Below are positions 1 to 64,000 of a stretch of 64,000 nt of DNA, piece by piece. The stretch comes from Bdellovibrionales bacterium. Lineage in GTDB: Bacteria; Bdellovibrionota; Bdellovibrionia; Bdellovibrionales; UBA1609. Within the stretch, counting starts at the first letter, position 1; each line of letters starts with the position of its first letter. The notes under the pieces are model-generated. The model saw only the letters and a program-made list of their open reading frames with translations, was not told the DNA's origin and did no database searches. Where the stretch lies: positions 1-64,000 of the forward strand of contig CBDHDF010000004.1 in the NCBI GenBank assembly GCA_965261545.1. The letters run 5' to 3'. A program made the position numbers and the translations under genes.

Positions 1-913
1 GATCTCTCGGAAATGATCCCTTTAATATATTCTTCTTCTTTGCGCCTTATTTTATTTCTCATTCGCACCAAATTTTCTCGCTTGATTCTAACGATTGATG
101 GATAAATATTAAAACCAAGAAAGGGAATGCCCTCTGACACAGGAGCTAGCTTAGTTACTCTTTCTTTAAGGCTAAGATTCAGAGTTTCTGCAAGAAATCC
201 TTCTATTTTTTGATGATATTTATTTAGTTCATACTTATCATTTGAAAATGATATAAAATCATCCATATAACGTAGGTAGCTCGGAATTCTGATATGTTCT
301 TTAACAAAATGATCCAAATAATCTAAATAAAAATTAGCAAAATTCTGACTTGTGAGAATCCCTATGGGAGACCCATTCTATCCAAATTGCCAGGCACCTT
401 ATTGTCAATAATTAAATCCAATAGATTCAAGAAATCTTCATCTTTAAAGTTCTTTCTCAATAATTCTTTTAAAATGTCATGATTTATACTATGAAAGAAT
501 TTCTTTATATCGCACTTCAGAAAATACCTAAATTTTCTAGAAAATTTCTGACATCTCCTAACTGCAGAATGAGTTCCTTTACCAGGGCGACAAGCGTAAC
601 TATCAAATATAAATCTTTTTTCAAACACAGGATCGCAATAATTACAAATAGAATGGTGAACCACCCTATCTCTAAAATTCGAACTACAAATTAATCTTCG
701 CTTATGTTCTCTAATTTCAAATTGTATATATGGGCCTGTACGATAGGTTTTTTGGATCAATTCATTTTGTATTTCAAATATTTCATTCTCAAGATTAAAG
801 TAAAATTCTGATATTGTTTTTTTATTTCTTTTCCTTCTCATAGCTTTTTTTGATGCTAACAAAAGGTTATCAAAGGTTGTTAATTCCTCAAAAATATTTC
901 CAATTCTCTTCAT
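1..913 (-). pseudogene. DGR reverse transcriptase, left copy; 1-bp frameshift near 365 and runs off the window edge
   Basis: Near-identical reverse complement of 59422-60335. One C is missing in GGTCTCCCC-ATAGGG, giving ...GLP*. The YMDD-coding segment continues in another frame. Confidence 0.9.
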
Positions 914-1287
914 AGAAGAGACTCCTGCTGCTTCATCCATCCACCAATCATTTTTCCTACCTCATTTATTGATCTAGAAGAGTATTCATAGGACTTTTGT
1001 GACATCATCTTGAGTTCAAAACAAATCCGCAATAAAATTCTCAATTTTTCAAGATTTATATTCATTCTTTTAAGAATGAATATTTTATTCTTATTATAAC
1101 GAGCTTCAACCATATCTTCTACAATAAGTAATGATAGATTTGTAAGATGATCTACAAAAGTAAATCTAGTTTTCTTAGGAAATTTATCAATCGCTACAAA
1201 TAACCACTTCACAAAGTCTACCCACTTTATAAAAATAATTAAATCTTCTTTATTTTTATGAAGAACATTCTTGCTCTGATAACTCAC
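910..1287 (-). CDS. avd: DGR accessory variability determinant (Avd), left copy
   Basis: Protein identical to 59048-59425; overlaps the RT start. Confidence 0.88.
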   Translation of the reverse strand: MSYQSKNVLHKNKEDLIIFIKWVDFVKWLFVAIDKFPKKTRFTFVDHLTNLSLLIVEDMVEARYNKNKIFILKRMNINLEKLRILLRICFELKMMSQKSYEYSSRSINEVGKMIGGWMKQQESLL

Positions 1288-1593
1288 TTGAATCGTCCTT
1301 TAAAACATCACGAACTATAACCTTTGAAATGGATAAGATATCTTTTCCATATTTGTCTACTCTATTTTTTCCTATACCATCAATTTTAACTAAATCTGAT
1401 AGCGTTTGAGGTCGCCTTTTTACTATGTCAGCAATCTGCTGGTTTGTTAAAACTACATAAGGCTGTACAATTGCGCGTATTGCCCGCACTGGTTGCACCC
1501 ATTACCCTCACTTTCCCTATTTCAATGCGTCATTGATGATTTTCCTTCCCATTTCTGGGGAAAATTTTAGTTAATTTGTAATCCTATTTCTTC

Positions 1594-2541
1594 CTATTTT
1601 AGGGAAAAGTCCTGGTCAAGTTTTGTTCCCTGGATTTTTCGATAACTCTCTCCTTTAAGTAAAATTTTCGTAGTGGTCCCTTTAATTGTGCATAGATTCG
1701 TAACTCATTTTGAGAAAGCTCTTTATTTACAGAAGCTTGATGTGTCCAATCTTTTATCAAATTCTATTACCTCTACTCTATGAAAAGAAAATCATTATTA
1801 TTTAATTATTTCAAAGACTTATGGATTTTCATACACAATTAAAGGGACCACTATGAAAATTTTTATGGCGGTATGCTTCAAACGGTCGATGATAGTATCT
1901 GCCAGCACCTCATCATCAATAATTTCTGACCAATGCGTTATTGGCAGTTGAGTGGTAATAACGGTGGACCTATCGGAACGAAACTTTAAAATATCGCAGA
2001 AGTCTGTGGATTCACTTTGGGAGAACTTCCTTAATCCAAAGTCATCAAAAATTAACACTTGGGGGCGGCCCAGACGACGCAAGTAGTTCAAATACCTTCC
2101 TGAGTGCCTTTCCAGGGCCAAGGTTTCTAGAAATATGTTGATGTCTATAAACAGTGTGGAGATTCTGGATTGACAACACTGGTGTCCCAGGCTCTGGGCC
2201 AAGAAGGTTTTACCCACCCCCGTTGGCCCTTCGACAATGATAGACCTTTGCTCCTTAACCCATGATAAAGTTTGAAGCCTATCCATCTCTCTTTTACTAA
2301 TAGACCTTTTGGCATGGTGGTCAAATGCCTCACCTCTGACCTTGTGAGGCAGCTTTGAGGTCTTGAGAAGTCTTTGGCTGAATTGGATTTTCCGAGCCTC
2401 CACTTCTGCAAATAACAGCTCGTTCAATAGATCCAATGCTTGAGTCTTGTGGCTTGTGTTATCCAGCGCCACTTCAAGGCTGTCTAACATTCCATAGAGC
2501 TTCAACTCATGCATGTGGTTTTTGATTTGTACTTCATCCAT
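1594..2541 (-). pseudogene. istB: IstB AAA+ ATPase interrupted near the C-terminus by a MITE
   Basis: Walker A GPTGVGKT and LIFDDFG. Removing 1669-1855 plus one TSD restores ..DRLKHTAIKILLKGESYRK.. Confidence 0.9.
1669..1855. mobile_element. 187-bp MITE (non-autonomous element)
   Basis: 25-bp terminal inverted repeats, 23/25 match (CGTAGTGGTCCCTTTAATTGTGCAT). 8-bp TSD AAAATTTT at 1661-1668 and 1856-1863. No ORF of its own. Confidence 0.9.
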
Positions 2542-3507
2542 CTGGCACCTCCTTGGGGCTTTGGTTATTTGGATTTTCGTTATGTCGCAAATAAGGGTTG
2601 CCTTGTTTACGATCTATTTTCTCGTTCACCTTTTTTATTTTTTGCCCTTTATAGAAATGGAGTTGTTGCTGAAAATATCTAACCCTCCTTTTCTCCCACT
2701 GCTTGCAGTCCTCAAGGGCTTTGATAATGAGAGGAAGGGACTTTTCCTTGCCCTCTTTCTGGATTTCTTTGTGACAGGAGCTTACAAAGCCCATAGCTCT
2801 TCTGAGATTTTCAATGGTCCCACCCTGAAAAAGCTCCTCAATGAAGTTTTCAAGCTCTTTACAAATCATACTTGCTTGAATGAGAATGTTCTGGGGAGTG
2901 GCCTCCTTGTAGGCGCGACTGGGCTCCGGGAGGTGTTCGTTTTTGGTGATGTACTCTCCGAGTTTACCTTTGGTCCTCTTGTGGCGAGCGAGGAGCTGTT
3001 TTTGAAAGTAAATCTCCACACTCTCCACTCCAATTTTTACATCTACATACTCCCCTCGGTGCTGAAACGGAGCCGAGTAGAAGTTGGATTCAACGCTCAC
3101 ATGACAGTCTTGGTGGAGTTTTTTCTTCTCCCAACGTCCCCACCGGTAGGGAAAAGAAGGCAAGGGTTTTAAAGTTTTTACCTCTCGTTGAAATTTTTCA
3201 TTGCGGGAGACCTTAAATCTTGTGTGAGGGCGAGCATTTATCTTCTCGCACACCTCCCTTAAAGCCTTATTAATTTGATCCAGACTGGTGAAGGTCTCTC
3301 GTCTGTACATGAACCTGAGGGCCCTTGTAACGAGCTTCACGGCATTCTCAGTAAGGCTTTTATCCTGGGGACGACGAACTCGAGCGGGAACAGCCACCGT
3401 GTCATAGTGTTCCAAAAGCTCTTGGTAGGATTTATTCAACTCTGGATCATACAAATGGGGTGTGTTCACTCCAGTCTTTAAATTATCAGGAACAACCACT
3501 CTCGGAA

Positions 3508-4898
3508 CAATGCCATTCGCTTAAGAATGGTTGAATTTATTCTAAGACAGGTGTTGTTTCAGAAAATAAAATATGTGACATTATTTTTAAAGGAGCATTG
3601 GAGACTTCAAAATTTTAAATTTACAAAGGAGCGAACAAAATGACAAGTTCGCGTCACAAACCACAAGAATATTATTTCTTATTTACCCAAAGAATTCAAC
3701 AAGAATCACTGCGTTAATGAAAATAAAACTCTAAGAAACAGGAAAATCACCCCAAAATATTTTTCTTTTTCATTCTTCAACTCGCCTGCAATATGACCTT
3801 TGCAGGTTACTCCTCAAATGCCCAAATACTTCAAACCCTTATTGAGGAGTTTCCCTCTCTTGCACAAAGCTCTTTATGTGTCTTCAGACAAAAATATCCT
3901 TTTATTTTTTTAAAGATATCTTCGACAATCGATCTCAAAGACTCTTGGGGGGCACTAAAAACTTATGAAGGATTTCACCTTGTAGGTATTGATGGAGACG
4001 AATATAGCCTTAGTGCGACAGGTGATGCGTTGGAGCAAGGGTATCGTGGTCGCGGGGCTCCTGAAGATAAAGAGACTTATTATCCACGCATGTATGTTGT
4101 AAAAGCTATTCATTTACTATCTGGAGTCATCTGCGGATTTTATCATGCAAATACCTGTAATGAGATTCTAGGAGCCTTAGGAATTTTAGAAAATTTACCT
4201 CAAAAAATCATTGCTGTTTATGATAGACTCTACTTATCAAAGGACTTGCTACAAGCACATCAAGTTCATGGTAGCTATTTTTATCTTCCGCTGCAAAGTA
4301 GGGTCTACATTTAAAGAGATAGTTAATTTTGCGGCAAGCCATATGAGAACAGCAGATGTTGTCTTAGATGGTGTGAGTGTACGTCTGATAAAGATCAAAA
4401 ATCCTAAGACAGGCAAAGATTTGGTCTTTGCCACAAATCTTCCTAAAAAGAATTGGAGTAAGAAGAAGATCGAACAAATTTATCAACTTCGTTGGGAGTG
4501 TGAGACCAGTAATAGAGATCACACTCTTTCCATAAATATGGAATCCTTGCATTCAAAAAGTATTAATGGAGTCTTACAAGAGCTGTATGCCTCATTCATT
4601 CTTAATAATATGCTCCGCCTAGAAGCTCATGAAAATGGAGGTTTCGAGGTAAGTCCAGATACTCCCATTACGAAGAAAGTTAATTTTAAATTTTTAGTAG
4701 AAATGTCTTTTGATTGGTTGGAAAAGATATGGTTTGAAAAAATTGAGGAATTTGTGAATCTGATGAAAAATCTTGTTACAAAAAATATCTCAAAGAGAAA
4801 GAGGATGTCAAGATGGTACGAAAGAGAGATTAAAGGATGTAGGAAGTCCTATAAAAATAGTGCTCTTGTTGTTCGGAGGGTTTAAACGAATGGCATTG
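3508..4898 (+). mobile_element. IS4-family element #1 (1391 bp)
   Basis: 18-bp IRs CAATGCCATTCGCTTAAG (16/18 match). 10-bp TSD ACTCTCGGAA at 3498-3507 and 4899-4908. Confidence 0.92.
3640..4885 (+). pseudogene. IS4-family transposase with frameshifts near 3757 and 4280
   Basis: GIDG, YDRLY and YQLRWECE (YREK-like) motifs are spread over different frames; the shifts fall in homopolymer runs. Confidence 0.82.
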
Positions 4899-5539
4899 AC
4901 TCTCGGAACCCCACCGTAATATTCAAACATCAGAACGTGAGCGTGAAGAAAATCTTCACTGGATTCGCTCAAAGAGCCATAAGCAAAAATACGCTGAGAG
5001 AAACATAGATTTGAGCAAAATATATGGGCCTTATGAATATTAAAGTCTTCATCGATCCACTCTGGCTGAAACCCTGCGTAATCAACCTCAACTTGGTGGC
5101 CTGGCTGAAAATCACGCAAGGTAATAATCCTTTTGCCAGCTTTTGGAAATTGCTTATGAAACTCCCTCGTAAACTGGGGGTAGCTAATGACCTTCAGAAA
5201 TTTTTCCTCCCAAACGTCACTTAAACAATGCCTATCCTCAATCTCCTTCTCAATAATCTTCCAATCTATACCGTAAGACCAAGGGGGAATTTCTCTTTGG
5301 GTCTTCCAATCCTTGGGGTCTGTTAAAAGACCACGTCTTATCTTTCTAAGAGTCTTGGTGCAGCATTTCATGCGGCGACTGATTTCTCGGTCGGGAATAT
5401 TTGCCTTTATTAATGATTTTATTTTTGTGTAACGCTCATGATCCATCTTTGTTCTCATTTCGACCTCCTTGGTTAAAGATTGGAGGTCTTTATAGAACAT
5501 CAATGACGCTATGCTAAGGGGAATCAGTCATGCCAATCA

Positions 5540-5657
5540 GTGCGGGCAATGCCATGCAACTGGTGCGGGCAATGCCATGCAACTGTGAGGGTAATGCCAT
5601 GCAACTGGTGAGGGTAATGTCATGCAATCGGTGAGGGCAATGCCATGCAATTTTACA
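5540..5657. repeat. Five tandem 22-23-bp subterminal repeats of IS21 #1
   Basis: Unit GTG(C/A)GGG(C/T)AATGCCATGCAA(CTG) with no spacers; degenerate inverted copies at 1464-1510. Confidence 0.88.
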
Positions 5658-6140
5658 TAAGGAGGAATACCATCTTTCTTACAACGCTGCGATCTCCAAT
5701 CTCTTAATAAATTAAACAATCCCATCTCGTGTTCAGATAAAGACTTCTTCCAGCTTCTTTCTTTTTGGATGGACCTACTTTTAACTACATCCTGAGCAAC
5801 CGGGCAATACTTAAGTACAAAAACTAAATATGGTGTTTCATTCTTCACAAATAGATAATCACGAGAAGAAACAAGCTCCTTATCTTTTAAAAACTCTCTC
5901 ACTTCATCATCATCAAAACCACCAAGAGCCGAATTAAAAGACAAGGATATGACTTTGATTAACATACACCTCTCACTAAAATAAAACTAAATACGAAGAG
6001 AGGGTTGGCTTTCGCCACGCTCCGCGGGCTCAGCCTTTCCCTCCCTTCTTGCCTTGTGCCCGCCCATGCCTGACGGCTGGCATGCTGAGGCTCGCTTCGC
6101 TTCGCCTGGAAAAGGGTAAAAGTGTAAAAGGGCAAAGGGG

Positions 6141-7955
6141 TTACATAGGCGTCCTCACAAGGCGGAAACCGATAAAGTCCCAGCGATTACCAGGCCGAAC
6201 GTTGAAACGATTGGAAGAGCGCAGGCCGCGAGCGTAGTTGTACCAACCGCCACCACGTATAACACGGTTAGAGCCATTTTTCGGACCTCTAGGGTCTGTG
6301 ACAGGACCAAAATCATACCAAGGTTTAGAATACTCCTCCTCATACCAATCTTCGACCCACTCCCACACATTTCCATGAACATCATAAAGCCCTAGGGGAT
6401 TGGGGCTCAGCAATCCCACGGACCTTGATTGTCGGCTTTGTTTGCCAGATCGAGAGTTCCCACTATACCAACCATAGTTTTGAAGTTCTGAAGGATTGTC
6501 ACCAAAGGAGTAGGCTGTTTTTGTGCCTGCTTTTGCACCACCCCTGGCTGCAAATTCCCACTCCGCTTCCGTAGGCAAACGGTATTCATATTTGTCACCG
6601 TGGGACTCTCTCGCCCTGCGATTGTACTCATTTATAAATTCTTGGACGTCCTCCCAAGACACTCTCTCCACAGGATGATCGGCGCACATTGAAACTCCAT
6701 CTTGTTCCATATAGCTTTCTTGGCAATGCTCTTCTTCTTGGAATCTTGAAGGATTTGTCCCCATCACAACAAACCACTGCCATTGAGTCACCTCTGTGGT
6801 GCTTATTTCAAAGGGCTTAGAAATTGTTACTTTATGAGGGGTCTCATCCGAATCTCGATCTTTTTCAGTCTTAGGACTCCCCATAGTGAAAGAACCTGCG
6901 GACACGGGGACAAAACCATATTGAGACAAGCTTGGTCTCACATAGGCTCTCAAAACACTGTATTCAATGCCCGTTTTGTCTTTTGAATAAAGACGTGTGT
7001 TCATCCGAGGGCTTCCTATCACTTCATCCACCAAGCTTTCAATGACTCCGTTAAGAACTCTCACGGCAGAAGCAAACTCCTGCTTGCTGTCAATTTTTGA
7101 GTCAAGTTCTTCAAGGTTTTTTTCTTAAGGCAGCTAATTGTTTTATAAGAGATCCTGCATTTTCTTCTCCATAGGCGTCTATGAACTTTTCTATGCCTGA
7201 GACCTTTTCCTTGGCCTCATCTCTTTGTCGAACGAGGTCATGGACGGAAGCTTCCATGCCCTCTTTATAGGCTTTGACCTGCCGAGCCTCTTTGGGACCT
7301 AGGGTAGGAAGCTTATTAACTCTTAGCACGGATTGAAGGCGACGCTTAAAGTCACTGACAAGGACTTTTCTTATAAGTGCACCATCGGGCCGCTGGCAAT
7401 CACTCACCTCATTTATAACAGAACCCACTTCACACTCTTGGATCACAATCTTATCTTCTCCTTGGTGGCTTTTTTCTTTATAAAATAAAATCACATCACC
7501 ATCGGGGCCTACAAGATTCACAGAAGAGGGCCTTCTTTTGTCACCCCTCTTATCACTATCACCTCTTTTCGTACCATGAGGACGAGATCCACGAGGTCCG
7601 CTGTGGGAACCATGGCCGCCATGGGAACTATAATGACCTTGGAAGCCAGATCCATGGGGTAACTGGAGTCGGCCTCCTGATTTTAGGGTGATTCGCCTCA
7701 TCTTTTCTTCATGCTTACGAACCACAGCCTTGTAGGAAGCGGTACGGTCTTCTGGTGTAGAAGAGTCCCCTGATGGATTTGTATGATTCTGGTTCTGATT
7801 CAGACCTTTGTCTTGACTCTCTCGGCTCTCTTTGCCCTCTTGGCTCACTCGGCTCTCTTTGCTCAAAAAGGCACATGAGGGCAAAACCATCAATAGTGAC
7901 AATAACCACAAAAGCAATAAAGGTCTCAGGACCTTATGGGTTTCATTCCTTTCAT
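6141..7955 (-). pseudogene. DGR target gene, left copy: lipoprotein with C-terminal FGE-sulfatase/CLec domain; frameshifts near 7928 and 7120
   Basis: FTMGS, HPVERVSW, RLPTEAEWE, GLYDVHGNVWEW and GFRL motifs; LPSC lipobox; two 1-bp indels relative to the right copy. Confidence 0.9.
6154..6278 (-). repeat. DGR variable repeat VR1
   Basis: 125-bp ungapped match to TR 60446-60570 with 13 mismatches, all at TR adenines. Confidence 0.96.
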
Positions 7956-8173
7956 TTTTTGATCTCCTTTCATTTTTTGCTTTGGCGGCACTTTACTTAA
8001 CTCTTGCCCTCTTTAGCCATTGACTTGAAGCCATAAACTCACCCACTATCTGAACCAACCTTAGTCTCATTGACTCAAGCCTACCTACTTGACTTTACTT
8101 ATGTCACTAAGTCATTGTCGACACAAAATAGTACAAACTTGAATTTCTAGACTTTGCGAGGACTCCACTGACA

Positions 8174-8674
8174 TTGCCGCCAAAGAAAACCTCAGAAAAA
8201 AGAAAACAACAGTCTCAGTCCCATAATGCTCTATTCAATGAAACTTTCCTGAATGAGAGATATTGCCTAGACATTTTCCGTCTTGTCTTGACGACACAGG
8301 AGTTTAAGCTCTTTAACTGGAAAACTCTCAAACCAGAAATAACTGTCTTTACAGATGAAGAGGGCAATGAGCGGCGCATTGACCTTTTATTCTCAGTTCA
8401 AGTCAAGGGGTCCCAAAAACGGGTACGTCTTTTTTTTCTGCTCGAACACAAAAGTCATCAGGATTCTCAAGTTCTCCAACAAATTCTGAGGTACCAGACC
8501 CTTGTTTACAATCGCTGGAATTATCCGGTCATTCCCATACTGGTCTATCACGGACGACAAAAACACTGGAGGGGTCCCCTGAATTTTCAAGACTCTCTGG
8601 ATGGACTCACTCCCGTTTTAAGACAAAAATTTGGGAAGAATATCCATGATATAAACCTTCGTATTGGGTCATAA
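8174..8674 (+). pseudogene. Rpn/YhgA-like PD-(D/E)XK putative transposase, C-terminally truncated
   Basis: HNALF.., RIDLLFSV, LLEHKS and VIPILVYHG motifs; only 166 aa. Confidence 0.75.
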
Positions 8675-8750
8675 GTAAACGACGTTGGATCGAGTAAGGG
8701 GCGAGCTCACAGAACTTGCATACGGGTCCGTACACAACTCCTAAGAATGA

Positions 8751-10187
8751 CTAAAGTTCAGCAGAAAATATCCGGGTCTTTCGTTCGATGGACACTGGGA
8801 TTCTGAGATAAAATTGACTGCCCTCTGCCGAAGTCCAATCAATGCCAGCTTCACCACCATGGGCATACATAATATGACGGACAATGGACAAACCAAGACC
8901 TGTGCCTCCCTTGTCACGGCTTCGCCCCTTATCAACACGGTAAAAGCGTTCAAAAAGTCGAGACTGTTGAGTTTCCTTTATTCCTGGTCCACAATCCCTT
9001 ACAAGAAGGTCTATAAAATTATCAACTCGACGGGATGAAATCGTCACTGTCGTGTTTTTAGGACCATATTTAATGGCATTATCCACCAAATTCACCAAAG
9101 CTTGTATCAACAAGGTGAGGTTTCCCTGAAATTCTGTAATTTCTAAGTGCTGGGCCTCAATGGAAATGCCTCTGTCCTGCGCCTTTTGTGAACAAACTTC
9201 TATGGTTCCCTTGACAACATCTTCAAGGTAAGTCCACTGCACATTAGAAATACGATCTCCCTTTTCTAGCTCCGACAATACCAATAGATTATCAATCAAA
9301 GAATCCAAATGATCCGCATGTTTTTGAATAACTTTTGAAAATTGTCGAAAATGATCTTGAGATTGAAGAGCCGGATTTTGCATGGTTTCAGCATAGCCCT
9401 TAATAGACGTAAGTGGCGTTTTTAGTTCATGGGAGGCATTGGAAACAAACTCTTGCCTATGACGCTCCAATTTTCTCAGCTCAGAAACATCCACAAGTAC
9501 AAATATGGAACCACGAAACTTAGCTTTGAGGGAAAAAATAGGACTGGAGCGAACAATAAAGACTCTTTCTGAAACTTTGTTCTCATCAAGAATGATCTCT
9601 CTTTTCTGTTTTTCCTGACAAGCAGCTGCATGTTCAATAAATTCCCTTAAACTAGATAATCCAACAATATCTTGCACATAAAAATCCTCTTTCATCTCCA
9701 TGTGAATACCTAAGATTTCTTTGGACGAAGAGTTCATGTGATTAATGCGCCCCTCTTCATTAACAGAAATCACCCCCTCATCCATATTCTCCAGAATAAC
9801 CTCTTGTTGTATTTGCCCCTTAATGACAGCCTTTTGACTGCTCCTAAAATCTCTCACAAGTTTGGAAAGAGTTGATGCTATGGATAAGATTTCTTGGGGA
9901 GTTCTTTTCTTCTTTTGAAAGGAAACTTTCAAGTTCCCCTCAGTGACATTTTCGATATAGGTTTTAAGATCTTGCATGGGACTAAGAGCTCTTTGTAGGA
10001 CCCACCAAAGGAAAATACCAGAAACCAAGAAAACACAAATAACAAGAAAAAACTGTAAAGGCTGCCAAGACAATAAGCCCAAAGTTGCAACCATGGCAAA
10101 GACAACAACACATAAACAGGGAGGGAAAACACACCATATATATGTTTTAATGGGAGGCACCATCATCAAAGCGATAACCCACTCCAT
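8751..10187 (-). CDS. phoR: PhoR-like sensor histidine kinase (TM-HAMP-PAS-HisKA-HATPase)
   Basis: FVSNASHELKTPLT, NLVDNAIKY, FERFYRVDKGRSR, GGTGLGLSIV. Confidence 0.85.
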   Translation of the reverse strand: MEWVIALMMVPPIKTYIWCVFPPCLCVVVFAMVATLGLLSWQPLQFFLVICVFLVSGIFLWWVLQRALSPMQDLKTYIENVTEGNLKVSFQKKKRTPQEILSIASTLSKLVRDFRSSQKAVIKGQIQQEVILENMDEGVISVNEEGRINHMNSSSKEILGIHMEMKEDFYVQDIVGLSSLREFIEHAAACQEKQKREIILDENKVSERVFIVRSSPIFSLKAKFRGSIFVLVDVSELRKLERHRQEFVSNASHELKTPLTSIKGYAETMQNPALQSQDHFRQFSKVIQKHADHLDSLIDNLLVLSELEKGDRISNVQWTYLEDVVKGTIEVCSQKAQDRGISIEAQHLEITEFQGNLTLLIQALVNLVDNAIKYGPKNTTVTISSRRVDNFIDLLVRDCGPGIKETQQSRLFERFYRVDKGRSRDKGGTGLGLSIVRHIMYAHGGEAGIDWTSAEGSQFYLRIPVSIERKTRIFSAEL

Positions 10188-10851
10188 GCACTGTTTTTAT
10201 ATGTTGGCCCGCTTGCCCAAGCTTTTTGCGAAGACCCACCATCTGAAAGTCAATGGACCGATCCGTCACAGCGTAATTATCCCCATGAATCTTATCTACC
10301 AGTTGATTGCGTGTAAAAACCCAACCCGGCCGGCTCATAAGAGAATGAAGAATTCTAAACTCCACCTTCCGCAACTGAATTTTCTTCCCATGAACATGAA
10401 CCTCATGCCTCCCAAAGCATATATCAATACCATGAAGGCTTATGGTGTCCATCTTTTCCACCTGCCTTTCCCCACGCTTGAGAACAGTTTTCACCTTAGC
10501 CACAAGCACTTTGGGGCTAAATGGTTTTGTCATATAATCATCAGCCCCCATTTCCAAACCCTGTAGAATATTTTCTTCAGAAACTTTCGCTGTGACCATA
10601 ATAATGGGAAGAAGTTTAAACTGAGAATACTGACGAATCCAGCGACAAAGATCCAGACCACTGAGGCCAGGCAACATAAGATCGAGAAGAATGAGGTTCG
10701 GGCAACTCTCAATGAGAGCATCAGGAACAGATTCGCCTCGACTAAAGTGCTGAGTGCTTGCTCCCTCCAACTCTAAGTTAATACAAATAAATTGTGCAAT
10801 ATCTCTTTCATCTTCGACGACAAAGATCTTTTTTCCCGACAATTCACCCAC
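10147..10851 (-). CDS. phoB: PhoB/OmpR-family response regulator
   Basis: Receiver LLDLMLPG and GADDY; winged helix IKTVHGVGY; adjacent to the phoR-like gene. Confidence 0.8.
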   Translation of the reverse strand: MGELSGKKIFVVEDERDIAQFICINLELEGASTQHFSRGESVPDALIESCPNLILLDLMLPGLSGLDLCRWIRQYSQFKLLPIIMVTAKVSEENILQGLEMGADDYMTKPFSPKVLVAKVKTVLKRGERQVEKMDTISLHGIDICFGRHEVHVHGKKIQLRKVEFRILHSLMSRPGWVFTRNQLVDKIHGDNYAVTDRSIDFQMVGLRKKLGQAGQHIKTVHGVGYRFDDGASH

Positions 10852-10868
10852 AAAAACTCCTTAAATAC

Positions 10869-11774
10869 TTACAAATTGGGTTTAAGAGCCGACAAAACAT
10901 ATTCCACAGCTAAACTACGACTCCGATTTTTAAGGTAGGCTAAACTCAAATGATTCTTGAGAGGGCGTCCTGATCCCTTAAAAACATGAAGATCACAACC
11001 CTCATCCAAAAGTTTCTGTAGCAGGTGGTTAGGGATCACCCCTGCCCCAACATGATTCATTATAAACCGCGATACTCCTTGCACGTCCATAACATGGGCT
11101 CTCACATTGAGCTTTAAATTCTTACGACGTATGTGATGGGTAAACCAAGCTCTCAAAAGAGGTTCACTGGACTCATAGGCCACATAATCCAAACTTTCAA
11201 AAAAGGCTTTTGAGTTTTTTGAAACCCCTACACCCTTGAGGTAGTTCTTGCTTGCACAAAGATCAAGAGTTTCTTCAGCGATCTTTTCCACATGAATTTT
11301 CCTATTCATGGCATAGGTATCTACAAAGGCAAAATCCAAAGTTCCTTTAAGAAGCATTTCATTCATCTCTGAGGCAAAACCCATGCGAAGGGAAAAATTC
11401 AACCCGAGGTACTCTTGACTAAGCTTGGCGAGTCGGGGAATAACAATATTATTTCCAAACTCAATGGGCATTCCCACATTAATGCGGCCCTTAACTTCAA
11501 CTTCCTTACGAGAAATATCCATCAAAGCTTCATCGAGGTCTATAAAGACGGATCGAGCTGTTTTATAAAGTCGATCCCCCGCACTTGTGGGCATAATTTT
11601 TTTATTCACTCTATCAAAGAGAAGAGTTCCTAGGGACTCCTCCAAAGATTTGATATGCTGACTTACACCGCTTTGCGTTAAATGCCTTTCCTTAGAGGCC
11701 AAAGTCATACAACGACTTCGATAAACAGACTCAAAAACTCTTAGGTTATTAAGGTTAACATTATCAAGAGACAT
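10869..11774 (-). CDS. LysR-family transcriptional regulator
   Basis: N-terminal HTH LTQSGVSQHIKSLEESLG..LFDR; 301 aa; divergent from suf. Confidence 0.9.
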   Translation of the reverse strand: MSLDNVNLNNLRVFESVYRSRCMTLASKERHLTQSGVSQHIKSLEESLGTLLFDRVNKKIMPTSAGDRLYKTARSVFIDLDEALMDISRKEVEVKGRINVGMPIEFGNNIVIPRLAKLSQEYLGLNFSLRMGFASEMNEMLLKGTLDFAFVDTYAMNRKIHVEKIAEETLDLCASKNYLKGVGVSKNSKAFFESLDYVAYESSEPLLRAWFTHHIRRKNLKLNVRAHVMDVQGVSRFIMNHVGAGVIPNHLLQKLLDEGCDLHVFKGSGRPLKNHLSLAYLKNRSRSLAVEYVLSALKPNL

Positions 11775-12056
11775 ACCTAAAACAGGACTATATCCTTAAC
11801 CAGAAGCTGTCAAGGAAGCCAAACCTTTTAGATTGCCACAACTGTACAATGGCCTTGGCCCCTAGGGTGCTGGGATAGGCCAAAGAATACTTATTTATGT
11901 TGCTTCATTCCAAGTTCTCATGTAGTTTGCAGCTATTATGAAAATTCACCGAGATTTGCAAGTTCACCAGTTGCTCCTTTTGATAGAGTGGCCTGGATTA
12001 TGCAATTTAGCTCAATGATAGTACCTCAATGAGTTCATAAAATTCAGGGAGAATAA

Positions 12057-13505
12057 ATGACTCCATCCCTTCCAAATACAGAGTACAAATATGGATTCGT
12101 CTCCAATGTGGATACGGAAACCATACCCAAGGGCCTTAATGAAGAAGTCATTGGCAAGATATCTTCAAAAAAGAATGAACCCCCATGGCTGCTTTCCTAC
12201 CGCCTCAAAGCTTATAAGAAATGGCTCGATATGAAAGAGCCCGCCTGGGCCAATATCACCTACAACAAAATAGACTACCAAGATATCAGCTATTTTTCAG
12301 CCCCCGAAAGCACCACCTATATCGATGGAGCCAAAGGAACGACCAAGTCCCTAGATGACTTGGACCCTGAACTACTAAAAACTTTTGAAAGACTTGGAAT
12401 TCCCCTCTCTGAACAAAAGAGAATAAGTGGAATTGCTGTGGACGTTGTCTTTGATAGCGTCTCTTTGGGCACCACTCATCAAGATATTTTAGAAAAATAT
12501 GGTGTTATTTTCTGCTCCATCTCTGAGGCCATCCAAAAACACCCCGAACTTGTAAAAAAGTACTTAGGCAGTGTCGTTCCCCATGGGGATAACTTCTTCT
12601 CTGCCCTGAATGGAGCTGTTTTTACAGATGGGTCCTTTTGCTATGTTCCCAAAGGCGTGAGATGCCCCATTGACCTTTCAACCTACTTCAGAATTAATGC
12701 CGCAGACACTGGGCAATTTGAAAGAACCCTTGTTGTGGCCGACGAGGGAAGCTATGTCAATTACCTCGAAGGCTGCACAGCTCCCATGAGAGATTCCAAC
12801 CAACTTCACGCCGCTGTGGTTGAACTGATCGCCCTCAAAGATGCCGAAATTAAATACTCCACTGTTCAAAATTGGTACGCCGGTGATAAAGAAGGTCGAG
12901 GAGGCATTTACAACTTTGTCACAAAACGCGGAAAGTGTGTAGGAGAAAATTCTAAAATTTCTTGGACTCAAGTGGAATCAGGGTCTGCCATCACATGGAA
13001 ATACCCCAGTGTTATTTTACAGGGTGATTACTCTGTGGGAGCTTTTTATTCCGTGGCCCTGACCCACGACTACATGCAAGCCGATACGGGCACAAAAATG
13101 ATTCATATAGGGAAAGGTACAAAAAGCACGATTATTTCCAAGGGAATCTCCACCCATCAGTCATCCAATACCTACCGTGGCCAAGTCAAAATTCTCCCAC
13201 AGGCCCATGGAGCTAGAAATTATTCCCAATGCGATTCTATGCTTGTAGGTGACAAGTGCTCCGCTCACACTCACCCCTATGTGGAGGTAAAAAATAACAC
13301 AGCCACCCTAGAACACGAAGCTTCCACCTCTAGGATTAGCGAAGATCAACTCTTTTATTTACAGTCCCGAGGAATTGACATGGAGCAATCTATATCCATG
13401 TTAGTGAATGGTTTTTGTAAAGAAGTTTTTAAACATTTACCAATGGAATTTGCCGTAGAGGCCGTTAAACTTATTGAAATGAAATTGGAAAACAGCGTGG
13501 GTTAA
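12057..13505 (+). CDS. sufB: Fe-S cluster assembly protein SufB
   Basis: [27 protein letters not shown]. Confidence 0.97.
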
Positions 13506-13563
13506 GTCTGGGCTCATCACATACACCATACCCTATAAATAACAATATACAAAGAGGCCAAAT

Positions 13564-14337
13564 GTGTTAAAAATTAAAAACCTACATGCATCGACAAAAA
13601 AGTCAACAAAAGAAAAAGAAACAAATGTTCTCAAAGGAATTAATCTAGAAATTCTAGCCGGCGAAGTTCACGCCATCATGGGGCCCAACGGCTCTGGCAA
13701 AAGCACCCTTGCCAAAGTTCTCGCCGGAAACCCAAACTACAAAGTCACAAAAGGAAGTGTCCAATATCAAATCAATCTTGAATACCAAAATTTATTAGAT
13801 CTAGAAGTTCATGAAAGAGCTAGAGAAGGCGTGTTTATGGCCTTTCAATATCCTGTAGAAATTCCCGGTGTTTCCAATTTCTCATTTTTAAACATGGCCT
13901 TTAATTCCATTTGTGAACACCAAGGAGTACCAAAGATGGAAGAACATGATTTTAAAAAATTCGTAATGGAAAAATCGAAAATTGTTGATATGAATCCTCA
14001 TTTTCTAGATCGATCTGTGAATGATGGCTTCTCGGGAGGTGAAAAAAAACGCAATGAAATATTACAAATGGCTATTTTATCTCCAAGTCTTTCCATTCTT
14101 GATGAAACAGACTCAGGTTTAGATATTGATGCCCTAAAAATTGTTTCCAAAGGTATTAATAAGCTAAAATCATCCAACAATGCCATATTGGTTATTACTC
14201 ATTATCAAAGACTATTAAACTATATCACCCCTGATTTTGTTCACGTTCTTGTCAATGGAAAAATCATTAAAACCGCAGACAAAAAATTGGCTCACAAACT
14301 TGAAAAAGAAGGATATGATTGGCTGGTACAACAATGA
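13564..14337 (+). CDS. sufC: Fe-S cluster assembly ATPase SufC
   Basis: GPNGSGKST, GFSGGEKKRNEILQ, LDETDSGLDIDAL. Confidence 0.97.
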   Translation: MLKIKNLHASTKKSTKEKETNVLKGINLEILAGEVHAIMGPNGSGKSTLAKVLAGNPNYKVTKGSVQYQINLEYQNLLDLEVHERAREGVFMAFQYPVEIPGVSNFSFLNMAFNSICEHQGVPKMEEHDFKKFVMEKSKIVDMNPHFLDRSVNDGFSGGEKKRNEILQMAILSPSLSILDETDSGLDIDALKIVSKGINKLKSSNNAILVITHYQRLLNYITPDFVHVLVNGKIIKTADKKLAHKLEKEGYDWLVQQ

Positions 14338-15689
14338 ATTCCCATAAATCTTTCACAAACCGAAAACAATGGACCCAACTTTCCCAGCTTGAGACCTTTC
14401 AAAAAGAATGTCACGAAAAATTCCTTAACCTTCAGATTCCTACCCAAAAAGATGAAAAATGGAAATACACCAAAATACCCTTCCTCAAAGAATCAAATTT
14501 TAAAGAATTGAATTTTATTCAACCACAGACTTCCTTATCCTTCTCAGACCTTTCCCCCCTTCATTGCATTCAATTTATTCGAAAAAGTAAAAGCAACCTC
14601 ATCGTCATCGAAAATGGACAATTGAGACAAGATCTCTGTGAAATTGTCGACAATGACTTACACTTAAGTATCACAAGAGGACTCAACCTTTCTCCAAAGA
14701 CCTTAGAGAAATTTATCTATGAAAACGAATCATTTTTTTCGCTGATGAATAGCGCCTTATTTTGCGATACCTGTCACCTCCATATCACCAAGAAAGCCAA
14801 TATCCAAAGACCCATTTTTATCATTCAAATCCATGGAGACCATGCAAAAAATTTGCACCACAAAGACTTACATAGAGACTTGTTACCTAAAGACTTGGGG
14901 GTTTCTTTTCCCCACCTACTTATTGAGCTTGAGGAGGGGGTCTCTACCTCTCTTGCTGAAATTCACATAGACCATATAAACTACAAGGATAAGACGAAAA
15001 ATAATAATGCGATTCAAAATTTTGTCAATTCTCAAACTCTCATCCATCTCAAGGAACATGCCAAATTGAATTATTTGAAATGTCAAGACAAGAGCCTTTC
15101 TAGTTATAGCTATTCTAAGATCAATATTGACTTGAAGCAAAGAGCAAATCTTCAGTTTTTAAGTTTAGATTTAGGAAGCTTATGGTCTCGCCAAGACCTT
15201 ACTCTTCGCCATAGAGAAAGGGCCGCCACCTCTCAAGTCCACGGACTTTATATGGCCTCAGAAGAATCACATATCGACTGTTACACTTCCATTGAACATG
15301 AAAAAGGGCAAGGAGTAAGCCACCAACTTTACAAGGGCATCCTCAATGATAAGGCCAAAGCTGTTTTCAATGGACGTATTTTCATCGCCCCTCAAGCTCA
15401 AAAAGTGAACTCAAGTCAACTTAACAAGAACTTACTCTTAAGCCACGAAGCTGAGGTTAATACCAAGCCCGAATTTGAAATTTACGCCGACGATGTGAAA
15501 GCGACCCACGGCGCCACCATAGGACGGGTGAATGAAGAAGAAATATTCTATCTTATGAGTCGAGGAATACCAAAACAACAAGCTGAATCCCTTTTGATAA
15601 AGGGATTTTTTGAAAACCTTGTCATGGATATGGAAGTTCCTGAATTTTGTCAATTGGCCTCAGAAATGATGACCCAACACCTGAAGTAA
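14334..15689 (+). CDS. sufD: Fe-S cluster assembly protein SufD
   Basis: EKWKYT, AVFNGRI, PEFEIYADDVKATHGAT; ATGA overlap with the sufC stop. Confidence 0.93.
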   Translation: MNSHKSFTNRKQWTQLSQLETFQKECHEKFLNLQIPTQKDEKWKYTKIPFLKESNFKELNFIQPQTSLSFSDLSPLHCIQFIRKSKSNLIVIENGQLRQDLCEIVDNDLHLSITRGLNLSPKTLEKFIYENESFFSLMNSALFCDTCHLHITKKANIQRPIFIIQIHGDHAKNLHHKDLHRDLLPKDLGVSFPHLLIELEEGVSTSLAEIHIDHINYKDKTKNNNAIQNFVNSQTLIHLKEHAKLNYLKCQDKSLSSYSYSKINIDLKQRANLQFLSLDLGSLWSRQDLTLRHRERAATSQVHGLYMASEESHIDCYTSIEHEKGQGVSHQLYKGILNDKAKAVFNGRIFIAPQAQKVNSSQLNKNLLLSHEAEVNTKPEFEIYADDVKATHGATIGRVNEEEIFYLMSRGIPKQQAESLLIKGFFENLVMDMEVPEFCQLASEMMTQHLK

Positions 15690-15784
15690 AGTTCTCTTGA
15701 AGTAGAATTCTCTGAAAAAATTATCTAAAGGAAGCCCTCTAAAGGAAAGCCTCTAAAAAATAAAAGAATTGAAAGTAAATCGAA

Positions 15785-17044
15785 ATGAAAAAAGGAATGA
15801 AAGAAATCGAAGAGAATAAAAAGATAGAAAATGTTGGGATTGAGAGTCTCAGGCAAGATTTCCCCCAGTTGAAGGTAAAAATTCGGTCCCATCCACTTAT
15901 TTATTTAGACAATGCAGCCACGTCTCTCAAACCCAAAGTGGTTTCTGATAGGATCGCCAAGGTATTGCAAGAAGAATCCTCCAATATTCACCGAGGGGCT
16001 CACTATCTAAGTGACCAACTCACAACCCAATACGAAGAGGGTCGCCAAAGTGTTGCTCAGTTCATATCAGCAAAAGAAGCTGAAGAAGTCATTTTCACCA
16101 AGGGAACCACAGAATCCATAAACCTTGTGGCCAGCTCATTGGGAGAAACCTTTTCTGAGGGGGATGAAATTCTTATTACAGAAATGGAACATCACTCCAA
16201 TATTATTCCCTGGCAACTTCTGTGCAAAAAGCAAGGACTTCGCTTAAAAGTGGCTCCCATCGAAGATGATGGCTCCATTGACCTTGAAAAGTTTCGCTCC
16301 TCCTTAACGCCAAGAACCCGCCTCGCCTCTTTTGCTTATATATCCAATGTCCTAGGCATGGAAAACCCTATAAAAGCCATGGTTAGCCTTGCCAAAGAAC
16401 AAGGGGCACTGACCTTTATTGATGCTGCCCAAGCCATAAATTGCTTAAAAATAGACGTACAAGACTTACAATGCGATTTTTTAGCTTTCTCAAGTCACAA
16501 AGTCTTTGGTCCCTTTGGAGTCGGTGTTTTGTGGGGAAAAAAGGAACACCTTCATGCCCTTGCTCCTTACCAAGGGGGAGGGGGGATGATTTCTACAGTG
16601 GAGTTTGAAGAATCCAATTACCTACCCCCACCCCACCGGTTTGAAGCAGGAACTCCAAATATTTGTGGCGTCATAGGTCTTAAATCAGCATTGGATTATA
16701 TCTCACGCTGGGACTTAAGCAGCCTACGCCATCATGAATTTATTCTAACACAAAGAGCCCATGAAGGATTGAAAAATATGGGAAAGGTTCAATTTGTATC
16801 CTCCCCCCAAAAATCCATCAATATAGTTTCATTCGTTTTTAAAAATATTCACCCAGGAGATATGGGCCACCTTTTAGATCAACAAGGTGTGGCTATACGT
16901 ACAGGACATCACTGCGCCCAGCCCTTGATGAAGAGATTCGGCCTTACAGGAACCATTCGAGCTTCTTTTTCCATTTACAATAACAACGATGATGTGGATA
17001 CCTTCCTCACAGCTGTAAAAAAGGCCAAAGATTTATTATCTTAA
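15785..17044 (+). CDS. sufS: Cysteine desulfurase SufS
   Basis: YLDNAATS, FSSHK, RTGHHCAQP. Confidence 0.95.
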   Translation: MKKGMKEIEENKKIENVGIESLRQDFPQLKVKIRSHPLIYLDNAATSLKPKVVSDRIAKVLQEESSNIHRGAHYLSDQLTTQYEEGRQSVAQFISAKEAEEVIFTKGTTESINLVASSLGETFSEGDEILITEMEHHSNIIPWQLLCKKQGLRLKVAPIEDDGSIDLEKFRSSLTPRTRLASFAYISNVLGMENPIKAMVSLAKEQGALTFIDAAQAINCLKIDVQDLQCDFLAFSSHKVFGPFGVGVLWGKKEHLHALAPYQGGGGMISTVEFEESNYLPPPHRFEAGTPNICGVIGLKSALDYISRWDLSSLRHHEFILTQRAHEGLKNMGKVQFVSSPQKSINIVSFVFKNIHPGDMGHLLDQQGVAIRTGHHCAQPLMKRFGLTGTIRASFSIYNNNDDVDTFLTAVKKAKDLLS

Positions 17045-17095
17045 AAAACACTACTTTTAGAAAGACCAACAAGAAGACACAAAGGAAACACAATT

Positions 17096-17722
17096 ATGAT
17101 AAAAAAACCTCGTTTCGACACAATCGACGAAGATCTCATTACAACAGAGGATATCATTGTACAGTCCCAAGAAACACCAAATCCCCATGCCTTAAAATTC
17201 ATTGTGAATAGACCCTTAAAATTGGAAGGTAAGGCCACCTTCAAAGTAGATTCACCACGACAAGGACTTAAGCTCATTGAATCCGTTTTTGAAATCAAAG
17301 GAACTCAACAGGTCTACATTCAAGGATCTACTTTAACTTTCACGCACTCAGGTCAACTTGATAATGATGATGTGAGAAGACATATGGAGTCCATTCTTAA
17401 AACAAGGCTTCCTGTTCACAATCCATCCTTTGAAATGGAAGACAAAACACTGCCAAACCAAAAAAGTCAGCCATCACTCAAAAAAAATACCCATGGAGTC
17501 CTTAACGAAATTGAGGAAATACTCGATCGAACCATAAGACCAGGACTCCAAGCCGACGGAGGAGACCTTGAAATCATGAGCTACAAAGACAATGAATTGT
17601 GTATTCTCTACCAAGGTGCCTGCGGAGGATGCCCCAGTGCAATGATGGGAACTCTCGATGCCATTCAAAGTATCTTAAGGCATGAACTAAACAATTCTGA
17701 TTTAAAGGTCATCCCTCTCTAG
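17096..17722 (+). CDS. NfuA/NifU-family Fe-S carrier
   Basis: TPNPHALKF N-domain; IRPGLQADGGD and GACGGCPS. Confidence 0.9.
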   Translation: MIKKPRFDTIDEDLITTEDIIVQSQETPNPHALKFIVNRPLKLEGKATFKVDSPRQGLKLIESVFEIKGTQQVYIQGSTLTFTHSGQLDNDDVRRHMESILKTRLPVHNPSFEMEDKTLPNQKSQPSLKKNTHGVLNEIEEILDRTIRPGLQADGGDLEIMSYKDNELCILYQGACGGCPSAMMGTLDAIQSILRHELNNSDLKVIPL

Positions 17723-17805
17723 CCCACATTTCTCGGAACTTTGCCAAGGTCTAAAAAGTTCTAAAACTAAGTGACTTAGGTCCTAATAACAGATAACTTC
17801 TGTTT

Positions 17806-20676
17806 ATGAGAAAAATATTGACCAAAATTTTAGGCACTCAACACGAAAGGGCTTTAAAAACCCTTCAACCCCACGTGAAAAAAATCAACTCCCTAGAGGC
17901 TGCAACCAAATCTCTATCAAATAGCCAACTCCAGGGGAAGACCGCAGAGTTCAAAGAAAAACTCGATCAAGGAGCCACACTGGATGATATTTGCCATGAA
18001 GCCTTTGCTGTTTGTCGTGAAGCATCATGGAGACAGCTGGGAATGCGCCACTACGATGTGCAACTTATCGGCGGCCTCGTTCTCCACAAGGGCACCATCG
18101 CTGAAATGAGAACTGGTGAAGGCAAAACTCTCGTGGCCACCCTACCTATCTACCTCAATGGTTTGAGTGGAAGGGGGACCCACATTGTCACTGTCAACGA
18201 TTACTTGGCTTCCCGCGACTGTGAGTGGATGGGGCATATCTATCGTTGGTTAGGGCTCTCCACAGGAACCATCGTTCACGACACTTCAAACCAAGAACGA
18301 AAAGATGCCTACGCTGCCGATATCACCTACGGCACAAACAATGAATTTGGCTTTGACTATTTACGAGATAATATGAAATTTCACATTGACGACTACGTTC
18401 AAAGAGAACTTCATTACGCCATTGTCGATGAATGTGACTCCATCCTCATTGATGAATCGAGAACTCCCTTAATTATTTCAGGCCCTTCAGAAGATTCTAT
18501 TGATAAGTATTACGAAATTAATAAAATTATTCCCCACTTAAAAAATGAAATCCATTTTACCATGGAGGAAAAAACAAAAACTGCCTCTCTCACCGAAGAG
18601 GGCAATGCCAAGGTCGAAGAGCTTCTTAACATTGGAAACATTTTTGAACCTGAAAACTTACCCCTTCTCCACCACATCTACCAAGGCTTGAAGGCCCACC
18701 ACCTTTTTAAAAGAGATGTAGACTATATGATAAAAGATGGTGAAATCATCATTGTGGATGAATTTACCGGTCGACTCATGGAGGGGCGTCGTTGGAGCGA
18801 TGGACTTCACCAAGCTGTGGAGGCCAAAGAGGGAGTCAACATCCGCAGTGAAAATCAAACCCTAGCCACCATCACTTTTCAAAACTATTTTAGAATGTAC
18901 AGCAAACTAGCAGGTATGACTGGAACCGCTGAAACAGAATCCATTGAATTTAAAAAAATCTACAACCTCAACGTCATGGTGATTCCCACCAACAAACCTA
19001 TTCAGCGTCTCGATCACAACGACGTCATTTACAAAACAGAACATGCCAAATTCAAAGCCATTGCCGAAGATATCAAAGATTGTAGCAAAAAGGGCCAACC
19101 TGTTCTGGTGGGAACTGTAAGCATTGAAAAATCTGAAAAAATTAGCCGTGCTCTTCAAAAGGCCAGTATTACCCACAATGTTCTCAATGCAAAACACCAT
19201 GAACACGAAGCCGAAATTGTAGCCCAAGCGGGGCGTAAAAACGCCGTCACCATTGCCACAAATATGGCAGGTCGTGGAACAGATATCGTCCTCGGTGGAA
19301 ACTCTGAATTCCTAGCTAAAAGAGATGCCAAAAAAGACTGGGACGAGCAACACATTGAAGAGCAAATTCAAAAATACACAAAACAATGTGAAGACGAAAA
19401 ACAAGAGGTCATAGAGGCAGGGGGTCTCTATATTATCGGCACAGAGCGCCATGAATCACGTCGTATTGATAACCAATTAAGGGGAAGGTCGGGACGTCAA
19501 GGCGACCCTGGTGCATCCCGTTTTTACCTTTCCCTTGAAGATGACCTCATGAGAATCTTTAATGGAGAAAGACTTCAAAAAATCATGAGCACCCTGAAAG
19601 TACCCGATGATGAGCCCATTATGGCAGGCATGGTGACCCGAGCCATTGAAGGAGCCCAAAAAAAAGTCGAGGGCCACAATTTTGATATTCGTAAACATCT
19701 TCTTGAATACGATGATGTCATGAATCAACAAAGAACTTTTATCTACAATTTACGCCGAAATATTCTTCAGGGAAATGATATCGAGCGTACAACCCTTGAT
19801 ATGCTGGGGGAAGTCACCTCCACCATCCTAGATACTTTTGCCCATGATGAGGCCAAACCTGAAAATTGGAATCTTGTGGGTCTTAAAACAGCCCTCATTC
19901 AACAGTTTGGCCTTCAATGGGATGTCCCTGTCCCCCAAATGAGTAGCCAAATGACCAATGAGATGATTACTCAAATAACCCCTCAAACGACGAATCAGGC
20001 GGACCACCTGGTGGCTACCCAAGCCACCCATCAAGCAATGAATCAAACAACCCATCGAATGGCTAATCAAATGACTCCTCAGGCAGCGAATCAAATGACT
20101 CATCAAACTAACGACCAACTCACTGCGAGTGTTGGCTCCAGCGTTAAGGATGCCTATGACCATCAAAAGAAAGAACTTGGTGACTTCTTCCCCCAAATTC
20201 AAAGGATGATTCTGCTTGAAACCATTGACAATAAATGGAAGGAGCATCTTGCGCAAATGGATCAACTCAAAGAAGGAATCAATTTGCGTGCCTATGCTCA
20301 AAAAGACCCTCTTATTGAGTACAAAAAAGAAGCCTTTAGGGCCTTTGAAATGGTCAACCACCTTATTCGCACAGAATCCATTGAAAAAATAATGAAAGTC
20401 CAAATTGTTTCTGAAGATCAGGTAAAAGAACCCATGCACCAAGAAGAATTTTCTGACAACTACCAATACCAAGGAGGAGAAGAGCCTGGAACCTCTCCCT
20501 TTTTCGACACAGGATGGCCCTTAGAAGCAGCCGCCCAGCAAAATCACACAACGACGCCTTCGACGCCCCCCCCCCCATCTGCTACGAAAAAAGACCCTCC
20601 ACCCAATCGTGCTGAACGACGTCGTCTTGAACGTCTGTCTAAGAAAAAGCGCCATCGACAAACTCTCAACTCCTAG
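17806..20676 (+). CDS. secA: Preprotein translocase ATPase SecA
   Basis: MRTGEGKT, TNMAGRGTDI, HESRRIDNQLRGRSGRQGDPG. Confidence 0.98.
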   Translation: MRKILTKILGTQHERALKTLQPHVKKINSLEAATKSLSNSQLQGKTAEFKEKLDQGATLDDICHEAFAVCREASWRQLGMRHYDVQLIGGLVLHKGTIAEMRTGEGKTLVATLPIYLNGLSGRGTHIVTVNDYLASRDCEWMGHIYRWLGLSTGTIVHDTSNQERKDAYAADITYGTNNEFGFDYLRDNMKFHIDDYVQRELHYAIVDECDSILIDESRTPLIISGPSEDSIDKYYEINKIIPHLKNEIHFTMEEKTKTASLTEEGNAKVEELLNIGNIFEPENLPLLHHIYQGLKAHHLFKRDVDYMIKDGEIIIVDEFTGRLMEGRRWSDGLHQAVEAKEGVNIRSENQTLATITFQNYFRMYSKLAGMTGTAETESIEFKKIYNLNVMVIPTNKPIQRLDHNDVIYKTEHAKFKAIAEDIKDCSKKGQPVLVGTVSIEKSEKISRALQKASITHNVLNAKHHEHEAEIVAQAGRKNAVTIATNMAGRGTDIVLGGNSEFLAKRDAKKDWDEQHIEEQIQKYTKQCEDEKQEVIEAGGLYIIGTERHESRRIDNQLRGRSGRQGDPGASRFYLSLEDDLMRIFNGERLQKIMSTLKVPDDEPIMAGMVTRAIEGAQKKVEGHNFDIRKHLLEYDDVMNQQRTFIYNLRRNILQGNDIERTTLDMLGEVTSTILDTFAHDEAKPENWNLVGLKTALIQQFGLQWDVPVPQMSSQMTNEMITQITPQTTNQADHLVATQATHQAMNQTTHRMANQMTPQAANQMTHQTNDQLTASVGSSVKDAYDHQKKELGDFFPQIQRMILLETIDNKWKEHLAQMDQLKEGINLRAYAQKDPLIEYKKEAFRAFEMVNHLIRTESIEKIMKVQIVSEDQVKEPMHQEEFSDNYQYQGGEEPGTSPFFDTGWPLEAAAQQNHTTTPSTPPPPSATKKDPPPNRAERRRLERLSKKKRHRQTLNS

Positions 20677-20689
20677 GTATGTAAAAATT

Positions 20690-21079
20690 TTAATTCTTGG
20701 GCATGTAAGAAGCCCCTTGAAACACAACACCTTCATCAATTCTTAAACTAGGGCTTGTCACTGTTCCCCTAAAAATAGCTGGGGTGTGCATAATAATGCG
20801 CTGTCGAGCCAAGACATGACCTTCAAAAAAGCCACTAATAATAACAATATCCGCCTCAACCTGAGCTTTAACCCTCGCACCTGGGTTGATAACAAGGGTG
20901 TCATTGGTGAAGATTTCCCCCTTGAATTCACCCCCCATTCTCACTGTGCCTTCAAAACTCAATCGCCCTTCAAAAGAAGTGCCATAGCCCAACAGGGCTG
21001 TCACTTGATCCATTTTAATATTTTCAAGTCCAACAGAACCAGCAGAGAATTTTGGCTCAATAACTTCTAAATCTTCCAT
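20690..21079 (-). CDS. Bactofilin (polymer-forming cytoskeletal protein)
   Basis: GTSFEGRLSFEGTVRMGGEFKGEI...IDEGVVFQG pattern; downstream of parB. Confidence 0.88.
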   Translation of the reverse strand: MEDLEVIEPKFSAGSVGLENIKMDQVTALLGYGTSFEGRLSFEGTVRMGGEFKGEIFTNDTLVINPGARVKAQVEADIVIISGFFEGHVLARQRIIMHTPAIFRGTVTSPSLRIDEGVVFQGASYMPKN

Positions 21080-21120
21080 ACTCCAAACCTCTCACACTCC
21101 CTTAGCTTTGCACATTTCCC

Positions 21121-22167
21121 CTAAGCCTTGCACACTTCCCTCAGTTGATCAACCACCTGATTAAGTTCATCATCACTATAGTAGTGTATTGACAGCTGAC
21201 CTCGACCTTTTTTGTAATCAATGGTGACCTTTGTTCCCAACAGCCTTTGAAGTTCCTCAGAGAGTCCTTTGATAAGTTTCTGAGAAGTATTGAAATGATT
21301 TGTCTGATCTGCTGTTTGCAAAGCACCACCTTCGCCCTTATCTTTAGCGTTCTCAGTGCCTTCCAAATCACTCCAATCATTTAGATGATGAAGATTATCA
21401 AAATCTTTGCTATTGAGTTTTGCTATAAGTTTCTCAGCACGACGAACTGACATGTTTTCATCAACTATTTTTTGAGCCACCTTTAATTGCCATTTCTCAT
21501 TGATAATAGGCACAAGAAGCTTTGCCATACCTTTAGACAACTGGGATTCACTCACCATTTTCTGCACAAAAGAACTTAAGTTTAACAAACGAACCATGTT
21601 GGCAATACTTACCCTATCTTTTCCCACTCGCTTAGCCAGCTCTTGTTGAGTTAACTTGTATTCATCCATTAAAAATCGATAGGCCTCAGCTTCTTCAATG
21701 ACATTTAAGTCTTCCCTTTGAATATTTTCTATAAGTGCCAATTCAAGAGTGCTCTGATCGTCAGCCCCTTTTAAAATCACAGGCACTTCGTGCAAACCTG
21801 CCGCTTGGGCAGCTCTCCACCGCCTCTCTCCCGCAATGATTTCAAATTTATCTTGGGACAATCGCCTTACAACAATGGGCTGGAGAATCCCTTTCTCTTT
21901 AATGGAGGAAGATAGCGAGGCAAGGGCCTCACCTTCAAAGACCTTTCTAGGCTGATTTCTATTGCCTACAATCTTGTCAACGGGAACTTGCCAAATGCGA
22001 GTTCCATCATCGTCCATGGTTTGGAATGTCTCCATTTTAGAAGGCTCTTTTAAAGAGGTATGACTCTCTGGAGAAATATGATTTTCCACTCCTAAAAGAC
22101 TACCTAAGCCACGCCCCAAAGCTTGCTTTTGTTTCTTATTTTTAGTTTGTGAACTCACTGTGCCCAT
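21121..22167 (-). CDS. parB: Chromosome partitioning protein ParB
   Basis: ALGRGLGSLL, IIAGERRWRAA, ALIENIQREDL. Confidence 0.97.
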   Translation of the reverse strand: MGTVSSQTKNKKQKQALGRGLGSLLGVENHISPESHTSLKEPSKMETFQTMDDDGTRIWQVPVDKIVGNRNQPRKVFEGEALASLSSSIKEKGILQPIVVRRLSQDKFEIIAGERRWRAAQAAGLHEVPVILKGADDQSTLELALIENIQREDLNVIEEAEAYRFLMDEYKLTQQELAKRVGKDRVSIANMVRLLNLSSFVQKMVSESQLSKGMAKLLVPIINEKWQLKVAQKIVDENMSVRRAEKLIAKLNSKDFDNLHHLNDWSDLEGTENAKDKGEGGALQTADQTNHFNTSQKLIKGLSEELQRLLGTKVTIDYKKGRGQLSIHYYSDDELNQVVDQLREVCKA

Positions 22168-23032
22168 TTAAAACTCCTCTTTCTTGTTCAACTTTTACTG
22201 GAGATATTTTTTCCAAATGACTAGAATCTATGTAGTTTTCATCTTCGTTCATCTCTTCAATGAACTTCGTTCTTTCAATGAGCTCCATCGCCAATTCTGA
22301 ATATCGCTTCGCTCCCACTGATTTAGGATCGTATTCAATAATGGGCAGTCCATAGCTCGGAGCTTCACTCAACCTTACATTTCTCGGTATAATAGCTTTA
22401 AAAACCTTATTTCCAAAATGAGATTTTATTTCTCCAACCACTTGATGACTTAAATTATTTCTTTTATCAAACATTGTAAGAACAATACCTTCAATTTTTA
22501 GATTTGGATTGAGGTTCTTTTTTATCAAACCTGCCGTGTTCAATAATTGGCTCAAGCCTTCAAGGGCATAATACTCACATTGTAAGGGGACCAAGAATGT
22601 ATTCGTAGCTGTCAAAGCATTGACAGTCAGTAGCCCAAGGGAGGGAGGACAATCTATGAGAATATAATCAAAATGATGAGCCACAGTATGAATAGCATCA
22701 CGCAGCCGATATTCCCGACGTGACATATCCACAAGTTCTATTTCAGCTCCCACAAGGTCTGGATTTGCGGGAACAATAAAAAGCCCCTCCACAGATGTAG
22801 AGACAATGGTCTTTTCCAACTCCCTCTCACCAATCAGGACATGGTAAATATTACTTTCTGAATGTTCATATCTTTTGACTCCAGCCCCACTTGAAGCATT
22901 GCCCTGTGGGTCCATATCAAGAATAAGGACCCTCTTTTTGCCTTCTTTAGCCAGTGCTGCTGACAAATTCACAGATGTTGTGGTCTTACCCACCCCCCCT
23001 TTTTGATTAGCTATGCAGATAACTCTCGCCAT
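22142..23032 (-). CDS. parA: Chromosome partitioning ATPase ParA
   Basis: NQKGGVGKTT, DCPPSLG, PRNVRLSEAPS. Confidence 0.97.
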   Translation of the reverse strand: MARVICIANQKGGVGKTTTSVNLSAALAKEGKKRVLILDMDPQGNASSGAGVKRYEHSESNIYHVLIGERELEKTIVSTSVEGLFIVPANPDLVGAEIELVDMSRREYRLRDAIHTVAHHFDYILIDCPPSLGLLTVNALTATNTFLVPLQCEYYALEGLSQLLNTAGLIKKNLNPNLKIEGIVLTMFDKRNNLSHQVVGEIKSHFGNKVFKAIIPRNVRLSEAPSYGLPIIEYDPKSVGAKRYSELAMELIERTKFIEEMNEDENYIDSSHLEKISPVKVEQERGVLNGHSEFTN

Positions 23033-23181
23033 GACTCTCCTTCATTCTATCCATCTCATAAAGTCCCATGGCGATTATTTCATTGAAGGCAAGTCAAGTC
23101 TAGTAAAAGATTCATAAAACATAAAAATCTAATAAGAATTGCTATGCCAAGAATGTAACTTTTTAACGCTTGCAATGCAAT

Positions 23182-23197
23182 TGTTCCACGTGGAACA
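23182..23197. promoter_or_regulatory. parS centromere-like site
   Basis: Perfect palindrome TGTTCCACGTGGAACA (extends to 23179-23200) upstream of parA. Confidence 0.93.
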
Positions 23198-23291
23198 ATT
23201 AAATCGAAGACTTCTCTATCCAAACCATCTAATAAGTCCCTATATTCACCGCATGCTGATTTTGCCCTCCCGTCCGGGTTTTGCTGCATAC

Positions 23292-25202
23292 TCATCTATC
23301 CAAAAGATTCTCTGACTTCATATAAACTAGCAAAGCTTGAATCGCTGAAGGGTTCACTCCACTGATTCTCTGAGCCTGACCCAAGGTCCTTGGCCTCACT
23401 TCTGTAAGTTTTTCCACTTCTTCATGGGAGAGACCGCGAATATTTTTAAAAGAAAGCTTCAAAGGAAGTTTTAATTGCTCAAGTCTTTTAGTCTGAGAAA
23501 TTAACTTCTCTTGTCTCTTGATATAACCTGAATATTTAACAGCAATTTCAATGGGTTCATAAACCTTTTTTTCCCTAGGGGGACAAAGACCTAGGGCCTC
23601 AAGATCAGAACAAGAAATCTCACTTCTTCTCAATAACTCTTCAAAACTTATAGGCTTCTGTAAAACAGGAGTTCCTATTCTCTCCAATGCCTTTTGAGTT
23701 TGGCCATTGGGAACAAGTTTTTTAGATACTAAGTCTCGATGAAAATCCTGTCTCGCTTTTAAATATCCCTCTATCAAAGTTAAATCCTCATCAGGAAGTA
23801 AATAATAATCTTTTGATTTCTTATATAACCTCTCAAAAACATTATCTTCTCTCAAAATAAGTCTATATTCAGCCCGAGAGGTCAGCATTCTATAAGGTTC
23901 CCTTGTCCCCTTTGTCACCAAGTCATCAATAAGAACACCTATATAAGATTCATCCCTGCCTAAAATAAACTCCGAATGCCCTTGAACTTTGAGAGCGGCA
24001 TTGAGTCCCGCCACAAGACCTTGAGCAGCAGCTTCTTCGTATCCACTGGAACCATTGATTTGGCCTGCAAAGAATAAGTTCCTTATATTTTTTGTTTCCA
24101 AACTATGAAATATTTGTCGTGGCTCAAAGAAATCGTACTCCACAGCATAACCTGGACGAAGCACTTTCACATTTTCCAAACCAGGGATAGTTCTCAAAAA
24201 CTCATACTGCACCATTTCAGGAAGACTTGTGGAAACTCCTTGCAAATAAATAGAAGGGCTTTCAAGACCCTCTGGCTCTAAAAAGCTCAAATGATGAGTT
24301 TTATCTTCAAAGCGTGTGATTTTATCTTCAATACTAGGACAGTACCTAGGACCTATACCCTCAATCAATCCCGAAAAAAGAGGGGACTGGTGCAAATTCC
24401 GACGAATAATATCATGAGTCTTCTCGTTAGTATAAGTCAAAAAGCATTCAATCTGAGGAAGTTTTGGTTGAGAGGAATTTTTAAAATGAAAAGGAATGAA
24501 GTCTTTATCTCCACCCTGAGCGGTCGTCTTTGACCAATCAATGGTCTCTCGATCCAATCTTGGAGGAGTGCCTGTTTTCAGTCGAGTCACTTTAAAGCCA
24601 TGCTCAGCAAGCTGCTCTGAAATGCCTATGGTGGCTTTATCACCAACACGCCCTCCCTCTATCCTTTTCATACCAATATGCATCACACCATGCATAAATG
24701 TTCCTGCAGCAATCACCACTGTTTTTGACTTTAGCCTCGTGCCGTCAGACATAACAACTCCTGAACACCTCTGGCCTTCTAACATGAGACTTTGAACCTC
24801 ACCCTCAAAGCAATGCAAACTCTCTCCACGAAGAACAAGAGAAGACATGTATTTGGAATAAAGATTTTTATCACATTGCATCCTCGACCCACGCACAGCA
24901 GGCCCCTTACTGGCATTCAATCGTTTAAACTGAATGCATGACTCATCCGCAGCCTGCCCCATGCTTCCACCAAGAACATCAATCTCCCGAACAATATGCC
25001 CTTTTCCCAAGCCTCCTATGGAAGGGTTACAACTCATAAAAGAAATACGATCCATATTTTGAGTGATAAGAAGTGTTTTCATAGAAAGACGTGAGGCCAC
25101 CAAAGCAGCCTCAGCACCTGCATGGCCTCCTCCGACCACAATGACATCATACAAAATTTCTTTAAAACTCATTTTTAAACCTACCTTCAAACCCATGGTC
25201 AA
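23292..25202 (-). CDS. mnmG: tRNA modification enzyme MnmG (GidA)
   Basis: VVGGGHAGAEAA, MSCNPSIGG, GPRYCPSIEDK. Confidence 0.97.
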   Translation of the reverse strand: MTMGLKVGLKMSFKEILYDVIVVGGGHAGAEAALVASRLSMKTLLITQNMDRISFMSCNPSIGGLGKGHIVREIDVLGGSMGQAADESCIQFKRLNASKGPAVRGSRMQCDKNLYSKYMSSLVLRGESLHCFEGEVQSLMLEGQRCSGVVMSDGTRLKSKTVVIAAGTFMHGVMHIGMKRIEGGRVGDKATIGISEQLAEHGFKVTRLKTGTPPRLDRETIDWSKTTAQGGDKDFIPFHFKNSSQPKLPQIECFLTYTNEKTHDIIRRNLHQSPLFSGLIEGIGPRYCPSIEDKITRFEDKTHHLSFLEPEGLESPSIYLQGVSTSLPEMVQYEFLRTIPGLENVKVLRPGYAVEYDFFEPRQIFHSLETKNIRNLFFAGQINGSSGYEEAAAQGLVAGLNAALKVQGHSEFILGRDESYIGVLIDDLVTKGTREPYRMLTSRAEYRLILREDNVFERLYKKSKDYYLLPDEDLTLIEGYLKARQDFHRDLVSKKLVPNGQTQKALERIGTPVLQKPISFEELLRRSEISCSDLEALGLCPPREKKVYEPIEIAVKYSGYIKRQEKLISQTKRLEQLKLPLKLSFKNIRGLSHEEVEKLTEVRPRTLGQAQRISGVNPSAIQALLVYMKSENLLDR

Positions 25203-25238
25203 ATTAGAGAGAATCGCTAGTTCATCAATAAAGTGAAT

Positions 25239-26765
25239 TTATTTACCCAAACAAAATTGTTGAAAGACTTTATCCATAACCTCATCATCGTACTGTTTTC
25301 CAAGAAGCTTTTGAATAGAGACAAGACCCTCTTGAAATTCAAAGGCTACAAACTCAAAGCTGCTCCCCTGACGTAAGAGTTCATTCCCCACTTCAAGCCT
25401 TTCATTGACATTTCTTAACAACTCAAAATGTCTTGCATGAGCGATAATTGTGGAATTCCCAGCATACCGTCCATGGGCAAAATTCTTTAAAGCCCCAAGC
25501 AAGTCTTCTATCCCAAAGGAATTAAGAGCAGAAATGCAAAAGCTTCTCTCGTTCGTAAATCTTTTAATGGACTCTTCACCATTTTTATCTCCAAGACTGT
25601 TCTTTAAATGGCCTCTTAAGCTATCTTTATTCTCATTATGACGACCTTTATTAAAGATCGTCTCTTGTCTTAGTCTTTCCAAGACCTCTTTTTTTCTCTC
25701 ACCCAATAAAATAGACTGTTCCTCTAAGGATGCAATATCCAATTTATTAAAAACCAAATATAATTTATCCAACATATTTTCTGATATTAATTTCTTTATA
25801 TGCATACCTGTAGAACTTATGGCTTTTGTTAAATCAAAAACTAAGAACACAACATCCGAATCCTCAATGGATTTTAAAGACCTCTCAATACCCATATTTT
25901 CTATTTCATCAGATGAATCTCTCAATCCAGCGGTATCTGTTAAATTATAAACAACTCCTTCAAGAAAAAGTCGTCCCTCCACACAATCTCTCGTCGTGCC
26001 CGCATGATCTGAAACAATGGCTCGATCTGCACCTAACAATACATTCAAAAGACTTGATTTACCTACATTGGGTTCACCCACAATGGAGACATTCACACCA
26101 TTTCTTATTTCACAACCCTTCTTATAAGAAGACAACATATGCTGAATTTCTTCTTGTAATTTCAAACTGACATCAAGAAGCTCTTTTTCTGATTTATGAG
26201 GAATGTCTTCTAAAGAGAAATCTATATGGGCCTCTAGGTGAGCTAAAATCCACAGGAGTTTATCTTTTATTTTCGTAAATGCTTGAGATAAACGACCTCT
26301 TAATTGTTTTAAAGCCAATCGAGCAGAAGTCTGACTTTCACTTTCAATCATAGCCAAAACTCCCTCTGCTTGAACGAGGTCCATTCGACCATTCATAAAA
26401 GACCTATAGGTAAATTCACCCTTTTCAGCCATGCGGGCACCTGCCCTCTGTAGTTCCAGCAAAATTCTTTGGCTTATGAAGTCGCTACCATGACTGGATA
26501 TTTCCAAAGTCGTTTCACCAGTAAAAGAACGTCCTTTAGCAAAATAACTAACTAAAACCTCATCTATCTCTTTTTTAAGATCATAATCACGAATAAATCC
26601 ATAGTAAATACGGTGAGATTCACAAGAATGTGGCAAAAAGGGACACAGATGGCGCACAATAGCTTCAGATCCTTCGCCACTGACTCGAATAATAGAGATC
26701 CCCCCTCGACCTCTAGCTGTTGAGATAGCACAAATGGTATCTTCATCTCTTCTAAGGTAATGCAA
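25239..26765 (-). CDS. mnmE: tRNA modification GTPase MnmE (TrmE)
   Basis: GEPNVGKSSLLN, GTTRD, DTAGLR, C-terminal FCLGK. Confidence 0.97.
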   Translation of the reverse strand: MHYLRRDEDTICAISTARGRGGISIIRVSGEGSEAIVRHLCPFLPHSCESHRIYYGFIRDYDLKKEIDEVLVSYFAKGRSFTGETTLEISSHGSDFISQRILLELQRAGARMAEKGEFTYRSFMNGRMDLVQAEGVLAMIESESQTSARLALKQLRGRLSQAFTKIKDKLLWILAHLEAHIDFSLEDIPHKSEKELLDVSLKLQEEIQHMLSSYKKGCEIRNGVNVSIVGEPNVGKSSLLNVLLGADRAIVSDHAGTTRDCVEGRLFLEGVVYNLTDTAGLRDSSDEIENMGIERSLKSIEDSDVVFLVFDLTKAISSTGMHIKKLISENMLDKLYLVFNKLDIASLEEQSILLGERKKEVLERLRQETIFNKGRHNENKDSLRGHLKNSLGDKNGEESIKRFTNERSFCISALNSFGIEDLLGALKNFAHGRYAGNSTIIAHARHFELLRNVNERLEVGNELLRQGSSFEFVAFEFQEGLVSIQKLLGKQYDDEVMDKVFQQFCLGK

Positions 26766-26803
26766 AATGCTTCCTCATTCATAACCACCTGAGAAATAAG
26801 AAG

Positions 26804-27352
26804 TTACACTCGAACTTCCTCTCGGGAGTAATTCTTATTAGACGGATAAATCTTGATCTTTTTGTAAAGACCATCTCCAATAGAACGACTTTGAACTCGA
26901 CTATCATCAGCTAAGTGCTGATGAACAACCTTACGATCTCTAGGAGAAAGAGCCCGGCAATAAACTGGTTTAGATTTATTAATCGCCATTTCCCTTAATT
27001 TGTCTGCCAAACTAATAAGAGACTCATCGACTTTTTCCCTAAAACCATCACAATCCATAACAAGAAGAACTTTCTCCTTTGGCAACTTATGCTGTAGGAC
27101 TCTTTTTATGTAAAGTTGAAGAGCGTCTAAAAGTTGTCCCTCTTTAAAAATAAGCATATTTTCATCCTCACCAAAGAACTCAACAACAACACATTCATCT
27201 CCATCAATCTCAATATCAAAAGACAAACTTAAATTAGATATAGATAAAAGGGTTTCAAGATTTCCTGAAACGAGATCAATAATATGCTTATATTGACCTT
27301 CATCTGTTATAGTATTCTTTTTACCAAATAATTTAGAAAATAGACTCATCAT
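26804..27352 (-). CDS. jag: Jag/KhpB RNA-binding protein (KH-R3H)
   Basis: GQLLDALQ and R3H RKVVH; position after yidC. Confidence 0.88.
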   Translation of the reverse strand: MMSLFSKLFGKKNTITDEGQYKHIIDLVSGNLETLLSISNLSLSFDIEIDGDECVVVEFFGEDENMLIFKEGQLLDALQLYIKRVLQHKLPKEKVLLVMDCDGFREKVDESLISLADKLREMAINKSKPVYCRALSPRDRKVVHQHLADDSRVQSRSIGDGLYKKIKIYPSNKNYSREEVRV

Positions 27353-27477
27353 TCCTCCTCATCTTACTGTCTCGCTGTATTGTTTAATTGTGCTGTAAAT
27401 CACATTGTATTTAACCCTATTACTATTTAATTGTACTCCAAATCATACTGTATCTAAGCCGATGACAATTTTCACTA

Positions 27478-29130
27478 CTATGTCATAACTGCAATTACCT
27501 CGCGCTTCTTCATAAAATAAAGATGCTGTAAAATACCAAATACAGTGCTTACCAAAATATACAAAGTAAGCCCACTTGGCAAACTCAGCATAAAAAATGT
27601 AAACATAACAGGCATAAACATCATAATTTTTCTTTGAGCAGGTTCCATGGTATTTGGCTGGATAGCCATTTGCAAAAACATAGCAAGCCCCATAAGTATA
27701 GGTAAAATATAAAAGGGATCTTTCAAGCTAAGGTCCTGAATCCACAAGAAAAATGGAGATTGATAAAGCTCAATGCTTTGACCTAACACCCTATACAAGG
27801 CAATAAAAATTGGAAACTGTAAAAGCATGGGCAAACAACCTGAAATAGGGTTTGCTTTATTTTTTTTCATAAGAGCCATCACTTCTCGATTCATTCTCTG
27901 AGGATCTTCTTTATGCACCTCCCTTATTTCTTTTATTAAAGGTTGAATAATTTGCATTTTTTTCATTGATTCATAAGAAAACACATTCAAAGGCAGCAAA
28001 AACAATCTTACAAGCAACGTCATTGCAATAATTGAAAGGCCCCAATTTCCTGTAAAACTATGAAATATTTTCATTATTTTTAATAAAATCTTCCCAATCC
28101 AATGAAACCAACCAAAATCGACAAGATTGGAAAGAGCTAGATCACCAAGAACTTCCGTGGATTTAGGTCCAATAAAACCTGAAAAATGAATAGAAAAATC
28201 TGACGAGCGACTAAGAACAGAGTGATTCAATCGTCCTATAACAGAGCCAAATTCTTTAAAAAAGCTAGCACTTGGCATCACATCAGACTTATCTAAAATA
28301 GCTTGAGCAAAATATTGACTTCCCAAAGCAGCGACAAGAATTTTTTGATAATGAGTTGGGGTCTCCTCCATGTCTGAAACTAAAGTTCTCTCTTGACCGT
28401 CAGAATTAAAAATAAAAATTTCTTGTCCACCAAAACTAGGCACTAAAAAGCTCTGCTCTTTTTGCGTTTCAATGGGAGCAGAGATATAAGTGGTTAAACC
28501 GAGAAAATTCACTGTGATATCAGAAACTTCCACATTAATATCAATGGTATAATTCTCTGGATTTATAGAAAATGTTTTGACAAATTTAATAGATTCATCA
28601 AAAGCTTCACCAATAAATTTATTATCACCAATTTTTTTTACATAAAAATCAATTTTTGATGTTTTTCCAATCAAATTGGTTTCAAATAAAGAAAATCCCT
28701 GTGAACTCCCCAACCTCATAGGGTTTCCTTCTCTATTCATGTATTCCTTTAAAACAACATCACGCAATCCCATACCCTTAGAAGTAATAACAAATGAAAA
28801 TCTCTTGCCTTCATATTTATGAAAGATTTCTGCTTTTTGAATCTCCGAAACATCTGAAGAAGAATTGGGATTTATTTTTAAACCCTTTTTTTGATAAGCA
28901 TGCCCATGAATCCCTCCTTCTTGAAGATGCGATGAATGAGAAGGAATAGTCAACTTGGAATTCTGTGAAGACGAATCTTGCTCTTGTCGCTGAGCTTGAT
29001 TCGTCTTCTTATAAATATGAGGATATTTATTTCTCATGTAAAAATCCCAGGCAAACCAACTTAGAGCTACCAACACAATTGCTACAATTGTTTTTGGTTC
29101 CATAAATGAATCTTTGCCCTCATTATTCAT
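27478..29130 (-). CDS. yidC: Membrane protein insertase YidC
   Basis: VDFGWF, GNWGLSII, GCLPMLLQFPIFIALY. Confidence 0.96.
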   Translation of the reverse strand: MNNEGKDSFMEPKTIVAIVLVALSWFAWDFYMRNKYPHIYKKTNQAQRQEQDSSSQNSKLTIPSHSSHLQEGGIHGHAYQKKGLKINPNSSSDVSEIQKAEIFHKYEGKRFSFVITSKGMGLRDVVLKEYMNREGNPMRLGSSQGFSLFETNLIGKTSKIDFYVKKIGDNKFIGEAFDESIKFVKTFSINPENYTIDINVEVSDITVNFLGLTTYISAPIETQKEQSFLVPSFGGQEIFIFNSDGQERTLVSDMEETPTHYQKILVAALGSQYFAQAILDKSDVMPSASFFKEFGSVIGRLNHSVLSRSSDFSIHFSGFIGPKSTEVLGDLALSNLVDFGWFHWIGKILLKIMKIFHSFTGNWGLSIIAMTLLVRLFLLPLNVFSYESMKKMQIIQPLIKEIREVHKEDPQRMNREVMALMKKNKANPISGCLPMLLQFPIFIALYRVLGQSIELYQSPFFLWIQDLSLKDPFYILPILMGLAMFLQMAIQPNTMEPAQRKIMMFMPVMFTFFMLSLPSGLTLYILVSTVFGILQHLYFMKKREVIAVMT

Positions 29131-29450
29131 TAAAAATCACCTTCTTTCTGTCCATATATTTTCTGTCCATGTATTTTAGGTGCTGGATCATAGCCACAAG
29201 ACCCACCTGGACGACACCTCATAATCCTATTTAAAATTAACCAAGTAGCAATGGGAAAGGAATGAGACTGAAACACGGATCTTCCATAATCAGAGCACCG
29301 AGGAACAAAACGACAACCATTTCCAATGTAATTAGAAAGAAATATCTTATAAAAATCAATAAATAGTAGAGCTAAAAATCTTAATTTTAAGTCACCTATT
29401 TTTAATAATTTTCTGTAAAGTTGGTTGTAATATCTTTTTAAACTCATCAT
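29130..29450 (-). CDS. yidD: Membrane protein insertion efficiency factor YidD (start uncertain)
   Basis: CRFVPRCSDY, RIMRCRP, GYDP. Confidence 0.88.
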   Translation of the reverse strand: MMSLKRYYNQLYRKLLKIGDLKLRFLALLFIDFYKIFLSNYIGNGCRFVPRCSDYGRSVFQSHSFPIATWLILNRIMRCRPGGSCGYDPAPKIHGQKIYGQKEGDF

Positions 29451-29796
29451 ATTTAATACTCTTATAAAAGTTTCTACTTTGTCTTTTTAAAACAATGTTA
29501 ATATCCACAAAAGATAAATTACCTCCATGAACATCATTGATAACATCTCTAGAAATTTCTCGACACCATCTCTTTATGCGATTTCTAATCACAGCCTTGC
29601 CTACATACCTTGGGAGGGTCCAACCAAAACGGGGATGGTTATATTCATTTTTATTGAAATTTAAAACCATCCAAGAACTTGCATGAAATCTTTTCCCTCT
29701 CCGAAAAAGAAAAAGAAATTCTTTACGAGATTTAATGGTCTTTAAACAATTATTTACCGCCAACACTAACGACCAATTTTTTTCGACCTTTGGCAC
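29392..29796 (-). CDS. rnpA: RNase P protein (true start probably near 29763)
   Basis: [12 protein letters not shown] motif; synteny. Confidence 0.92.
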
Positions 29797-29899
29797 GACG
29801 ACGAGCTAAAACCTCACGTCCGCTTTTGGTTTTCATACGGGAACGAAATCCATGTGTTGACTTACAGCTTTTACGACTAGGCTGGTATGTTCTTTTCAT
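29750..29899 (-). CDS. rpmH: 50S ribosomal protein L34 (absent from the ORF track)
   Basis: Hand translation [49 protein letters not shown]. Confidence 0.97.
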
Positions 29900-30206
29900 T
29901 TTTTATATCCTCAATTCAGTTTTTCCAATTCTTCTTAATCCTCAGGGACTTTAAGGTGCAACAAGGAAGGGGGAGTAAGATGTAACAACTCGACTCCCTC
30001 GAATTCAACACAGCACACAAATCAACGCACCGCAATAAATGTCTGACAACACGCTCCACAAACTTCATACAATTAATCACAACGTCAAAAGAAGGTCAAG
30101 ATAGCGTTGTAAGATTTAAGAAATTATGGTAGGAGTTTGCTTTAGATTTCATGCTTCGATTCGTATTTCACACACCACAATACATTTCTTCTGAGGGCAA
30201 TATCTC

Positions 30207-31649
30207 ATGTTGGAACAAAACTTCTGGCAAAAGATTAAAGACAGTTTAAAGAAAAAAAATGCACACAATAATCTTTTTCATATGTGGTTTGATCCAACCC
30301 AATTGATTGAAATCAAAAAAGAACTCAATAGCCATCGATTTCGTCTAGGGGTTCCCTCAGAACTCCACAAGTATTGGATATCCGAGAATCTTCTCAACCT
30401 AATTTCTGAAGAAATATCAATGATTTACAAAAAACCCTTTTATTTAGAACTCATCGTCACAAACAGTCTAAAAGAAAGCTCCAAGGATCCTTCTTTACCC
30501 TTATCCACAAAAAATTATCAGCAAAATCAACTCAATCTATCCTATGTGCAAGCTCATACAGGAGCTAAAGTTCTTGCGAATCCTAATAGGTTTCAGCAAT
30601 TTACTCAAGATAAAACCCAAAGAGGATCTCTCAACCCCGACTACACCTTTTCTACGTTTGTAGTGGGCCGCAACAACGAATTTGCTCATGCTGGTTCTTT
30701 TAGTATTGCGGAACAACCTGGAAAGGATAGCTACAATCCCTTATTTATCTATGGACCTACGGGAATGGGTAAAACCCATCTTCTTCACGCCGTTGGAAAT
30801 CACATCTCCACCAGTCAGCCCCACCTTCGAGTCAATTACGCTTCAGCCGAAAAATTTATTAACGAATGTATTTCCAGTATTCGTCGAAGAGAAATGGACA
30901 AATTTCGCCTCAAGTACAGGGAAAGATCAGACATTCTTTTAATGGATGACGTTCAGGTTTTGAGACACGGTGAAGCAGTGCAAGAAGAGTTTTTTCACAC
31001 CCTCAACCATTTTTTTGACAAGAAGCAGCAAGTTGTCATTGCCAGCGATCGAATGCCAAAAGACATTCGTGGTCTCGAAGACCGCATTCGAACTCGCCTT
31101 GAATGGGGTCTTATTGCAGATATCCAAATGCCAGACATTGAAACAAGGGTTGCCATTTTAAAATATAAAGCCGAACTTATGAAATTAAATATTCCCCCAG
31201 AAGCTATCTCCTACATAGGTCGAATATCTAAACGATCCATACGAGAGCTAGAAGGCAATCTCAACAAAGTTCGAATTTATAGTGAGCTTCAAGGTCTACA
31301 CTTAAACCTTGAATTGGCCAAAAAAGTTCTGGCGACTCATGATGACGCAACACATATAACTATTTCGGAAATACAAAAAATTTGTGCTCGCCATTTTGAA
31401 ATCAGTGTTTCAGACCTAAAGTCGAAATCTCGAACAAAACCCCTCGTCGTTGCAAGGCAGTCGGCCATGTTTATGATAAAAAAACATCTCGACAAATCAC
31501 TTGTTGAAATTGGACGTGCTTTTGGAAAGGATCACACCACAGTTATTAATTCATTGCGTCGAATTGAAAGTCAACTTGGTAAAGATTCCGATTTAAAGAA
31601 AGATATTGATGAGATAGAAATGCGAATCCACAATCTCACAGGGGTGTGA
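30207..31649 (+). CDS. dnaA: Replication initiator DnaA
   Basis: YNPLFIYGPTGMGKTHL, QEEFFHTLN, KDHTTV. Confidence 0.98.
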   Translation: MLEQNFWQKIKDSLKKKNAHNNLFHMWFDPTQLIEIKKELNSHRFRLGVPSELHKYWISENLLNLISEEISMIYKKPFYLELIVTNSLKESSKDPSLPLSTKNYQQNQLNLSYVQAHTGAKVLANPNRFQQFTQDKTQRGSLNPDYTFSTFVVGRNNEFAHAGSFSIAEQPGKDSYNPLFIYGPTGMGKTHLLHAVGNHISTSQPHLRVNYASAEKFINECISSIRRREMDKFRLKYRERSDILLMDDVQVLRHGEAVQEEFFHTLNHFFDKKQQVVIASDRMPKDIRGLEDRIRTRLEWGLIADIQMPDIETRVAILKYKAELMKLNIPPEAISYIGRISKRSIRELEGNLNKVRIYSELQGLHLNLELAKKVLATHDDATHITISEIQKICARHFEISVSDLKSKSRTKPLVVARQSAMFMIKKHLDKSLVEIGRAFGKDHTTVINSLRRIESQLGKDSDLKKDIDEIEMRIHNLTGV

Positions 31650-31860
31650 ATAAACAATGTGGACAAGTATGTGGAAAGATGTGTGTCATCGTTGTGGAAA
31701 CGAACTTATCCACAACCACCGACTGGAACAAAGCCCTTTTAATAAGAAGGTTTTCCACAAGAATTTGTTATTAATTTCAATAATTTAAGTAGATTTAAGA
31801 GCTATCCACGGCCCTACTACTACAACTATTTTATATATATACAATTAACTATTAGTTTAA
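31645..31860. other. Chromosomal replication origin oriC
   Basis: DnaA-box-like 9-mers at 31645, 31658, 31670, 31693, 31706 (perfect TTATCCACA), 31751 and 31802, then GCCC, TACTACTACAACTA trios and an AT-rich tract. The + strand shifts from C-rich to G-rich around here (by eye). Confidence 0.92.
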
Positions 31861-31872
31861 GGGGTTATATCC

Positions 31873-33000
31873 ATGAAAATAAAGGCTGAAAGAAATGACC
31901 TATTTTCTCTTCTCAATCGTTGCCAGAGTATCGTGGAAAAAAAAACCACAATGCCAGCCCTCATCAACATCTTACTTAAATCTAAAAGAAATACTTTAAA
32001 GCTTTTTGCAACCAACCTTGAAGTAAGCTTTGTGGATGAGATTATTGCTGAAATTGATGAGCCAGGAGATGTTGCCGTTAACTCAAAAAGCCTTTTTAAT
32101 ATCATCAAGGAATTGCCAGAGGGTCCAGTTCAATTAATAAAACAAGAAAACAACTGGCTCAAAGTTTCTCAAAGTAAGTCCAATTTTAAGATATCTGGCA
32201 TTCACCCTAGTGAGTATCCAGACTTTCCTGAAATTAAAGCAAAGCATTTTTCCAGTATTAAGGCTTCTGCTCTTTCAGAGATGATCGATAAAACCATATT
32301 TAGTGTCTCTAATGACGAGACGCGCTATCATCTTAATGGTGTTTATTTTGAAAGGGTGAGTTCAGACGAATTTAAGATGGTTTCCACAGATGGTCATAGG
32401 CTAAGCCTTATTAATAAATCCTTGGGTCTTGTATCAAATGGTCTTTCATGGTTGTCTGTAAAAGAAGGAGTTATTATTCCACGGAAAGGGCTTAATGAGA
32501 TTAAAAAGTTGAGTGAATCAAATGATGATGAGAGTATCTTTCATGTAACTATTGATGGCTCTCAACTTGTTCTTTGCCATGAGAAGGTTGTTTTGATGAT
32601 TCGTCTCATTGAAGGACGATTTCCCAATTATGAACAACTTATTCCACAGAGTTTAAAAGAGCGTATTTTATTTAACAGAGAGGAATTACTTGCTGCCTTG
32701 AGAAGGGTATTTATTTTATGTGATCAAAAGTCAAAAAATGTTATTTTTGATTTGTCTGAGGGGTGTATTAAGATATCTTCAAGGGATACCACTCTTGGAA
32801 GTGCCAAAGAAGAAATAGAAATTGATTACCAAGGAGAAGACTTCAAGGTTGGGTTTAACATCAAATATTTCTTAGATGTCTTGACAACTATGAATGTGGA
32901 TGAAGTGGATATTGAATTGCAGGATAACTCATCACCTGGTCTACTAAGACCCCATGGGGATAAAAGCTATACCTGTGTTATTATGCCTATGCGTGTTTGA
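31873..33000 (+). CDS. dnaN: DNA polymerase III beta clamp
   Basis: DETRYHLNGV, STDGHRL, VIMPMRV. Confidence 0.97.
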   Translation: MKIKAERNDLFSLLNRCQSIVEKKTTMPALINILLKSKRNTLKLFATNLEVSFVDEIIAEIDEPGDVAVNSKSLFNIIKELPEGPVQLIKQENNWLKVSQSKSNFKISGIHPSEYPDFPEIKAKHFSSIKASALSEMIDKTIFSVSNDETRYHLNGVYFERVSSDEFKMVSTDGHRLSLINKSLGLVSNGLSWLSVKEGVIIPRKGLNEIKKLSESNDDESIFHVTIDGSQLVLCHEKVVLMIRLIEGRFPNYEQLIPQSLKERILFNREELLAALRRVFILCDQKSKNVIFDLSEGCIKISSRDTTLGSAKEEIEIDYQGEDFKVGFNIKYFLDVLTTMNVDEVDIELQDNSSPGLLRPHGDKSYTCVIMPMRV

Positions 33001-33003
33001 ATT

Positions 33004-36634
<3,631 letters not shown>

Positions 36635-36642
36635 GTCTGGAT

Positions 36643-39165
36643 ATGGAAGAAAATCAAAATATAACAAACATAGATATAAATACAGAAATGCGTGAGGCTT
36701 ATTTACAATACTCTATGAGTGTTATTGTGGGCCGTGCTCTTCCAGATGTTCGTGATGGTTTAAAGCCCGTTCATCGTCGAGTCTTATATGCGATGAATGA
36801 ATTGAAGAACTACCACAATCAACCTTATAAGAAATCGGCTCGTGTCGTCGGGGATGTGATTGGTAAGTACCACCCCCATGGGGATACAGCTGTCTATGAC
36901 ACTATTGTAAGAATGGCTCAAGATTTTTCTTTAAGATTTCCTTTGGTGGATGGTCAGGGGAATTTTGGGTCCATTGATGGTGACGCCCCTGCTGCTCAAA
37001 GATACACAGAAGTCAGAATGACTAGACTTGCAGAAGAACTTTTGGAGGATATTGATAAAGAAACCGTTTCGTGGTCTTACAACTATGATGATTCTCTTCT
37101 TATTCCAGATGTTTTGCCTGCTAAATTTCCCAATTTACTTGTCAATGGATCTTCGGGAATTGCTGTTGGTATGGCAACAAATATTCCTCCCCACAACATT
37201 GGTGAAGTTGTGGACGGATGTATCGCTCTTATTAAGAATCCTCAAATGAGTATTGATGAGTTAATGACATTTATTCCAGGTCCTGATTTTCCTACGGCAG
37301 GAATTGTCTCTGGAGTTCAAGGAGTTCATTCAGCCTATAAGCGTGGGCGTGGGATCATTACACTTAAAGCTGTCTCAGAAATTGTTGCTCAAAAAGGTAA
37401 AGATAGGGAAATGATTATTGTTAAGGAAATTCCTTATCAAGTCAATAAGGCTAAACTCATTGAGACCATTGCGATCTTGGTTCGTGAGAAGAAGGTAGAA
37501 GGTATTTTTGATATCCGTGATGAATCATCTCGGGAAGGAATGCGTATTGTTATTGCATTAAAGAGAGGTGAAAATGCCCAGGTCATTTTAAATCGTCTTT
37601 ATAAGTTTACACAGTTGCAAACTAGCTTCGGTATTATCATGCTAGCATTAAATAAGAACAATAAGCCAATCACATTTAATTTAAAAGAAATGCTCCAGGC
37701 TTTTATCGATCATAGAAAAAATGTGGTTATCCGTCGATGTATTTTTGAGTTGAGAAAGGCTGAAGCAAGAGCTCATATTTTAGATGGTCTTAAAAAGGCA
37801 TTGGATGAAATAGATACTGTTATTGCGACCATTAGGGCTTCAAAAGAGGCAAATGCTGCTCTAAAAAGTTTAATGGATCAGTTTGGTTTTACAAACAGGC
37901 AAGCGAAATCTATTCTTGAAATGAGGCTTCAGAGATTGACTGGTCTTGAGCGTCAAAAGATTCTTGATGAATTGATAGAAGTGAATAAGAGAATTGATTG
38001 GTTAAGAATGATTTTAGGAAACATTAAAGAAGTTTTTAAAATGATTATTGAAGAATTAGAGGAAATTAAGAAAAAGTTTAATAATCCTAGACGTACCCTA
38101 ATAGAATCTGGGCAGAATGAAGTTCAAGATGAAGATCTTATAGCCAGGGAAGACGTTATTGTTTCACTTACTCATTCTGGCTATATCAAAAGAATTTCAA
38201 TAGATGAATATAAACTTCAAAGGCGTGGCGGGAAGGGTGTTAAAGGCTCCGGTGCTAGAGAAGAAGATTTTGTATGGAAAATATTCTCTGTGGACACATT
38301 AACATCACTTCTCATATTTTCTGATCGTGGAAAGATGTATTGGCAAAAGGTATATAAACTTCCTCAAGGTAAGCGAACCGCAAAAGGGCATGCGGTTACA
38401 AATGTTGTCAATTTTTCAAGTGGTGAACAAATTAGAGCTATTTTACCTGTAAGAAAATTTAATGAAGATAGCCATGTGGTTATGTTGACAGAAAAGGGGA
38501 TAATTAAGAAAACATCTCTTTCTTCTTTTAATAAACCGAGACCTTCGGGGATTATTGCCCTCACTATAGATCTTGAAGACAACCTTATTCAAGCAGCTAT
38601 GTGTTTTCGTCAGTCAGATATTCTTATTGTAACTAAAGAGGGAATGTCGATTCGTTTTAATGAAAACGATGTACGATCCATGGGGCGAACAGCTCGTGGA
38701 GTCAAAGGAATAACTCTTGGGAAGAGGGATTGTGTTGTAGGTATGGGTATTATTCCCAATGATTGTAAGGAGACAATCCTTATTGTGACATCAGGTGGTT
38801 ATGGGAAAAGAACTTCTGTGGAAGAGTATCGAAAACAAAGTCGTGGAGGTATAGGTATTATCACCCAAAAGCTAACACCCAAGGTTGGTGATGTTGTGGC
38901 TGCTTGTATGGTGAAAGAAACAGATCAAGTGATGGTTATTACAAATCAGGGACAAAGTATTCGAATGTCTTGTTCTGATATTTCAATCTATGGTAGAAAT
39001 ACACAAGGTCTTCGTCTTATCAATCTTAAAGGTGATGAACATGTAACAGGTTTGGCGCTTCTTGCAAACGAGGGATTGGCGGAAGCGGAAGCGTTTCATG
39101 GAGCCAGTGAAGTATCTAAATCCAACAATGGAGTTGCTAGTGAAGGGTTCGATAAGAAAATATAG
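36643..39165 (+). CDS. gyrA: DNA gyrase subunit A
   Basis: YHPHGD; GyrA box QRRGGKG. Confidence 0.98.
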   Translation: MEENQNITNIDINTEMREAYLQYSMSVIVGRALPDVRDGLKPVHRRVLYAMNELKNYHNQPYKKSARVVGDVIGKYHPHGDTAVYDTIVRMAQDFSLRFPLVDGQGNFGSIDGDAPAAQRYTEVRMTRLAEELLEDIDKETVSWSYNYDDSLLIPDVLPAKFPNLLVNGSSGIAVGMATNIPPHNIGEVVDGCIALIKNPQMSIDELMTFIPGPDFPTAGIVSGVQGVHSAYKRGRGIITLKAVSEIVAQKGKDREMIIVKEIPYQVNKAKLIETIAILVREKKVEGIFDIRDESSREGMRIVIALKRGENAQVILNRLYKFTQLQTSFGIIMLALNKNNKPITFNLKEMLQAFIDHRKNVVIRRCIFELRKAEARAHILDGLKKALDEIDTVIATIRASKEANAALKSLMDQFGFTNRQAKSILEMRLQRLTGLERQKILDELIEVNKRIDWLRMILGNIKEVFKMIIEELEEIKKKFNNPRRTLIESGQNEVQDEDLIAREDVIVSLTHSGYIKRISIDEYKLQRRGGKGVKGSGAREEDFVWKIFSVDTLTSLLIFSDRGKMYWQKVYKLPQGKRTAKGHAVTNVVNFSSGEQIRAILPVRKFNEDSHVVMLTEKGIIKKTSLSSFNKPRPSGIIALTIDLEDNLIQAAMCFRQSDILIVTKEGMSIRFNENDVRSMGRTARGVKGITLGKRDCVVGMGIIPNDCKETILIVTSGGYGKRTSVEEYRKQSRGGIGIITQKLTPKVGDVVAACMVKETDQVMVITNQGQSIRMSCSDISIYGRNTQGLRLINLKGDEHVTGLALLANEGLAEAEAFHGASEVSKSNNGVASEGFDKKI

Positions 39166-40048
39166 ATTTCTATTAAGATATTTTGTATATTTTGATTTTC
39201 TTTCAACGATTTCTTCTTTTTTCTTTTCTTGCTTCTCGTCCTTTTCTCGTTTGCTGTTGATCTTGATGTTTCCCATTATGATAGGAAGCCTTTCTTCTTG
39301 TTACTGGAGCGATTCAGAGAAAGAACTTAGTAAAGGAGATCGATTTACTGAGAAAAAAAACTATCAGAAAGCGATTTCCTACTACGAAAAAGTTATGAAG
39401 GGGTCGAATCCTGAAATTGTAAATAAGGCTGTATCAAGGCTGGCTTGGTTGAATTATTTTTATTTGAAAGACTTTAAAAAAGCCTTACAATTTTATAAAT
39501 ATGTTGTTGTCCATTCTCCATCTCGAGACGAGAGATTTTCTTCTCAAGAGAAAATTATAGATATTTATTTCCATAAGTTTGGTGATTATATATCGTCAAT
39601 ATCTGAAATCAGTAAGTTATTGGAGGTTGGCCATATGAAAAATGAGATGAAGGCAGAATATAAATTGAAGTTAGCAAAGTCTTACTTTTACTTAGGTGAT
39701 TTCATACAGGCAGAGATTGAGGCTGACGATCTCTTGTCTATGACTGGTATTGCTGGTAAGTATAAATTTGAAACGCTACTTTTAAAAGGGAATGCTCTTT
39801 TAACAGCAAAAAGACTTCAAAGGGCTGTTTCTGTTTACAAAAATCTTCAAGAAGAATTTCCAAAAAGATCGAAGAAAGAACGAATAGATTTAAGTATTTC
39901 TGCGTGTTATGAAGAAATGAATGAATTGGACTTGGCTATCAATGAACTGAAAAGAAACCAACGTCCCTCAGATATTATTGAAATGAAGATCAAGAGGTTA
40001 CAATCTAGAAAAAGATATTTACCTGGTGCCAAAGGTCTTCAAAGGTAA
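39062..40048 (+). CDS. TPR-repeat protein, probable lipoprotein (true start likely near 39266)
   Basis: TPR-like helices; LSSC after a hydrophobic stretch. Confidence 0.7.
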   Translation: MQTRDWRKRKRFMEPVKYLNPTMELLVKGSIRKYRFLLRYFVYFDFLSTISSFFFSCFSSFSRLLLILMFPIMIGSLSSCYWSDSEKELSKGDRFTEKKNYQKAISYYEKVMKGSNPEIVNKAVSRLAWLNYFYLKDFKKALQFYKYVVVHSPSRDERFSSQEKIIDIYFHKFGDYISSISEISKLLEVGHMKNEMKAEYKLKLAKSYFYLGDFIQAEIEADDLLSMTGIAGKYKFETLLLKGNALLTAKRLQRAVSVYKNLQEEFPKRSKKERIDLSISACYEEMNELDLAINELKRNQRPSDIIEMKIKRLQSRKRYLPGAKGLQR

Positions 40049-40147
40049 AAAATGCCATAAAAGTAGCTGTACCTCTTGCCCCTTTGACAAAAGGAAAAAT
40101 GCAGTGCTGTGAACCCATATGGGTTTTTCTATGAAACCATATAGAGG

Positions 40148-40420
40148 GTGAGCAGACAAAACACTATGATTGAAGTATGTGTGTCAAAATATAGGAGGTG
40201 TTTTTTAGATAAATTTGATAGAAAATTTTATTTTCTTATGGGTGTGGGTCTTGAATTAACAGGTGTTATTATTGTCAGTCTTTATTTAGGCCAATTTATA
40301 GACCATAAATATTCCTTAGGGGGAGTGGGCTTAGCTTTTTTCTCCATGTTAGGATTCTTAGGATGGATTGTTCACCTTGTATTTCTGGTGAAGAAATTTG
40401 ACAATAATAAAGATAGTTAA
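40148..40420 (+). CDS. AtpZ/AtpI-family small membrane protein
   Basis: Two TM helices with GLEL..G..ID pattern; no atp genes follow. Confidence 0.65.
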   Translation: MSRQNTMIEVCVSKYRRCFLDKFDRKFYFLMGVGLELTGVIIVSLYLGQFIDHKYSLGGVGLAFFSMLGFLGWIVHLVFLVKKFDNNKDS

Positions 40421-40430
40421 TTTTCATTTC

Positions 40431-41417
40431 CTACAAGGCCGTATGGAGGGGGTGAAATTGACTCAAAGCAGTGTATAGGGATTGAAGGTCAAGATGTGTG
40501 TAGCGTTGTGTGGTGTTTAAGGTTTCATGGCCTAGAACCTCTTGTATGACTCTAAGGTCTGCTCCTTCTTGGAGTAAATGAGTGGCAAAGCTGTGTCTGA
40601 GTGTATGGGGAGAAATGGGTTTTATGAGGCCACTTTTCTGTCCCCATCTTTTTACTACGGAATGAGCTGTGCGAGGACTAAGGGATTTCTTGCCAAAAAT
40701 ATATATATTATCCTTTTCTTTCAATTGATTCATATTATTTATAGATTCGAGGGCCATGGGAATAAGTACAACCATGCGCATTTTTCCTCCCTTACCGATG
40801 ATGTGCAAGCATCTTCTTTCGTGGTCAATATCTGACCACTTGGCTGTGCAAGCCTCACCAACTCGGAGTCCACATCCGTATAAGAGAGCAAAAAGCACCA
40901 TGTCTCGGCAAGACGACTTCTCACCCTTCTCCTTGTTTTCTTTTAGTAATGTCAAAATAGATAGGACTTCATCCACAGACAAGTGATGAGGAACCCTCCA
41001 TGGAACTTTTGGGGAGGGGATTCTTAGAGCTAAATTTCTATCTATATATTTCTCATGGAAAAGCCATTTCAAAAAGGCTCGAAGACAGGCAAATTTCCTA
41101 TTTTTTGTGGCGGGGGAAAGAGAGGACCAAAAGGAGAGCATTTGGTTCACTTCTATCAAAAGAGCGGCAGTATTTAATTTAGACTTTTCTTGTAATTTCT
41201 TTTTGGTAAGGGGATGGCGGTATATTTGCCCTCCTATCCGGGGTATTTGGGAGGTGTTTATTTCTTCTACAGTGGATTGGTTGACTTGCTGGAGGAACTG
41301 GTGGAGATCAGTGGCATAGGATTTGATAGTGTTTGGGCGGAATCCATATACAAATTCCTGTGTATTTAGGTATTTAGACGCTAGATAGAATAAGATTTGT
41401 TGCTCTTTAGGTGACAA
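40431..41417 (-). CDS. XerC/XerD-family tyrosine recombinase
   Basis: LYGCGLRVGE, GKGGKMR, HTLRHSFATHLL, LGH, TQRYTH. Confidence 0.92.
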   Translation of the reverse strand: MSPKEQQILFYLASKYLNTQEFVYGFRPNTIKSYATDLHQFLQQVNQSTVEEINTSQIPRIGGQIYRHPLTKKKLQEKSKLNTAALLIEVNQMLSFWSSLSPATKNRKFACLRAFLKWLFHEKYIDRNLALRIPSPKVPWRVPHHLSVDEVLSILTLLKENKEKGEKSSCRDMVLFALLYGCGLRVGEACTAKWSDIDHERRCLHIIGKGGKMRMVVLIPMALESINNMNQLKEKDNIYIFGKKSLSPRTAHSVVKRWGQKSGLIKPISPHTLRHSFATHLLQEGADLRVIQEVLGHETLNTTQRYTHLDLQSLYTALSQFHPLHTAL

Positions 41418-41697
41418 TTTTTGGCCTCCTGGAGAAGACTTTTAAAGAAATACTACTTTAATATCACTTTTTTTGAAAAAACTATTGCGTAAATTTAATG
41501 CAGGTGATAAATTCCAAAAAGTTAGATTAAGTCGCGATGCATTAATACTTGATTTTAGTTGTTATGTGAGCATGTAGATGTAGACTTCTCAGTCCGTTTT
41601 TCGTACTACAACTATTTAAAATCTATACTGGTTATGGTGATGGCCTCTTTTCATTGGTCCCCATTGCCCTTGAATTAAAATAAAACTAAAAAGGAGT

Positions 41698-42846
41698 TTG
41701 TATATGTCAAATACAGCCAATTTTAATCAACCCACTTGTTTGCCTCTCAATAAACAGAGCCATTGTGTAGATGATGAGACTCAAGAGGATATGAGAAATT
41801 CTTCAATACCCACAAGAATCATTTATAAATCTGATATTATGAATCAACTTATAAAAATGGTAGATCGGGTGGCGCCTTCTAAAGCAACCATTCTCATTCT
41901 TGGTGAAAGTGGTACAGGCAAGGAACTTATTGCCCGTACGATTCATGAGAAAAGTCAGCGTAATAAGCCTTTTGTGGCTATAAACTGTGGAGCTCTCAGA
42001 GAAACTCTTCTCGAGAGTGAGCTTTTTGGACATGAGCGTGGGGCTTTTACGGGGGCTTATTCCAAAAAAATTGGTCTGGCGGAAATGGCCAATGGTGGGA
42101 CTTTATTCCTCGATGAGATTGGGGAAATGAGTCCAGGGATTCAAGCTAAGTTGTTGCGTTTTTTGCAAGAGGGGGAGATTCTTCGAGTTGGAGGGAAAGA
42201 ATCCATTAAGGTGGATGTTCGTCTTATCAGCGCCACCAATCGTGAATTGGATAAAGAAGTTGTTGCTGGCAATTTTCGTGAGGATTTATTTTATAGGATT
42301 AACACAATTATGGTTCAATCTCCTCCCTTGAGACATCGTAAGGAAGATATTCCTGGATTGGTGAACTTTTTTCTAAAAAATAGCTCCAATGGAGGAACTG
42401 CCTATCCTCAAAGGGTTAGCCAAATTGATGAAGAAGCTATGAAGAGAATGATAAGATATGACTGGCCAGGGAATATTCGAGAGCTAGAGAATGCATGTGA
42501 GAGACTTCATATTCTTTCTGAAGGTCATACAATTATGCAAGGAGATCTTCCCGATTATATCAAAGACCCTGATGATGTTAAATTTCTCATAAACTATGAT
42601 CCTTCTATGACCCTTCATGAACTTGAAAAAAGGTATATTATAAAGGCTCTGAGTCATTTTGAGGGAAATAAAACTAAATCGGCTCAAGCTTTGGGGATTA
42701 CAGTTAAAACGCTTTACAATAAGCTTCATGAATATGGTGAATTTCCTAAATATGCTGTGCATAAGAAGTTGAAGAAAAGCGATGAGGCTGTAGCTGAGGC
42801 AGAGGATGTTGATATTGATTTCAAGAAAAGAATGGGACTTATATAA
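41698..42846 (+). CDS. Sigma54-dependent Fis-family activator with no evident receiver domain
   Basis: GESGTGKE, GAFTGA, WPGNIREL, C-terminal HTH. Confidence 0.93.
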   Translation: MYMSNTANFNQPTCLPLNKQSHCVDDETQEDMRNSSIPTRIIYKSDIMNQLIKMVDRVAPSKATILILGESGTGKELIARTIHEKSQRNKPFVAINCGALRETLLESELFGHERGAFTGAYSKKIGLAEMANGGTLFLDEIGEMSPGIQAKLLRFLQEGEILRVGGKESIKVDVRLISATNRELDKEVVAGNFREDLFYRINTIMVQSPPLRHRKEDIPGLVNFFLKNSSNGGTAYPQRVSQIDEEAMKRMIRYDWPGNIRELENACERLHILSEGHTIMQGDLPDYIKDPDDVKFLINYDPSMTLHELEKRYIIKALSHFEGNKTKSAQALGITVKTLYNKLHEYGEFPKYAVHKKLKKSDEAVAEAEDVDIDFKKRMGLI

Positions 42847-42861
42847 AGTTACATCTGGCTT

Positions 42862-42884
42862 TAGCCCGTATTTTTATGCGGGCT
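42862..42884. terminator. Hairpin between convergent genes
   Basis: AGCCCGTAT..ATGCGGGCT inverted repeat. Confidence 0.5.
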
Positions 42885-42939
42885 TCTAGCTACCTTTTGT
42901 TGTAATTGTTGTAAAATCTTTAAGAGCCTTTCTTAGAAT

Positions 42940-43740
42940 TTAAAAATAACCTCCATCATCGTCATCATCATCATCATCGTCGTCGTCATCTAGATCTGAA
43001 GAATCATCCATGTCATCAAAAATATCTGTGGTTTCAAAGTCATCGCTAGGTTGAAGAGATTCGTCATCGAAATCTTCTTTGATATTATCAAAAAAATTAT
43101 CCTTATCATTTGCATCAATAGAATCAGACCCTTCATTATCATCCTCTAAGTGAGAAGTTTTTTCAGAGATATCTTCTGATGAATCTGTGGAATCGAGATC
43201 CTCCTCCTCTTGGTCATTTTGAGTCGTAAATGTTGTAAAGATGCTTCCTAAATTCCTTGAAGTGGTAGAATTGACGATTTCTTCAAGAGATGGGACTTCT
43301 GGCTTGGCTGATTTCTTTCGCCCTCTTTTTGTGACTTTTTTAGCTACCTTTTTACTAGCTTTTTTCTTGGTGACTTTTTTAGCTACCTTTTTACTAGCTT
43401 TTTTCTTGGTGGCTTTTTTAGCTACCTTTTTACTAGCTTTTTTCTTGGTGGCTTTTTTAGCTACCTTTTTACTAGCTTTTTTCTTGGTGGCTTTTTTAGC
43501 TACCTTTTTACTAGCTTTTTTCTTGGTGGCTTTTTTAGCTACCTTTTTACTAGCTTTTTTCTTGGTGGCTTTTTTAGCTACCTTTTTACTAGCTTTTTTC
43601 TTGGTGACTTTTTTAGCTACCTTTTTACTAGCTTTTTTCTTGGTGACTTTTTTAGCTACCTTTTTACTAGCTTTTTTTTGTCCTTTTTTTGCAAGAGTTT
43701 TTCGTTTGCTAATTTTTTTCTTTGTTTTTTTGCGTCCCAT
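42940..43740 (-). CDS. Histone H1-like lysine-rich repeat protein with acidic tail
   Basis: 9 x ASKKVAKK(A/V)TKKK, D/E-rich C-terminus, GGAGGG RBS. Confidence 0.75.
   Translation of the reverse strand: MGRKKTKKKISKRKTLAKKGQKKASKKVAKKVTKKKASKKVAKKVTKKKASKKVAKKATKKKASKKVAKKATKKKASKKVAKKATKKKASKKVAKKATKKKASKKVAKKATKKKASKKVAKKVTKKKASKKVAKKVTKRGRKKSAKPEVPSLEEIVNSTTSRNLGSIFTTFTTQNDQEEEDLDSTDSSEDISEKTSHLEDDNEGSDSIDANDKDNFFDNIKEDFDDESLQPSDDFETTDIFDDMDDSSDLDDDDDDDDDDDDGGYF
43326..43678. repeat. 39-bp coding tandem repeat, about 9 copies
   Basis: Unit TTGGTG(G/A)CTTTTTTAGCTACCTTTTTACTAGCTTTTTTC. Confidence 0.95.
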
Positions 43741-44082
43741 TATCCCTCCCGATACAGACTATGAAATGAATTATAAATAAATAGAAAACCTTGTGAAAGT
43801 CTTCTTTAGAACCAGCGCAGAGCCCTCAAAAGTAAGCCCCTCCCTAATAATGAAAAGGCTTTCTTTAAAATGCAAGTCCCCATTTCAAAATGAAAGGTGA
43901 ATTATGGCTCAGCGCATAATTAAAGGGCTTTAATTGACAAACTTTGTTGAGATCACAGTTTATAGCATAACAGGAGTGTTTTCTTTTCAAGCTCATTATT
44001 CAAGGAAAATTTCAAGAGGGAGGCAATATGAACCTTAGGACCCATGATCTTAAAGTGGAAATAAGCTAAAGATGGAAAACCT

Positions 44083-44832
44083 TTGAGTCATCTCTTGAAT
44101 AAGCCATTGCCGACGAGCCCCCTGTTGAATGGTCCTCGCATGGCTTTTTTAGGCTGTAGCCGTGGGTTGGGAAAAGCCATTGCTCTCCAGAGTCCAGAGG
44201 GAGAGCGGCTTTTTTGTTCACGACGTAGGGAAAGCCTTAGCGTTTTGGCTCAAGAGCTTGGGGGTGAGGTGGCCTGTCTTGATTTCTCAAAGTCCAGTGA
44301 AGAGTGTCTTGCAACCTTAGAGAGTTTTAACCCCACTCATATTTACTATGTAGCTGGTGGTGGTCCTTTTGGTTTCTACCACGAAAAAGAATTTAAAGAC
44401 CATGAATGGGCCTTTCATGTCAACTTTAAGACTCCGGCTCAATTAATTCATTGGTCCCTTCGCCGTCATTTTCTTTACCACAGATCCCAGAATAGTTCTC
44501 AGAAAAGTTTTCAAGGTGGTTCTCAAGGCAATTTTCAAAGAAAAGTTCAGCAGTTCATTGTTGTGGGGTCTGCTATTGCAGAGTCTAAGGGAGATATTCG
44601 GGCGGCAAGCTATGCAGCCTCCAAGCATGCTCTTCTAGGCTTGTGTCGGTCCATTTGGAAAGAGTCTCAGAATTTTGATCTGAGGCTCTTTAGTCCAGGC
44701 TATATGGATACAGACCTGCTTCCTAGGGGAGCTTTTCCTAGACAACAAGATCTACTTTCATCTGAGGAGGTGGCTCAACAATTTTGGTGCTGGGCCACCA
44801 GTTCAGAGGTTTCAAGACACTATTGTTTGTAG
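44083..44832 (+). CDS. Short-chain dehydrogenase/reductase
   Basis: GCSRGLG and YAASK motifs. Confidence 0.85.
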   Translation: MSHLLNKPLPTSPLLNGPRMAFLGCSRGLGKAIALQSPEGERLFCSRRRESLSVLAQELGGEVACLDFSKSSEECLATLESFNPTHIYYVAGGGPFGFYHEKEFKDHEWAFHVNFKTPAQLIHWSLRRHFLYHRSQNSSQKSFQGGSQGNFQRKVQQFIVVGSAIAESKGDIRAASYAASKHALLGLCRSIWKESQNFDLRLFSPGYMDTDLLPRGAFPRQQDLLSSEEVAQQFWCWATSSEVSRHYCL

Positions 44833-44872
44833 TAAATTCGTAGTAACATTAACGGTAATTACTTAATAGTAG

Positions 44873-45913
44873 TTGATAGTAACTACACACCTTTTATATC
44901 ATATGAAAAAGGAAGGGAACAAGATGGGTGAAAAAGCAGAGTCAACGAAACATACAGAAAATGTCATTATTATTGGATCTGGTCCTGCGGGGCTCACTGC
45001 CGCTATTTATTCTGCAAGGGCTAATCTCAACCCTCTTATGATTGAAGGAGAGGAGGTTGGTGGCCAGTTGATGACTACAACAGATGTGGAAAACTATCCT
45101 GGATTTCCCGATGGAATCATGGGGCCTAAACTCATGGATATCACCCGAAAACAGGCCGAGCGTTTTGGAACTCGTTTTATCTCACGAAATGTCAATCGTG
45201 TGGATTTTTCCTCTCGCCCCTTCAATATATGGGTGGAAGACAAGATTTACACATCCAAGTCTGTGATTATTGCCACAGGGGCAAGTGCTAAATACCTTGG
45301 CCTTGAAAGTGAGAAGAAATTTCTTGGACGTGGTCTTTCTGCTTGTGCCACTTGTGATGGTGCTTTCTTCAGAGATGTGGAAGTTGCTGTCATCGGTGGT
45401 GGGGACACTGCCATGGAGGAGTCTCTCTTTCTCACCCGTTTTGCCAAGAAGGTTTATGTTATTCATCGTCGCGATCAGTTTAGAGCCTCTAAGATTATGG
45501 CAAGTAAGGTTCGAGAGCATAAGAAAATTGAGATTCTTTGGAACACAGAACTTAAAGAGGTTCTTGGTGATAAAGAAGTGACAGGGGTTCAACTTTACAA
45601 CAATCAAACCCATGAGGAGATACAAATGTCTTTGCAGGGTGTGTTTATAGCCATTGGGCATAAGCCCAATACAGACCTCTTTAAGGGGCTGTTAGAAATG
45701 AATGATCTAGGTTACCTTGTCACTCAAACAAGTACCACTTACACTTCTATAAATGGGGTTTTTGCTGCTGGAGATGTTCAAGACCATGTTTATCGTCAGG
45801 CTGTGACGGCTGCTGGCACAGGGTGTATGTCTGCCATAGATGCAGAACGCTGGTTAGAGTCCCACGGAGATGAATTGTCATCCGAAGAGGTAACCCATGA
45901 TTCAAGGAGGTAA
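44873..45913 (+). CDS. trxB: Thioredoxin reductase (start probably 44903 or 44924)
   Basis: IIGSGPAGLTAA, CATCDG, GGGDTAMEE. Confidence 0.96.
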   Translation: MIVTTHLLYHMKKEGNKMGEKAESTKHTENVIIIGSGPAGLTAAIYSARANLNPLMIEGEEVGGQLMTTTDVENYPGFPDGIMGPKLMDITRKQAERFGTRFISRNVNRVDFSSRPFNIWVEDKIYTSKSVIIATGASAKYLGLESEKKFLGRGLSACATCDGAFFRDVEVAVIGGGDTAMEESLFLTRFAKKVYVIHRRDQFRASKIMASKVREHKKIEILWNTELKEVLGDKEVTGVQLYNNQTHEEIQMSLQGVFIAIGHKPNTDLFKGLLEMNDLGYLVTQTSTTYTSINGVFAAGDVQDHVYRQAVTAAGTGCMSAIDAERWLESHGDELSSEEVTHDSRR

Positions 45914-45919
45914 ATCATC

Positions 45920-46849
45920 ATGATTCAAGAAAGAAGTCGTACTCTATTGTATCCTAAATTGTATCCTAAATTAAAAGTTTTTATTTTTCTTCTTTTATGC
46001 CCCTTCTTATTTCTTTCACTTCACTTATTCCCTTTTTCTTTAAATTTTGCGTTTTCTCAAGACTTATATCCTGAGCCTATGAATCTTGAAAAGGATCTCC
46101 AGTCTGATCTTTACGAACTTCCAGAAGCTGGTGATCTAAAAATAGGTTCTGATCCCTTGGGTCTTGGTCTTGAAGGGGATGATCTTCATCAGGCTCCTCT
46201 TTCTAAGCCTCGCATCAGTGACTCAGACTCTGAGAAATCGTCGTTTTCACTTATGGATTCCTATAGGGGTTTTACCGTGTCTCTCATCTCGACTCTCGAC
46301 GAAGTGATTCCCGATATGGGTGACTATATTCCTGCTGAAAAAAATGTATCCTTTGGCAATTCTGAATATGAAAGATATTTCACCCTATCTCTTGGTTATG
46401 ACTGGTACTACAAGAAAGGTTCTACTTTTTTTGGTATTCATGGTTTTACAAGTACAAAGGGGAAGAATGACAACCTCACCATAAGGCCCATGGGTTTGTC
46501 GGGGCGAGCGGGTTTATTTTATAAAACTCCAAATGATTATCTTCTTAAGCTCTTTGGAGGTATTGGTATAGGAAATATCTTTTACGAAGAACCTTCCTAT
46601 AGTTATGAATTTGGCGATAGTGTTTTTTCTGGAGGTAAAGTGACCAGTTATGTGGGGCCTTTTTATTACCTTGGTTTTGAATTTAAGATTCATGAACACT
46701 TTGGTGTGAATTGGATGTATCAAAGGATGACAGGGCGTCTTCGAACTGAAGTCTCTCAGTATGATAACAACGTTTTTGTGGGCCTCACTCGAAATGATTA
46801 TGATATTGAAACTCAACAACATTTGTTTGGAGTGAATTTTTACTTTTAA
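45920..46849 (+). CDS. Probable outer-membrane beta-barrel protein
   Basis: Signal-like N-terminus, amphipathic strands, C-terminal FGVNFYF. Confidence 0.6.
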   Translation: MIQERSRTLLYPKLYPKLKVFIFLLLCPFLFLSLHLFPFSLNFAFSQDLYPEPMNLEKDLQSDLYELPEAGDLKIGSDPLGLGLEGDDLHQAPLSKPRISDSDSEKSSFSLMDSYRGFTVSLISTLDEVIPDMGDYIPAEKNVSFGNSEYERYFTLSLGYDWYYKKGSTFFGIHGFTSTKGKNDNLTIRPMGLSGRAGLFYKTPNDYLLKLFGGIGIGNIFYEEPSYSYEFGDSVFSGGKVTSYVGPFYYLGFEFKIHEHFGVNWMYQRMTGRLRTEVSQYDNNVFVGLTRNDYDIETQQHLFGVNFYF

Positions 46850-46850
46850 T

Positions 46851-49781
46851 TTAAAAAATATGCTTGTATTGAACCCATCCCATACGTCCATTTCCATCAT
46901 AAAGAGAGTGGGCAATCTCTGGAGCTACGGGATTGCTGTCATCTATGGTGGGAGTTGTTCCTAGTATATTGCGCACTCCAAGAGAAATCACTCCTCCCCA
47001 AGAACCATTGTAACTGTACTGGAGATCAAGTTCTGTATAATTCTTAATATTCCCCATGAGAGCGTAGGATTTTTTATGGGAGGCAATGGTTCTTGCGACA
47101 ATGGACCCCGATTGTCGGTAGGTGGGGGCATAGGTTAAAGAGATAGTATTTCGCCAAGGGGGATGTTTAGCTGTTCTCAATTTATCTTTTGTTGTGAAGC
47201 CAGGCAATCCTGTGGTTTTCATATACAAAATATGGGAGTGTTGTATGCTTAGAAGCCAGCGTCCAAGACCTGTGTATGTTGAGAACTCAGTGGTGAAATC
47301 AATGCCACTGGCTGTTGACTCGGCAAGATTTTGAACAGGAGATTTTATAAGTTGAATGGTTCCGCTGGCTTCATCGCGAGTAATATCGATTCCAAAATTT
47401 TCTCGGAGGTGAGGGCGTCCGAGTTGAGATTCGGCGGCGGTGATGGTTTCGTAGTCAATGTCCACTTGATTTTTGAGTTCCATATACCAACCATCAAGAC
47501 TGAGAGACATATTGCTGAGGGGCTGAATGGTCGTCCCTAGATATGCTGAAAAAGATTTTTCGGCTTTGAGGTTAGGGTTACCTTGACTTTCAACAAGCCA
47601 CTGCTGAGGGCGACAGGCCACTCCACCTTCTTGTTGGCAAAGAACTTGGTCGATGAAAAAGGGCTGGCTTTGGGAACTTGTTCTATAGAGGTCGTTCATA
47701 TTGGGAGCTTTGAATCCCTTTTCCAGGGATGAGCGAAGGAGTACATAGGGGCTTAATTTCCAGTAAAGGGATGTTTTGGGGCTAAAAGCTTGGCCAAAAT
47801 CTGAGTAAGAGTCTTGCCGTCCGGCAAGGCTCCACTCTATATGAGAAGTGATGGGGGTGACGAGTTCTACATAAGCGGAGACCACATCTCTTTTTCCGGT
47901 CAGTTTATGTTCGGTTCTTCCAATGACTTCTCCTCTTTTGGAGGCTTCATCGGCATCGATATGAAAGACTTCGTTGTGGGCTTGGGTGCCAATGGCGAGT
48001 TCCACAGAGCCTGGTTTCATTTCAAAAATTTTACCTGTGGCAAGAATTTCTGTGGAAGTAAGGCTGGATTTTGAGGTGGACCAAGTTGGGTAGTTTAAAT
48101 TTTTGAGGTTCCCCCGTTGTCCCTTGGGGGCGAGGGGGTTAAAGCCATTTTTGAGTAACTCTTTAAGGTCATTGGAACGGGTGTACCCACTTATTCCCAC
48201 ATCCCTTCTTAAGCTTTGACTGTAGCTTGCAGAAATTTCAAATTCCCAATTGTCACCCATATCAAAAGTTGCACCGGTAAGGGCATTGTAGTGTTGAGTG
48301 TCTACTTCTGAAGTGCGAAGACCTAGCTCCATAAGACGATAGTGAATATCGACAAAGTCTGTGTCTTTCAATCGATCAAAAGCCTTGTTCAAACTTTGGG
48401 CTTTTCTCAAATAAACCTTAGCTTGTATTCCTGGAATGGTGAGGCCCTCTTCAGAATCTGCGGGGGAGGGAGATGATACCCACTTTGTATGGCGTTGGCT
48501 TCCATTGAGGCGAATAAAAGTGTTAAACTCTTGATTGGCTTGGAAATTAGCACTAAGTGTAGCACTGTTTTGTGAAATTTTTGGGCGCATATTCATATCG
48601 TCGGCTTTGTTGTACTGGCAGATTGTGTCGCCATTGGATGATTTGAACACTCTTTCAATAGGGCAATCGGGAGTGGTTTGCAAGCGAGAGCGAACTGCCA
48701 AGGAACCATTGGTGTTTCGATAGGGTTGCTTTTTGGAATTTAAGATTCGGAAGGAGGGAGAGGAGCCTATTGAGCTTAAATTTACCTTTGCGTGATTCCT
48801 GTGTCTTGCATAAATAGCCTGGTTGGTTCTATGGTGAATCAACCCCGTGATACTTAGTTTTGAGTTGGAATATCCCGAGGTGATACTCGCTTCAGTTTGA
48901 TTACCTCCAGTCTCTTCACTGATAAGTTGTTTGAAAGAGACTTCGCTGCCGTTCACATTTGTGCGTGTGATAATATTGACCACTCCCCCTAGTGCATCGG
49001 AGCCATAAATGGCAGAAGCACTGTCTTTGAGAATTTCTATGCGCTCCACAAATTCAAGAGGAATGAGATGGAGATCCGTGGACTGTGTTAAGGCATCTTT
49101 TTGAATTCTTTTGCCATTCATGAGAACAAGAGTTCGGTGGGCTCCCAATCCTCTTAGATTCACATGGGAGGCACCAGGGGTTTTTGTCCCCGAGGTTTCT
49201 CGCATGGACCCAAAGGAGCTAAAAGTCATGTCACGGAGGACATCGGCGATGGAGTTGTAGCCGGTTTTCTCCATGGATGGACGGTCTATGGTAATGATAG
49301 GAGGTGAGATATTGTTTCTCATGCGTTTGATGTGCGAACCTGTGACTGGCATTTCTGTCATGGACTCTCCAAGGCTTGCTTGAGTTTTTTCGATGGCACG
49401 ATTTATATCATCCTTAATATCTTTAGAGCTTTTTGTCTCTTCTGTGGTTTCTGTATTGTCAATTTCAACAATGGTTGAGGTATTTTCACCTTCTTCTTGT
49501 GGGAATTTTTTGGGGATAATTCTAAGTGTAGGATCTGTAAGAAGATCATCATCTTCGGCAATGATGGTATCGAGGTCTATTTCCTCCTCACTGTCCCTCT
49601 GAGTTTCATGGAGAGTATTCATTTTCTCTGTGCCTTTTGGGGTGGAAAGGGCTTCGTGTGTTGAAGCCCCCCAAAGGACGATGAATAGCAGAGTTCTCAG
49701 AATTATTATTTTCGAGGTTATTACTTTATAGATATATAATGTCTTATGTAATGTTTTATGGATATGTGGTTTGCTTTTCAT
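46851..49781 (-). CDS. TonB-dependent receptor
   Basis: VTGSHIKR, VNLRGLGAHRTLVLMNG, ERIEILKDSASAIYGSDALGGVVNII, terminal F. Confidence 0.93.
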   Translation of the reverse strand: MKSKPHIHKTLHKTLYIYKVITSKIIILRTLLFIVLWGASTHEALSTPKGTEKMNTLHETQRDSEEEIDLDTIIAEDDDLLTDPTLRIIPKKFPQEEGENTSTIVEIDNTETTEETKSSKDIKDDINRAIEKTQASLGESMTEMPVTGSHIKRMRNNISPPIITIDRPSMEKTGYNSIADVLRDMTFSSFGSMRETSGTKTPGASHVNLRGLGAHRTLVLMNGKRIQKDALTQSTDLHLIPLEFVERIEILKDSASAIYGSDALGGVVNIITRTNVNGSEVSFKQLISEETGGNQTEASITSGYSNSKLSITGLIHHRTNQAIYARHRNHAKVNLSSIGSSPSFRILNSKKQPYRNTNGSLAVRSRLQTTPDCPIERVFKSSNGDTICQYNKADDMNMRPKISQNSATLSANFQANQEFNTFIRLNGSQRHTKWVSSPSPADSEEGLTIPGIQAKVYLRKAQSLNKAFDRLKDTDFVDIHYRLMELGLRTSEVDTQHYNALTGATFDMGDNWEFEISASYSQSLRRDVGISGYTRSNDLKELLKNGFNPLAPKGQRGNLKNLNYPTWSTSKSSLTSTEILATGKIFEMKPGSVELAIGTQAHNEVFHIDADEASKRGEVIGRTEHKLTGKRDVVSAYVELVTPITSHIEWSLAGRQDSYSDFGQAFSPKTSLYWKLSPYVLLRSSLEKGFKAPNMNDLYRTSSQSQPFFIDQVLCQQEGGVACRPQQWLVESQGNPNLKAEKSFSAYLGTTIQPLSNMSLSLDGWYMELKNQVDIDYETITAAESQLGRPHLRENFGIDITRDEASGTIQLIKSPVQNLAESTASGIDFTTEFSTYTGLGRWLLSIQHSHILYMKTTGLPGFTTKDKLRTAKHPPWRNTISLTYAPTYRQSGSIVARTIASHKKSYALMGNIKNYTELDLQYSYNGSWGGVISLGVRNILGTTPTIDDSNPVAPEIAHSLYDGNGRMGWVQYKHIF

Positions 49782-50997
49782 TGTCTTATCTCCTGCCAGA
49801 CTTTTTGCTGGGTCTAATGAGGTGATATTTAGTCCATCTTTGGTCTATTTTTGCGAGTAAGGGTCACTTGGAGCTTGGTGAGTTCGCAATTTTTTCTTTG
49901 TTCTGTTCTTCTTTCAGTGGTCATATTACCCTCACGGCAGGCGAGAAGCTTCTCATAAGTAAAGTGAATCATAGAAATAAGCTACAGGCAAAGTTAATTC
50001 GCAGGGTCGAGTTGAATAGGAGGAAAATAGACTCTCTCGCAAAGTCTAGGAATTCAAGTTTGTACTATTTTGTGTCGACAATGACTCAGTGACATAAGTA
50101 AAGTCAAGTAGGTAGGCTTGAGTCCAGAAATTCCCGCCGAGCTTGAAAAAACATTGAAATTCCTCCAAATCTCAGTGTGAGAATTGCACTGCATCGAATA
50201 AGGTAAACCTCCCCGTCTTCGCCATTTAGAGGCGAATGTCCAGACTTTAGTTTAGGGCAAATACGTTAAACTCTTTGGGGCACTTTGAGAAAAATGGCTG
50301 CTCATGATGTGTCGAAAACATCTGAGGCAGCAATAGGCTTAATCCCATAAGCCATTATGGCGAGGAGTTCCTGCCAATTTTTAAAGTATAGGGTATGGAA
50401 ATACCCCCTCATATGATCCCATAGATAAGATGTTAGCTGACAATTAAAATGCCCCACCGTCGCCAATGAAAAGTGGCCACTTTTCAGAGGAGGACCTATG
50501 GTGATTTTTGGCATTGTCAACCGAGACGCATATAATCAATTGATATTACTCATAAAAAGGCTCCGAGCTGATAAGAACTCCTTTTGGGTTCTTGTCGACC
50601 TGGAAAGGGGCTCCGTGTTGGAGAGTCCTTCCATGACAGCCTATTCAGGTTCCATATTTCTCATTTGTAGACTGTTTCTGGATTTCAATGAGGTTAAATA
50701 TATAGTCAAGAAAAGCCTGTTTAGGCTGTGCCCATTTTCTAAAGTATTTAAATTCCACAAGATTCCAACATTTGCCTCAATTTTCATGGAATTTCTTTTT
50801 GAAGACAGGCTTCCCTTAAAGCCGTCGCCAATTAAAATGTCCCACTTTCAATATGGAGGTTGTCGCCAATGAAAAGTGACCAATCTTCAGGGAGTGTTCA
50901 AATACTAGACAATGAAGTCTCTTCTTCTGATATAGATACTAAGCTCACAGAGTCCCTCCCTTTTGCAACTCAAAAGGTTAGCAATGAGGAGGATCTT

Positions 50998-52464
50998 ATG
51001 ATTAGTCAATACACTTTCGGCCGCATTCGTGACCTGAGTCACAGTGGTAAAAATAAGACAGAAATATCTCGTGAATTAGGGATCAATCGTAAGACGGTGC
51101 GCAAGTACTGTAAGTCCAACACCCCACCGAAGTACAAGGCGAGGTCCAAAAGAACTCGCCCAGATCCCCTTAATGGATATATGGATCGGGTGAAGTACTT
51201 TTTGAAGTTGAACCCAAGTAACACCGCCCGTGAAATATATGAGCTATTAGTTGAGGAGGGTTATCGTGGGAGTGAGAGAACGGTTCAGAGAAGAGTTTGT
51301 GAGATTCTTGGTTCTCGCCCCAAGGAGCGTTTTTTCAGCCAAAGATATGATCCTGGAGAACAGGCTCAGTTTGATTTTAAGGAGAAGGTTGCTTTACCAT
51401 TTGCCGATGGTGTTCAGATCGTTCATCTCCATTTTGGAACATTGCCTTGTAGTGGCACCTGTTGGGTTCGTGCCTACCCCTTTCTTGTCTATGAGTGTTT
51501 CATCGATGGGGTGCATGCTTTTTTTGAAAAGATAGGTGGGATGAGTGCGAACATCCGTATTGATAATTTATCTCCCTGTGTGAAGAAAGTTCTTAAAGGA
51601 AATCAGCGAATTTACACCCAATCTTTTGATCGAGCCATCCAATACTATGGATTTAAGGTTCTTCCCTGCCGCGCAGGGAAGGGCTCTGACAAGGGAGATG
51701 TGGAGCGTGATATTCGAACCTTCAGTTCTCGGATAAAAAATATTGTTAGAAACAAAGGAATTGTTTTTAAAGACTGGGATCATTTGAATCAGTTTTTAGA
51801 GTCTTATATGGATCAGCATCAGAGTGACTCCACCAAATCTCGCTTTGAGGAGGAGGCCAAAGTTCTTAAGCCTTTGCCTCCACGAGATGAAGATATTCTC
51901 TGTAAGGTGAATATTTGTCAAAGTAATGGTTATGGGACTTTGAGAATAGGTAAAACCACATATTCCATACCTGATGAGGTGATCCAATCTCCCTGTAAAA
52001 CCGTACAGGGTCCCTATCATGTCACGATCTATCGTGCAGGAGGGAAGCAAGAAATTGTCGCTCGCCATCAAAGAAAACCTGATGGGGAGCATAGTCTTCT
52101 TCTTGAACATATCCTTCCTTCTTTAGTTCGTAAGCCGCAAGCCATGGTAAGATGGGCTCACCGATCCATTCTTTTTCCAACAAATGTGTTTGAAAATTTT
52201 TATCAATACCTCAAGCAACAAGATTCAAGCCGTGCCGAGCATGAATATTTAAGAGTTATCAACTTGATTCAGCATGTGAGTTGGCAGGACTTATCTACAG
52301 CCATGGAGCTTCAATTAGAAAGTCGTGAGATTTTCGACTTTAAATCCATAAAAGATTTGCTCTTAGGAAATCCCACCAAAATTAATTTGAATGACCAACA
52401 AAAACCACTTCAACCTAGATTGTCTCAATATGACAGTCTTGTTCCAAACATAGGAGGTTCTTAA
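50998..52464 (+). CDS. istA: IstA transposase
   Basis: HTH EISRELGINRKTVRKY, PGEQAQFDF, DKGDVER; GAGGAGG RBS before 50998. Confidence 0.93.
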   Translation: MISQYTFGRIRDLSHSGKNKTEISRELGINRKTVRKYCKSNTPPKYKARSKRTRPDPLNGYMDRVKYFLKLNPSNTAREIYELLVEEGYRGSERTVQRRVCEILGSRPKERFFSQRYDPGEQAQFDFKEKVALPFADGVQIVHLHFGTLPCSGTCWVRAYPFLVYECFIDGVHAFFEKIGGMSANIRIDNLSPCVKKVLKGNQRIYTQSFDRAIQYYGFKVLPCRAGKGSDKGDVERDIRTFSSRIKNIVRNKGIVFKDWDHLNQFLESYMDQHQSDSTKSRFEEEAKVLKPLPPRDEDILCKVNICQSNGYGTLRIGKTTYSIPDEVIQSPCKTVQGPYHVTIYRAGGKQEIVARHQRKPDGEHSLLLEHILPSLVRKPQAMVRWAHRSILFPTNVFENFYQYLKQQDSSRAEHEYLRVINLIQHVSWQDLSTAMELQLESREIFDFKSIKDLLLGNPTKINLNDQQKPLQPRLSQYDSLVPNIGGS

Positions 52465-53246
52465 TGAATCACGAAGAACTTATAGGTTCTCTTAAAAAAC
52501 TCCGACTTCCAGCGATGGCGGATGAATATGTTGCAACGGCTAGAGTTGCCGAAAAAACAAAAAAGACGTATGAACAGTATTTAGGTATACTCGTTCAAAA
52601 TGAGCTTGCTGACAAGCATTCCCAGAGAGTGAAAAGATTGCTTAAGGGGGCCAAGCTTCCTCAACTTAAATCACTCCAAACTTATAACTTCCAGAAAAGA
52701 ACGGGAGTGACAGCTCAGCAAATTAATTGGATGGCAGAGGGAGAGTGGGTCAGAAAAGCCTGTAATGTTGTGTTTTACGGAAGCTTTGGAATGGGGAAAA
52801 GTCATTTGGCCATGTCCCTAGTTCGTTCACTCTGTGAACAAGGCTATCGATGTTTATGGGTCACCACTCATGAACTTATTGAAACAATGCGTGAAAGCAA
52901 GAAAGAACTCTCATTGAATGCTCTTTTTAAGAAATTAGACCGTTTTGATCTTATTGCTTGTGATGAACTTGGCTATACAGCTTCCTGCACAGAGGGGGCA
53001 GATCTTTTCTTTCAATTCATATCTCAGCGATATGAAAGGAAAAGTCTCATGATCACTACAAACTTAACATACTCTGAATGGGATAAGGTGTTTCTTAACC
53101 CTATTACCACCGCTGCTGCTGTTGATCGAATCATTCACAACTGTGAAACCCTCAACATTGAAGGAAAAGAAAGTTGGAGAACCGAATCGGCAAAAGCCAA
53201 GTCTAAACAGAGCAAAGAGGAAAGTTCAACCAAAGAAGTTCATTAG
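52464..53246 (+). CDS. istB: IstB ATPase
   Basis: GSFGMGKSH, DELGY, TTNL, DRIIH. Confidence 0.94.
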   Translation: MNHEELIGSLKKLRLPAMADEYVATARVAEKTKKTYEQYLGILVQNELADKHSQRVKRLLKGAKLPQLKSLQTYNFQKRTGVTAQQINWMAEGEWVRKACNVVFYGSFGMGKSHLAMSLVRSLCEQGYRCLWVTTHELIETMRESKKELSLNALFKKLDRFDLIACDELGYTASCTEGADLFFQFISQRYERKSLMITTNLTYSEWDKVFLNPITTAAAVDRIIHNCETLNIEGKESWRTESAKAKSKQSKEESSTKEVH

Positions 53247-55828
53247 AGATCCCCACTTTTGGGGAAGGAACTCGCCAGTTATCCACAAAATTTATCCACA
53301 GCAGCACTGCGTTGCTAGACATCGGGGTCACAGCCGCAGTGTCGCCATGGATAAATTTATGGATAACTGGCTTTTACCGTACTATTTGCTCGTCACTCTC
53401 GCGGAGCTTTAGACATTAGCTGCGCCAAGGAATCCTGAAAAATACTCCATTTACCTCTGCCATAGGGCTGAAGGATGCATTTGGGGTCATGCCAAAAGTG
53501 GTGGGCAGAAAATCATTCCTCAGAATCTTGTGGCATAGTCCGAGTTAAATGATGAGCAAAATAAAGACACTTGACTAAACTCTGAACGAAGAATAACTAA
53601 ATCAGTACATCATCAACTGGCCGTTTTTCATTGGCGACGGCTTCTAAAAATGGCCAATTTTAATTGGCGCCTAACATAAGATAGTCTCCTCTCTTTTTCT
53701 ACCGCCTTTTGAAACAATTTACAGGCCAAATGTTGAAGTTGGTCCACTAAAAATACCAGCATCATAATCACGGCTAAATTGTTACACAAATTTTGCTTGC
53801 CGTGGCCAAAATTGTGCTCAAAGTTGTAACCCAAATTCTTTAACGTATTAAATGTTTCATTTTCTATCTTCCAGCGTGCTCTTCCCCCCCTCATTATTTG
53901 CATTATGTTGTCTTCGTTGATCTCAATGTCAGTCACCCAGCTAAAGTGCTGAACCTTACCGTTTGCTTTCGTTTCTTTGTATTCAATAAAATTCACTCGA
54001 CAATCAGGATTTGAATCATTGAGTGAAACATCATTTATGAATCGAAATTCATGTGTCACTCCATTCTCTACCACGGTGAAGTGAGAAACTGTTCCTAAGC
54101 TATCTGCTCCATTTACAAACTCAAATAAAACTTTGTGGTCCCCCATCTTACAGCCTAAAATATAACTTAATTTTAATTCGTTAAGAAGAGTGATGTGAGG
54201 AGCATTGGAAGCCAATCCATCCTCAATAACAATCACTGGAAGGTGAGGGTGTTCCCTGCGAAAATCTTCAAGGAGTCGTTTGGCTGCATTACGCTCACAA
54301 TCATTTTTGCTCGATCCATCTGTGTTTGAAATGGGCTCTGGAGCAATAGGTATAACCTGTTTCTTATCGGGGTGAACAATCACTCCTGCTAACATTTGAT
54401 GATAGTAGGTCTTCGTCTCATCACGATGATTCTTTATACAACAATTCTCACAATGAATAGTCGAGGAGCTAAAGGCACCTGTTCCATCAATGCTGAGAAG
54501 ATATTTTCCACCCAAATATGGGTAACCCTCCAAAACCTTCCCTCTTTGAGCTACGGTAAACAAAGATTTAAAAAAATTTTGAAACTCACGGGTTGGAACA
54601 GGATCTAAAATCTCTCGCATAGCCGTATCACTAGGAATTTGGCCTATTTGAAACAAATGGTGTAGGTTGTTTTTTGCCACTGGGTCATGGACACGATCAC
54701 AAAACTGAAGCATGGATGGATCTTTCAAGGCAAACATTGCCACAGATGACATAATGGCATCGCTCAGAGGAATCCTATGGGGACGCTGCGATCTTATATC
54801 TGGAACTGCAAGAGATTTACTGTGTAGCAGGGAATACATTCCTGAAGCGGATAGACCTTTTCTAAAATGTTGATGCGACATGACGAACCCTCCTTGGTCT
54901 GATGTGCAACAACAAATATTCAAACAGATACTTAGGCAAAAGTCTACGAACTCTTTTTGAGGCGAATCTTTTGGAAGCCACTACTGTGGCCTAAACTATT
55001 TTTCGACGGGAATTGCTGGCTTGAGTCAATGAGACTAAGGTTGATTCAGATAGTGGGTGAGTTTATGGCTTCAAGTCAATGGCTAAAGAGGGCAAGAGTT
55101 AAGTAAAGTGCCGCCAAAGCAAAAAATGAAAGGAGATCAAAAAATGAAAGGAATGAAACCCATGAGGTCCATGAGACCTTTATTGCTTTTGTGGTTATTG
55201 TCACTGTTGATGGTTCTGCCTTCATGTGCCTTTTTGAGCAAAGAGAGTCGAATGAACAAAGAGGGCAAAGTGAGCCGAGAGAGTCAAGACAAAGGTCTGA
55301 ATCAGAATCAGAATCATACAAATCCATCAGGGGACTCTGCACCTCTATCTACATTACATCATCTACACCAGAAGACCGTACCGCTTCCTACAAGGCTGTG
55401 GTTCGTTCGTAAGCATGAAGAAAAGATGAGGCGAATCACCCTAAAATCAGGAGGCCGACTCCAGTTACCCCATGGATCTGGCTTCCAAGGTCATTATAGT
55501 TCCCATGGCGGCCATGGTTCCCACAGTGGACCTCGTGGATCTCGTTCTCATGGTACGAAAAGAGGTGATAATGATAAGGGTGACAAAAGAAGGCCCTCTT
55601 CTGTGAATCTTGTAGGCCCCGATGGTGATGTGATTTTATTTTATAAAGAAAAAAGCCAACAAGGTGAAGATAAGATTGTGATCCAAGAGTGTGAAGTGGG
55701 TTCTGTTATAGATGAGGTGAGTGATTGCCAGCGGCCCCATGGTGCACTTATAAGAATAATCCCTGTGAGTGACTTTAAGCGTCGCCTTCAATCCGTGCTA
55801 AGAGTTGATGAGCTTCCTACCCTAGGCC

Positions 55829-57239
55829 CAATGCCGTTTCCTTAAGAAAAATCTCTTGAAATCATTAGATAAATCGACAAGAATAAGACTTGTTTTATTT
55901 TACACCCAACCCTCAACCAAGGAGTAAGTCACATGCAATCCAATATTGATCTCGAAAGCCCCCAAATGACGAGTTCGCGTCACAGATGACCATTTTATTC
56001 TACCAAAACTTGATTCTTCCTTCAAGCCAGAGCACCTTGTCGATCCAGAAAAACAAAAAAGGAATCGAAAATTTAATCCTCAAATTTTCTTTTTTACCAT
56101 TATCTATCTTATTTCAGGAACAAATTACGAAGGCTACCAAATCGCTCTTAAGACGGTATGGACTCATTTTGGTGACCTGCTTCTCATGCCAGTCAAAAGC
56201 AGTCTCAGCAAGATACGTCAAAGTATTTCTTACCTATTTTTCAAAGATATCTTTGAATCTCTGATTACAGACTACGAACCATTGAGAAAAACGTTTCATG
56301 GTTTTTATATCTATGCCATAGATGGCGACCAATTAGCACTTCCTCGCTCTAAAGATCTTTTAAAGGAGGGTTATTGTGGGTACCCTTGCCCAAATGAGAT
56401 GGAAACTCATTTCTTACGTATGTATCTATCTCATGCTTATGACGTTTTATCGGGTGTGACAAAGAATCTTTGCTATTCTCCCGCTCTCAACGAAATCGCC
56501 AATGCTATTCAAATGATAGGTAGTTTTGAGAGTAATAGCATAACTCTCTACGATAGGCTTTATTTATCTACAGAGATTATTAAGGCCCATGCTCAAGCCA
56601 GTAACTTCTTTATTGCGCGTTGTAAGCGAGGCTCTACTTTTATCCCCATCGTAAATTTATTTAATGGCCCAGGTTGGTATTCACAAATGGTTATTGAGGG
56701 GGTGGTCATTCATCTCTATAAGTATAAAAACCCAAAGACTGGGGAGTTCTCTGTTTTGGCCACTAATCTTCCGCATGGCTCCTTGGACAAGAAGGATATG
56801 GTTGCTCTTTACTCTCGTCGTTGGGAAATAGAAACGACATTTCGTGATTTTACATCGACAATGAAAATGGAGCAGTGGCACTCAACAAGCCTTAATGGAA
56901 TATTGCAAGAGCTGTATTCTTATTTTTGGCTCTTCAATTATACAAAGATTCAAATGAGCATAAATGAGGATGAAGACAGTGTGAATCAGTTGGTGAAAAA
57001 TGACTACAAAAAACCTAACTTTAAACTGATTCTTGATTTCATAATGGATAGCATCCCTCTTTTTGTTGCGGGGCTCTATCAGAAATTTAGGAAGCAGATA
57101 AAGTTGCTGATGAAGATTTCAATGGAGAAGAGGAGGCACTTCAAAAGAAGCTATGAAAGGTCTATCAAAAGGGCTGGGAGTTCTTTTAAAAGAAATAGCT
57201 TAACGCAGAGGGGTGTGGTGGCTTAAGGAAACGGCATTG
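55829..57239 (+). mobile_element. IS4-family element #2 (1411 bp)
   Basis: Perfect 18-bp IRs CAATGCCGTTTCCTTAAG. 10-bp TSD ACCCTAGGCC at 55819-55828 and 57240-57249. Confidence 0.94.
56186..57226 (+). CDS. IS4-family transposase (frame open from 55970; true start unclear)
   Basis: AIDGD, YDRLY, YSRRWEIETTFRD. Confidence 0.88.
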   Translation: MPVKSSLSKIRQSISYLFFKDIFESLITDYEPLRKTFHGFYIYAIDGDQLALPRSKDLLKEGYCGYPCPNEMETHFLRMYLSHAYDVLSGVTKNLCYSPALNEIANAIQMIGSFESNSITLYDRLYLSTEIIKAHAQASNFFIARCKRGSTFIPIVNLFNGPGWYSQMVIEGVVIHLYKYKNPKTGEFSVLATNLPHGSLDKKDMVALYSRRWEIETTFRDFTSTMKMEQWHSTSLNGILQELYSYFWLFNYTKIQMSINEDEDSVNQLVKNDYKKPNFKLILDFIMDSIPLFVAGLYQKFRKQIKLLMKISMEKRRHFKRSYERSIKRAGSSFKRNSLTQRGVVA

Positions 57240-58256
57240 ACCCTAGGCCCCAAAGAGGCTCGGCAGGTCAAAGCCTATAAAGAGGGCGGGGAAGCTCCCC
57301 GTTTCCATGACCTCGTTCGACAAAGAGATGAGGCCCAGGAAAAGGTCTCAGGCATAGAAAAGTTCATAGACGCCTATGGAGAAGAAAATGCAGGATCTCT
57401 TATAAAAAAATTAGCTGCCTTAAGAAAAAACCTTGAAGAACTTGACTCAAAAATTGACAGCAGGCAGGAGTTCGCTTCTGCCGTGAGTGCTCTGAACGGA
57501 GTCATTGAGAGCTTAGTGGATGAAGTGATAGGAAGCCCTCGGATGAACACTCGTCTTTATTCAAAAGACAAAACAGGTATTGAATACAGTGTTTTGAGAG
57601 CCTATGTGAGACCAACATTGTCTCATGGTTTTGTCCCCGTGTCTGCAGGTTCTTTCATCATGGGGAGTCCTAATACTGAAAAAGGTCGAGATTCGGATGA
57701 GACCCCTCATGAAGTAACAATTTCTAAGCCCTTTGAAATAGGCACCACAGAGGTGACTCAATGGCAGTGGTTTGTTGTGATGGGGACAAATCCTTCAAAA
57801 TTCCAAGAAAAAGAGTATTGCCCAGAAAGTTATATGGAACAAGATGGAGTTTCAATGTGTGCCGATCATCCTGTGGAGAGAGTGTCTTGGGAGGACGTCC
57901 AAGAATTTATAAGGGAGTACAATCGTAGGGCAAAAGAGACCCACGGCAACGAATATGAATACCGTTTGCCTACGGAAGCGGAGTGGGAATTTGCAGCCAG
58001 GGGTGGTGCAAAAGCAGGCACAAAAACAGCCTATTCCTTTGGTGACAATCCTTCAGAACTTAAAAACTATGGTTGGCATCAGGGGAACTCTCGATCTCGA
58101 TTTGGCAAACAAAGCCGACAATCAAGGTCCGTGGGATTGCTGAGCCCCAATCCCCTAGGGCTTTATGATGTTCATGGAAATGTGTGGGAATGGGTCGAAG
58201 ACTGGTATAAGAGGAAATATCCTGAAGGTCCTGTCACAGACCCTAGAGGTCCGAAA

Positions 58257-58381
58257 AATGGCTCTTACCGTATTGTACGTGGTGGCGGTTGGAACGGCTA
58301 CGCTCGCTCCCTGCGCTCTTCCAATCGTGGCTACGATCGGCCTGGTAATCGCTGGAACGTTATCGGTTTCCGCCTTGTGAG
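58257..58381 (+). repeat. DGR variable repeat VR2
   Basis: 125-bp ungapped match to the TR with 14 mismatches, all at TR adenines. Confidence 0.97.
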
Positions 58382-58569
58382 GACGCCTATGTAACCCCTT
58401 TGCCCTTTTACACTTTTACCCTTTTCCAGGCGAAGCGAAGCGAGCCTCAGCGTGCCAGCCGTCAGGCTGGGCACAAGGCAAGAAGGAAGGAGAGGGAAAG
58501 GCTGAGCCCGCGGAGCGTGGCGAAAGCCAACCCTCTCTCCGTATTTAGTTTTATTTTAGTGAGAGGTGT

Positions 58570-59079
58570 ATGTTAATCAAAGTCATATCCTTGTCTTTTA
58601 ATTCGGCTCTTGGTGGTTTTGATGATGATGAAGTGAGAGAGTTTTTAAAAGATAAGGAGCTTGTTTCTTCTCGTGATTATCTATTTGTGAAGAATGAAAC
58701 ACCATATTTAGTTTTTGTACTTAAGTATTGCCCGGTTGCTCAGGATGTAGTTAAAAGTAGGTCCATCCAAAAAGAAAGAAGCTGGAAGAAGTCTTTATCT
58801 GAACACGAGATGGGATTGTTTAATTTATTAAGAGATTGGAGATCGCAGCGTTGTAAGAAAGATGGTATTCCTCCTTATGTAGTTTTAACAAACCAGCAGA
58901 TTGCTGACATAGTAAAAAGGCGACCTCAAACGCTATCAGATTTAGTTAAAATTGATGGTATAGGAAAAAATAGAGTAGACAAATATGGAAAAGATATCTT
59001 ATCCATTTCAAAGGTTATAGTTCGTGATGTTTTAAAGGACGATTCAAGTGAGTTATCAGAGCAAGAATGTTCTTCATAA
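58570..59079 (+). CDS. HRDC-domain DGR accessory protein
   Basis: LFNLLRDWR..GIPPYVVLTNQQI..RPQTLSDL..IDGIGKNRVDKYGKDIL is an HRDC signature. Confidence 0.9.
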   Translation: MLIKVISLSFNSALGGFDDDEVREFLKDKELVSSRDYLFVKNETPYLVFVLKYCPVAQDVVKSRSIQKERSWKKSLSEHEMGLFNLLRDWRSQRCKKDGIPPYVVLTNQQIADIVKRRPQTLSDLVKIDGIGKNRVDKYGKDILSISKVIVRDVLKDDSSELSEQECSS

Positions 59080-59425
59080 AAATAAAGAAGATTTAATTAT
59101 TTTTATAAAGTGGGTAGACTTTGTGAAGTGGTTATTTGTAGCGATTGATAAATTTCCTAAGAAAACTAGATTTACTTTTGTAGATCATCTTACAAATCTA
59201 TCATTACTTATTGTAGAAGATATGGTTGAAGCTCGTTATAATAAGAATAAAATATTCATTCTTAAAAGAATGAATATAAATCTTGAAAAATTGAGAATTT
59301 TATTGCGGATTTGTTTTGAACTCAAGATGATGTCACAAAAGTCCTATGAATACTCTTCTAGATCAATAAATGAGGTAGGAAAAATGATTGGTGGATGGAT
59401 GAAGCAGCAGGAGTCTCTTCTATGA
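59048..59425 (+). CDS. avd: DGR accessory variability determinant Avd
   Basis: 125-aa basic helical protein with KFPK..RF and EVGKMIGGW; ATGA-coupled to the RT. Confidence 0.9.
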   Translation: MSYQSKNVLHKNKEDLIIFIKWVDFVKWLFVAIDKFPKKTRFTFVDHLTNLSLLIVEDMVEARYNKNKIFILKRMNINLEKLRILLRICFELKMMSQKSYEYSSRSINEVGKMIGGWMKQQESLL

Positions 59426-60435
59426 AGAGAATTGGAAATATTTTTGAGGAATTAACAACCTTTGATAACCTTTTGTTAGCATCAAAAAAAGCTATGAGAA
59501 GGAAAAGAAATAAAAAACCAATATCAGAATTTTACTTTAATCTTGAGAATGAAATATTTGAAATACAAAATGAATTGATCCAAAAAACCTATCGTCCAGG
59601 CCCATATATACAATTTGAAATTAGAGAACATAAGCGAAGATTAATTTGTAGTTCGAATTTTAGAGATAGGGTGGTTCACCATTCTATTTGTAATTATTGC
59701 GATCCTGTGTTTGAAAAAAGATTTATATTTGATAGTTACGCTTGTCGCCCTGGTAAAGGAGCTCATTCTGCAGTTAGGAGATGTCAGAAATTTTCTAGAA
59801 AATTTAGGTATTTTCTGAAGTGCGATATAAAGAAATTCTTTCATAGTATAAATCATGACATTTTAAAAGAATTATTGAGAAAGAACTTTAAAGATGAAGA
59901 TTTTTTGAATCTATTGGATTTAATTATTGATAATAAGGTGCCTGGCAATTTGGATAGAATGGGTCTCCCCATAGGGATTCTCACAAGTCAGAATTTTGCT
60001 AATTTTTATTTAGATTATTTGGATCATTTTGTTAAAGAACATATCAGAATTCCGAGCTACCTACGTTATATGGATGATTTTATATCATTTTCAAATGATA
60101 AGTATGAACTAAATAAATATCATCAAAAAATAGAAGGATTTCTTGCAGAAACTCTGAATCTTAGCCTTAAAGAAAGAGTAACTAAGCTAGCTCCTGTGTC
60201 AGAGGGCATTCCCTTTCTTGGTTTTAATATTTATCCATCAATCGTTAGAATCAAGCGAGAAAATTTGGTGCGAATGAGAAATAAAATAAGGCGCAAAGAA
60301 GAAGAATATATTAAAGGGATCATTTCCGAGAGATCACTCGTTCAATCTGTTAATAGTGTGATTGGTCACGTTGCCCATGTTAATTCTAAGGAGGTGAGAA
60401 AAGATATTTTTACAAGTTCTTTAAAAATGGCGTGA
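59422..60435 (+). CDS. DGR reverse transcriptase, intact
   Basis: [32 protein letters not shown] (GxxxSQ), RYMDD, FLGF; compact (337 aa) with no maturase or endonuclease extension. Confidence 0.96.
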
Positions 60436-60445
60436 TGATCATTTT

Positions 60446-60570
60446 AATGGCTCTAACCGTATTATACGTGGTGGCAGTTGGAACAACAACGCTCGCAACC
60501 TGCGCTCTTCCAATCGTAACAACGATCGGCCTGATAATCGCTGGAACAATATCGGTTTCCGCCTTGTGAG
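60446..60570 (+). ncRNA. DGR template repeat (TR)
   Basis: AAC-rich copy of both VRs 10 bp after the RT stop; 12 AAY codons in the VR frame. Confidence 0.96.
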
Positions 60571-60697
60571 TACATAGCTGTGTATAAAGTAAGAGTGAAT
60601 TGCCAGGAAATGTCGTTTATGGACTGCATTTGTGTGCCTAGGCTATGTCCAGATCATCATCCTGCGCTGATATTGTGTATCAGACAAATAAATCTAT

Positions 60698-60745
60698 AGT
60701 CATTGCGCTGAGTAGGTTATTCTTGAAAATCGCAATGACTTTTTT
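60698..60745 (+). terminator. Probable intrinsic terminator of the DGR transcript
   Basis: AGTCATTGCG...CGCAATGACT followed by TTTTT; the loop is long. Confidence 0.6.
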
Positions 60746-60778
60746 GCACGACATGCTTTTCTATGAGACAAATGGGGT

Positions 60779-62017
60779 GTGAGCCGTTGCACTGTTTTTA
60801 GGAAACTTCAATTAGATATGAGACATTTTGGACAAATTGGGATGGTTTTATTGATGGCTTTGCTGGCTGGAGGTATCATGCTGTGGAAACACCATGAGTT
60901 CAAAAGCAATACATCTTCACAAAGTAAAGATCAAGAAGTCGTGAAAGAAGGTGCCACAGCTTCAAAGACGACTCATCAAGAGAAAGTTCATGGAGCTGTG
61001 ACCATTGATATTCACATGTTAGAGGCTCGTCATGATGGAAAGAGGTGGGAGCTTTGGGCAGATCGTAGTGAACGATATAAGGGTGGCAAGGATTTTTATT
61101 TAGAGGGAATTCGAGTGAACTTCCCCTCGGATCAAACCTTTGCTTTTAAAGTGAAAGGAAATAAAGGGGTTATTAATTTGGGCACCATGGATATGAATAT
61201 TTATGGCAATGTTGTCGTTCGGTCGACAAATGGAGACACTTTTAAAACTCAAACTCTCTTTTATTCTTCAAAACTACGTCATTTGAAGGGTGAAACACCT
61301 GTTGAAATGCGATTCCAATACAGTCCAGAAAGAGGCTCTAAAGGACCCCTTCTTCTTGACAAGGATGTAAGTTTGGTGGGCTCAAAGATTTTGATTGATT
61401 TAGATCCATCGCAGACAGAAATCTACGGGAGCGTGGTCTTGAAGGGAACCCTTAAAAAAGAAGGAATATTTACCATAAGAAGTGAGAAAGTCATTTTTGA
61501 TAACAAATCGGCAGTGACCCAATTTTTAGGTGATGTGCAAATTCATGTAGGAACTATTAAAGTGTTAGCCCCCCAGGCTCAATTTCAATATAAGAAGGAG
61601 ACAGGCGCTATTGTAAACTTTGTTGTCAAAGGTGGAGTTAATATGGAGGGTGAGGTATCGGTAAAGAGTCAAAATTTGTCTCAGGGGTCAGAGTTAATGA
61701 AGAAGAATTCAACGAAGAAGAGTCCAACGCAAAGCTGGAGAGCTAGGACCAAAGAAGTTTTCATTGACTTGGAGAACGAAGTGTTTGTTTTAAAGGGAAG
61801 CCCCCGGGTTGTCCAAGGTGAAGGTGAGTTAAGGGGGGAGGAAATTATATTTCGTCGTGGGGGTGACGCTATTCAAATACGCAAAGTGCGAGCTAAAATT
61901 GACAAGGATTTTGGCAAAGACCTTGGCAAAGCCTTCGATAAAAGCCTTGGGAAGGGGGTTGGTAAGGAGCTTGGTGAGGACTCTGGTAAAGAGCCTAAAG
62001 AAACATCTGCACCATAA
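60779..62017 (+). CDS. LptC/LptA(OstA)-like LPS export protein
   Basis: N-terminal TM, WELWA, GNVVV..FKTQTLFY, LKGSPRVVQG..LRGEEI jellyroll patterns. Confidence 0.7.
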   Translation: MSRCTVFRKLQLDMRHFGQIGMVLLMALLAGGIMLWKHHEFKSNTSSQSKDQEVVKEGATASKTTHQEKVHGAVTIDIHMLEARHDGKRWELWADRSERYKGGKDFYLEGIRVNFPSDQTFAFKVKGNKGVINLGTMDMNIYGNVVVRSTNGDTFKTQTLFYSSKLRHLKGETPVEMRFQYSPERGSKGPLLLDKDVSLVGSKILIDLDPSQTEIYGSVVLKGTLKKEGIFTIRSEKVIFDNKSAVTQFLGDVQIHVGTIKVLAPQAQFQYKKETGAIVNFVVKGGVNMEGEVSVKSQNLSQGSELMKKNSTKKSPTQSWRARTKEVFIDLENEVFVLKGSPRVVQGEGELRGEEIIFRRGGDAIQIRKVRAKIDKDFGKDLGKAFDKSLGKGVGKELGEDSGKEPKETSAP

Positions 62018-62241
62018 GAAAAGCAAATCAAAACTCCTAGGTTCATCTATATCGAGGACCCATCTTCGCAGTTCATAATGGTGGACATTAGATGGCGATG
62101 GTACATGATTACATGATTATGGTGATACTGGTTGCGGGCGAGGCTGCATCAAAAACTATTGCGGCACATATTGCAGCGCACCTAGTCTTTGTTTTTCTTG
62201 TTTTTACTGATTGACGTCTTAAGTACGCTATCTGTACATCT

Positions 62242-63237
62242 GTGTGGGTGTCTTCACTGTCCATGAACTCGCAGGTGTACAAAAATATTTGTGTGATGTA
62301 CCGCCCTAGGAAGGAAGAAGCTCTCACTCTTGCGAAAGAGCTTGCCAACTGGCTTATTGAAAAAGGCATAAGTGTTTACAGTCATCCCCAACAAAGAATT
62401 TTCCCTGAGATTCCCGCTCTAAGTTCCGTCCCTAAAGCTTCGCTTTCTGGAGGTTCTTCTTCTGAGCCTCTGCTCTTTGGGGCCTTACCTTCTGAGTCTT
62501 CGCCCCCTGGAGTCTTATCTTCTGAAGCTTTGCCTTCCCTTTCCTCACAGGCTATGGATCTCTTTGTGGTTCTTGGTGGAGATGGGACCTATTTGGAGGC
62601 GATAAGGATTCTTGAGGGTTGCCCCACTCCCATTCTCGGTGTGAATTTGGGGGGGCTGGGATTTCTGACTCAAATTCGTTCGGATGCTCTCTACTCCACC
62701 ATGGAGATGGTTTTAAAAAGTCAAATGGAAATGCGGCCTCGTACCATGCTTCATCTTCAAGTGAAAAGGGGAGGCCAAATTCTTAAACAACTTTGTGCTC
62801 TTAACGATTTGGTCATAGAAAGAGGGACCATCAGCCAACTTATTGGTATGTCTCTTTTTAGCAACCAACAACAAGTCTACCATCTCAAGGCCGATGGTGT
62901 TGTCACAGCGACACCTACGGGTTCCACAGCTTACAATCTAGCGGCAGGAGGTCCCATACTCCACCCCTTTGTGGCGGCTTTTGTCGTCACTCCCATTTCT
63001 CCCCATTCGCTGACATCGAGGCCCCTGCTTTTTCCCGATGACCAAACCTTGTCCTATAAAATTGACAAGGGACAGAGAGCGCAGCTTAATGTCGATGGGA
63101 AAGTGCTCACAGAAATCACAGGGGAGGATGAAGTCATTGTTCAAAAGTCAAAATATGTTCATCAAGTGTTAAGAAAACCCACCCATGATTACTTTCAACT
63201 TCTTAGGGAAAAGTTGCGCTTTGGTGAAAGAGATTGA
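62242..63237 (+). CDS. nadK: NAD kinase
   Basis: LGGDGT, GVNLGGLGFL, TPTGSTAYNLAAGGP. Confidence 0.95.
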   Translation: MWVSSLSMNSQVYKNICVMYRPRKEEALTLAKELANWLIEKGISVYSHPQQRIFPEIPALSSVPKASLSGGSSSEPLLFGALPSESSPPGVLSSEALPSLSSQAMDLFVVLGGDGTYLEAIRILEGCPTPILGVNLGGLGFLTQIRSDALYSTMEMVLKSQMEMRPRTMLHLQVKRGGQILKQLCALNDLVIERGTISQLIGMSLFSNQQQVYHLKADGVVTATPTGSTAYNLAAGGPILHPFVAAFVVTPISPHSLTSRPLLFPDDQTLSYKIDKGQRAQLNVDGKVLTEITGEDEVIVQKSKYVHQVLRKPTHDYFQLLREKLRFGERD

Positions 63238-63294
63238 TGTGAAGAGGATGTGAAGAACAAGTACAGGGTATGAACAAGTACGGGTAGGAGAGTC

Positions 63295-64000
63295 ATGCTT
63301 CTTGAATTGAGAGTGAAAGACTTTGCCATTATTGACAGTATTCACATTTCCTTTGGAGTTGGTCTCAATATTCTCAGTGGAGAAACGGGAGCGGGAAAAT
63401 CTGTCATTTTGAAAAGCCTCTCCCTTTTAATGGGCATGAATCAAAAAAATCTGTCTAAGATCGTTAAGTCCACAGCTTCACGTGCGACGGTGGAGGGATC
63501 CTTCGATTTGGGGGCACGGAGGGATATTTTACAAAGGTTGGATGAAATGGGAGTGGACTGCCCTGACGAACACCTTGTTGTACGGCGCATCATTTCCATA
63601 CAGGGAAAAAACCGTGTCTATCTCAATGGGCACATCAGCCCCTTAGCCCACCTCAAAGATATTGTGGCTCCACTTATTGAGGTCACGGGGGCGCCTCTCA
63701 TTGAAATGACAGGTCAGCATGATAGTTTGCATTTGCAATTGCGAGCCTACCAGCTAGATACCCTGGATCAATACACAGGAGTTTGGCCCCTTCGCTGTCA
63801 GGTTGGAGAAAATTATCTTCAAATTAAAAGGCTCAACGAAAATTTGCAATCACTTAGGGAGCAGGCACTCAATCATACTCAACAATTGGACTTCTTAACC
63901 TACCAAAGGGATGAAATAAAAGCCATGAATCTTCAGAAGGGTGAAGAGGAGGAGTTGGAAATATCTGTGAGGCGCATGAAAAATTCTTCACGCTTTTTGG
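63295..64000 (+). CDS. recN: DNA repair protein RecN, partial (absent from the ORF track)
   Basis: Hand translation MLLELRVKDFAIID..GLNILSGETGAGKS; follows nadK. Confidence 0.92.
   Translation, partial: MLLELRVKDFAIIDSIHISFGVGLNILSGETGAGKSVILKSLSLLMGMNQKNLSKIVKSTASRATVEGSFDLGARRDILQRLDEMGVDCPDEHLVVRRIISIQGKNRVYLNGHISPLAHLKDIVAPLIEVTGAPLIEMTGQHDSLHLQLRAYQLDTLDQYTGVWPLRCQVGENYLQIKRLNENLQSLREQALNHTQQLDFLTYQRDEIKAMNLQKGEEEELEISVRRMKNSSRFL

Follow-up and report, generated by a model that had tools for sequence, protein, structure and literature searches.

We consider it probable (roughly 0.75) that the window, the whole 64,000-nucleotide stretch at the start of contig C4, contains one full DGR core beside an lptC/lptA-like gene, with targets scattered over the genome, and that the partial second copy at its left end is a less abundant co-occurring strain's version of this core, left as the dangling end of the contig. 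An earlier note on this DNA had placed two DGR copies in one chromosome, a claim that is not supported: the 4.3-Mb genome has one TR and one full rt, contigs from public runs X1 and X2 contain no second outer flank, and the left-copy alleles found in run X3 run into the TR and lptC.

The right cassette lies on the forward strand. Its target gene (55123–58394) is split by an IS4 element (55830–57239, 11-bp target duplication), and the region upstream, which starts at 50036–50124, contains a multi-copy IS-like element (50125–55018, 9-bp target duplication) with an IS21 nested at 50431–53676. The target is followed, on the same strand, by an intact hrdc accessory gene (58570–59079; PF00570, 74 bits), avd (59048–59425; NF033474, 108 bits for a cut-off of 80, with PF22296 also above cut-off), the DGR reverse transcriptase gene (59395–60435; RVT_1 E 5e-21), whose 346-aa ORF is the sole full-length copy in the genome, the template repeat (TR, 60446–60573), likewise the sole copy, and the lptC/lptA-like gene (60779–62017), the only sequence found to border the cassette on its outer side in the run contigs. 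The RT translation retains an intact YMDD catalytic motif, and we take the S-Q motif preceding it to be a DGR-type mark. In the right VR (58257–58384), 14 of the 33 TR adenines are changed, compared with 1 of 95 other bases. The RT, the TR/VR adenine pattern, the HRDC and Avd accessory genes and the CLec target bear out the identification of this locus as a DGR. A promoter and terminator scan of the cassette gave 13 against 8.8 ± 3.0, which is chance level.

Six full-length FGE-sulfatase targets were detected in the genome, where the target part had previously been taken for a two-copy repeat. These targets are ~610-aa paralogs with 94–96% identity, and several of them have an rpn gene and an integrase as neighbors; both window targets match PF03781 with E ~1e-51. 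The genome is dense in IS elements, and 35.6% of its sequence is in repeats of five or more copies. Comparison of the six VRs with the single TR revealed changes at 11–21 of 32–33 adenines and at 1–2 of 93–95 other bases. A seventh VR, in a decayed fragment on contig C10, is changed at 18/33 adenines and 17/95 other bases. All six VRs have a common 3' end, a candidate site for IMH/IMH* homing signals, in which one non-A base differs from the TR. From these sequences, we infer that a single RT/Avd/TR module may serve all targets in trans. The paralogs on C11 and C7a keep a 32-bp hrdc remnant, indicating that whole or partial cassette copies arose earlier in this lineage.

The left and right copies form a ~4.0-kb inverted repeat bracketing oriC, parS and parAB, which was confirmed in the assembly as four reverse-complement blocks (E from 4e-37 to 0): 1–1462 with 60335–58873 (99.6% identity), 5654–7305 with 58881–57240 (93.3%), 7292–8081 with 55831–55018 (93.2%) and 8072–8160 with 50124–50036 (97.8%), summing to 3,960 bp once overlaps are removed. 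The description of the left copy as the reverse complement of the right is accurate for these blocks but not clean, as the target halves are 94.5% alike and hrdc-avd-rt has 6 differences in ~1.8 kb. The near-identity of hrdc-avd-rt, set against 5.5% divergence between the target bodies, is better explained by alleles than by an old duplication. The origin is predicted at 31645–31872, a DnaA-box cluster between dnaA and dnaN (box matches at 31645–31759) beside the minimum of cumulative GC skew at 32017; a parS-like palindrome lies at 23182–23197, and parB and parA at 21121–23032 on the reverse strand. The geometry first described is correct for the assembly, with both copies pointing outward, inner junctions 23.6 and 18.3 kb from oriC, and inverted repeats on opposite replichores as in a symmetric inversion. 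The cassette is on the leading strand in either arrangement, and GC skew changes sign often along all large contigs.

The left copy lies on the reverse strand and reaches window base 1, the first base of contig C4, where it stops inside rt without a TR. Compared with the right rt, this truncated rt (1–940) has five substitutions and a 1-base loss (365–368) that causes a frameshift. The synonymous changes at 404 and 431 are present in run X3, and the non-synonymous changes at 574, 739 and 817 and the frameshift were found in none of the four public runs whose contigs were searched. The left avd (910–1287) and the 5' part of hrdc (5654–5965) are identical to their right counterparts; hrdc is interrupted by an IS21-family element (1463–5657, reverse strand) with a nested ~190-bp element (1669–1855) and an IS4-like element (3509–4898), and continues as a 3' part at 1256–1462. 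The left target gene (6141–7970), with a lipoprotein-like N-terminus and a C-terminal FGE-sulfatase/CLec domain, contains two 1-base indels private to it, close to 7120 and 7930, and its VR (6151–6278) is changed at 13/33 TR adenines and 1/95 other bases. Next to it, on the forward strand, lies an Rpn/YhgA-like gene (8174–8683) truncated by the end of an IS. A TR of its own and a complete rt are missing from the left copy, which is no proof of absence since the copy is cut by the contig end; a search of the other contigs of the assembly for the remainder of the left cassette found none.

The copy could represent a real second, decaying cassette on the same chromosome in at least one strain, produced by recent duplication of the whole cassette, inverted near phoR, with IS21 breaking hrdc and the contig breaking in the repeat. 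We regard this as improbable in light of the public runs, four runs from one sample that are possibly the assembly's own source and hence not independent. They were analyzed as Logan k-mer contigs (depth 2–9), which give no phasing beyond ~30 identical bases and drop rare branches; each has one depth value, a twofold step over rt being unreadable, and only branching and junction contigs were used. A 12,892-base contig in X1 (depth 9.2) extends from 58707 to beyond 64000 without a single difference, spanning the IS site and the rt end, and a 16,571-base contig in X2 (depth 6.5) begins exactly at the IS site (58873) and continues unbranched; in both, hrdc-avd-rt-TR leads into lptC with no second outer flank and no fork downstream of rt/TR, as counts against a second cassette. 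The left IS junction (1462/1463) is present in X2, as a second cassette would predict, bridged there by one 59-base contig of depth 2, with the uninterrupted form at depth 5.75; it is missing from the other three runs, including the deepest. Were the junction in every cell, its Poisson P would be, roughly, 0.001 in X1 and 0.043 in X2. The two left rt alleles at 404 and 431, which also favor a second cassette, occur in X3 on a 2,577-base contig that extends 1.6 kb beyond window base 1 over the TR into lptC, and so count on both sides. This contig has a 12-base insertion in lptC that is absent from X1 and X2, and an uninterrupted hrdc 3' part, and is therefore not the left copy itself. Neither a second outer flank nor a copy-specific junction at single-copy depth was detected in the run contigs, and no contig of the assembly carries a further TR or rt 3' end. 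The hrdc remnants in the paralogs and the high repeat content make cassette duplication more credible, as do the duplicated, transposon-degraded DGR loci described for Thiohalocapsa PB-PSB1 (PMC10907252) and the presence of more than one DGR in ~10% of complete DGR genomes (PMC5758913). A 58541>58705 joint found in all four runs was considered as an hrdc deletion allele and rejected, as it matches the flank of the C11/C7a paralogs.

The reading of one core in two strains agrees with the composition of the assembly. At six of its 22 contig ends, the C4 left end among them, the sequence runs flush into a low-copy duplicate located in a contig interior (97.5–100% identity). In addition, phoR-phoB-lysR (8751–11829, reverse strand) recurs at 98.4% identity at the end of contig C10 as a second allele, whose changes are mostly synonymous (11 synonymous to 1 non-synonymous in lysR). 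The end duplicates and the doubled phoR-phoB-lysR indicate that the assembly mixes haplotypes. The neighbors of the second allele are presumably ftsEX-envC-ctpA-like genes, named from translated sequences. Through this allele, the C10 end may be joinable to the C4 left arm; the positive skew of the C10 tail over ~70 kb counts against such a join. False duplications and paths through minor subpopulations are documented for long-read metagenome assemblers (10.1101/2025.04.22.649783). In the proposed course of events, a minority haplotype would have IS21 inserted in hrdc and would carry the core behind a remote-type target adjacent to phoR. The assembler probably traced this haplotype outward from phoR, and would have stopped inside rt because the TR and lptC were already used on the right. 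The ideas of raised gene dosage and of repair of a broken copy lose their basis, because both require two co-resident cassettes.

The 3' spacer of the left target (5966–6140, reverse strand) is likely a join of remote-type and cassette-type sequence. Of 90 informative sites in the left target body, 67 agree with the remote, fumC-linked paralog on C11; within the spacer, the last C11-type site is at 6083 and cassette-type sites begin at 6005, with a private indel scar at 6043–6067. The left copy thus looks like a recombinant product of a remote-type target and the cassette, and recombination between target paralogs, in line with the earlier note, is a plausible process, with the odds about even between a real crossover and an assembler stitch. 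If the crossover is real, the 42-kb origin segment would be inverted between two strains relative to the lptC-nuo arm.

Within the reading of one core in two strains, it is possible, at somewhat under an even chance, that the strains differ by such a near-symmetric, oriC-spanning inversion, generated by recombination of the cassette-linked target with a remote target adjoining phoR; hrdc-avd-rt-TR would then stand behind a different target and promoter. The switch from C11-like to cassette-type sequence is consistent with this, as is the rpn::IS junction (8638–8683), which has its sole counterpart in the second fumC-linked target paralog (C7:139913). The leading-strand position of the cassette in both arrangements also agrees, and inter-replichore inverted repeats tend toward symmetry about oriC (PMC9297083). 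Against a biological inversion, the reciprocal junction (TonB side with fumC-type flank) is not in the assembly, where 49800–50035 occurs once, the cassette-type side amounts to one site before the paralog flanks diverge, and the frequent skew flips on all large contigs point to IS pairs as far more plentiful substrates. The indel scar also argues against it, since clean homologous recombination would leave none. The scar lies exactly between the last remote-type and the first cassette-type site, as would fit a join made by the assembler, in which phoR-linked reads of the remote target were overlapped with the IS-bearing cassette allele through the 2.3-kb, 94–96% identical target repeat, with no inversion. 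This account, likewise tentative, is favored by the recurrence of the dangling-end pattern at five other contig ends and by features of the left arm that suggest thin coverage, namely several 1-base indels private to it and three substitutions without support. The unique-to-unique distance from phoR to hrdc, ~2.8 kb, weighs against it, as long reads could span this distance if the assembly is long-read, as its contig sizes suggest.

Synteny with relatives, a check proposed at the outset, gave conflicting results and was not used to support the preferred reading. The nuo-lon genes are on the parAB side in 4/4 relatives fetched far enough (the stretch from G007 being too short to count), as the left-copy arrangement and a biological inversion predict, but this would be explained equally well had the core origin segment been inverted at an earlier time. 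The xer/sigma-54 pair beside ppnK, found in 1 of 14 relatives' loci, favors the right-hand linkage. In near-complete relatives, ppnK is off the dnaA contig or 150–1,200 kb from dnaA, and in 4/4 fetched relatives the genes around lysR include no other gene from the left arm of the window.

An RT match was found in 10 of 40 relatives and in none on the dnaA contig (weak evidence, the genomes being drafts). A DGR on contig C6 of relative G034, which belongs to the same taxonomic order but another family, has the same target-hrdc-avd-rt-TR arrangement, with RT, Avd and HRDC 62%, 71% and 65% identical; unlike the present locus, it has a different, 1,056-aa target and lies off the dnaA contig, with a single RT match in that genome. 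A pattern scan of GTDB genomes returned one distant locus (39%), and RTs in phage records reach at most ~40% identity. Exact look-up of seven proteins found four, each with one member on one contig, and no other assembly.

That DGR target paralogs serve as the crossover points of an inversion that spans the origin and is polymorphic within a natural population, with a 42-kb flip moving hrdc-avd-rt-TR between targets and promoters, is on present sequence data rather doubtful. Were it so, the flip would reassign the cassette-linked surface lipoprotein and could turn the mutagenesis machinery on or off. If the phoR-target-hrdc join is true, DGR target paralogs would have rearranged a natural chromosome around oriC and exchanged the gene that lies upstream of the core, by what would still be ordinary repeat-mediated inversion. 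Literature searches combining DGR with inversion and origin of replication, or with inverted repeat, homologous recombination and duplication, listed no paper on target paralogs rearranging the chromosome around oriC. As in the symmetric inter-replichore inversions of PMC9297083, inverted repeats lie on both replichores at similar distances from oriC, an arrangement that keeps strand polarity and dosage on recombination; in contrast to those, the present repeat may exist only across haplotypes. Inverted "duplications" at metagenome contig ends can, as a caution, be two strains' versions of one locus. The haplotyping errors described in 10.1101/2025.04.22.649783 similarly concern contigs with sub-population sequence or a repeat not in one genome, and were identified by read clipping on HiFi reads, whereas our evidence is indirect and comes from k-mer contigs.

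Thiohalocapsa PB-PSB1 (Dore et al. 2024, PMC10907252) is likewise IS-rich, and parts of its DGRs have been duplicated, have recombined with different 5' parts and have been degraded through mobile elements; the word "inversion" is absent from the main text of that paper. Its copies are co-resident in a circular genome, whereas the second core here is a candidate alternative haplotype. The locus is most likely a further example of a DGR with HRDC, Avd and remote lipoprotein targets, resembling that of Treponema denticola (Architecture C; Wu et al. 2018, PMC5758913; Nimkulrat et al. 2016, PMC4891356). In the descriptions of that system, one RT, one TR and an HRDC accessory gene accompany several remote FGE-sulfatase/CLec targets that bear lipoprotein signals, a number of the targets being truncated or leftover. 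The present locus differs from it in the order target-hrdc-avd-rt-TR and in having both HRDC and Avd; avd is reported in about half of 14 HRDC DGRs (PMC5758913).

Self-BLAST of the window recovered the earlier note's inverted repeat around oriC as four inverted blocks totalling 3,960 bp, pairing 1-1462 with 60335-58873 (99.6% identity), 5654-7305 with 58881-57240 (93.3%), 7292-8081 with 55831-55018 (93.2%) and 8072-8160 with 50124-50036 (97.8%); for the assembly, the geometry is right. The gaps between the blocks are insertion sequences (IS), comprising a nested IS21/IS4 block inside the left hrdc (1463-5657), a nested IS block upstream of the right target (50125-55018) and an IS4 inside the right target (55830-57239). 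DnaA-box matches cluster at 31645-31759, the GC skew minimum falls at 32017 and a parS-like palindrome lies at 23182, and gene annotation of the window bore out the positions assigned to parA, parB, dnaA and dnaN. A tandem array with a 39-bp period (43326-43689, ~9 copies) lies within ORFs of no known family. Contig C4, one of 11 in the genome, begins at window base 1, so the left copy stops inside rt.

The right locus reads target-hrdc-avd-rt-TR (60446-60573)-lptC, and the genome holds one full rt and one TR. The right target has an FGE-sulfatase/CLec C-terminus and, by eye, a lipoprotein-like N-terminus. Full-length target paralogs number six genome-wide (C4 left, C4 right, C11:148k, C7:141k, C7:51k and C2:787k), with additional fragments on C5, C6 and C10. 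In each of the six VRs, between 11 and 21 of the 32-33 TR adenines are altered, compared with 1-2 of the 93-95 remaining positions. Among the remote targets, three have an intact ORF (607-627 aa) and one is frameshifted in VR; as assembled, the two window targets are both broken. The target N-terminus (55123-55829 and paralogs) carries a lipobox-like motif, a variable-length Gln/Asn repeat and a His/Gly/Ser-rich stretch, and gave no Pfam or NCBIfam match. Remote targets lie in a repeated integrase-rpn-target module (C11:146987-153312, C2:783504-788186 and C5:10080-14677), whose 387-aa tyrosine-integrase-like gene has ~10 copies or fragments at >90% identity; a mobile element may be dispersing the DGR targets. 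Elsewhere, 43 bp of the hrdc start lies at C10:380532-380574, upstream of what we take to be a tatB-like gene, a decayed VR-like stretch (C10:751852-751970) overlaps the end of a sucD-like gene, and ~20 near-identical Rpn/YhgA-like genes, some spaced ~1.7 kb, occupy ~100 kb at C2:279000-381000.

The region is present in four public runs of one sample, examined as Logan contigs (depth 2-9), k-mer contigs that are unphased across long identical stretches and may drop rare branches. If a second, separately flanked core were present in every cell, a fork would be expected after rt/TR. In run X1, a single 12,892-base contig (depth 9.2) extends from 58707 beyond 64000 with zero differences from the right copy, crossing the position of the left copy's IS site, the rt end and TR. 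In X2, a single 16,571-base contig (depth 6.5) starts exactly at the IS site and continues unbranched. Neither contig forks, which leaves the earlier claim of two DGR copies in one chromosome unsupported. The left-copy IS junction was bridged in one of the four runs, by a 59-base contig of depth 2 versus 5.75 for the uninterrupted form (contigs placed on 1-1660). Were the junction in every cell, a rough Poisson estimate puts the chance of the observed data at 0.001 for X1 and 0.043 for X2. The left and right rt differ at six places. Two synonymous left changes (404 and 431) occur on a 2,577-base contig of run X3, which extends 1.6 kb past window base 1, over TR into lptC; none of the four runs showed the frameshift or any of the three non-synonymous changes. 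The hrdc 3' part of the X3 path is uninterrupted, and the path is thus a related haplotype, distinct from the left copy itself. Its 12-base insertion in lptC (60926), and an 8-base loss in X3 downstream of lptC (62102), are absent from X1 and X2 and represent strain variation.

A real duplicate cassette co-resident in a rare strain is accordingly unlikely, despite a precedent in Thiohalocapsa (PMC10907252) and the ~10% of complete DGR genomes that carry more than one DGR (PMC5758913). Even then, the left copy would still be broken in hrdc, and the proposed gene-dosage benefit of an origin-proximal position is not supported.

The assembly mixes haplotypes. Of the 22 contig ends, six (C2 right, C3 right, C4 left, C5 right, C6 right and C8 right) lead flush into a low-copy sequence that is duplicated in a contig interior (97.5-100% identity). 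The phoR-phoB-lysR segment adjoining the left copy has a second version near the C10 end (98.4% identity), with synonymous to non-synonymous differences of 11:1 in lysR and 11:8 in phoR. The last ~40 bases of phoR (window 8741-8790), common to both alleles, match 14 other IS-end-like places, so the PhoR C-terminus may derive from an IS scar. Repeats with at least 5 copies cover 35.6% of the 4.3 Mb genome, and any repeats 45%, whereas window positions 8.7-50 kb around oriC are nearly IS-free (0.9% in repeats of that copy number). The genome contains near-full copies of one IS4 (83) and one IS21 (33), and GC skew changes sign repeatedly along all its large contigs. Long-read metagenome assemblers have been described to produce false duplications and to follow paths from minor subpopulations (10.1101/2025.04.22.649783). 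We favour, at a probability of roughly 75%, a single core that would act in trans on dispersed targets, to judge from the TR/VR matches, with a minority haplotype supplying the dangling end of contig C4.

The left arm appears composite. Its IS-free target unit is 94.5% identical to the right copy and 96.5% to the C11 paralog, while hrdc-avd-rt differs from the right copy at 6 positions in ~1.8 kb. At 67 of the 90 sites separating C11 from the right copy outside VR, the left copy is C11-type. The last such site is 6083, and the sequence is cassette-type from 6005, an approximate switch position, as the cassette-type side is defined by a single site before the flanks diverge; a private indel scar (6043-6067) lies between. 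The left copy shares its rpn::IS junction only with the C7:140k paralog, and this paralog and that on C11 both run into fumC sequence. By this sequence pattern, the left copy is a remote-type target joined to the core within the 3' spacer.

Within the one-core reading, the join may be a real crossover between target paralogs, which would flip the oriC segment with respect to the lptC-recN-nuo arm with leading-strand polarity kept, as described for inter-replichore inverted repeats (PMC9297083). The nuo-lon genes lie on the parAB side in all four relatives with sequence fetched far enough, but this would be equally well explained if the core origin segment had inverted at an earlier time, and xer/sigma-54 adjoins ppnK in 1 of 14 loci of relatives. 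Moreover, the reciprocal junction is absent from the assembly, and an indel scar at the switch is not expected. Alternatively, and just as tentatively, the assembler may have stitched the join by way of the 2.3-kb repeat; synteny does not decide between the two. Five relatives have bactofilin/parB followed by an ATP synthase-like block; in the window (20690-17806), secA-suf follows instead, with the ATP synthase-like block at C10:372-379k.

The literature searched on DGRs with inversion or recombination yielded no report of DGR-mediated inversion about a replication origin. If reads confirm the recombinant, it would be new in detail, its mechanism being ordinary repeat-mediated inversion. The apparent pair of DGRs on either side of oriC in a single chromosome is likely not real. 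The plan under the one-core reading, with a single core, an HRDC gene and several remote lipoprotein targets, matches the Treponema type (PMC4891356 and PMC5758913), and one relative of the same taxonomic order has the identical gene order in single copy. Gene order points to Bdellovibrionota as the probable lineage of the genome. The DGR here is a further example of a known DGR type.

Follow-up and report, generated by a model that had tools for sequence, protein, structure and literature searches.

Variable repeats and their template

In a Bdellovibrionales genome of 11 contigs and 4.32 Mb, contig C4 begins with 64 kb of sequence, called the window in this paper, that contain two target genes of a diversity-generating retroelement (DGR), each ending in a variable repeat (VR), together with one template repeat (TR). 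VR2 lies in the same cassette as the TR, and VR1 is found near the contig end. This arrangement raises the question of how VR1 received its sequence, and whether one reverse transcriptase (RT) and one TR can serve several targets in trans.

The TR aligns from 60446 to 60570 without gaps with VR1 (6278..6154, minus strand). The alignment agrees with the first-pass annotation of this DNA, which had described 13 differences between VR1 and the TR, six A>G and seven A>T, all at adenines. The probability that all 13 changes land on the 32 adenines of 125 sites by chance is 2e-9. VR1 and VR2 differ from each other at 14 of the 32 A sites and at none of the 93 non-A sites. The peptides quoted earlier for the two repeats are correct, as are the three whole-codon changes common to both (AGT>GGT, third AAC>TAC, GAT>GGT) and the statement that position 1 of the window corresponds to 60335. 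A fourth common base, A>T at 60549, lies in a codon that otherwise differs. The shared changes had been regarded as either ancestral or selected. Neither ancestry nor selection is needed for these codons, since chance suffices: four shared changes were seen and 2.6 are expected when the changes are shuffled over the 32 A sites (P(>=4)=0.24).

Just outside the coordinates of the first-pass annotation a T>G mismatch at TR position 60571 is common to all six VRs known from this genome (see below), and a mismatch is found at the matching place in the relatives G034 and G240. To judge from its position, this site would mark the boundary between IMH and IMH*. VR1 is confirmed as a real DGR variable repeat of the ordinary kind.

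Public data were available as contigs from four runs of one sample, which is possibly the source of the assembly. The exact VR2 sequence is present in contigs of the runs X1, X2 and X4. One X2 contig that covers a VR (18 differences, 2 gaps) does not exactly match any assembled copy.

Table 1. Features of the window and variable repeats on other contigs of the same genome. Coordinates without a contig name refer to the window.
Feature	Coordinates	Strand	Evidence and remarks
Left RT	1..913	-	5 substitutions, frameshift before YMDD
Left HRDC gene, 3' part, and intact left avd (910-1287)	910..1468	-	
IS21 inside left HRDC gene	1464..5653	-	contains two inserts, one MITE-like (1669-1855) and one IS4-like (3518-4888)
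Left HRDC gene, 5' part	5654..5965	-	tblastn; 342 nt identical to right copy
GC-rich inverted repeat downstream of VR1	6044..6090 (limits approximate)	-	altered in comparison to VR2 copy
3' end of VR1 (invariant), including stop codon and IMH-like mismatch (6153)	6141..6171	-	T>G in 6/6 VRs
VR1, at 3' end of target gene 1	6154..6278	-	13 differences to TR, all at adenines
Target gene 1, lipoprotein-like N terminus and CLec/FGE domain	6141..7991	-	PF03781, E 1.5e-51
Truncated Rpn/YhgA-like gene	8174..8674	+	PF04754; accompanies four of six target copies
Replication origin region (dnaA), between the two inverted target copies	29800..32100	.	NCBIfam dnaA/dnaN/recF/gyrB, yidC/mnmE/mnmG/parAB
Target gene 2, interrupted at 55832-57239 by an IS4-family element	55108..58394	+	
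VR2	58257..58381	+	14 differences to TR, all at adenines
HRDC accessory gene, intact	58570..59079	+	PF00570, E 8e-21
avd, intact	59048..59425	+	PF22296, 80 bits (cut-off 40); NF033474, 108 bits (cut-off 80)
DGR RT, intact, 337 aa	59422..60435	+	PF00078; YMDD at residue 216
TR with IMH*	60446..60573	+	18 variable codons, ~7e17 possible peptides
Conserved non-coding stretch after TR, hairpin at its end	60574..60740	+	alignment with G034, G240, fold
Further close VRs	C2:788156, C7:142452, C7:51024, C11:148603		TR search of genome

The DGR cassette and its target genes

The right-hand cassette has the order target (split by IS4), VR2, inverted repeat, HRDC, avd, RT and TR, and the TR starts 11 nt after the stop codon of the RT. 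It comprises the features that define a DGR, namely an intact RT with a TR, an adenine-only VR, Avd, the IMH/IMH* mismatch and a CLec C terminus of the target. The HRDC gene places it among the HRDC-containing DGRs (architecture C, Treponema type). The conserved stretch after the TR is probably part of the DGR RNA. Other RT matches elsewhere in the genome show 26-31% identity. The named homologs of the RT include proteins from Bdellovibrionales and Bacteriovoracia, and those of DnaN are from Bdellovibrionales (54-57%). Repeats that occur in five or more copies make up about 37% of the genome.

Both targets of the window are broken as assembled. Besides the IS4 insertion in target gene 2, target gene 1 contains 1-nt indels near 7928 and 7122 and appears as two ORFs (7111-7917 and 6141-7064). 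The lipoprotein-like signal of the target was read by eye. Its best solved relative by sequence is TvpA from T. denticola (E 4.3e-30). TvpA (2y3c) is also the top Foldseek match (E 4.8e-22, TM 0.77) of a target model with a pLDDT of 90.5, which was built on a 43-sequence alignment; the single-sequence fold reached a pLDDT of only 32.5. The CLec/FGE fold proposed in the first-pass annotation is therefore in agreement with the model, which matches a TvpA-like CLec fold. According to the alignment with TvpA, the variable residues map to what we take to be a TvpA-type binding site. The N-terminal half of the target gave no match in the ESM Atlas. The likely product would be a repertoire of surface lipoproteins with a lectin fold which bind prey, host or phage.

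The GC-rich inverted repeats behind the VRs are not alike. In DNA folds calculated without shuffle control the VR2 copy forms a stem with a GTCA loop, and the VR1 copy has a 5-nt insertion, a 6-bp stem and an 8-nt loop. The inverted repeat behind the target copy on C2 is cut by an IS.

The inverted cassette copy at the contig end

The left side of the window is an inverted copy of the cassette with target gene 1, an HRDC gene split by IS21, an intact avd and a damaged RT. The left and the right HRDC-avd-RT segments differ by about 0.3%. The contig end cuts the left RT 100 nt before its stop codon, and a left TR would begin 111 nt beyond this end, position 1 of the window being position 1 of C4. 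The ~250 bp to the left, whose retrieval the first-pass annotation had proposed, are thus absent from the assembly. The insertions in the left HRDC gene form a nest of three levels, in which each insert has target-site duplications, and the 187-nt MITE-like insert is single-copy. A 43-nt piece of the HRDC start was also seen at C10:380532-380574, with an IS end on one side and a small gene on the other. The GC skew changes its sign near 30 kb. Under any reading of this left core the template of VR1 has an identical non-adenine sequence.

To one reading of the left core we give nearly an even chance: the split HRDC, Avd and RT are a minority arrangement of a single locus, either a strain allele or an inversion between target copies which is approximately symmetrical to oriC. 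In cells with this arrangement VR1 would then be targeted in cis, and in all other cells as a remote copy. The inverted copies indeed lie on either side of oriC, at distances of about 24 and 28 kb. In X1 a 177-nt HRDC contig that is common to both copies has a depth of 9.8 compared to 9.18 for the contig that extends into single-copy DNA, and in X2 the corresponding depths are 5.3 and 6.5. Furthermore, an X1 contig spans 58707 to 62660 without a break at the IS21 insertion point and without any additional letters, an X2 contig starts exactly at this point, and five other contig ends of the assembly duplicate sequence found elsewhere in it. However, the depth of a contig does not equal its copy number, IS junctions can be lost when the graph is cleaned, and all runs belong to one sample. 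Internal duplications of 94-99.9% identity are also numerous in this genome, the outer flank needed for an inversion is found on no contig, the left hairpin has private indels, and the supposed allele carries three nested insertions. The gene order of nadK, trxB, sufB and dnaA is not conserved in 30 relatives and does not help to decide which orientation is the older one.

A fixed second cassette, which decays and has its own TR beyond the contig end, is a rather doubtful alternative. VR1 would in that case have been diversified in cis, by a left TR that equals the right TR at non-A sites. A history of its own is indicated by the three nested insertions with their target-site duplications and by the five RT substitutions, three of which are non-synonymous. 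The base quality near the left core is good, since only 2 of 1653 nt in the neighbouring IS21 deviate from the closest copy of this element. On the other hand, a BLAST search of the 11-contig assembly revealed no second TR, although an unassembled copy may exist, and the X1 and X2 contigs continue without a branch after the TR at single-copy-like depth. What probability remains beside these two readings belongs to a fixed left copy that lacks a TR.

Six variable repeats in the genome

The genome was searched with the TR for further VRs, as the first-pass annotation had proposed. This revealed four more close VRs (Table 1) and a degenerate relic on C10; a second, shorter relic on C11 was picked up with VR1 and VR2 as queries. 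No CLec gene is found upstream of these relics (C10:751855-751967 and C11:624080-624134), which suggests that their targets were lost before.

The six close VRs have 12-21 substitutions each, and 91 of 91 are located at TR adenines within 60446-60570. Across the six VRs 29 of the 32 A sites vary and none of the 93 others, compared to 141 varying columns out of 1651 in the scaffold (Fisher P=6e-4). Indels occur in three of the six VRs (-3/+3, +1/-1 and -2) and could be assembly errors. They were rejected as a novelty, since such indels are given for 7% of DGRs in the consulted part of a survey (PMC5758913).

A genome search confined the DGR RT, avd and TR to C4. The four other VRs are located on C2, C7 and C11, which have no DGR RT or TR, at least 51-148 kb from the contig ends. 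The copies at C2 and C7:51024 are open with altered VR motifs and the one at C7:142452 is frameshifted. As only the C11 copy is a fully canonical target gene, the target repertoire is decaying in this IS-laden genome. An ENA protein from outside the assembly (P0243) contains a further VR, and each of the first 37 residues of this VR can be derived from the TR by adenine changes.

The first-pass annotation had also suggested that one RT and one TR could serve both targets in trans. For the four other copies such action is supported, as judged from their sequences, and the relatives described below point in the same direction. For VR1 itself it is unproven, because the contig end intervenes and the left core is possibly an arrangement around oriC that only a minority of the cells has.

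Duplication and spread of the target gene

The nearest paralog of the VR1 gene is the C11 copy, from which its scaffold differs by 2.0%; the VR2 gene, with a difference of 4.6%, is not its sister. A 15-nt segment that ends about 30 nt before the VR is present in the VR1 and C11 genes and absent from the VR2 gene. Since the VR1 and C11 scaffolds are this close and have the segment in common, yet their VRs differ at 20 of the 32 A sites, rewriting in place is indicated. It was proposed earlier that VR1 and VR2 were diversified separately from one template after a duplication. Separate rewriting stands, but an origin of the two from a single duplication is not supported, given 4.6% difference between the targets and only about 0.3% between the HRDC-avd-RT parts.

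A module of integrase, HTH_17 and Rpn genes precedes three copies, those on C2 and C11 and a partial one on C5, and a 9-nt match to the 3' end of tmRNA is found at the end of the integrase module. Two copies have kept an HRDC remnant with a 163-nt deletion, which is also present in four of the four public runs. The target may thus have spread as cargo of an integrative element.

The integrase and HTH_17 module was seen in several copies with variable cargo (C11:139000-153500, C2:783361, C5:9937). The one on C11 lies beside the target and the 5' fragment of a fumarase-like gene. Two tmRNA genes of the genome (C2:48920-49277 and C11:894679-895034) encode an identical tag peptide.

Related systems in Bdellovibrionales

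The RT was matched at E<=1e-80 in 15 and the N-terminal half of the target in 16 of the 384 genomes of the order, this genome being included in both counts. The full order HRDC-Avd-RT-TR with an upstream target was found in six of ten related RT loci examined. Scanning of genome contigs with the RT yielded one distant locus. In viral contigs scanned with the RT there was no confirmed relative, and in metagenome contigs scanned for the VR/TR pattern there was none.

The most informative relative is G240, whose genome consists of two contigs and has one RT match at E<=1e-80, with 73% identity. One contig of 3.04 Mb carries 13 VR-like matches: ten without any non-A substitution, two with one or two, and a degenerate one. 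The TR of G240 has a TAG at the conserved Trp codon. The cis copy has retained this stop; the remote VRs, 11 of 11, have TGG there. Sister pairs of remote copies differ at only 3-4 of 560 scaffold sites as compared to 16-18 of 34 A sites. The GC-rich inverted repeat is whole in none of the 11 remote copies and entirely lost in ten of them, and the VRs are nevertheless distinct. The picture is not a simple one, as besides this loss the scaffolds are mosaic, and in the 560 nt upstream of the VR one remote scaffold is identical to that of the cis copy. Action of one RT/TR in trans on remote targets is supported by G240.

The other relatives are less uniform. In G360 three of ten VR-like matches are adenine-only and the other seven have 2-18 non-A differences, G365 has four VR-like matches with 0-4 non-A differences, and G034 one cis and one remote VR, both adenine-only. 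Apart from that, G126 (end of C25) has a second TR-like copy with non-A differences, and G240 has another gene of the Avd family (C2:953706) at a great distance from its cassette. Contig C1 of G027 has many dispersed homologs of the target family, and an RT match at E<=0.001 is absent there.

Proposed mechanism and other explanations

The mechanism of adenine-mutagenic homing is established for Bordetella BPP-1. We consider it probable that VR1 is one of six dispersed VRs of a chromosomal DGR of the HRDC-Avd type, the target of which was copied before each copy was rewritten in place. By analogy, a complex of RT and Avd would copy the TR RNA with random bases opposite the adenines, and the cDNA would replace the 3' end of any gene that has TR homology and an IMH-like end. 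The lipoprotein-CLec target gene would have been brought to several sites through IS activity, partly as cargo together with integrase and Rpn genes, and each copy would then have been rewritten where it lies. The mosaic scaffolds of the paralogs count against this explanation, as they indicate gene conversion between copies, which could move a VR. Further points against it are the broken state of both window targets, the altered hairpin behind VR1 and the cut one behind the C2 copy.

A quite improbable alternative is that only the cis target was ever retrohomed and that the remote VRs are snapshots of it, spread by duplication or gene conversion. This would be in line with the mosaic scaffolds, with the G240 scaffold that equals the cis copy and with the loss of the cis-type inverted repeat from the remote copies of G240. 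However, sister remote copies share derived segments up to the VR which are absent from the cis copy, and they differ only at adenines. Conversion tracts would in each case need to start no more than about 30 nt from the VR. That VR1 is an assembly artefact or the result of ordinary drift in a duplicated gene can practically be discounted, even if a contig end is 6 kb away and its gene has two 1-nt indels, because of the confinement of its 13 changes to adenines, the single-copy DNA between the two copies (11830 to 50035) and the presence of paralog-specific deletions (57 nt and 163 nt) in the public-run contigs.

A far wider proposal, which we regard as unlikely at present, is a DGR clade of all Bdellovibrionales in which a single template gives rise to a genome-scale repertoire of surface lectins, with as many as 12 targets in G240, that acts as a tropism switch of predators or symbionts in the recognition of prey or host. 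It would include tmRNA-type integrative elements that spread target-only cassettes as their cargo, homing without the downstream hairpin, and, in the present genome, an inversion spanning oriC that swaps the RT-adjacent paralog.

Comparison with known systems

A system of this kind is already known as the Treponema-type multi-target DGR, and the interest of the present one lies in the host lineage and the number of targets. The DGR of Treponema denticola is likewise chromosomal, with one RT, one TR and an HRDC accessory gene (PMC4891356, PMC5758913). Its two to seven FGE/CLec targets, many of which are lipoproteins, are also dispersed far from the core (PMC4891356). In the sections consulted, the T. 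denticola HRDC gene is described between TR and RT, in contrast to the order target-HRDC-Avd-RT-TR found here, and 38 of 56 variable columns are at A, whereas the VRs of this genome have no non-A substitutions. Full-length paralogs of 95-98% identity and a Bdellovibrionales-like host are further differences to T. denticola.

Duplicated DGR loci degraded by transposons are also described for Thiohalocapsa PB-PSB1, for which trans activity was argued, as here, from a perfect non-adenine match, and for which structural variants were seen in long reads (PMC10907252). According to the same parts of that paper Thiohalocapsa has several RT/TR classes and targets in conflict systems, unlike the one TR and single lipoprotein family reported here. 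With BPP-1 and Legionella LdtA the present system shares Avd, RT, A-to-N changes between TR and VR, IMH/IMH* and perhaps the GC-rich inverted repeat, a feature that not all DGRs have. LdtA is a surface lipoprotein whose CLec tip is variable, as the targets here probably are. In contrast to our case both are described as cis systems with a single target, on a phage or an ICE (PMC5758913).

In the consulted part of the 2018 survey non-adjacent targets are listed for 45 of 372 DGRs, with at most seven, and HRDC for 14; the maxima are seven remote or eight tandem targets (PMC5758913). The 12 adenine-specific VRs of G240 exceed these seven remote targets. Another survey would miss remote targets by its own statement (PMC8144416). 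Our literature search found no report of DGRs in Bdellovibrionota, although survey supplements may list such genomes.

To go by the available text of PMC10907252, every DGR that has been characterised by experiment acts in cis. Clean natural cases in which a single template has many dispersed targets therefore make trans homing and the requirements for a target testable. The clade offers near-identical paralogs, targets with and without a downstream hairpin, and the stop-codon template of G240. The prey recognition of Bdellovibrio-like predators is still being worked out, and in the part consulted DGRs appear only in a reference title (PMC10769870). Hypervariable surface lectins in relatives of Bdellovibrio are a candidate mechanism for the recognition of many prey. 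The window alone is of modest value, since both of its targets are broken and the type of system is known.

Other observations

A gene set for a sensor kinase, a response regulator and a LysR protein is present as an IS-flanked duplicate of 98.4% identity at 8751-11829 of the window and at C10:1100684-1103764. This phoR-phoB-lysR duplicate was considered as a sign of an alternative haplotype and set aside as not decisive. About 15-20 near-identical starts of Rpn/YhgA-like genes are found at C2:279000-381000. Finally, positions 42940-43740 of the window (minus strand) encode a histone-like protein rich in Lys and Ala, with ten 39-nt repeats and an acidic tail.

Follow-up and report, generated by a model that had tools for sequence, protein, structure and literature searches.

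The question raised by positions 55144..60745 of the analysed window (the first 64,000 nucleotides of contig CBDHDF010000004.1 of a Bdellovibrionales bacterium) is whether its genes and repeats form a diversity-generating retroelement (DGR) and, if so, which targets this element diversifies. The first part can be answered plainly: the region is a real DGR of known layout in a relative of predatory Bdellovibrio (Table 1). The VR and the TR align without gaps over 125 bp and differ at 14 positions, all of which are adenines in the TR (8 A>G, 5 A>T and 1 A>C); with 32 adenines in the 125 TR nucleotides, the probability of this arising by chance is 3.8e-10. The identity stops after 58381/60570. 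Thus, the repeat pair and its boundary, as given in a preliminary description of this DNA, proved exact, and none of the mismatches lies outside TR adenines. The last 21 nt of the VR (58361-58381) are invariant and GC-rich and lead into the putative IMH, where a G in the VR is opposed by T or C in the TR (putative IMH*), a difference that recurs in relatives. The 18 variable codons of this VR correspond to about 7e17 possible protein variants. The adenine-specific repeats are accompanied by a DGR-clade reverse transcriptase (RT), Avd, putative IMH/IMH*, a C-terminal VR within a CLec domain and a structured TR RNA.

Table 1. Features of the focal DGR, the second cassette and the origin region (window coordinates).
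Feature	Position	Strand	Evidence or remarks
Second-cassette machinery, decaying	1..5965	-	cut by contig start
T2, second-cassette target	6141..8081	-	two frameshifts; own VR 6154-6278
dnaA-dnaN region, likely oriC	30207..33000	+	DnaA boxes at 31706 and 31751; GC skew
T1 5' half: basic n-region, hydrophobic stretch, Cys28, low-complexity linker, unnamed N-terminal domain	55144..55828	+	ORF
IS4-family element within T1	55829..57239	+	18-bp terminal inverted repeats; transposase 56186-57226
T1 3' half: predicted helical hairpin, then FGE-sulfatase-type CLec	57250..58394	+	PF03781, 175.7 bits
VR	58257..58381	+	T1 C-terminus; 14/14 mismatches at TR A
3' cis element after VR: IMH end, pyrimidine tract, GC-rich inverted repeats	58382..58569	+	sharing among targets
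HRDC accessory gene, 169 aa	58570..59079	+	PF00570, 74 bits
avd, 125 aa, pI 9.7	59048..59425	+	NF033474, 108.3 bits (cut-off 80)
DGR reverse transcriptase, 337 aa, intact	59422..60435	+	PF00078; YMDD; LPIGxLTSQ with Ile at x
Upstream strand of cPRT-Stop-like RNA duplex, overlapping RT stop codon	60432..60440	+	pairs with 60652-60660
TR	60446..60570	+	AAC-rich; sole TR in assembly
Conserved structured spacer RNA	60571..60745	+	covariation
Spacer tetraloop stem	60608-60631	+	part of spacer RNA
Spacer primer-like strand	about 60632-60647	+	part of spacer RNA
Spacer stop strand	60652-60660	+	part of spacer RNA
Spacer hairpin	60667-60683	+	part of spacer RNA
Spacer long terminal stem, AGUAG/GAA internal loop, T run	60699-60739	+	part of spacer RNA

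Profile matches confirmed the HRDC, Avd and RT genes named earlier, and the TR does lie 3' of the RT gene. The machinery of this cassette (RT, Avd, HRDC, TR and all spacer helices) is intact. The RT retains its catalytic aspartates, and its best solved relative is the Bordetella bRT (8UB7; 166 bits vs 88 for a group II intron RT). Its motif IGxLTSQ fits the DGR-clade pattern [LIV]GxxxSQ, while a motif census of homologs found the group II motif PQGxxxSP to be absent from this RT, which does not qualify as a group II enzyme. Of 120 homologs, 114 have Asn at position x of LPIGxLTSQ and four have Ser, while Ile occurs in this RT only; the sister RT and bRT also have Ser there. In a quick tree of 36 rows, which holds no reference DGR RT and in which three mis-extracted non-RT proteins (L012, L019 and L020) were disregarded, the RT grouped with HRDC-DGR sequences in a clade of 12 rows (support 100), separate from the eight RTs of group II-like type. 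The top NCBIfam RT match was the group II model TIGR04416, at 149 bits below its cut-off of 300. Contigs from public runs match the RT-TR region with 0-2 differences, and a search of viral contigs with six peptide patterns yielded no relative of the RT.

As proposed previously, this DGR is cellular rather than phage-borne and its host is Bdellovibrionota-like: of the seven DnaA homologs naming a taxon, five were from Bdellovibrionales, one from Pseudobdellovibrionaceae and one from Calothrix. The position beside oriC was also supported, since dnaA is located at 30207-31649 and the GC skew flips near 30 kb (negative to the left, positive to the right), about 27 kb from the focal cassette. Both this cassette and a second one (see below) point away from this likely oriC. 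The lineage recurs across Bdellovibrionales, and about 4% of the genomes in the class carry it; a cis cassette within 80 kb of dnaA, pointing away from it, was found in 4 of 7 decidable genomes. Literature searches, as far as text was available, found no DGR described in Bdellovibrio, Bdellovibrionota or Bdellovibrionales, the one mention being in a reference list. The string Bdellovibr does not occur in the main text and 11 of the 13 supplements of Roux et al. (PMC8144416), whose contig-level tables may use other labels, nor do Bdellovibrio, Bacteriovorax or Oligoflex in the supplement of Wu et al. (PMC5758913).

The cassette was initially described as complete. Its machinery is, but the adjacent target (T1) is split by an IS4-family element flanked by a 10-bp target-site duplication (55819-55828 and 57240-57249), across which the two halves of T1 share one frame of 609 codons. 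The transposase matches NF033592 (120.8 bits vs a cut-off of 115), and 79 full-length copies of the element were found in the genome at >=95% identity. A contig joint that skips IS4 probably derives from the paralogs and is no proof of an IS-free T1 allele. Another IS lies about 125 nt upstream of the T1 start codon and may have deprived the gene of its promoter; promoter and terminator scans gave results near chance.

The 3' half of T1 confirmed the CLec target as FGE-type, its best solved relative being Treponema denticola TvpA (2Y3C; E 6e-27). In the corresponding region, five paralogs match the 5' half at 92-95% identity. This half has no Pfam/NCBIfam match; for the N-terminal target domain only 16 homologs were found, and the ESM Atlas gave no usable match. 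A His-Xaa-Ser-like reading of the H/S/G-rich linker was dropped, as no family matched. As for the terms lipoprotein and surface protein used before, a signal-like N-terminus is present, as is a conserved Cys28 in a non-canonical lipobox (L-P-S-C; L-S-S-C in homologs P0127-P0130), and from these sequence features T1 is a predicted lipoprotein with a putative surface location.

The TR and spacer appear to form a conserved RNA. The stop duplex on the RT stop codon keeps 7/7 core pairs in all 15 loci compared, with compensatory changes. Changes on both sides were found in 19 of 45 spacer pairs with RNAalifold (6 loci) and in 28 of 45 in a model-fitted alignment of 15 loci. Single-strand folding of the spacer was no better than that of shuffles; the support for its structure comes from covariation. 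The primer duplex was better than shuffles (P<0.05) in 7/15 loci, and a UACG tetraloop occurs in 7/15, the focal locus having UAUG. Roles of these elements can be proposed by analogy with the Bordetella RNP (bioRxiv 10.1101/2023.10.23.563531). Rfam gave no match at the DGR at gathering thresholds; a full-length hit of RT-14 to the spacer (23.5 bits vs a threshold of 48.1, E 3.1), absent from five homologous loci, was rejected. The 3' element, whose GC-rich inverted repeats lie at about 58452-58474 and 58490-58537, is common to four of the five other targets (93-99% identity), and its pyrimidine tract is kept in relatives. As folding of the whole stretch as a single strand was no better than shuffles (z -0.96), the element is treated here as a candidate for a role in homing.

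The preliminary description considered a single target. The genome, however, encodes six paralogous predicted lipoprotein targets (T1-T6) on four contigs, four of them remote from the window; these four, the IS4 element in T1 and the second, inverted cassette had all been missed. The second cassette (1-8081), which contains T2, is decaying: its HRDC gene is split by an IS21-like element (5654/1462), its avd (910-1287) is identical to the focal one, and its RT carries five substitutions and a 1-nt deletion. The contig ends inside this cassette, so a second TR could lie beyond it; the assembly itself contains one TR and one spacer. All 13 differences of the T2 VR are adenine-specific. In T3, an IS21 end located 13 nt past the stop codon has removed the 3' element; T4 has a 57-nt deletion, a +1/-1 shift in its VR and no HRDC scar, and T5, like T2, is frameshifted, so that four of the six targets (T1, T2, T4 and T5) are disrupted or have a changed lectin core. 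T6 (C11, 621 aa) alone is canonical throughout; its AlphaFold models (pLDDT 37 and 45) were of too low quality to be informative. A 163-nt deletion reaching into HRDC, a 35-nt HRDC scar and 276 nt of downstream flank are common to T5 and T6, but their VRs differ at 18 sites, which indicates divergence after loss of the local machinery. Successive stages of decay (early in the T2 cassette, scarred in T5/T6, bare in T4) are thus seen side by side.

An adenine-aware alignment revealed that 91/91 substitutions across the six VRs are at adenines of the single assembled TR; a neutral alignment gave one non-A change, in the T3 VR, beside an indel. No two VRs are alike (14-27 pairwise differences), and the mosaic target bodies, with different flanks, differ by 2-5%. 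At the body rate, about 13.6 non-A changes would be expected in the VRs (6.6 at third positions only; P 0.001) and none was seen; when restricted to four-fold sites, the test for homogenisation gives weak support (P 0.047). For variation within the population, the sequences covered were contigs of one sample, which drop rare variants. A further VR variant (P0123) comes from another assembly, and by eye 9/9 of its amino-acid changes are reachable from TR adenines. A relative, G243, has 12 targets with the same pattern, and 11 VRs in it show about 1 non-A change vs 25 expected.

We therefore read the locus, with a probability of roughly 0.6, as a chromosomal C1 DGR whose intact RT/TR module edits dispersed CLec targets in trans, these targets having arisen through cassette duplication and IS decay. 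A transcript extending from the RT stop codon across the TR and spacer would fold around RT and Avd and prime itself. Copying would introduce errors at adenines up to the duplex on the RT stop codon (covariation shows the structure; the chemistry is borrowed from Bordetella), and every VR with a retained IMH would be open to homing by the cDNA. The remote genes would stem from duplication of whole cassettes followed by IS insertion and deletion of machinery. As the adjacent target is cut by IS4, the useful output must go to remote paralogs. Trans editing is favoured by the 91/91 VR substitutions at TR adenines against bodies differing by 2-5%, by the individuality of the VRs, the later divergence of those of T5 and T6, the visible stages of decay, the single assembled TR, the intact machinery and the like pattern in G243. 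Arguments against it are the weak result at four-fold sites, the private Ile in the RT motif, the IS upstream of T1, the truncated second cassette with its potential TR, and a change of the G243 TR to a stop codon that is present in the cis VR and in 0/10 remote VRs, nine of which lack the 3' element, as would be expected if the remote copies were frozen. A ligand-binding tip at the cell surface, in contact with prey, host or phage, is the probable role of the variable domain.

Mosaic paralog bodies imply that gene conversion from the cis target could also move VRs. According to a second explanation, only the cis target near oriC is edited efficiently; its variants would spread to other loci through duplication or gene conversion and would there become frozen, in many cases because the 3' element is lost. 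The mosaic bodies, the cis-restricted TR change in G243, the missing 3' element in 9/10 of its remote VRs and in T3, and the orientation of remote copies agree with this: replication co-directionality of remote targets was not supported (T4 and T6 are head-on by GC skew, as are 8/11 remote targets in G243; hand count, P about 0.11). However, frozen VRs should accumulate non-A changes like the gene bodies, and such changes are lacking here and nearly so in G243, and 4/5 non-focal copies here keep the 3' element. We regard this explanation as rather unlikely.

It is quite unlikely that a formerly working DGR was recently silenced by an IS burst and is now decaying. Together, four IS types make up 9.8% of the genome, and the damaged lectin cores, the private Ile and the IS upstream of T1 would suit such a scenario, but the focal machinery and spacer helices are intact, Ser in the sister RT and bRT indicates that the motif position tolerates change, and the P0123 variant conforms to the TR. 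Very improbable is the view that the extra copies are merged strains or long-read assembly errors, real cells having one or two targets. The second cassette does lie at a contig end with an avd 100% identical to the focal one, and genome contamination is 3.7%, yet the six copies have different flanks and diverged bodies on four contigs, and paralog-specific alleles and the 57-nt and 163-nt deletions recur in short-read contigs. Moreover, 66/74 full IS4 copies have an intact ORF, so the indel error is too low to account for three frameshifts in the T2 cassette. Finally, an RT of group II intron or retron type beside an incidental repeat, as the top NCBIfam match might suggest, is refuted by the bRT match, the motif, the tree, the adjoining Avd and the adenine-specific repeats, which leave it practically no chance.

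Placement of a cassette near oriC and pointing away from it favours DGR editing in E. coli (PMC12875486). It is tempting, albeit doubtful, to see in Bdellovibrionales an oriC-proximal DGR, co-directional with replication, serving as a variant factory, while as many as a dozen lectin variants, fixed and scattered over the genome, are kept as a library on the cell surface and give a predatory or host-attached bacterium an adaptive recognition repertoire; the remote copies are often head-on and devoid of the homing element. If so, nature itself would show that the rate of DGR editing depends on where the cassette lies on the chromosome, and this would be the phylum's first DGR linked to the recognition of prey or host. 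B. bacteriovorus uses varied fibre tips to broaden or switch prey (PMC10769870), and the targets would bear on this if they are surface lectins of a predatory lineage. As regards the origin of remote DGR targets, this genome shows an intact module, an early-decay duplicate, scarred targets and bare targets together, and G243 offers a dated marker in its TR change. Through its conserved pairings, the RNA lends itself to testing the Bordetella priming model directly by mutation in a layout where the TR follows the RT.

The order target-HRDC-Avd-RT-TR is the published architecture C1 of the CLec1 class, listed in Table S1 of Wu et al. (PMC5758913) for Haliscomenobacter hydrossis, Ca. Cloacamonas acidaminovorans, a Prosthecochloris aestuarii plasmid and Marichromatium purpuratum. 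Like the focal system, these DGRs have all components on one strand, a C-terminal VR in an FGE-sulfatase CLec and the TR just after the RT, and H. hydrossis also has one remote target. The focal DGR differs in its Bdellovibrionales host, the N-terminal target domain with 16 homologs, the IS-split local target and the number of targets (six in the focal genome, 12 in G243). The likeness to the Treponema denticola type suggested earlier holds in part: both are chromosomal, with HRDC, FGE-type CLec domains in predicted lipoproteins and many remote targets (eight in Table S1 for T. denticola; PMC4891356, PMC5758913). In T. denticola, however, the order is TG-TR-HRDC-RT and no Avd range is listed (PMC5758913), while here the TR follows the RT and avd is present; TvpA, the best solved match, is about half the length of the focal target and is without its N-terminal region. 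Precedent for duplication, transposon decay and trans editing of DGR targets is found in the report on Thiohalocapsa PB-PSB1 (PMC10907252), which describes a transposon-rich genome with duplicated loci, decayed machinery and targets whose differences from a distant TR are confined to adenines and which were interpreted as trans-edited. That genome has nine loci, four RT classes and conflict-system targets, with read-level proof of activity, whereas the focal system has one RT lineage and one lipoprotein family and is known from assembled sequence. Compared with the BPP-1 DGR RNP (bioRxiv 10.1101/2023.10.23.563531), RT residues matching R74, I181 and the SQ motif are present, and the tetraloop stem, the TR:spacer duplex, the upstream:spacer stop duplex and the long terminal stem are recognisable; the upstream strand of the stop duplex is the end of avd in BPP-1 and the RT stop codon here, in a system that is cellular and has HRDC and several targets.

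The focal DGR is real and of a known kind, as the preliminary description had it, yet more complex and more damaged than that description suggested. Its VR (58257-58381) aligns with the TR (60446-60570) over 125 bp without gaps, all 14 mismatches falling at TR adenines (chance probability 3.8e-10), and the TR reading frame is of the usual Asn-rich kind, with 18 variable codons. Family scans returned the order FGE-sulfatase (the VR-bearing ORF), HRDC, Avd (above the curated cut-off) and RT. The nearest solved structure to the RT is Bordetella bRT (166 bits), with a group II intron RT second (88 bits), and the residues equivalent to bRT R74 and I181 are retained; TvpA is the nearest solved relative of the target domain. 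A by-eye reading of the window ORF listing revealed no conspicuous phage genes, in line with the earlier claim, and the Bdellovibrionota host is borne out by DnaA, whose seven taxon-naming homologs comprise five Bdellovibrionales, one Pseudobdellovibrionaceae and one Calothrix. Four of the six named RT loci are likewise Bdellovibrionales or Bacteriovoracia.

The cassette had been called complete, with a lipoprotein target; however, the lipoprotein-like ORF at 55144 and the VR-bearing ORF at 57213 are two halves of one target gene (T1), split by an IS4 element of a type present in 79 full-length copies in the genome, 9.8% of which is covered by four IS types. Nor is there a single target: besides T1 and T2, the latter in a second cassette within the window, four further paralogs (T3-T6) lie on other contigs. 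All six strong FGE-sulfatase matches in the genome are these DGR targets, and only one TR and one spacer (the RNA stretch 3' of the TR) are assembled.

Features of the focal genome (contigs C2-C11) and window
Feature	Location	Description
IS4 element in T1	window 55829-57239	18-bp inverted repeats, 10-bp duplication
Second inverted cassette, target T2	within window 1-8081	two frameshifts in target
Second cassette, HRDC		split by IS21-like element
Second cassette, avd		identical to focal avd
Second cassette, RT		1-nt deletion; extends past contig end
IS21-like element of duplicate HRDC	window 1463-5653 (-)	itself broken by divergent second IS4-like element (about 3500-4900)
IS21 element (istA/istB) and second, unclassified transposase (no family match)	window 50457-55017	immediately 5' of T1, in place of the 5' flank common to other paralogs
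T3	C2	606 aa, open frame; 3' element (putative homing stretch after VR) lost to IS end
T4	C7	57-nt deletion and +1/-1 shift within VR
T5	C7	2-nt deletion within VR
T6	C11	621 aa, canonical
5' fragment of target (L018)	C5:14243-14572	cut by same IS4 type as T1; 1500 nt upstream flank identical to that of T3
Degenerate VR-only remnant	C10:751852-751970 (-)	~75% identity to TR, 6-nt insertion; directly after stop of unrelated gene
LptC-LptA fusion gene	window 60779-62017 (+)	directly 3' of spacer; end formed by short imperfect repeats
Histone H1-like protein	window 42940-43740 (-)	KKASKKVAKK repeats, acidic tail

In the six VRs together, 91 of 91 substitutions are at TR adenines and 29 of the 32 adenines are altered at least once (under a neutral alignment T3 shows a single non-A change, next to an indel). 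The gene bodies of T1-T6 diverge by 2-5%, a rate at which 13.6 non-A VR changes would be expected (6.6 from third positions alone, P 0.001; 3.1 from four-fold sites, P 0.047); each upstream 123-nt window holds 1-16 third-position changes. Since non-A changes fall short of this expectation, we infer that it was only after divergence of the gene bodies that every VR was rewritten, with the focal TR or one identical to it as the source. T5 and T6 have in common a microhomology deletion of 163 nt that reaches into HRDC, together with a foreign flank of 276 nt, and therefore descend from a copy already without the machinery. Their VRs nevertheless differ at 18 sites, which favours trans editing, i.e. 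rewriting of remote VRs from a distant TR, but the paralog bodies are mosaic, so gene conversion from a cis VR (one adjoining the RT-TR cassette) is a possible alternative. Indels in three of the six VRs suggest that retrohoming itself may break targets. Public contigs assembled from four sequencing runs on a single sample, of a kind unable to reveal variants, confirmed the RT-TR sequence. Both T5 and T6 (L016:4983-5260, L013:2300-2573) continue into the start of a gene that, judged by its N-terminus, is fumarase/aspartase-like.

The 175 nt 3' of the TR are conserved. An RNA model trained on six loci gave 15 matches in 34 sources (including its six own training rows), and covariation was found in 19 of 45 pairs when the alignment was left unfitted and, well over slid controls, in 28 of 45 once it was fitted, a figure inflated by kinship of the loci. 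In the available text of a Bordetella RNP preprint (bioRxiv 10.1101/2023.10.23.563531), the predicted elements are a tetraloop stem, a primer duplex between TR and spacer, a long terminal stem and a stop duplex between the upstream sequence and the spacer, behind which come a hairpin and adenines; each of these has a counterpart here. The stop duplex has an upstream strand that coincides in part with the RT stop codon. It keeps 7/7 core pairs in 15/15 loci, where compensatory changes occur, and had no equal among 300 shuffles per locus; the cognate partner came out on top in just 6/15 loci because many partners resemble one another. The primer duplex is weaker (P<0.05 in 7/15 loci). Stop duplexes are already predicted by the same preprint for 207 of 278 DGRs with Avd, so that the one described here bears out a conserved mechanism rather than adding a new one.

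Avd exceeded the cut-off in 17 of the 390 genomes of the class, the focal genome counted. Among 29 loci examined, HRDC lies beside Avd in 17 and the TR directly follows the RT in 11, the remainder being mostly cut or other DGR types. In a quick tree (three mis-extracted rows disregarded) the focal RT is sister, within a 12-row HRDC clade, to that of G243, a genome of a different family, a placement hinting at transfer within the order. G243 contains a single TR and 13 VR-like matches, 12 of them largely A-specific; the 11 whose frames were read belong to a family of putative lipoproteins whose signal resembles that of the focal target. In favour of trans editing there, 11 VRs together have about one non-A change where 25 were expected; against it, the 3' element is missing from 9 of 10 remote copies, and the cis VR is the only one to show a change of the TR to a stop codon. 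This stop (G243:C2:546-549 kb; L046/L104/L105) replaces a conserved Trp, and the cis target that copied it is now cut to 475 aa; in a Bacteriovoracia DGR (L020:4728-4857) a stop in the cis VR arose where A>T altered an AAG codon of that DGR's TR. Targets of other relatives have 290 to 1100 aa and unrelated N-termini. In G363 (C1:1455-1468 kb; L075, L101, L103) tandem partial targets lie upstream of the cassette, with older degenerate VRs elsewhere, and the cassette adjoins xerC and a sigma-54 regulator, genes found in the window ~10 kb from dnaA. Loci L063-L074 of the same class are Avd-RT pairs with DGR-type RT motifs, lacking HRDC and any match to the focal TR.

The proposed proximity to oriC agrees with a skew flip near 30 kb and DnaA boxes between dnaA and dnaN; both window cassettes lie about 25-27 kb away and are directed away from the dnaA region. 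According to the accessible text of PMC12875486, DGR editing in E. coli is favoured by closeness to oriC and by an away-pointing orientation. The cis cassette is <80 kb from dnaA and directed away in the focal genome, G243, G368 and G042, far from it in G363, G220 and G043, and undecidable in G129, G034 and G380; the flanking genes differ among these genomes. Such cis placement may be regarded as a lead from a small sample of related genomes, and remote targets displayed no bias in oriC proximity or orientation.

Because the target product has a conserved Cys in a signal-like N-terminus, plus the variable lectin tip and a stretch predicted to form a helical hairpin, it is likely an anchored ligand-binding protein. 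In target homologs P0131-P0134 and P0136 a signal without Cys takes the place of the lipoprotein-like one. The genome also encodes 11 S74-domain proteins of 750-880 aa in tandem clusters (C2:620-639 kb; C7:321-327 kb and 428-434 kb), resembling the long S74-domain proteins that B. bacteriovorus uses as adhesive, prey-binding fibres (PMC10769870, available part), and no flagellin was found in it (97% completeness). Together with the IS load, these features suggest an attached or host-associated life.

In the available text of Wu et al. (PMC5758913), TG-HRDC-AVD-RT-TR with a CLec1 target constitutes architecture C1, with four listed examples, and by its gene order the focal system belongs to it. 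The previously suggested resemblance to the Treponema denticola type is loose, as the DGR of that species has the order TG-TR-HRDC-RT, with eight remote targets. No DGR of Bdellovibrionales was found in the literature searched, where contig-level survey tables may list such DGRs under other labels. Judging from the accessible parts of these sources, the focal system would work like the DGRs of Wu et al., of Dore et al. (PMC10907252), who described duplication, decay through transposons and editing in trans in a genome rich in transposons, and of a cyanobacterial survey already proposing removal of diversification parts after variant selection. New features are the host order, how many targets there are per TR, and the N-terminal region of the target, of which 16 homologs were found, all with FGE domains.
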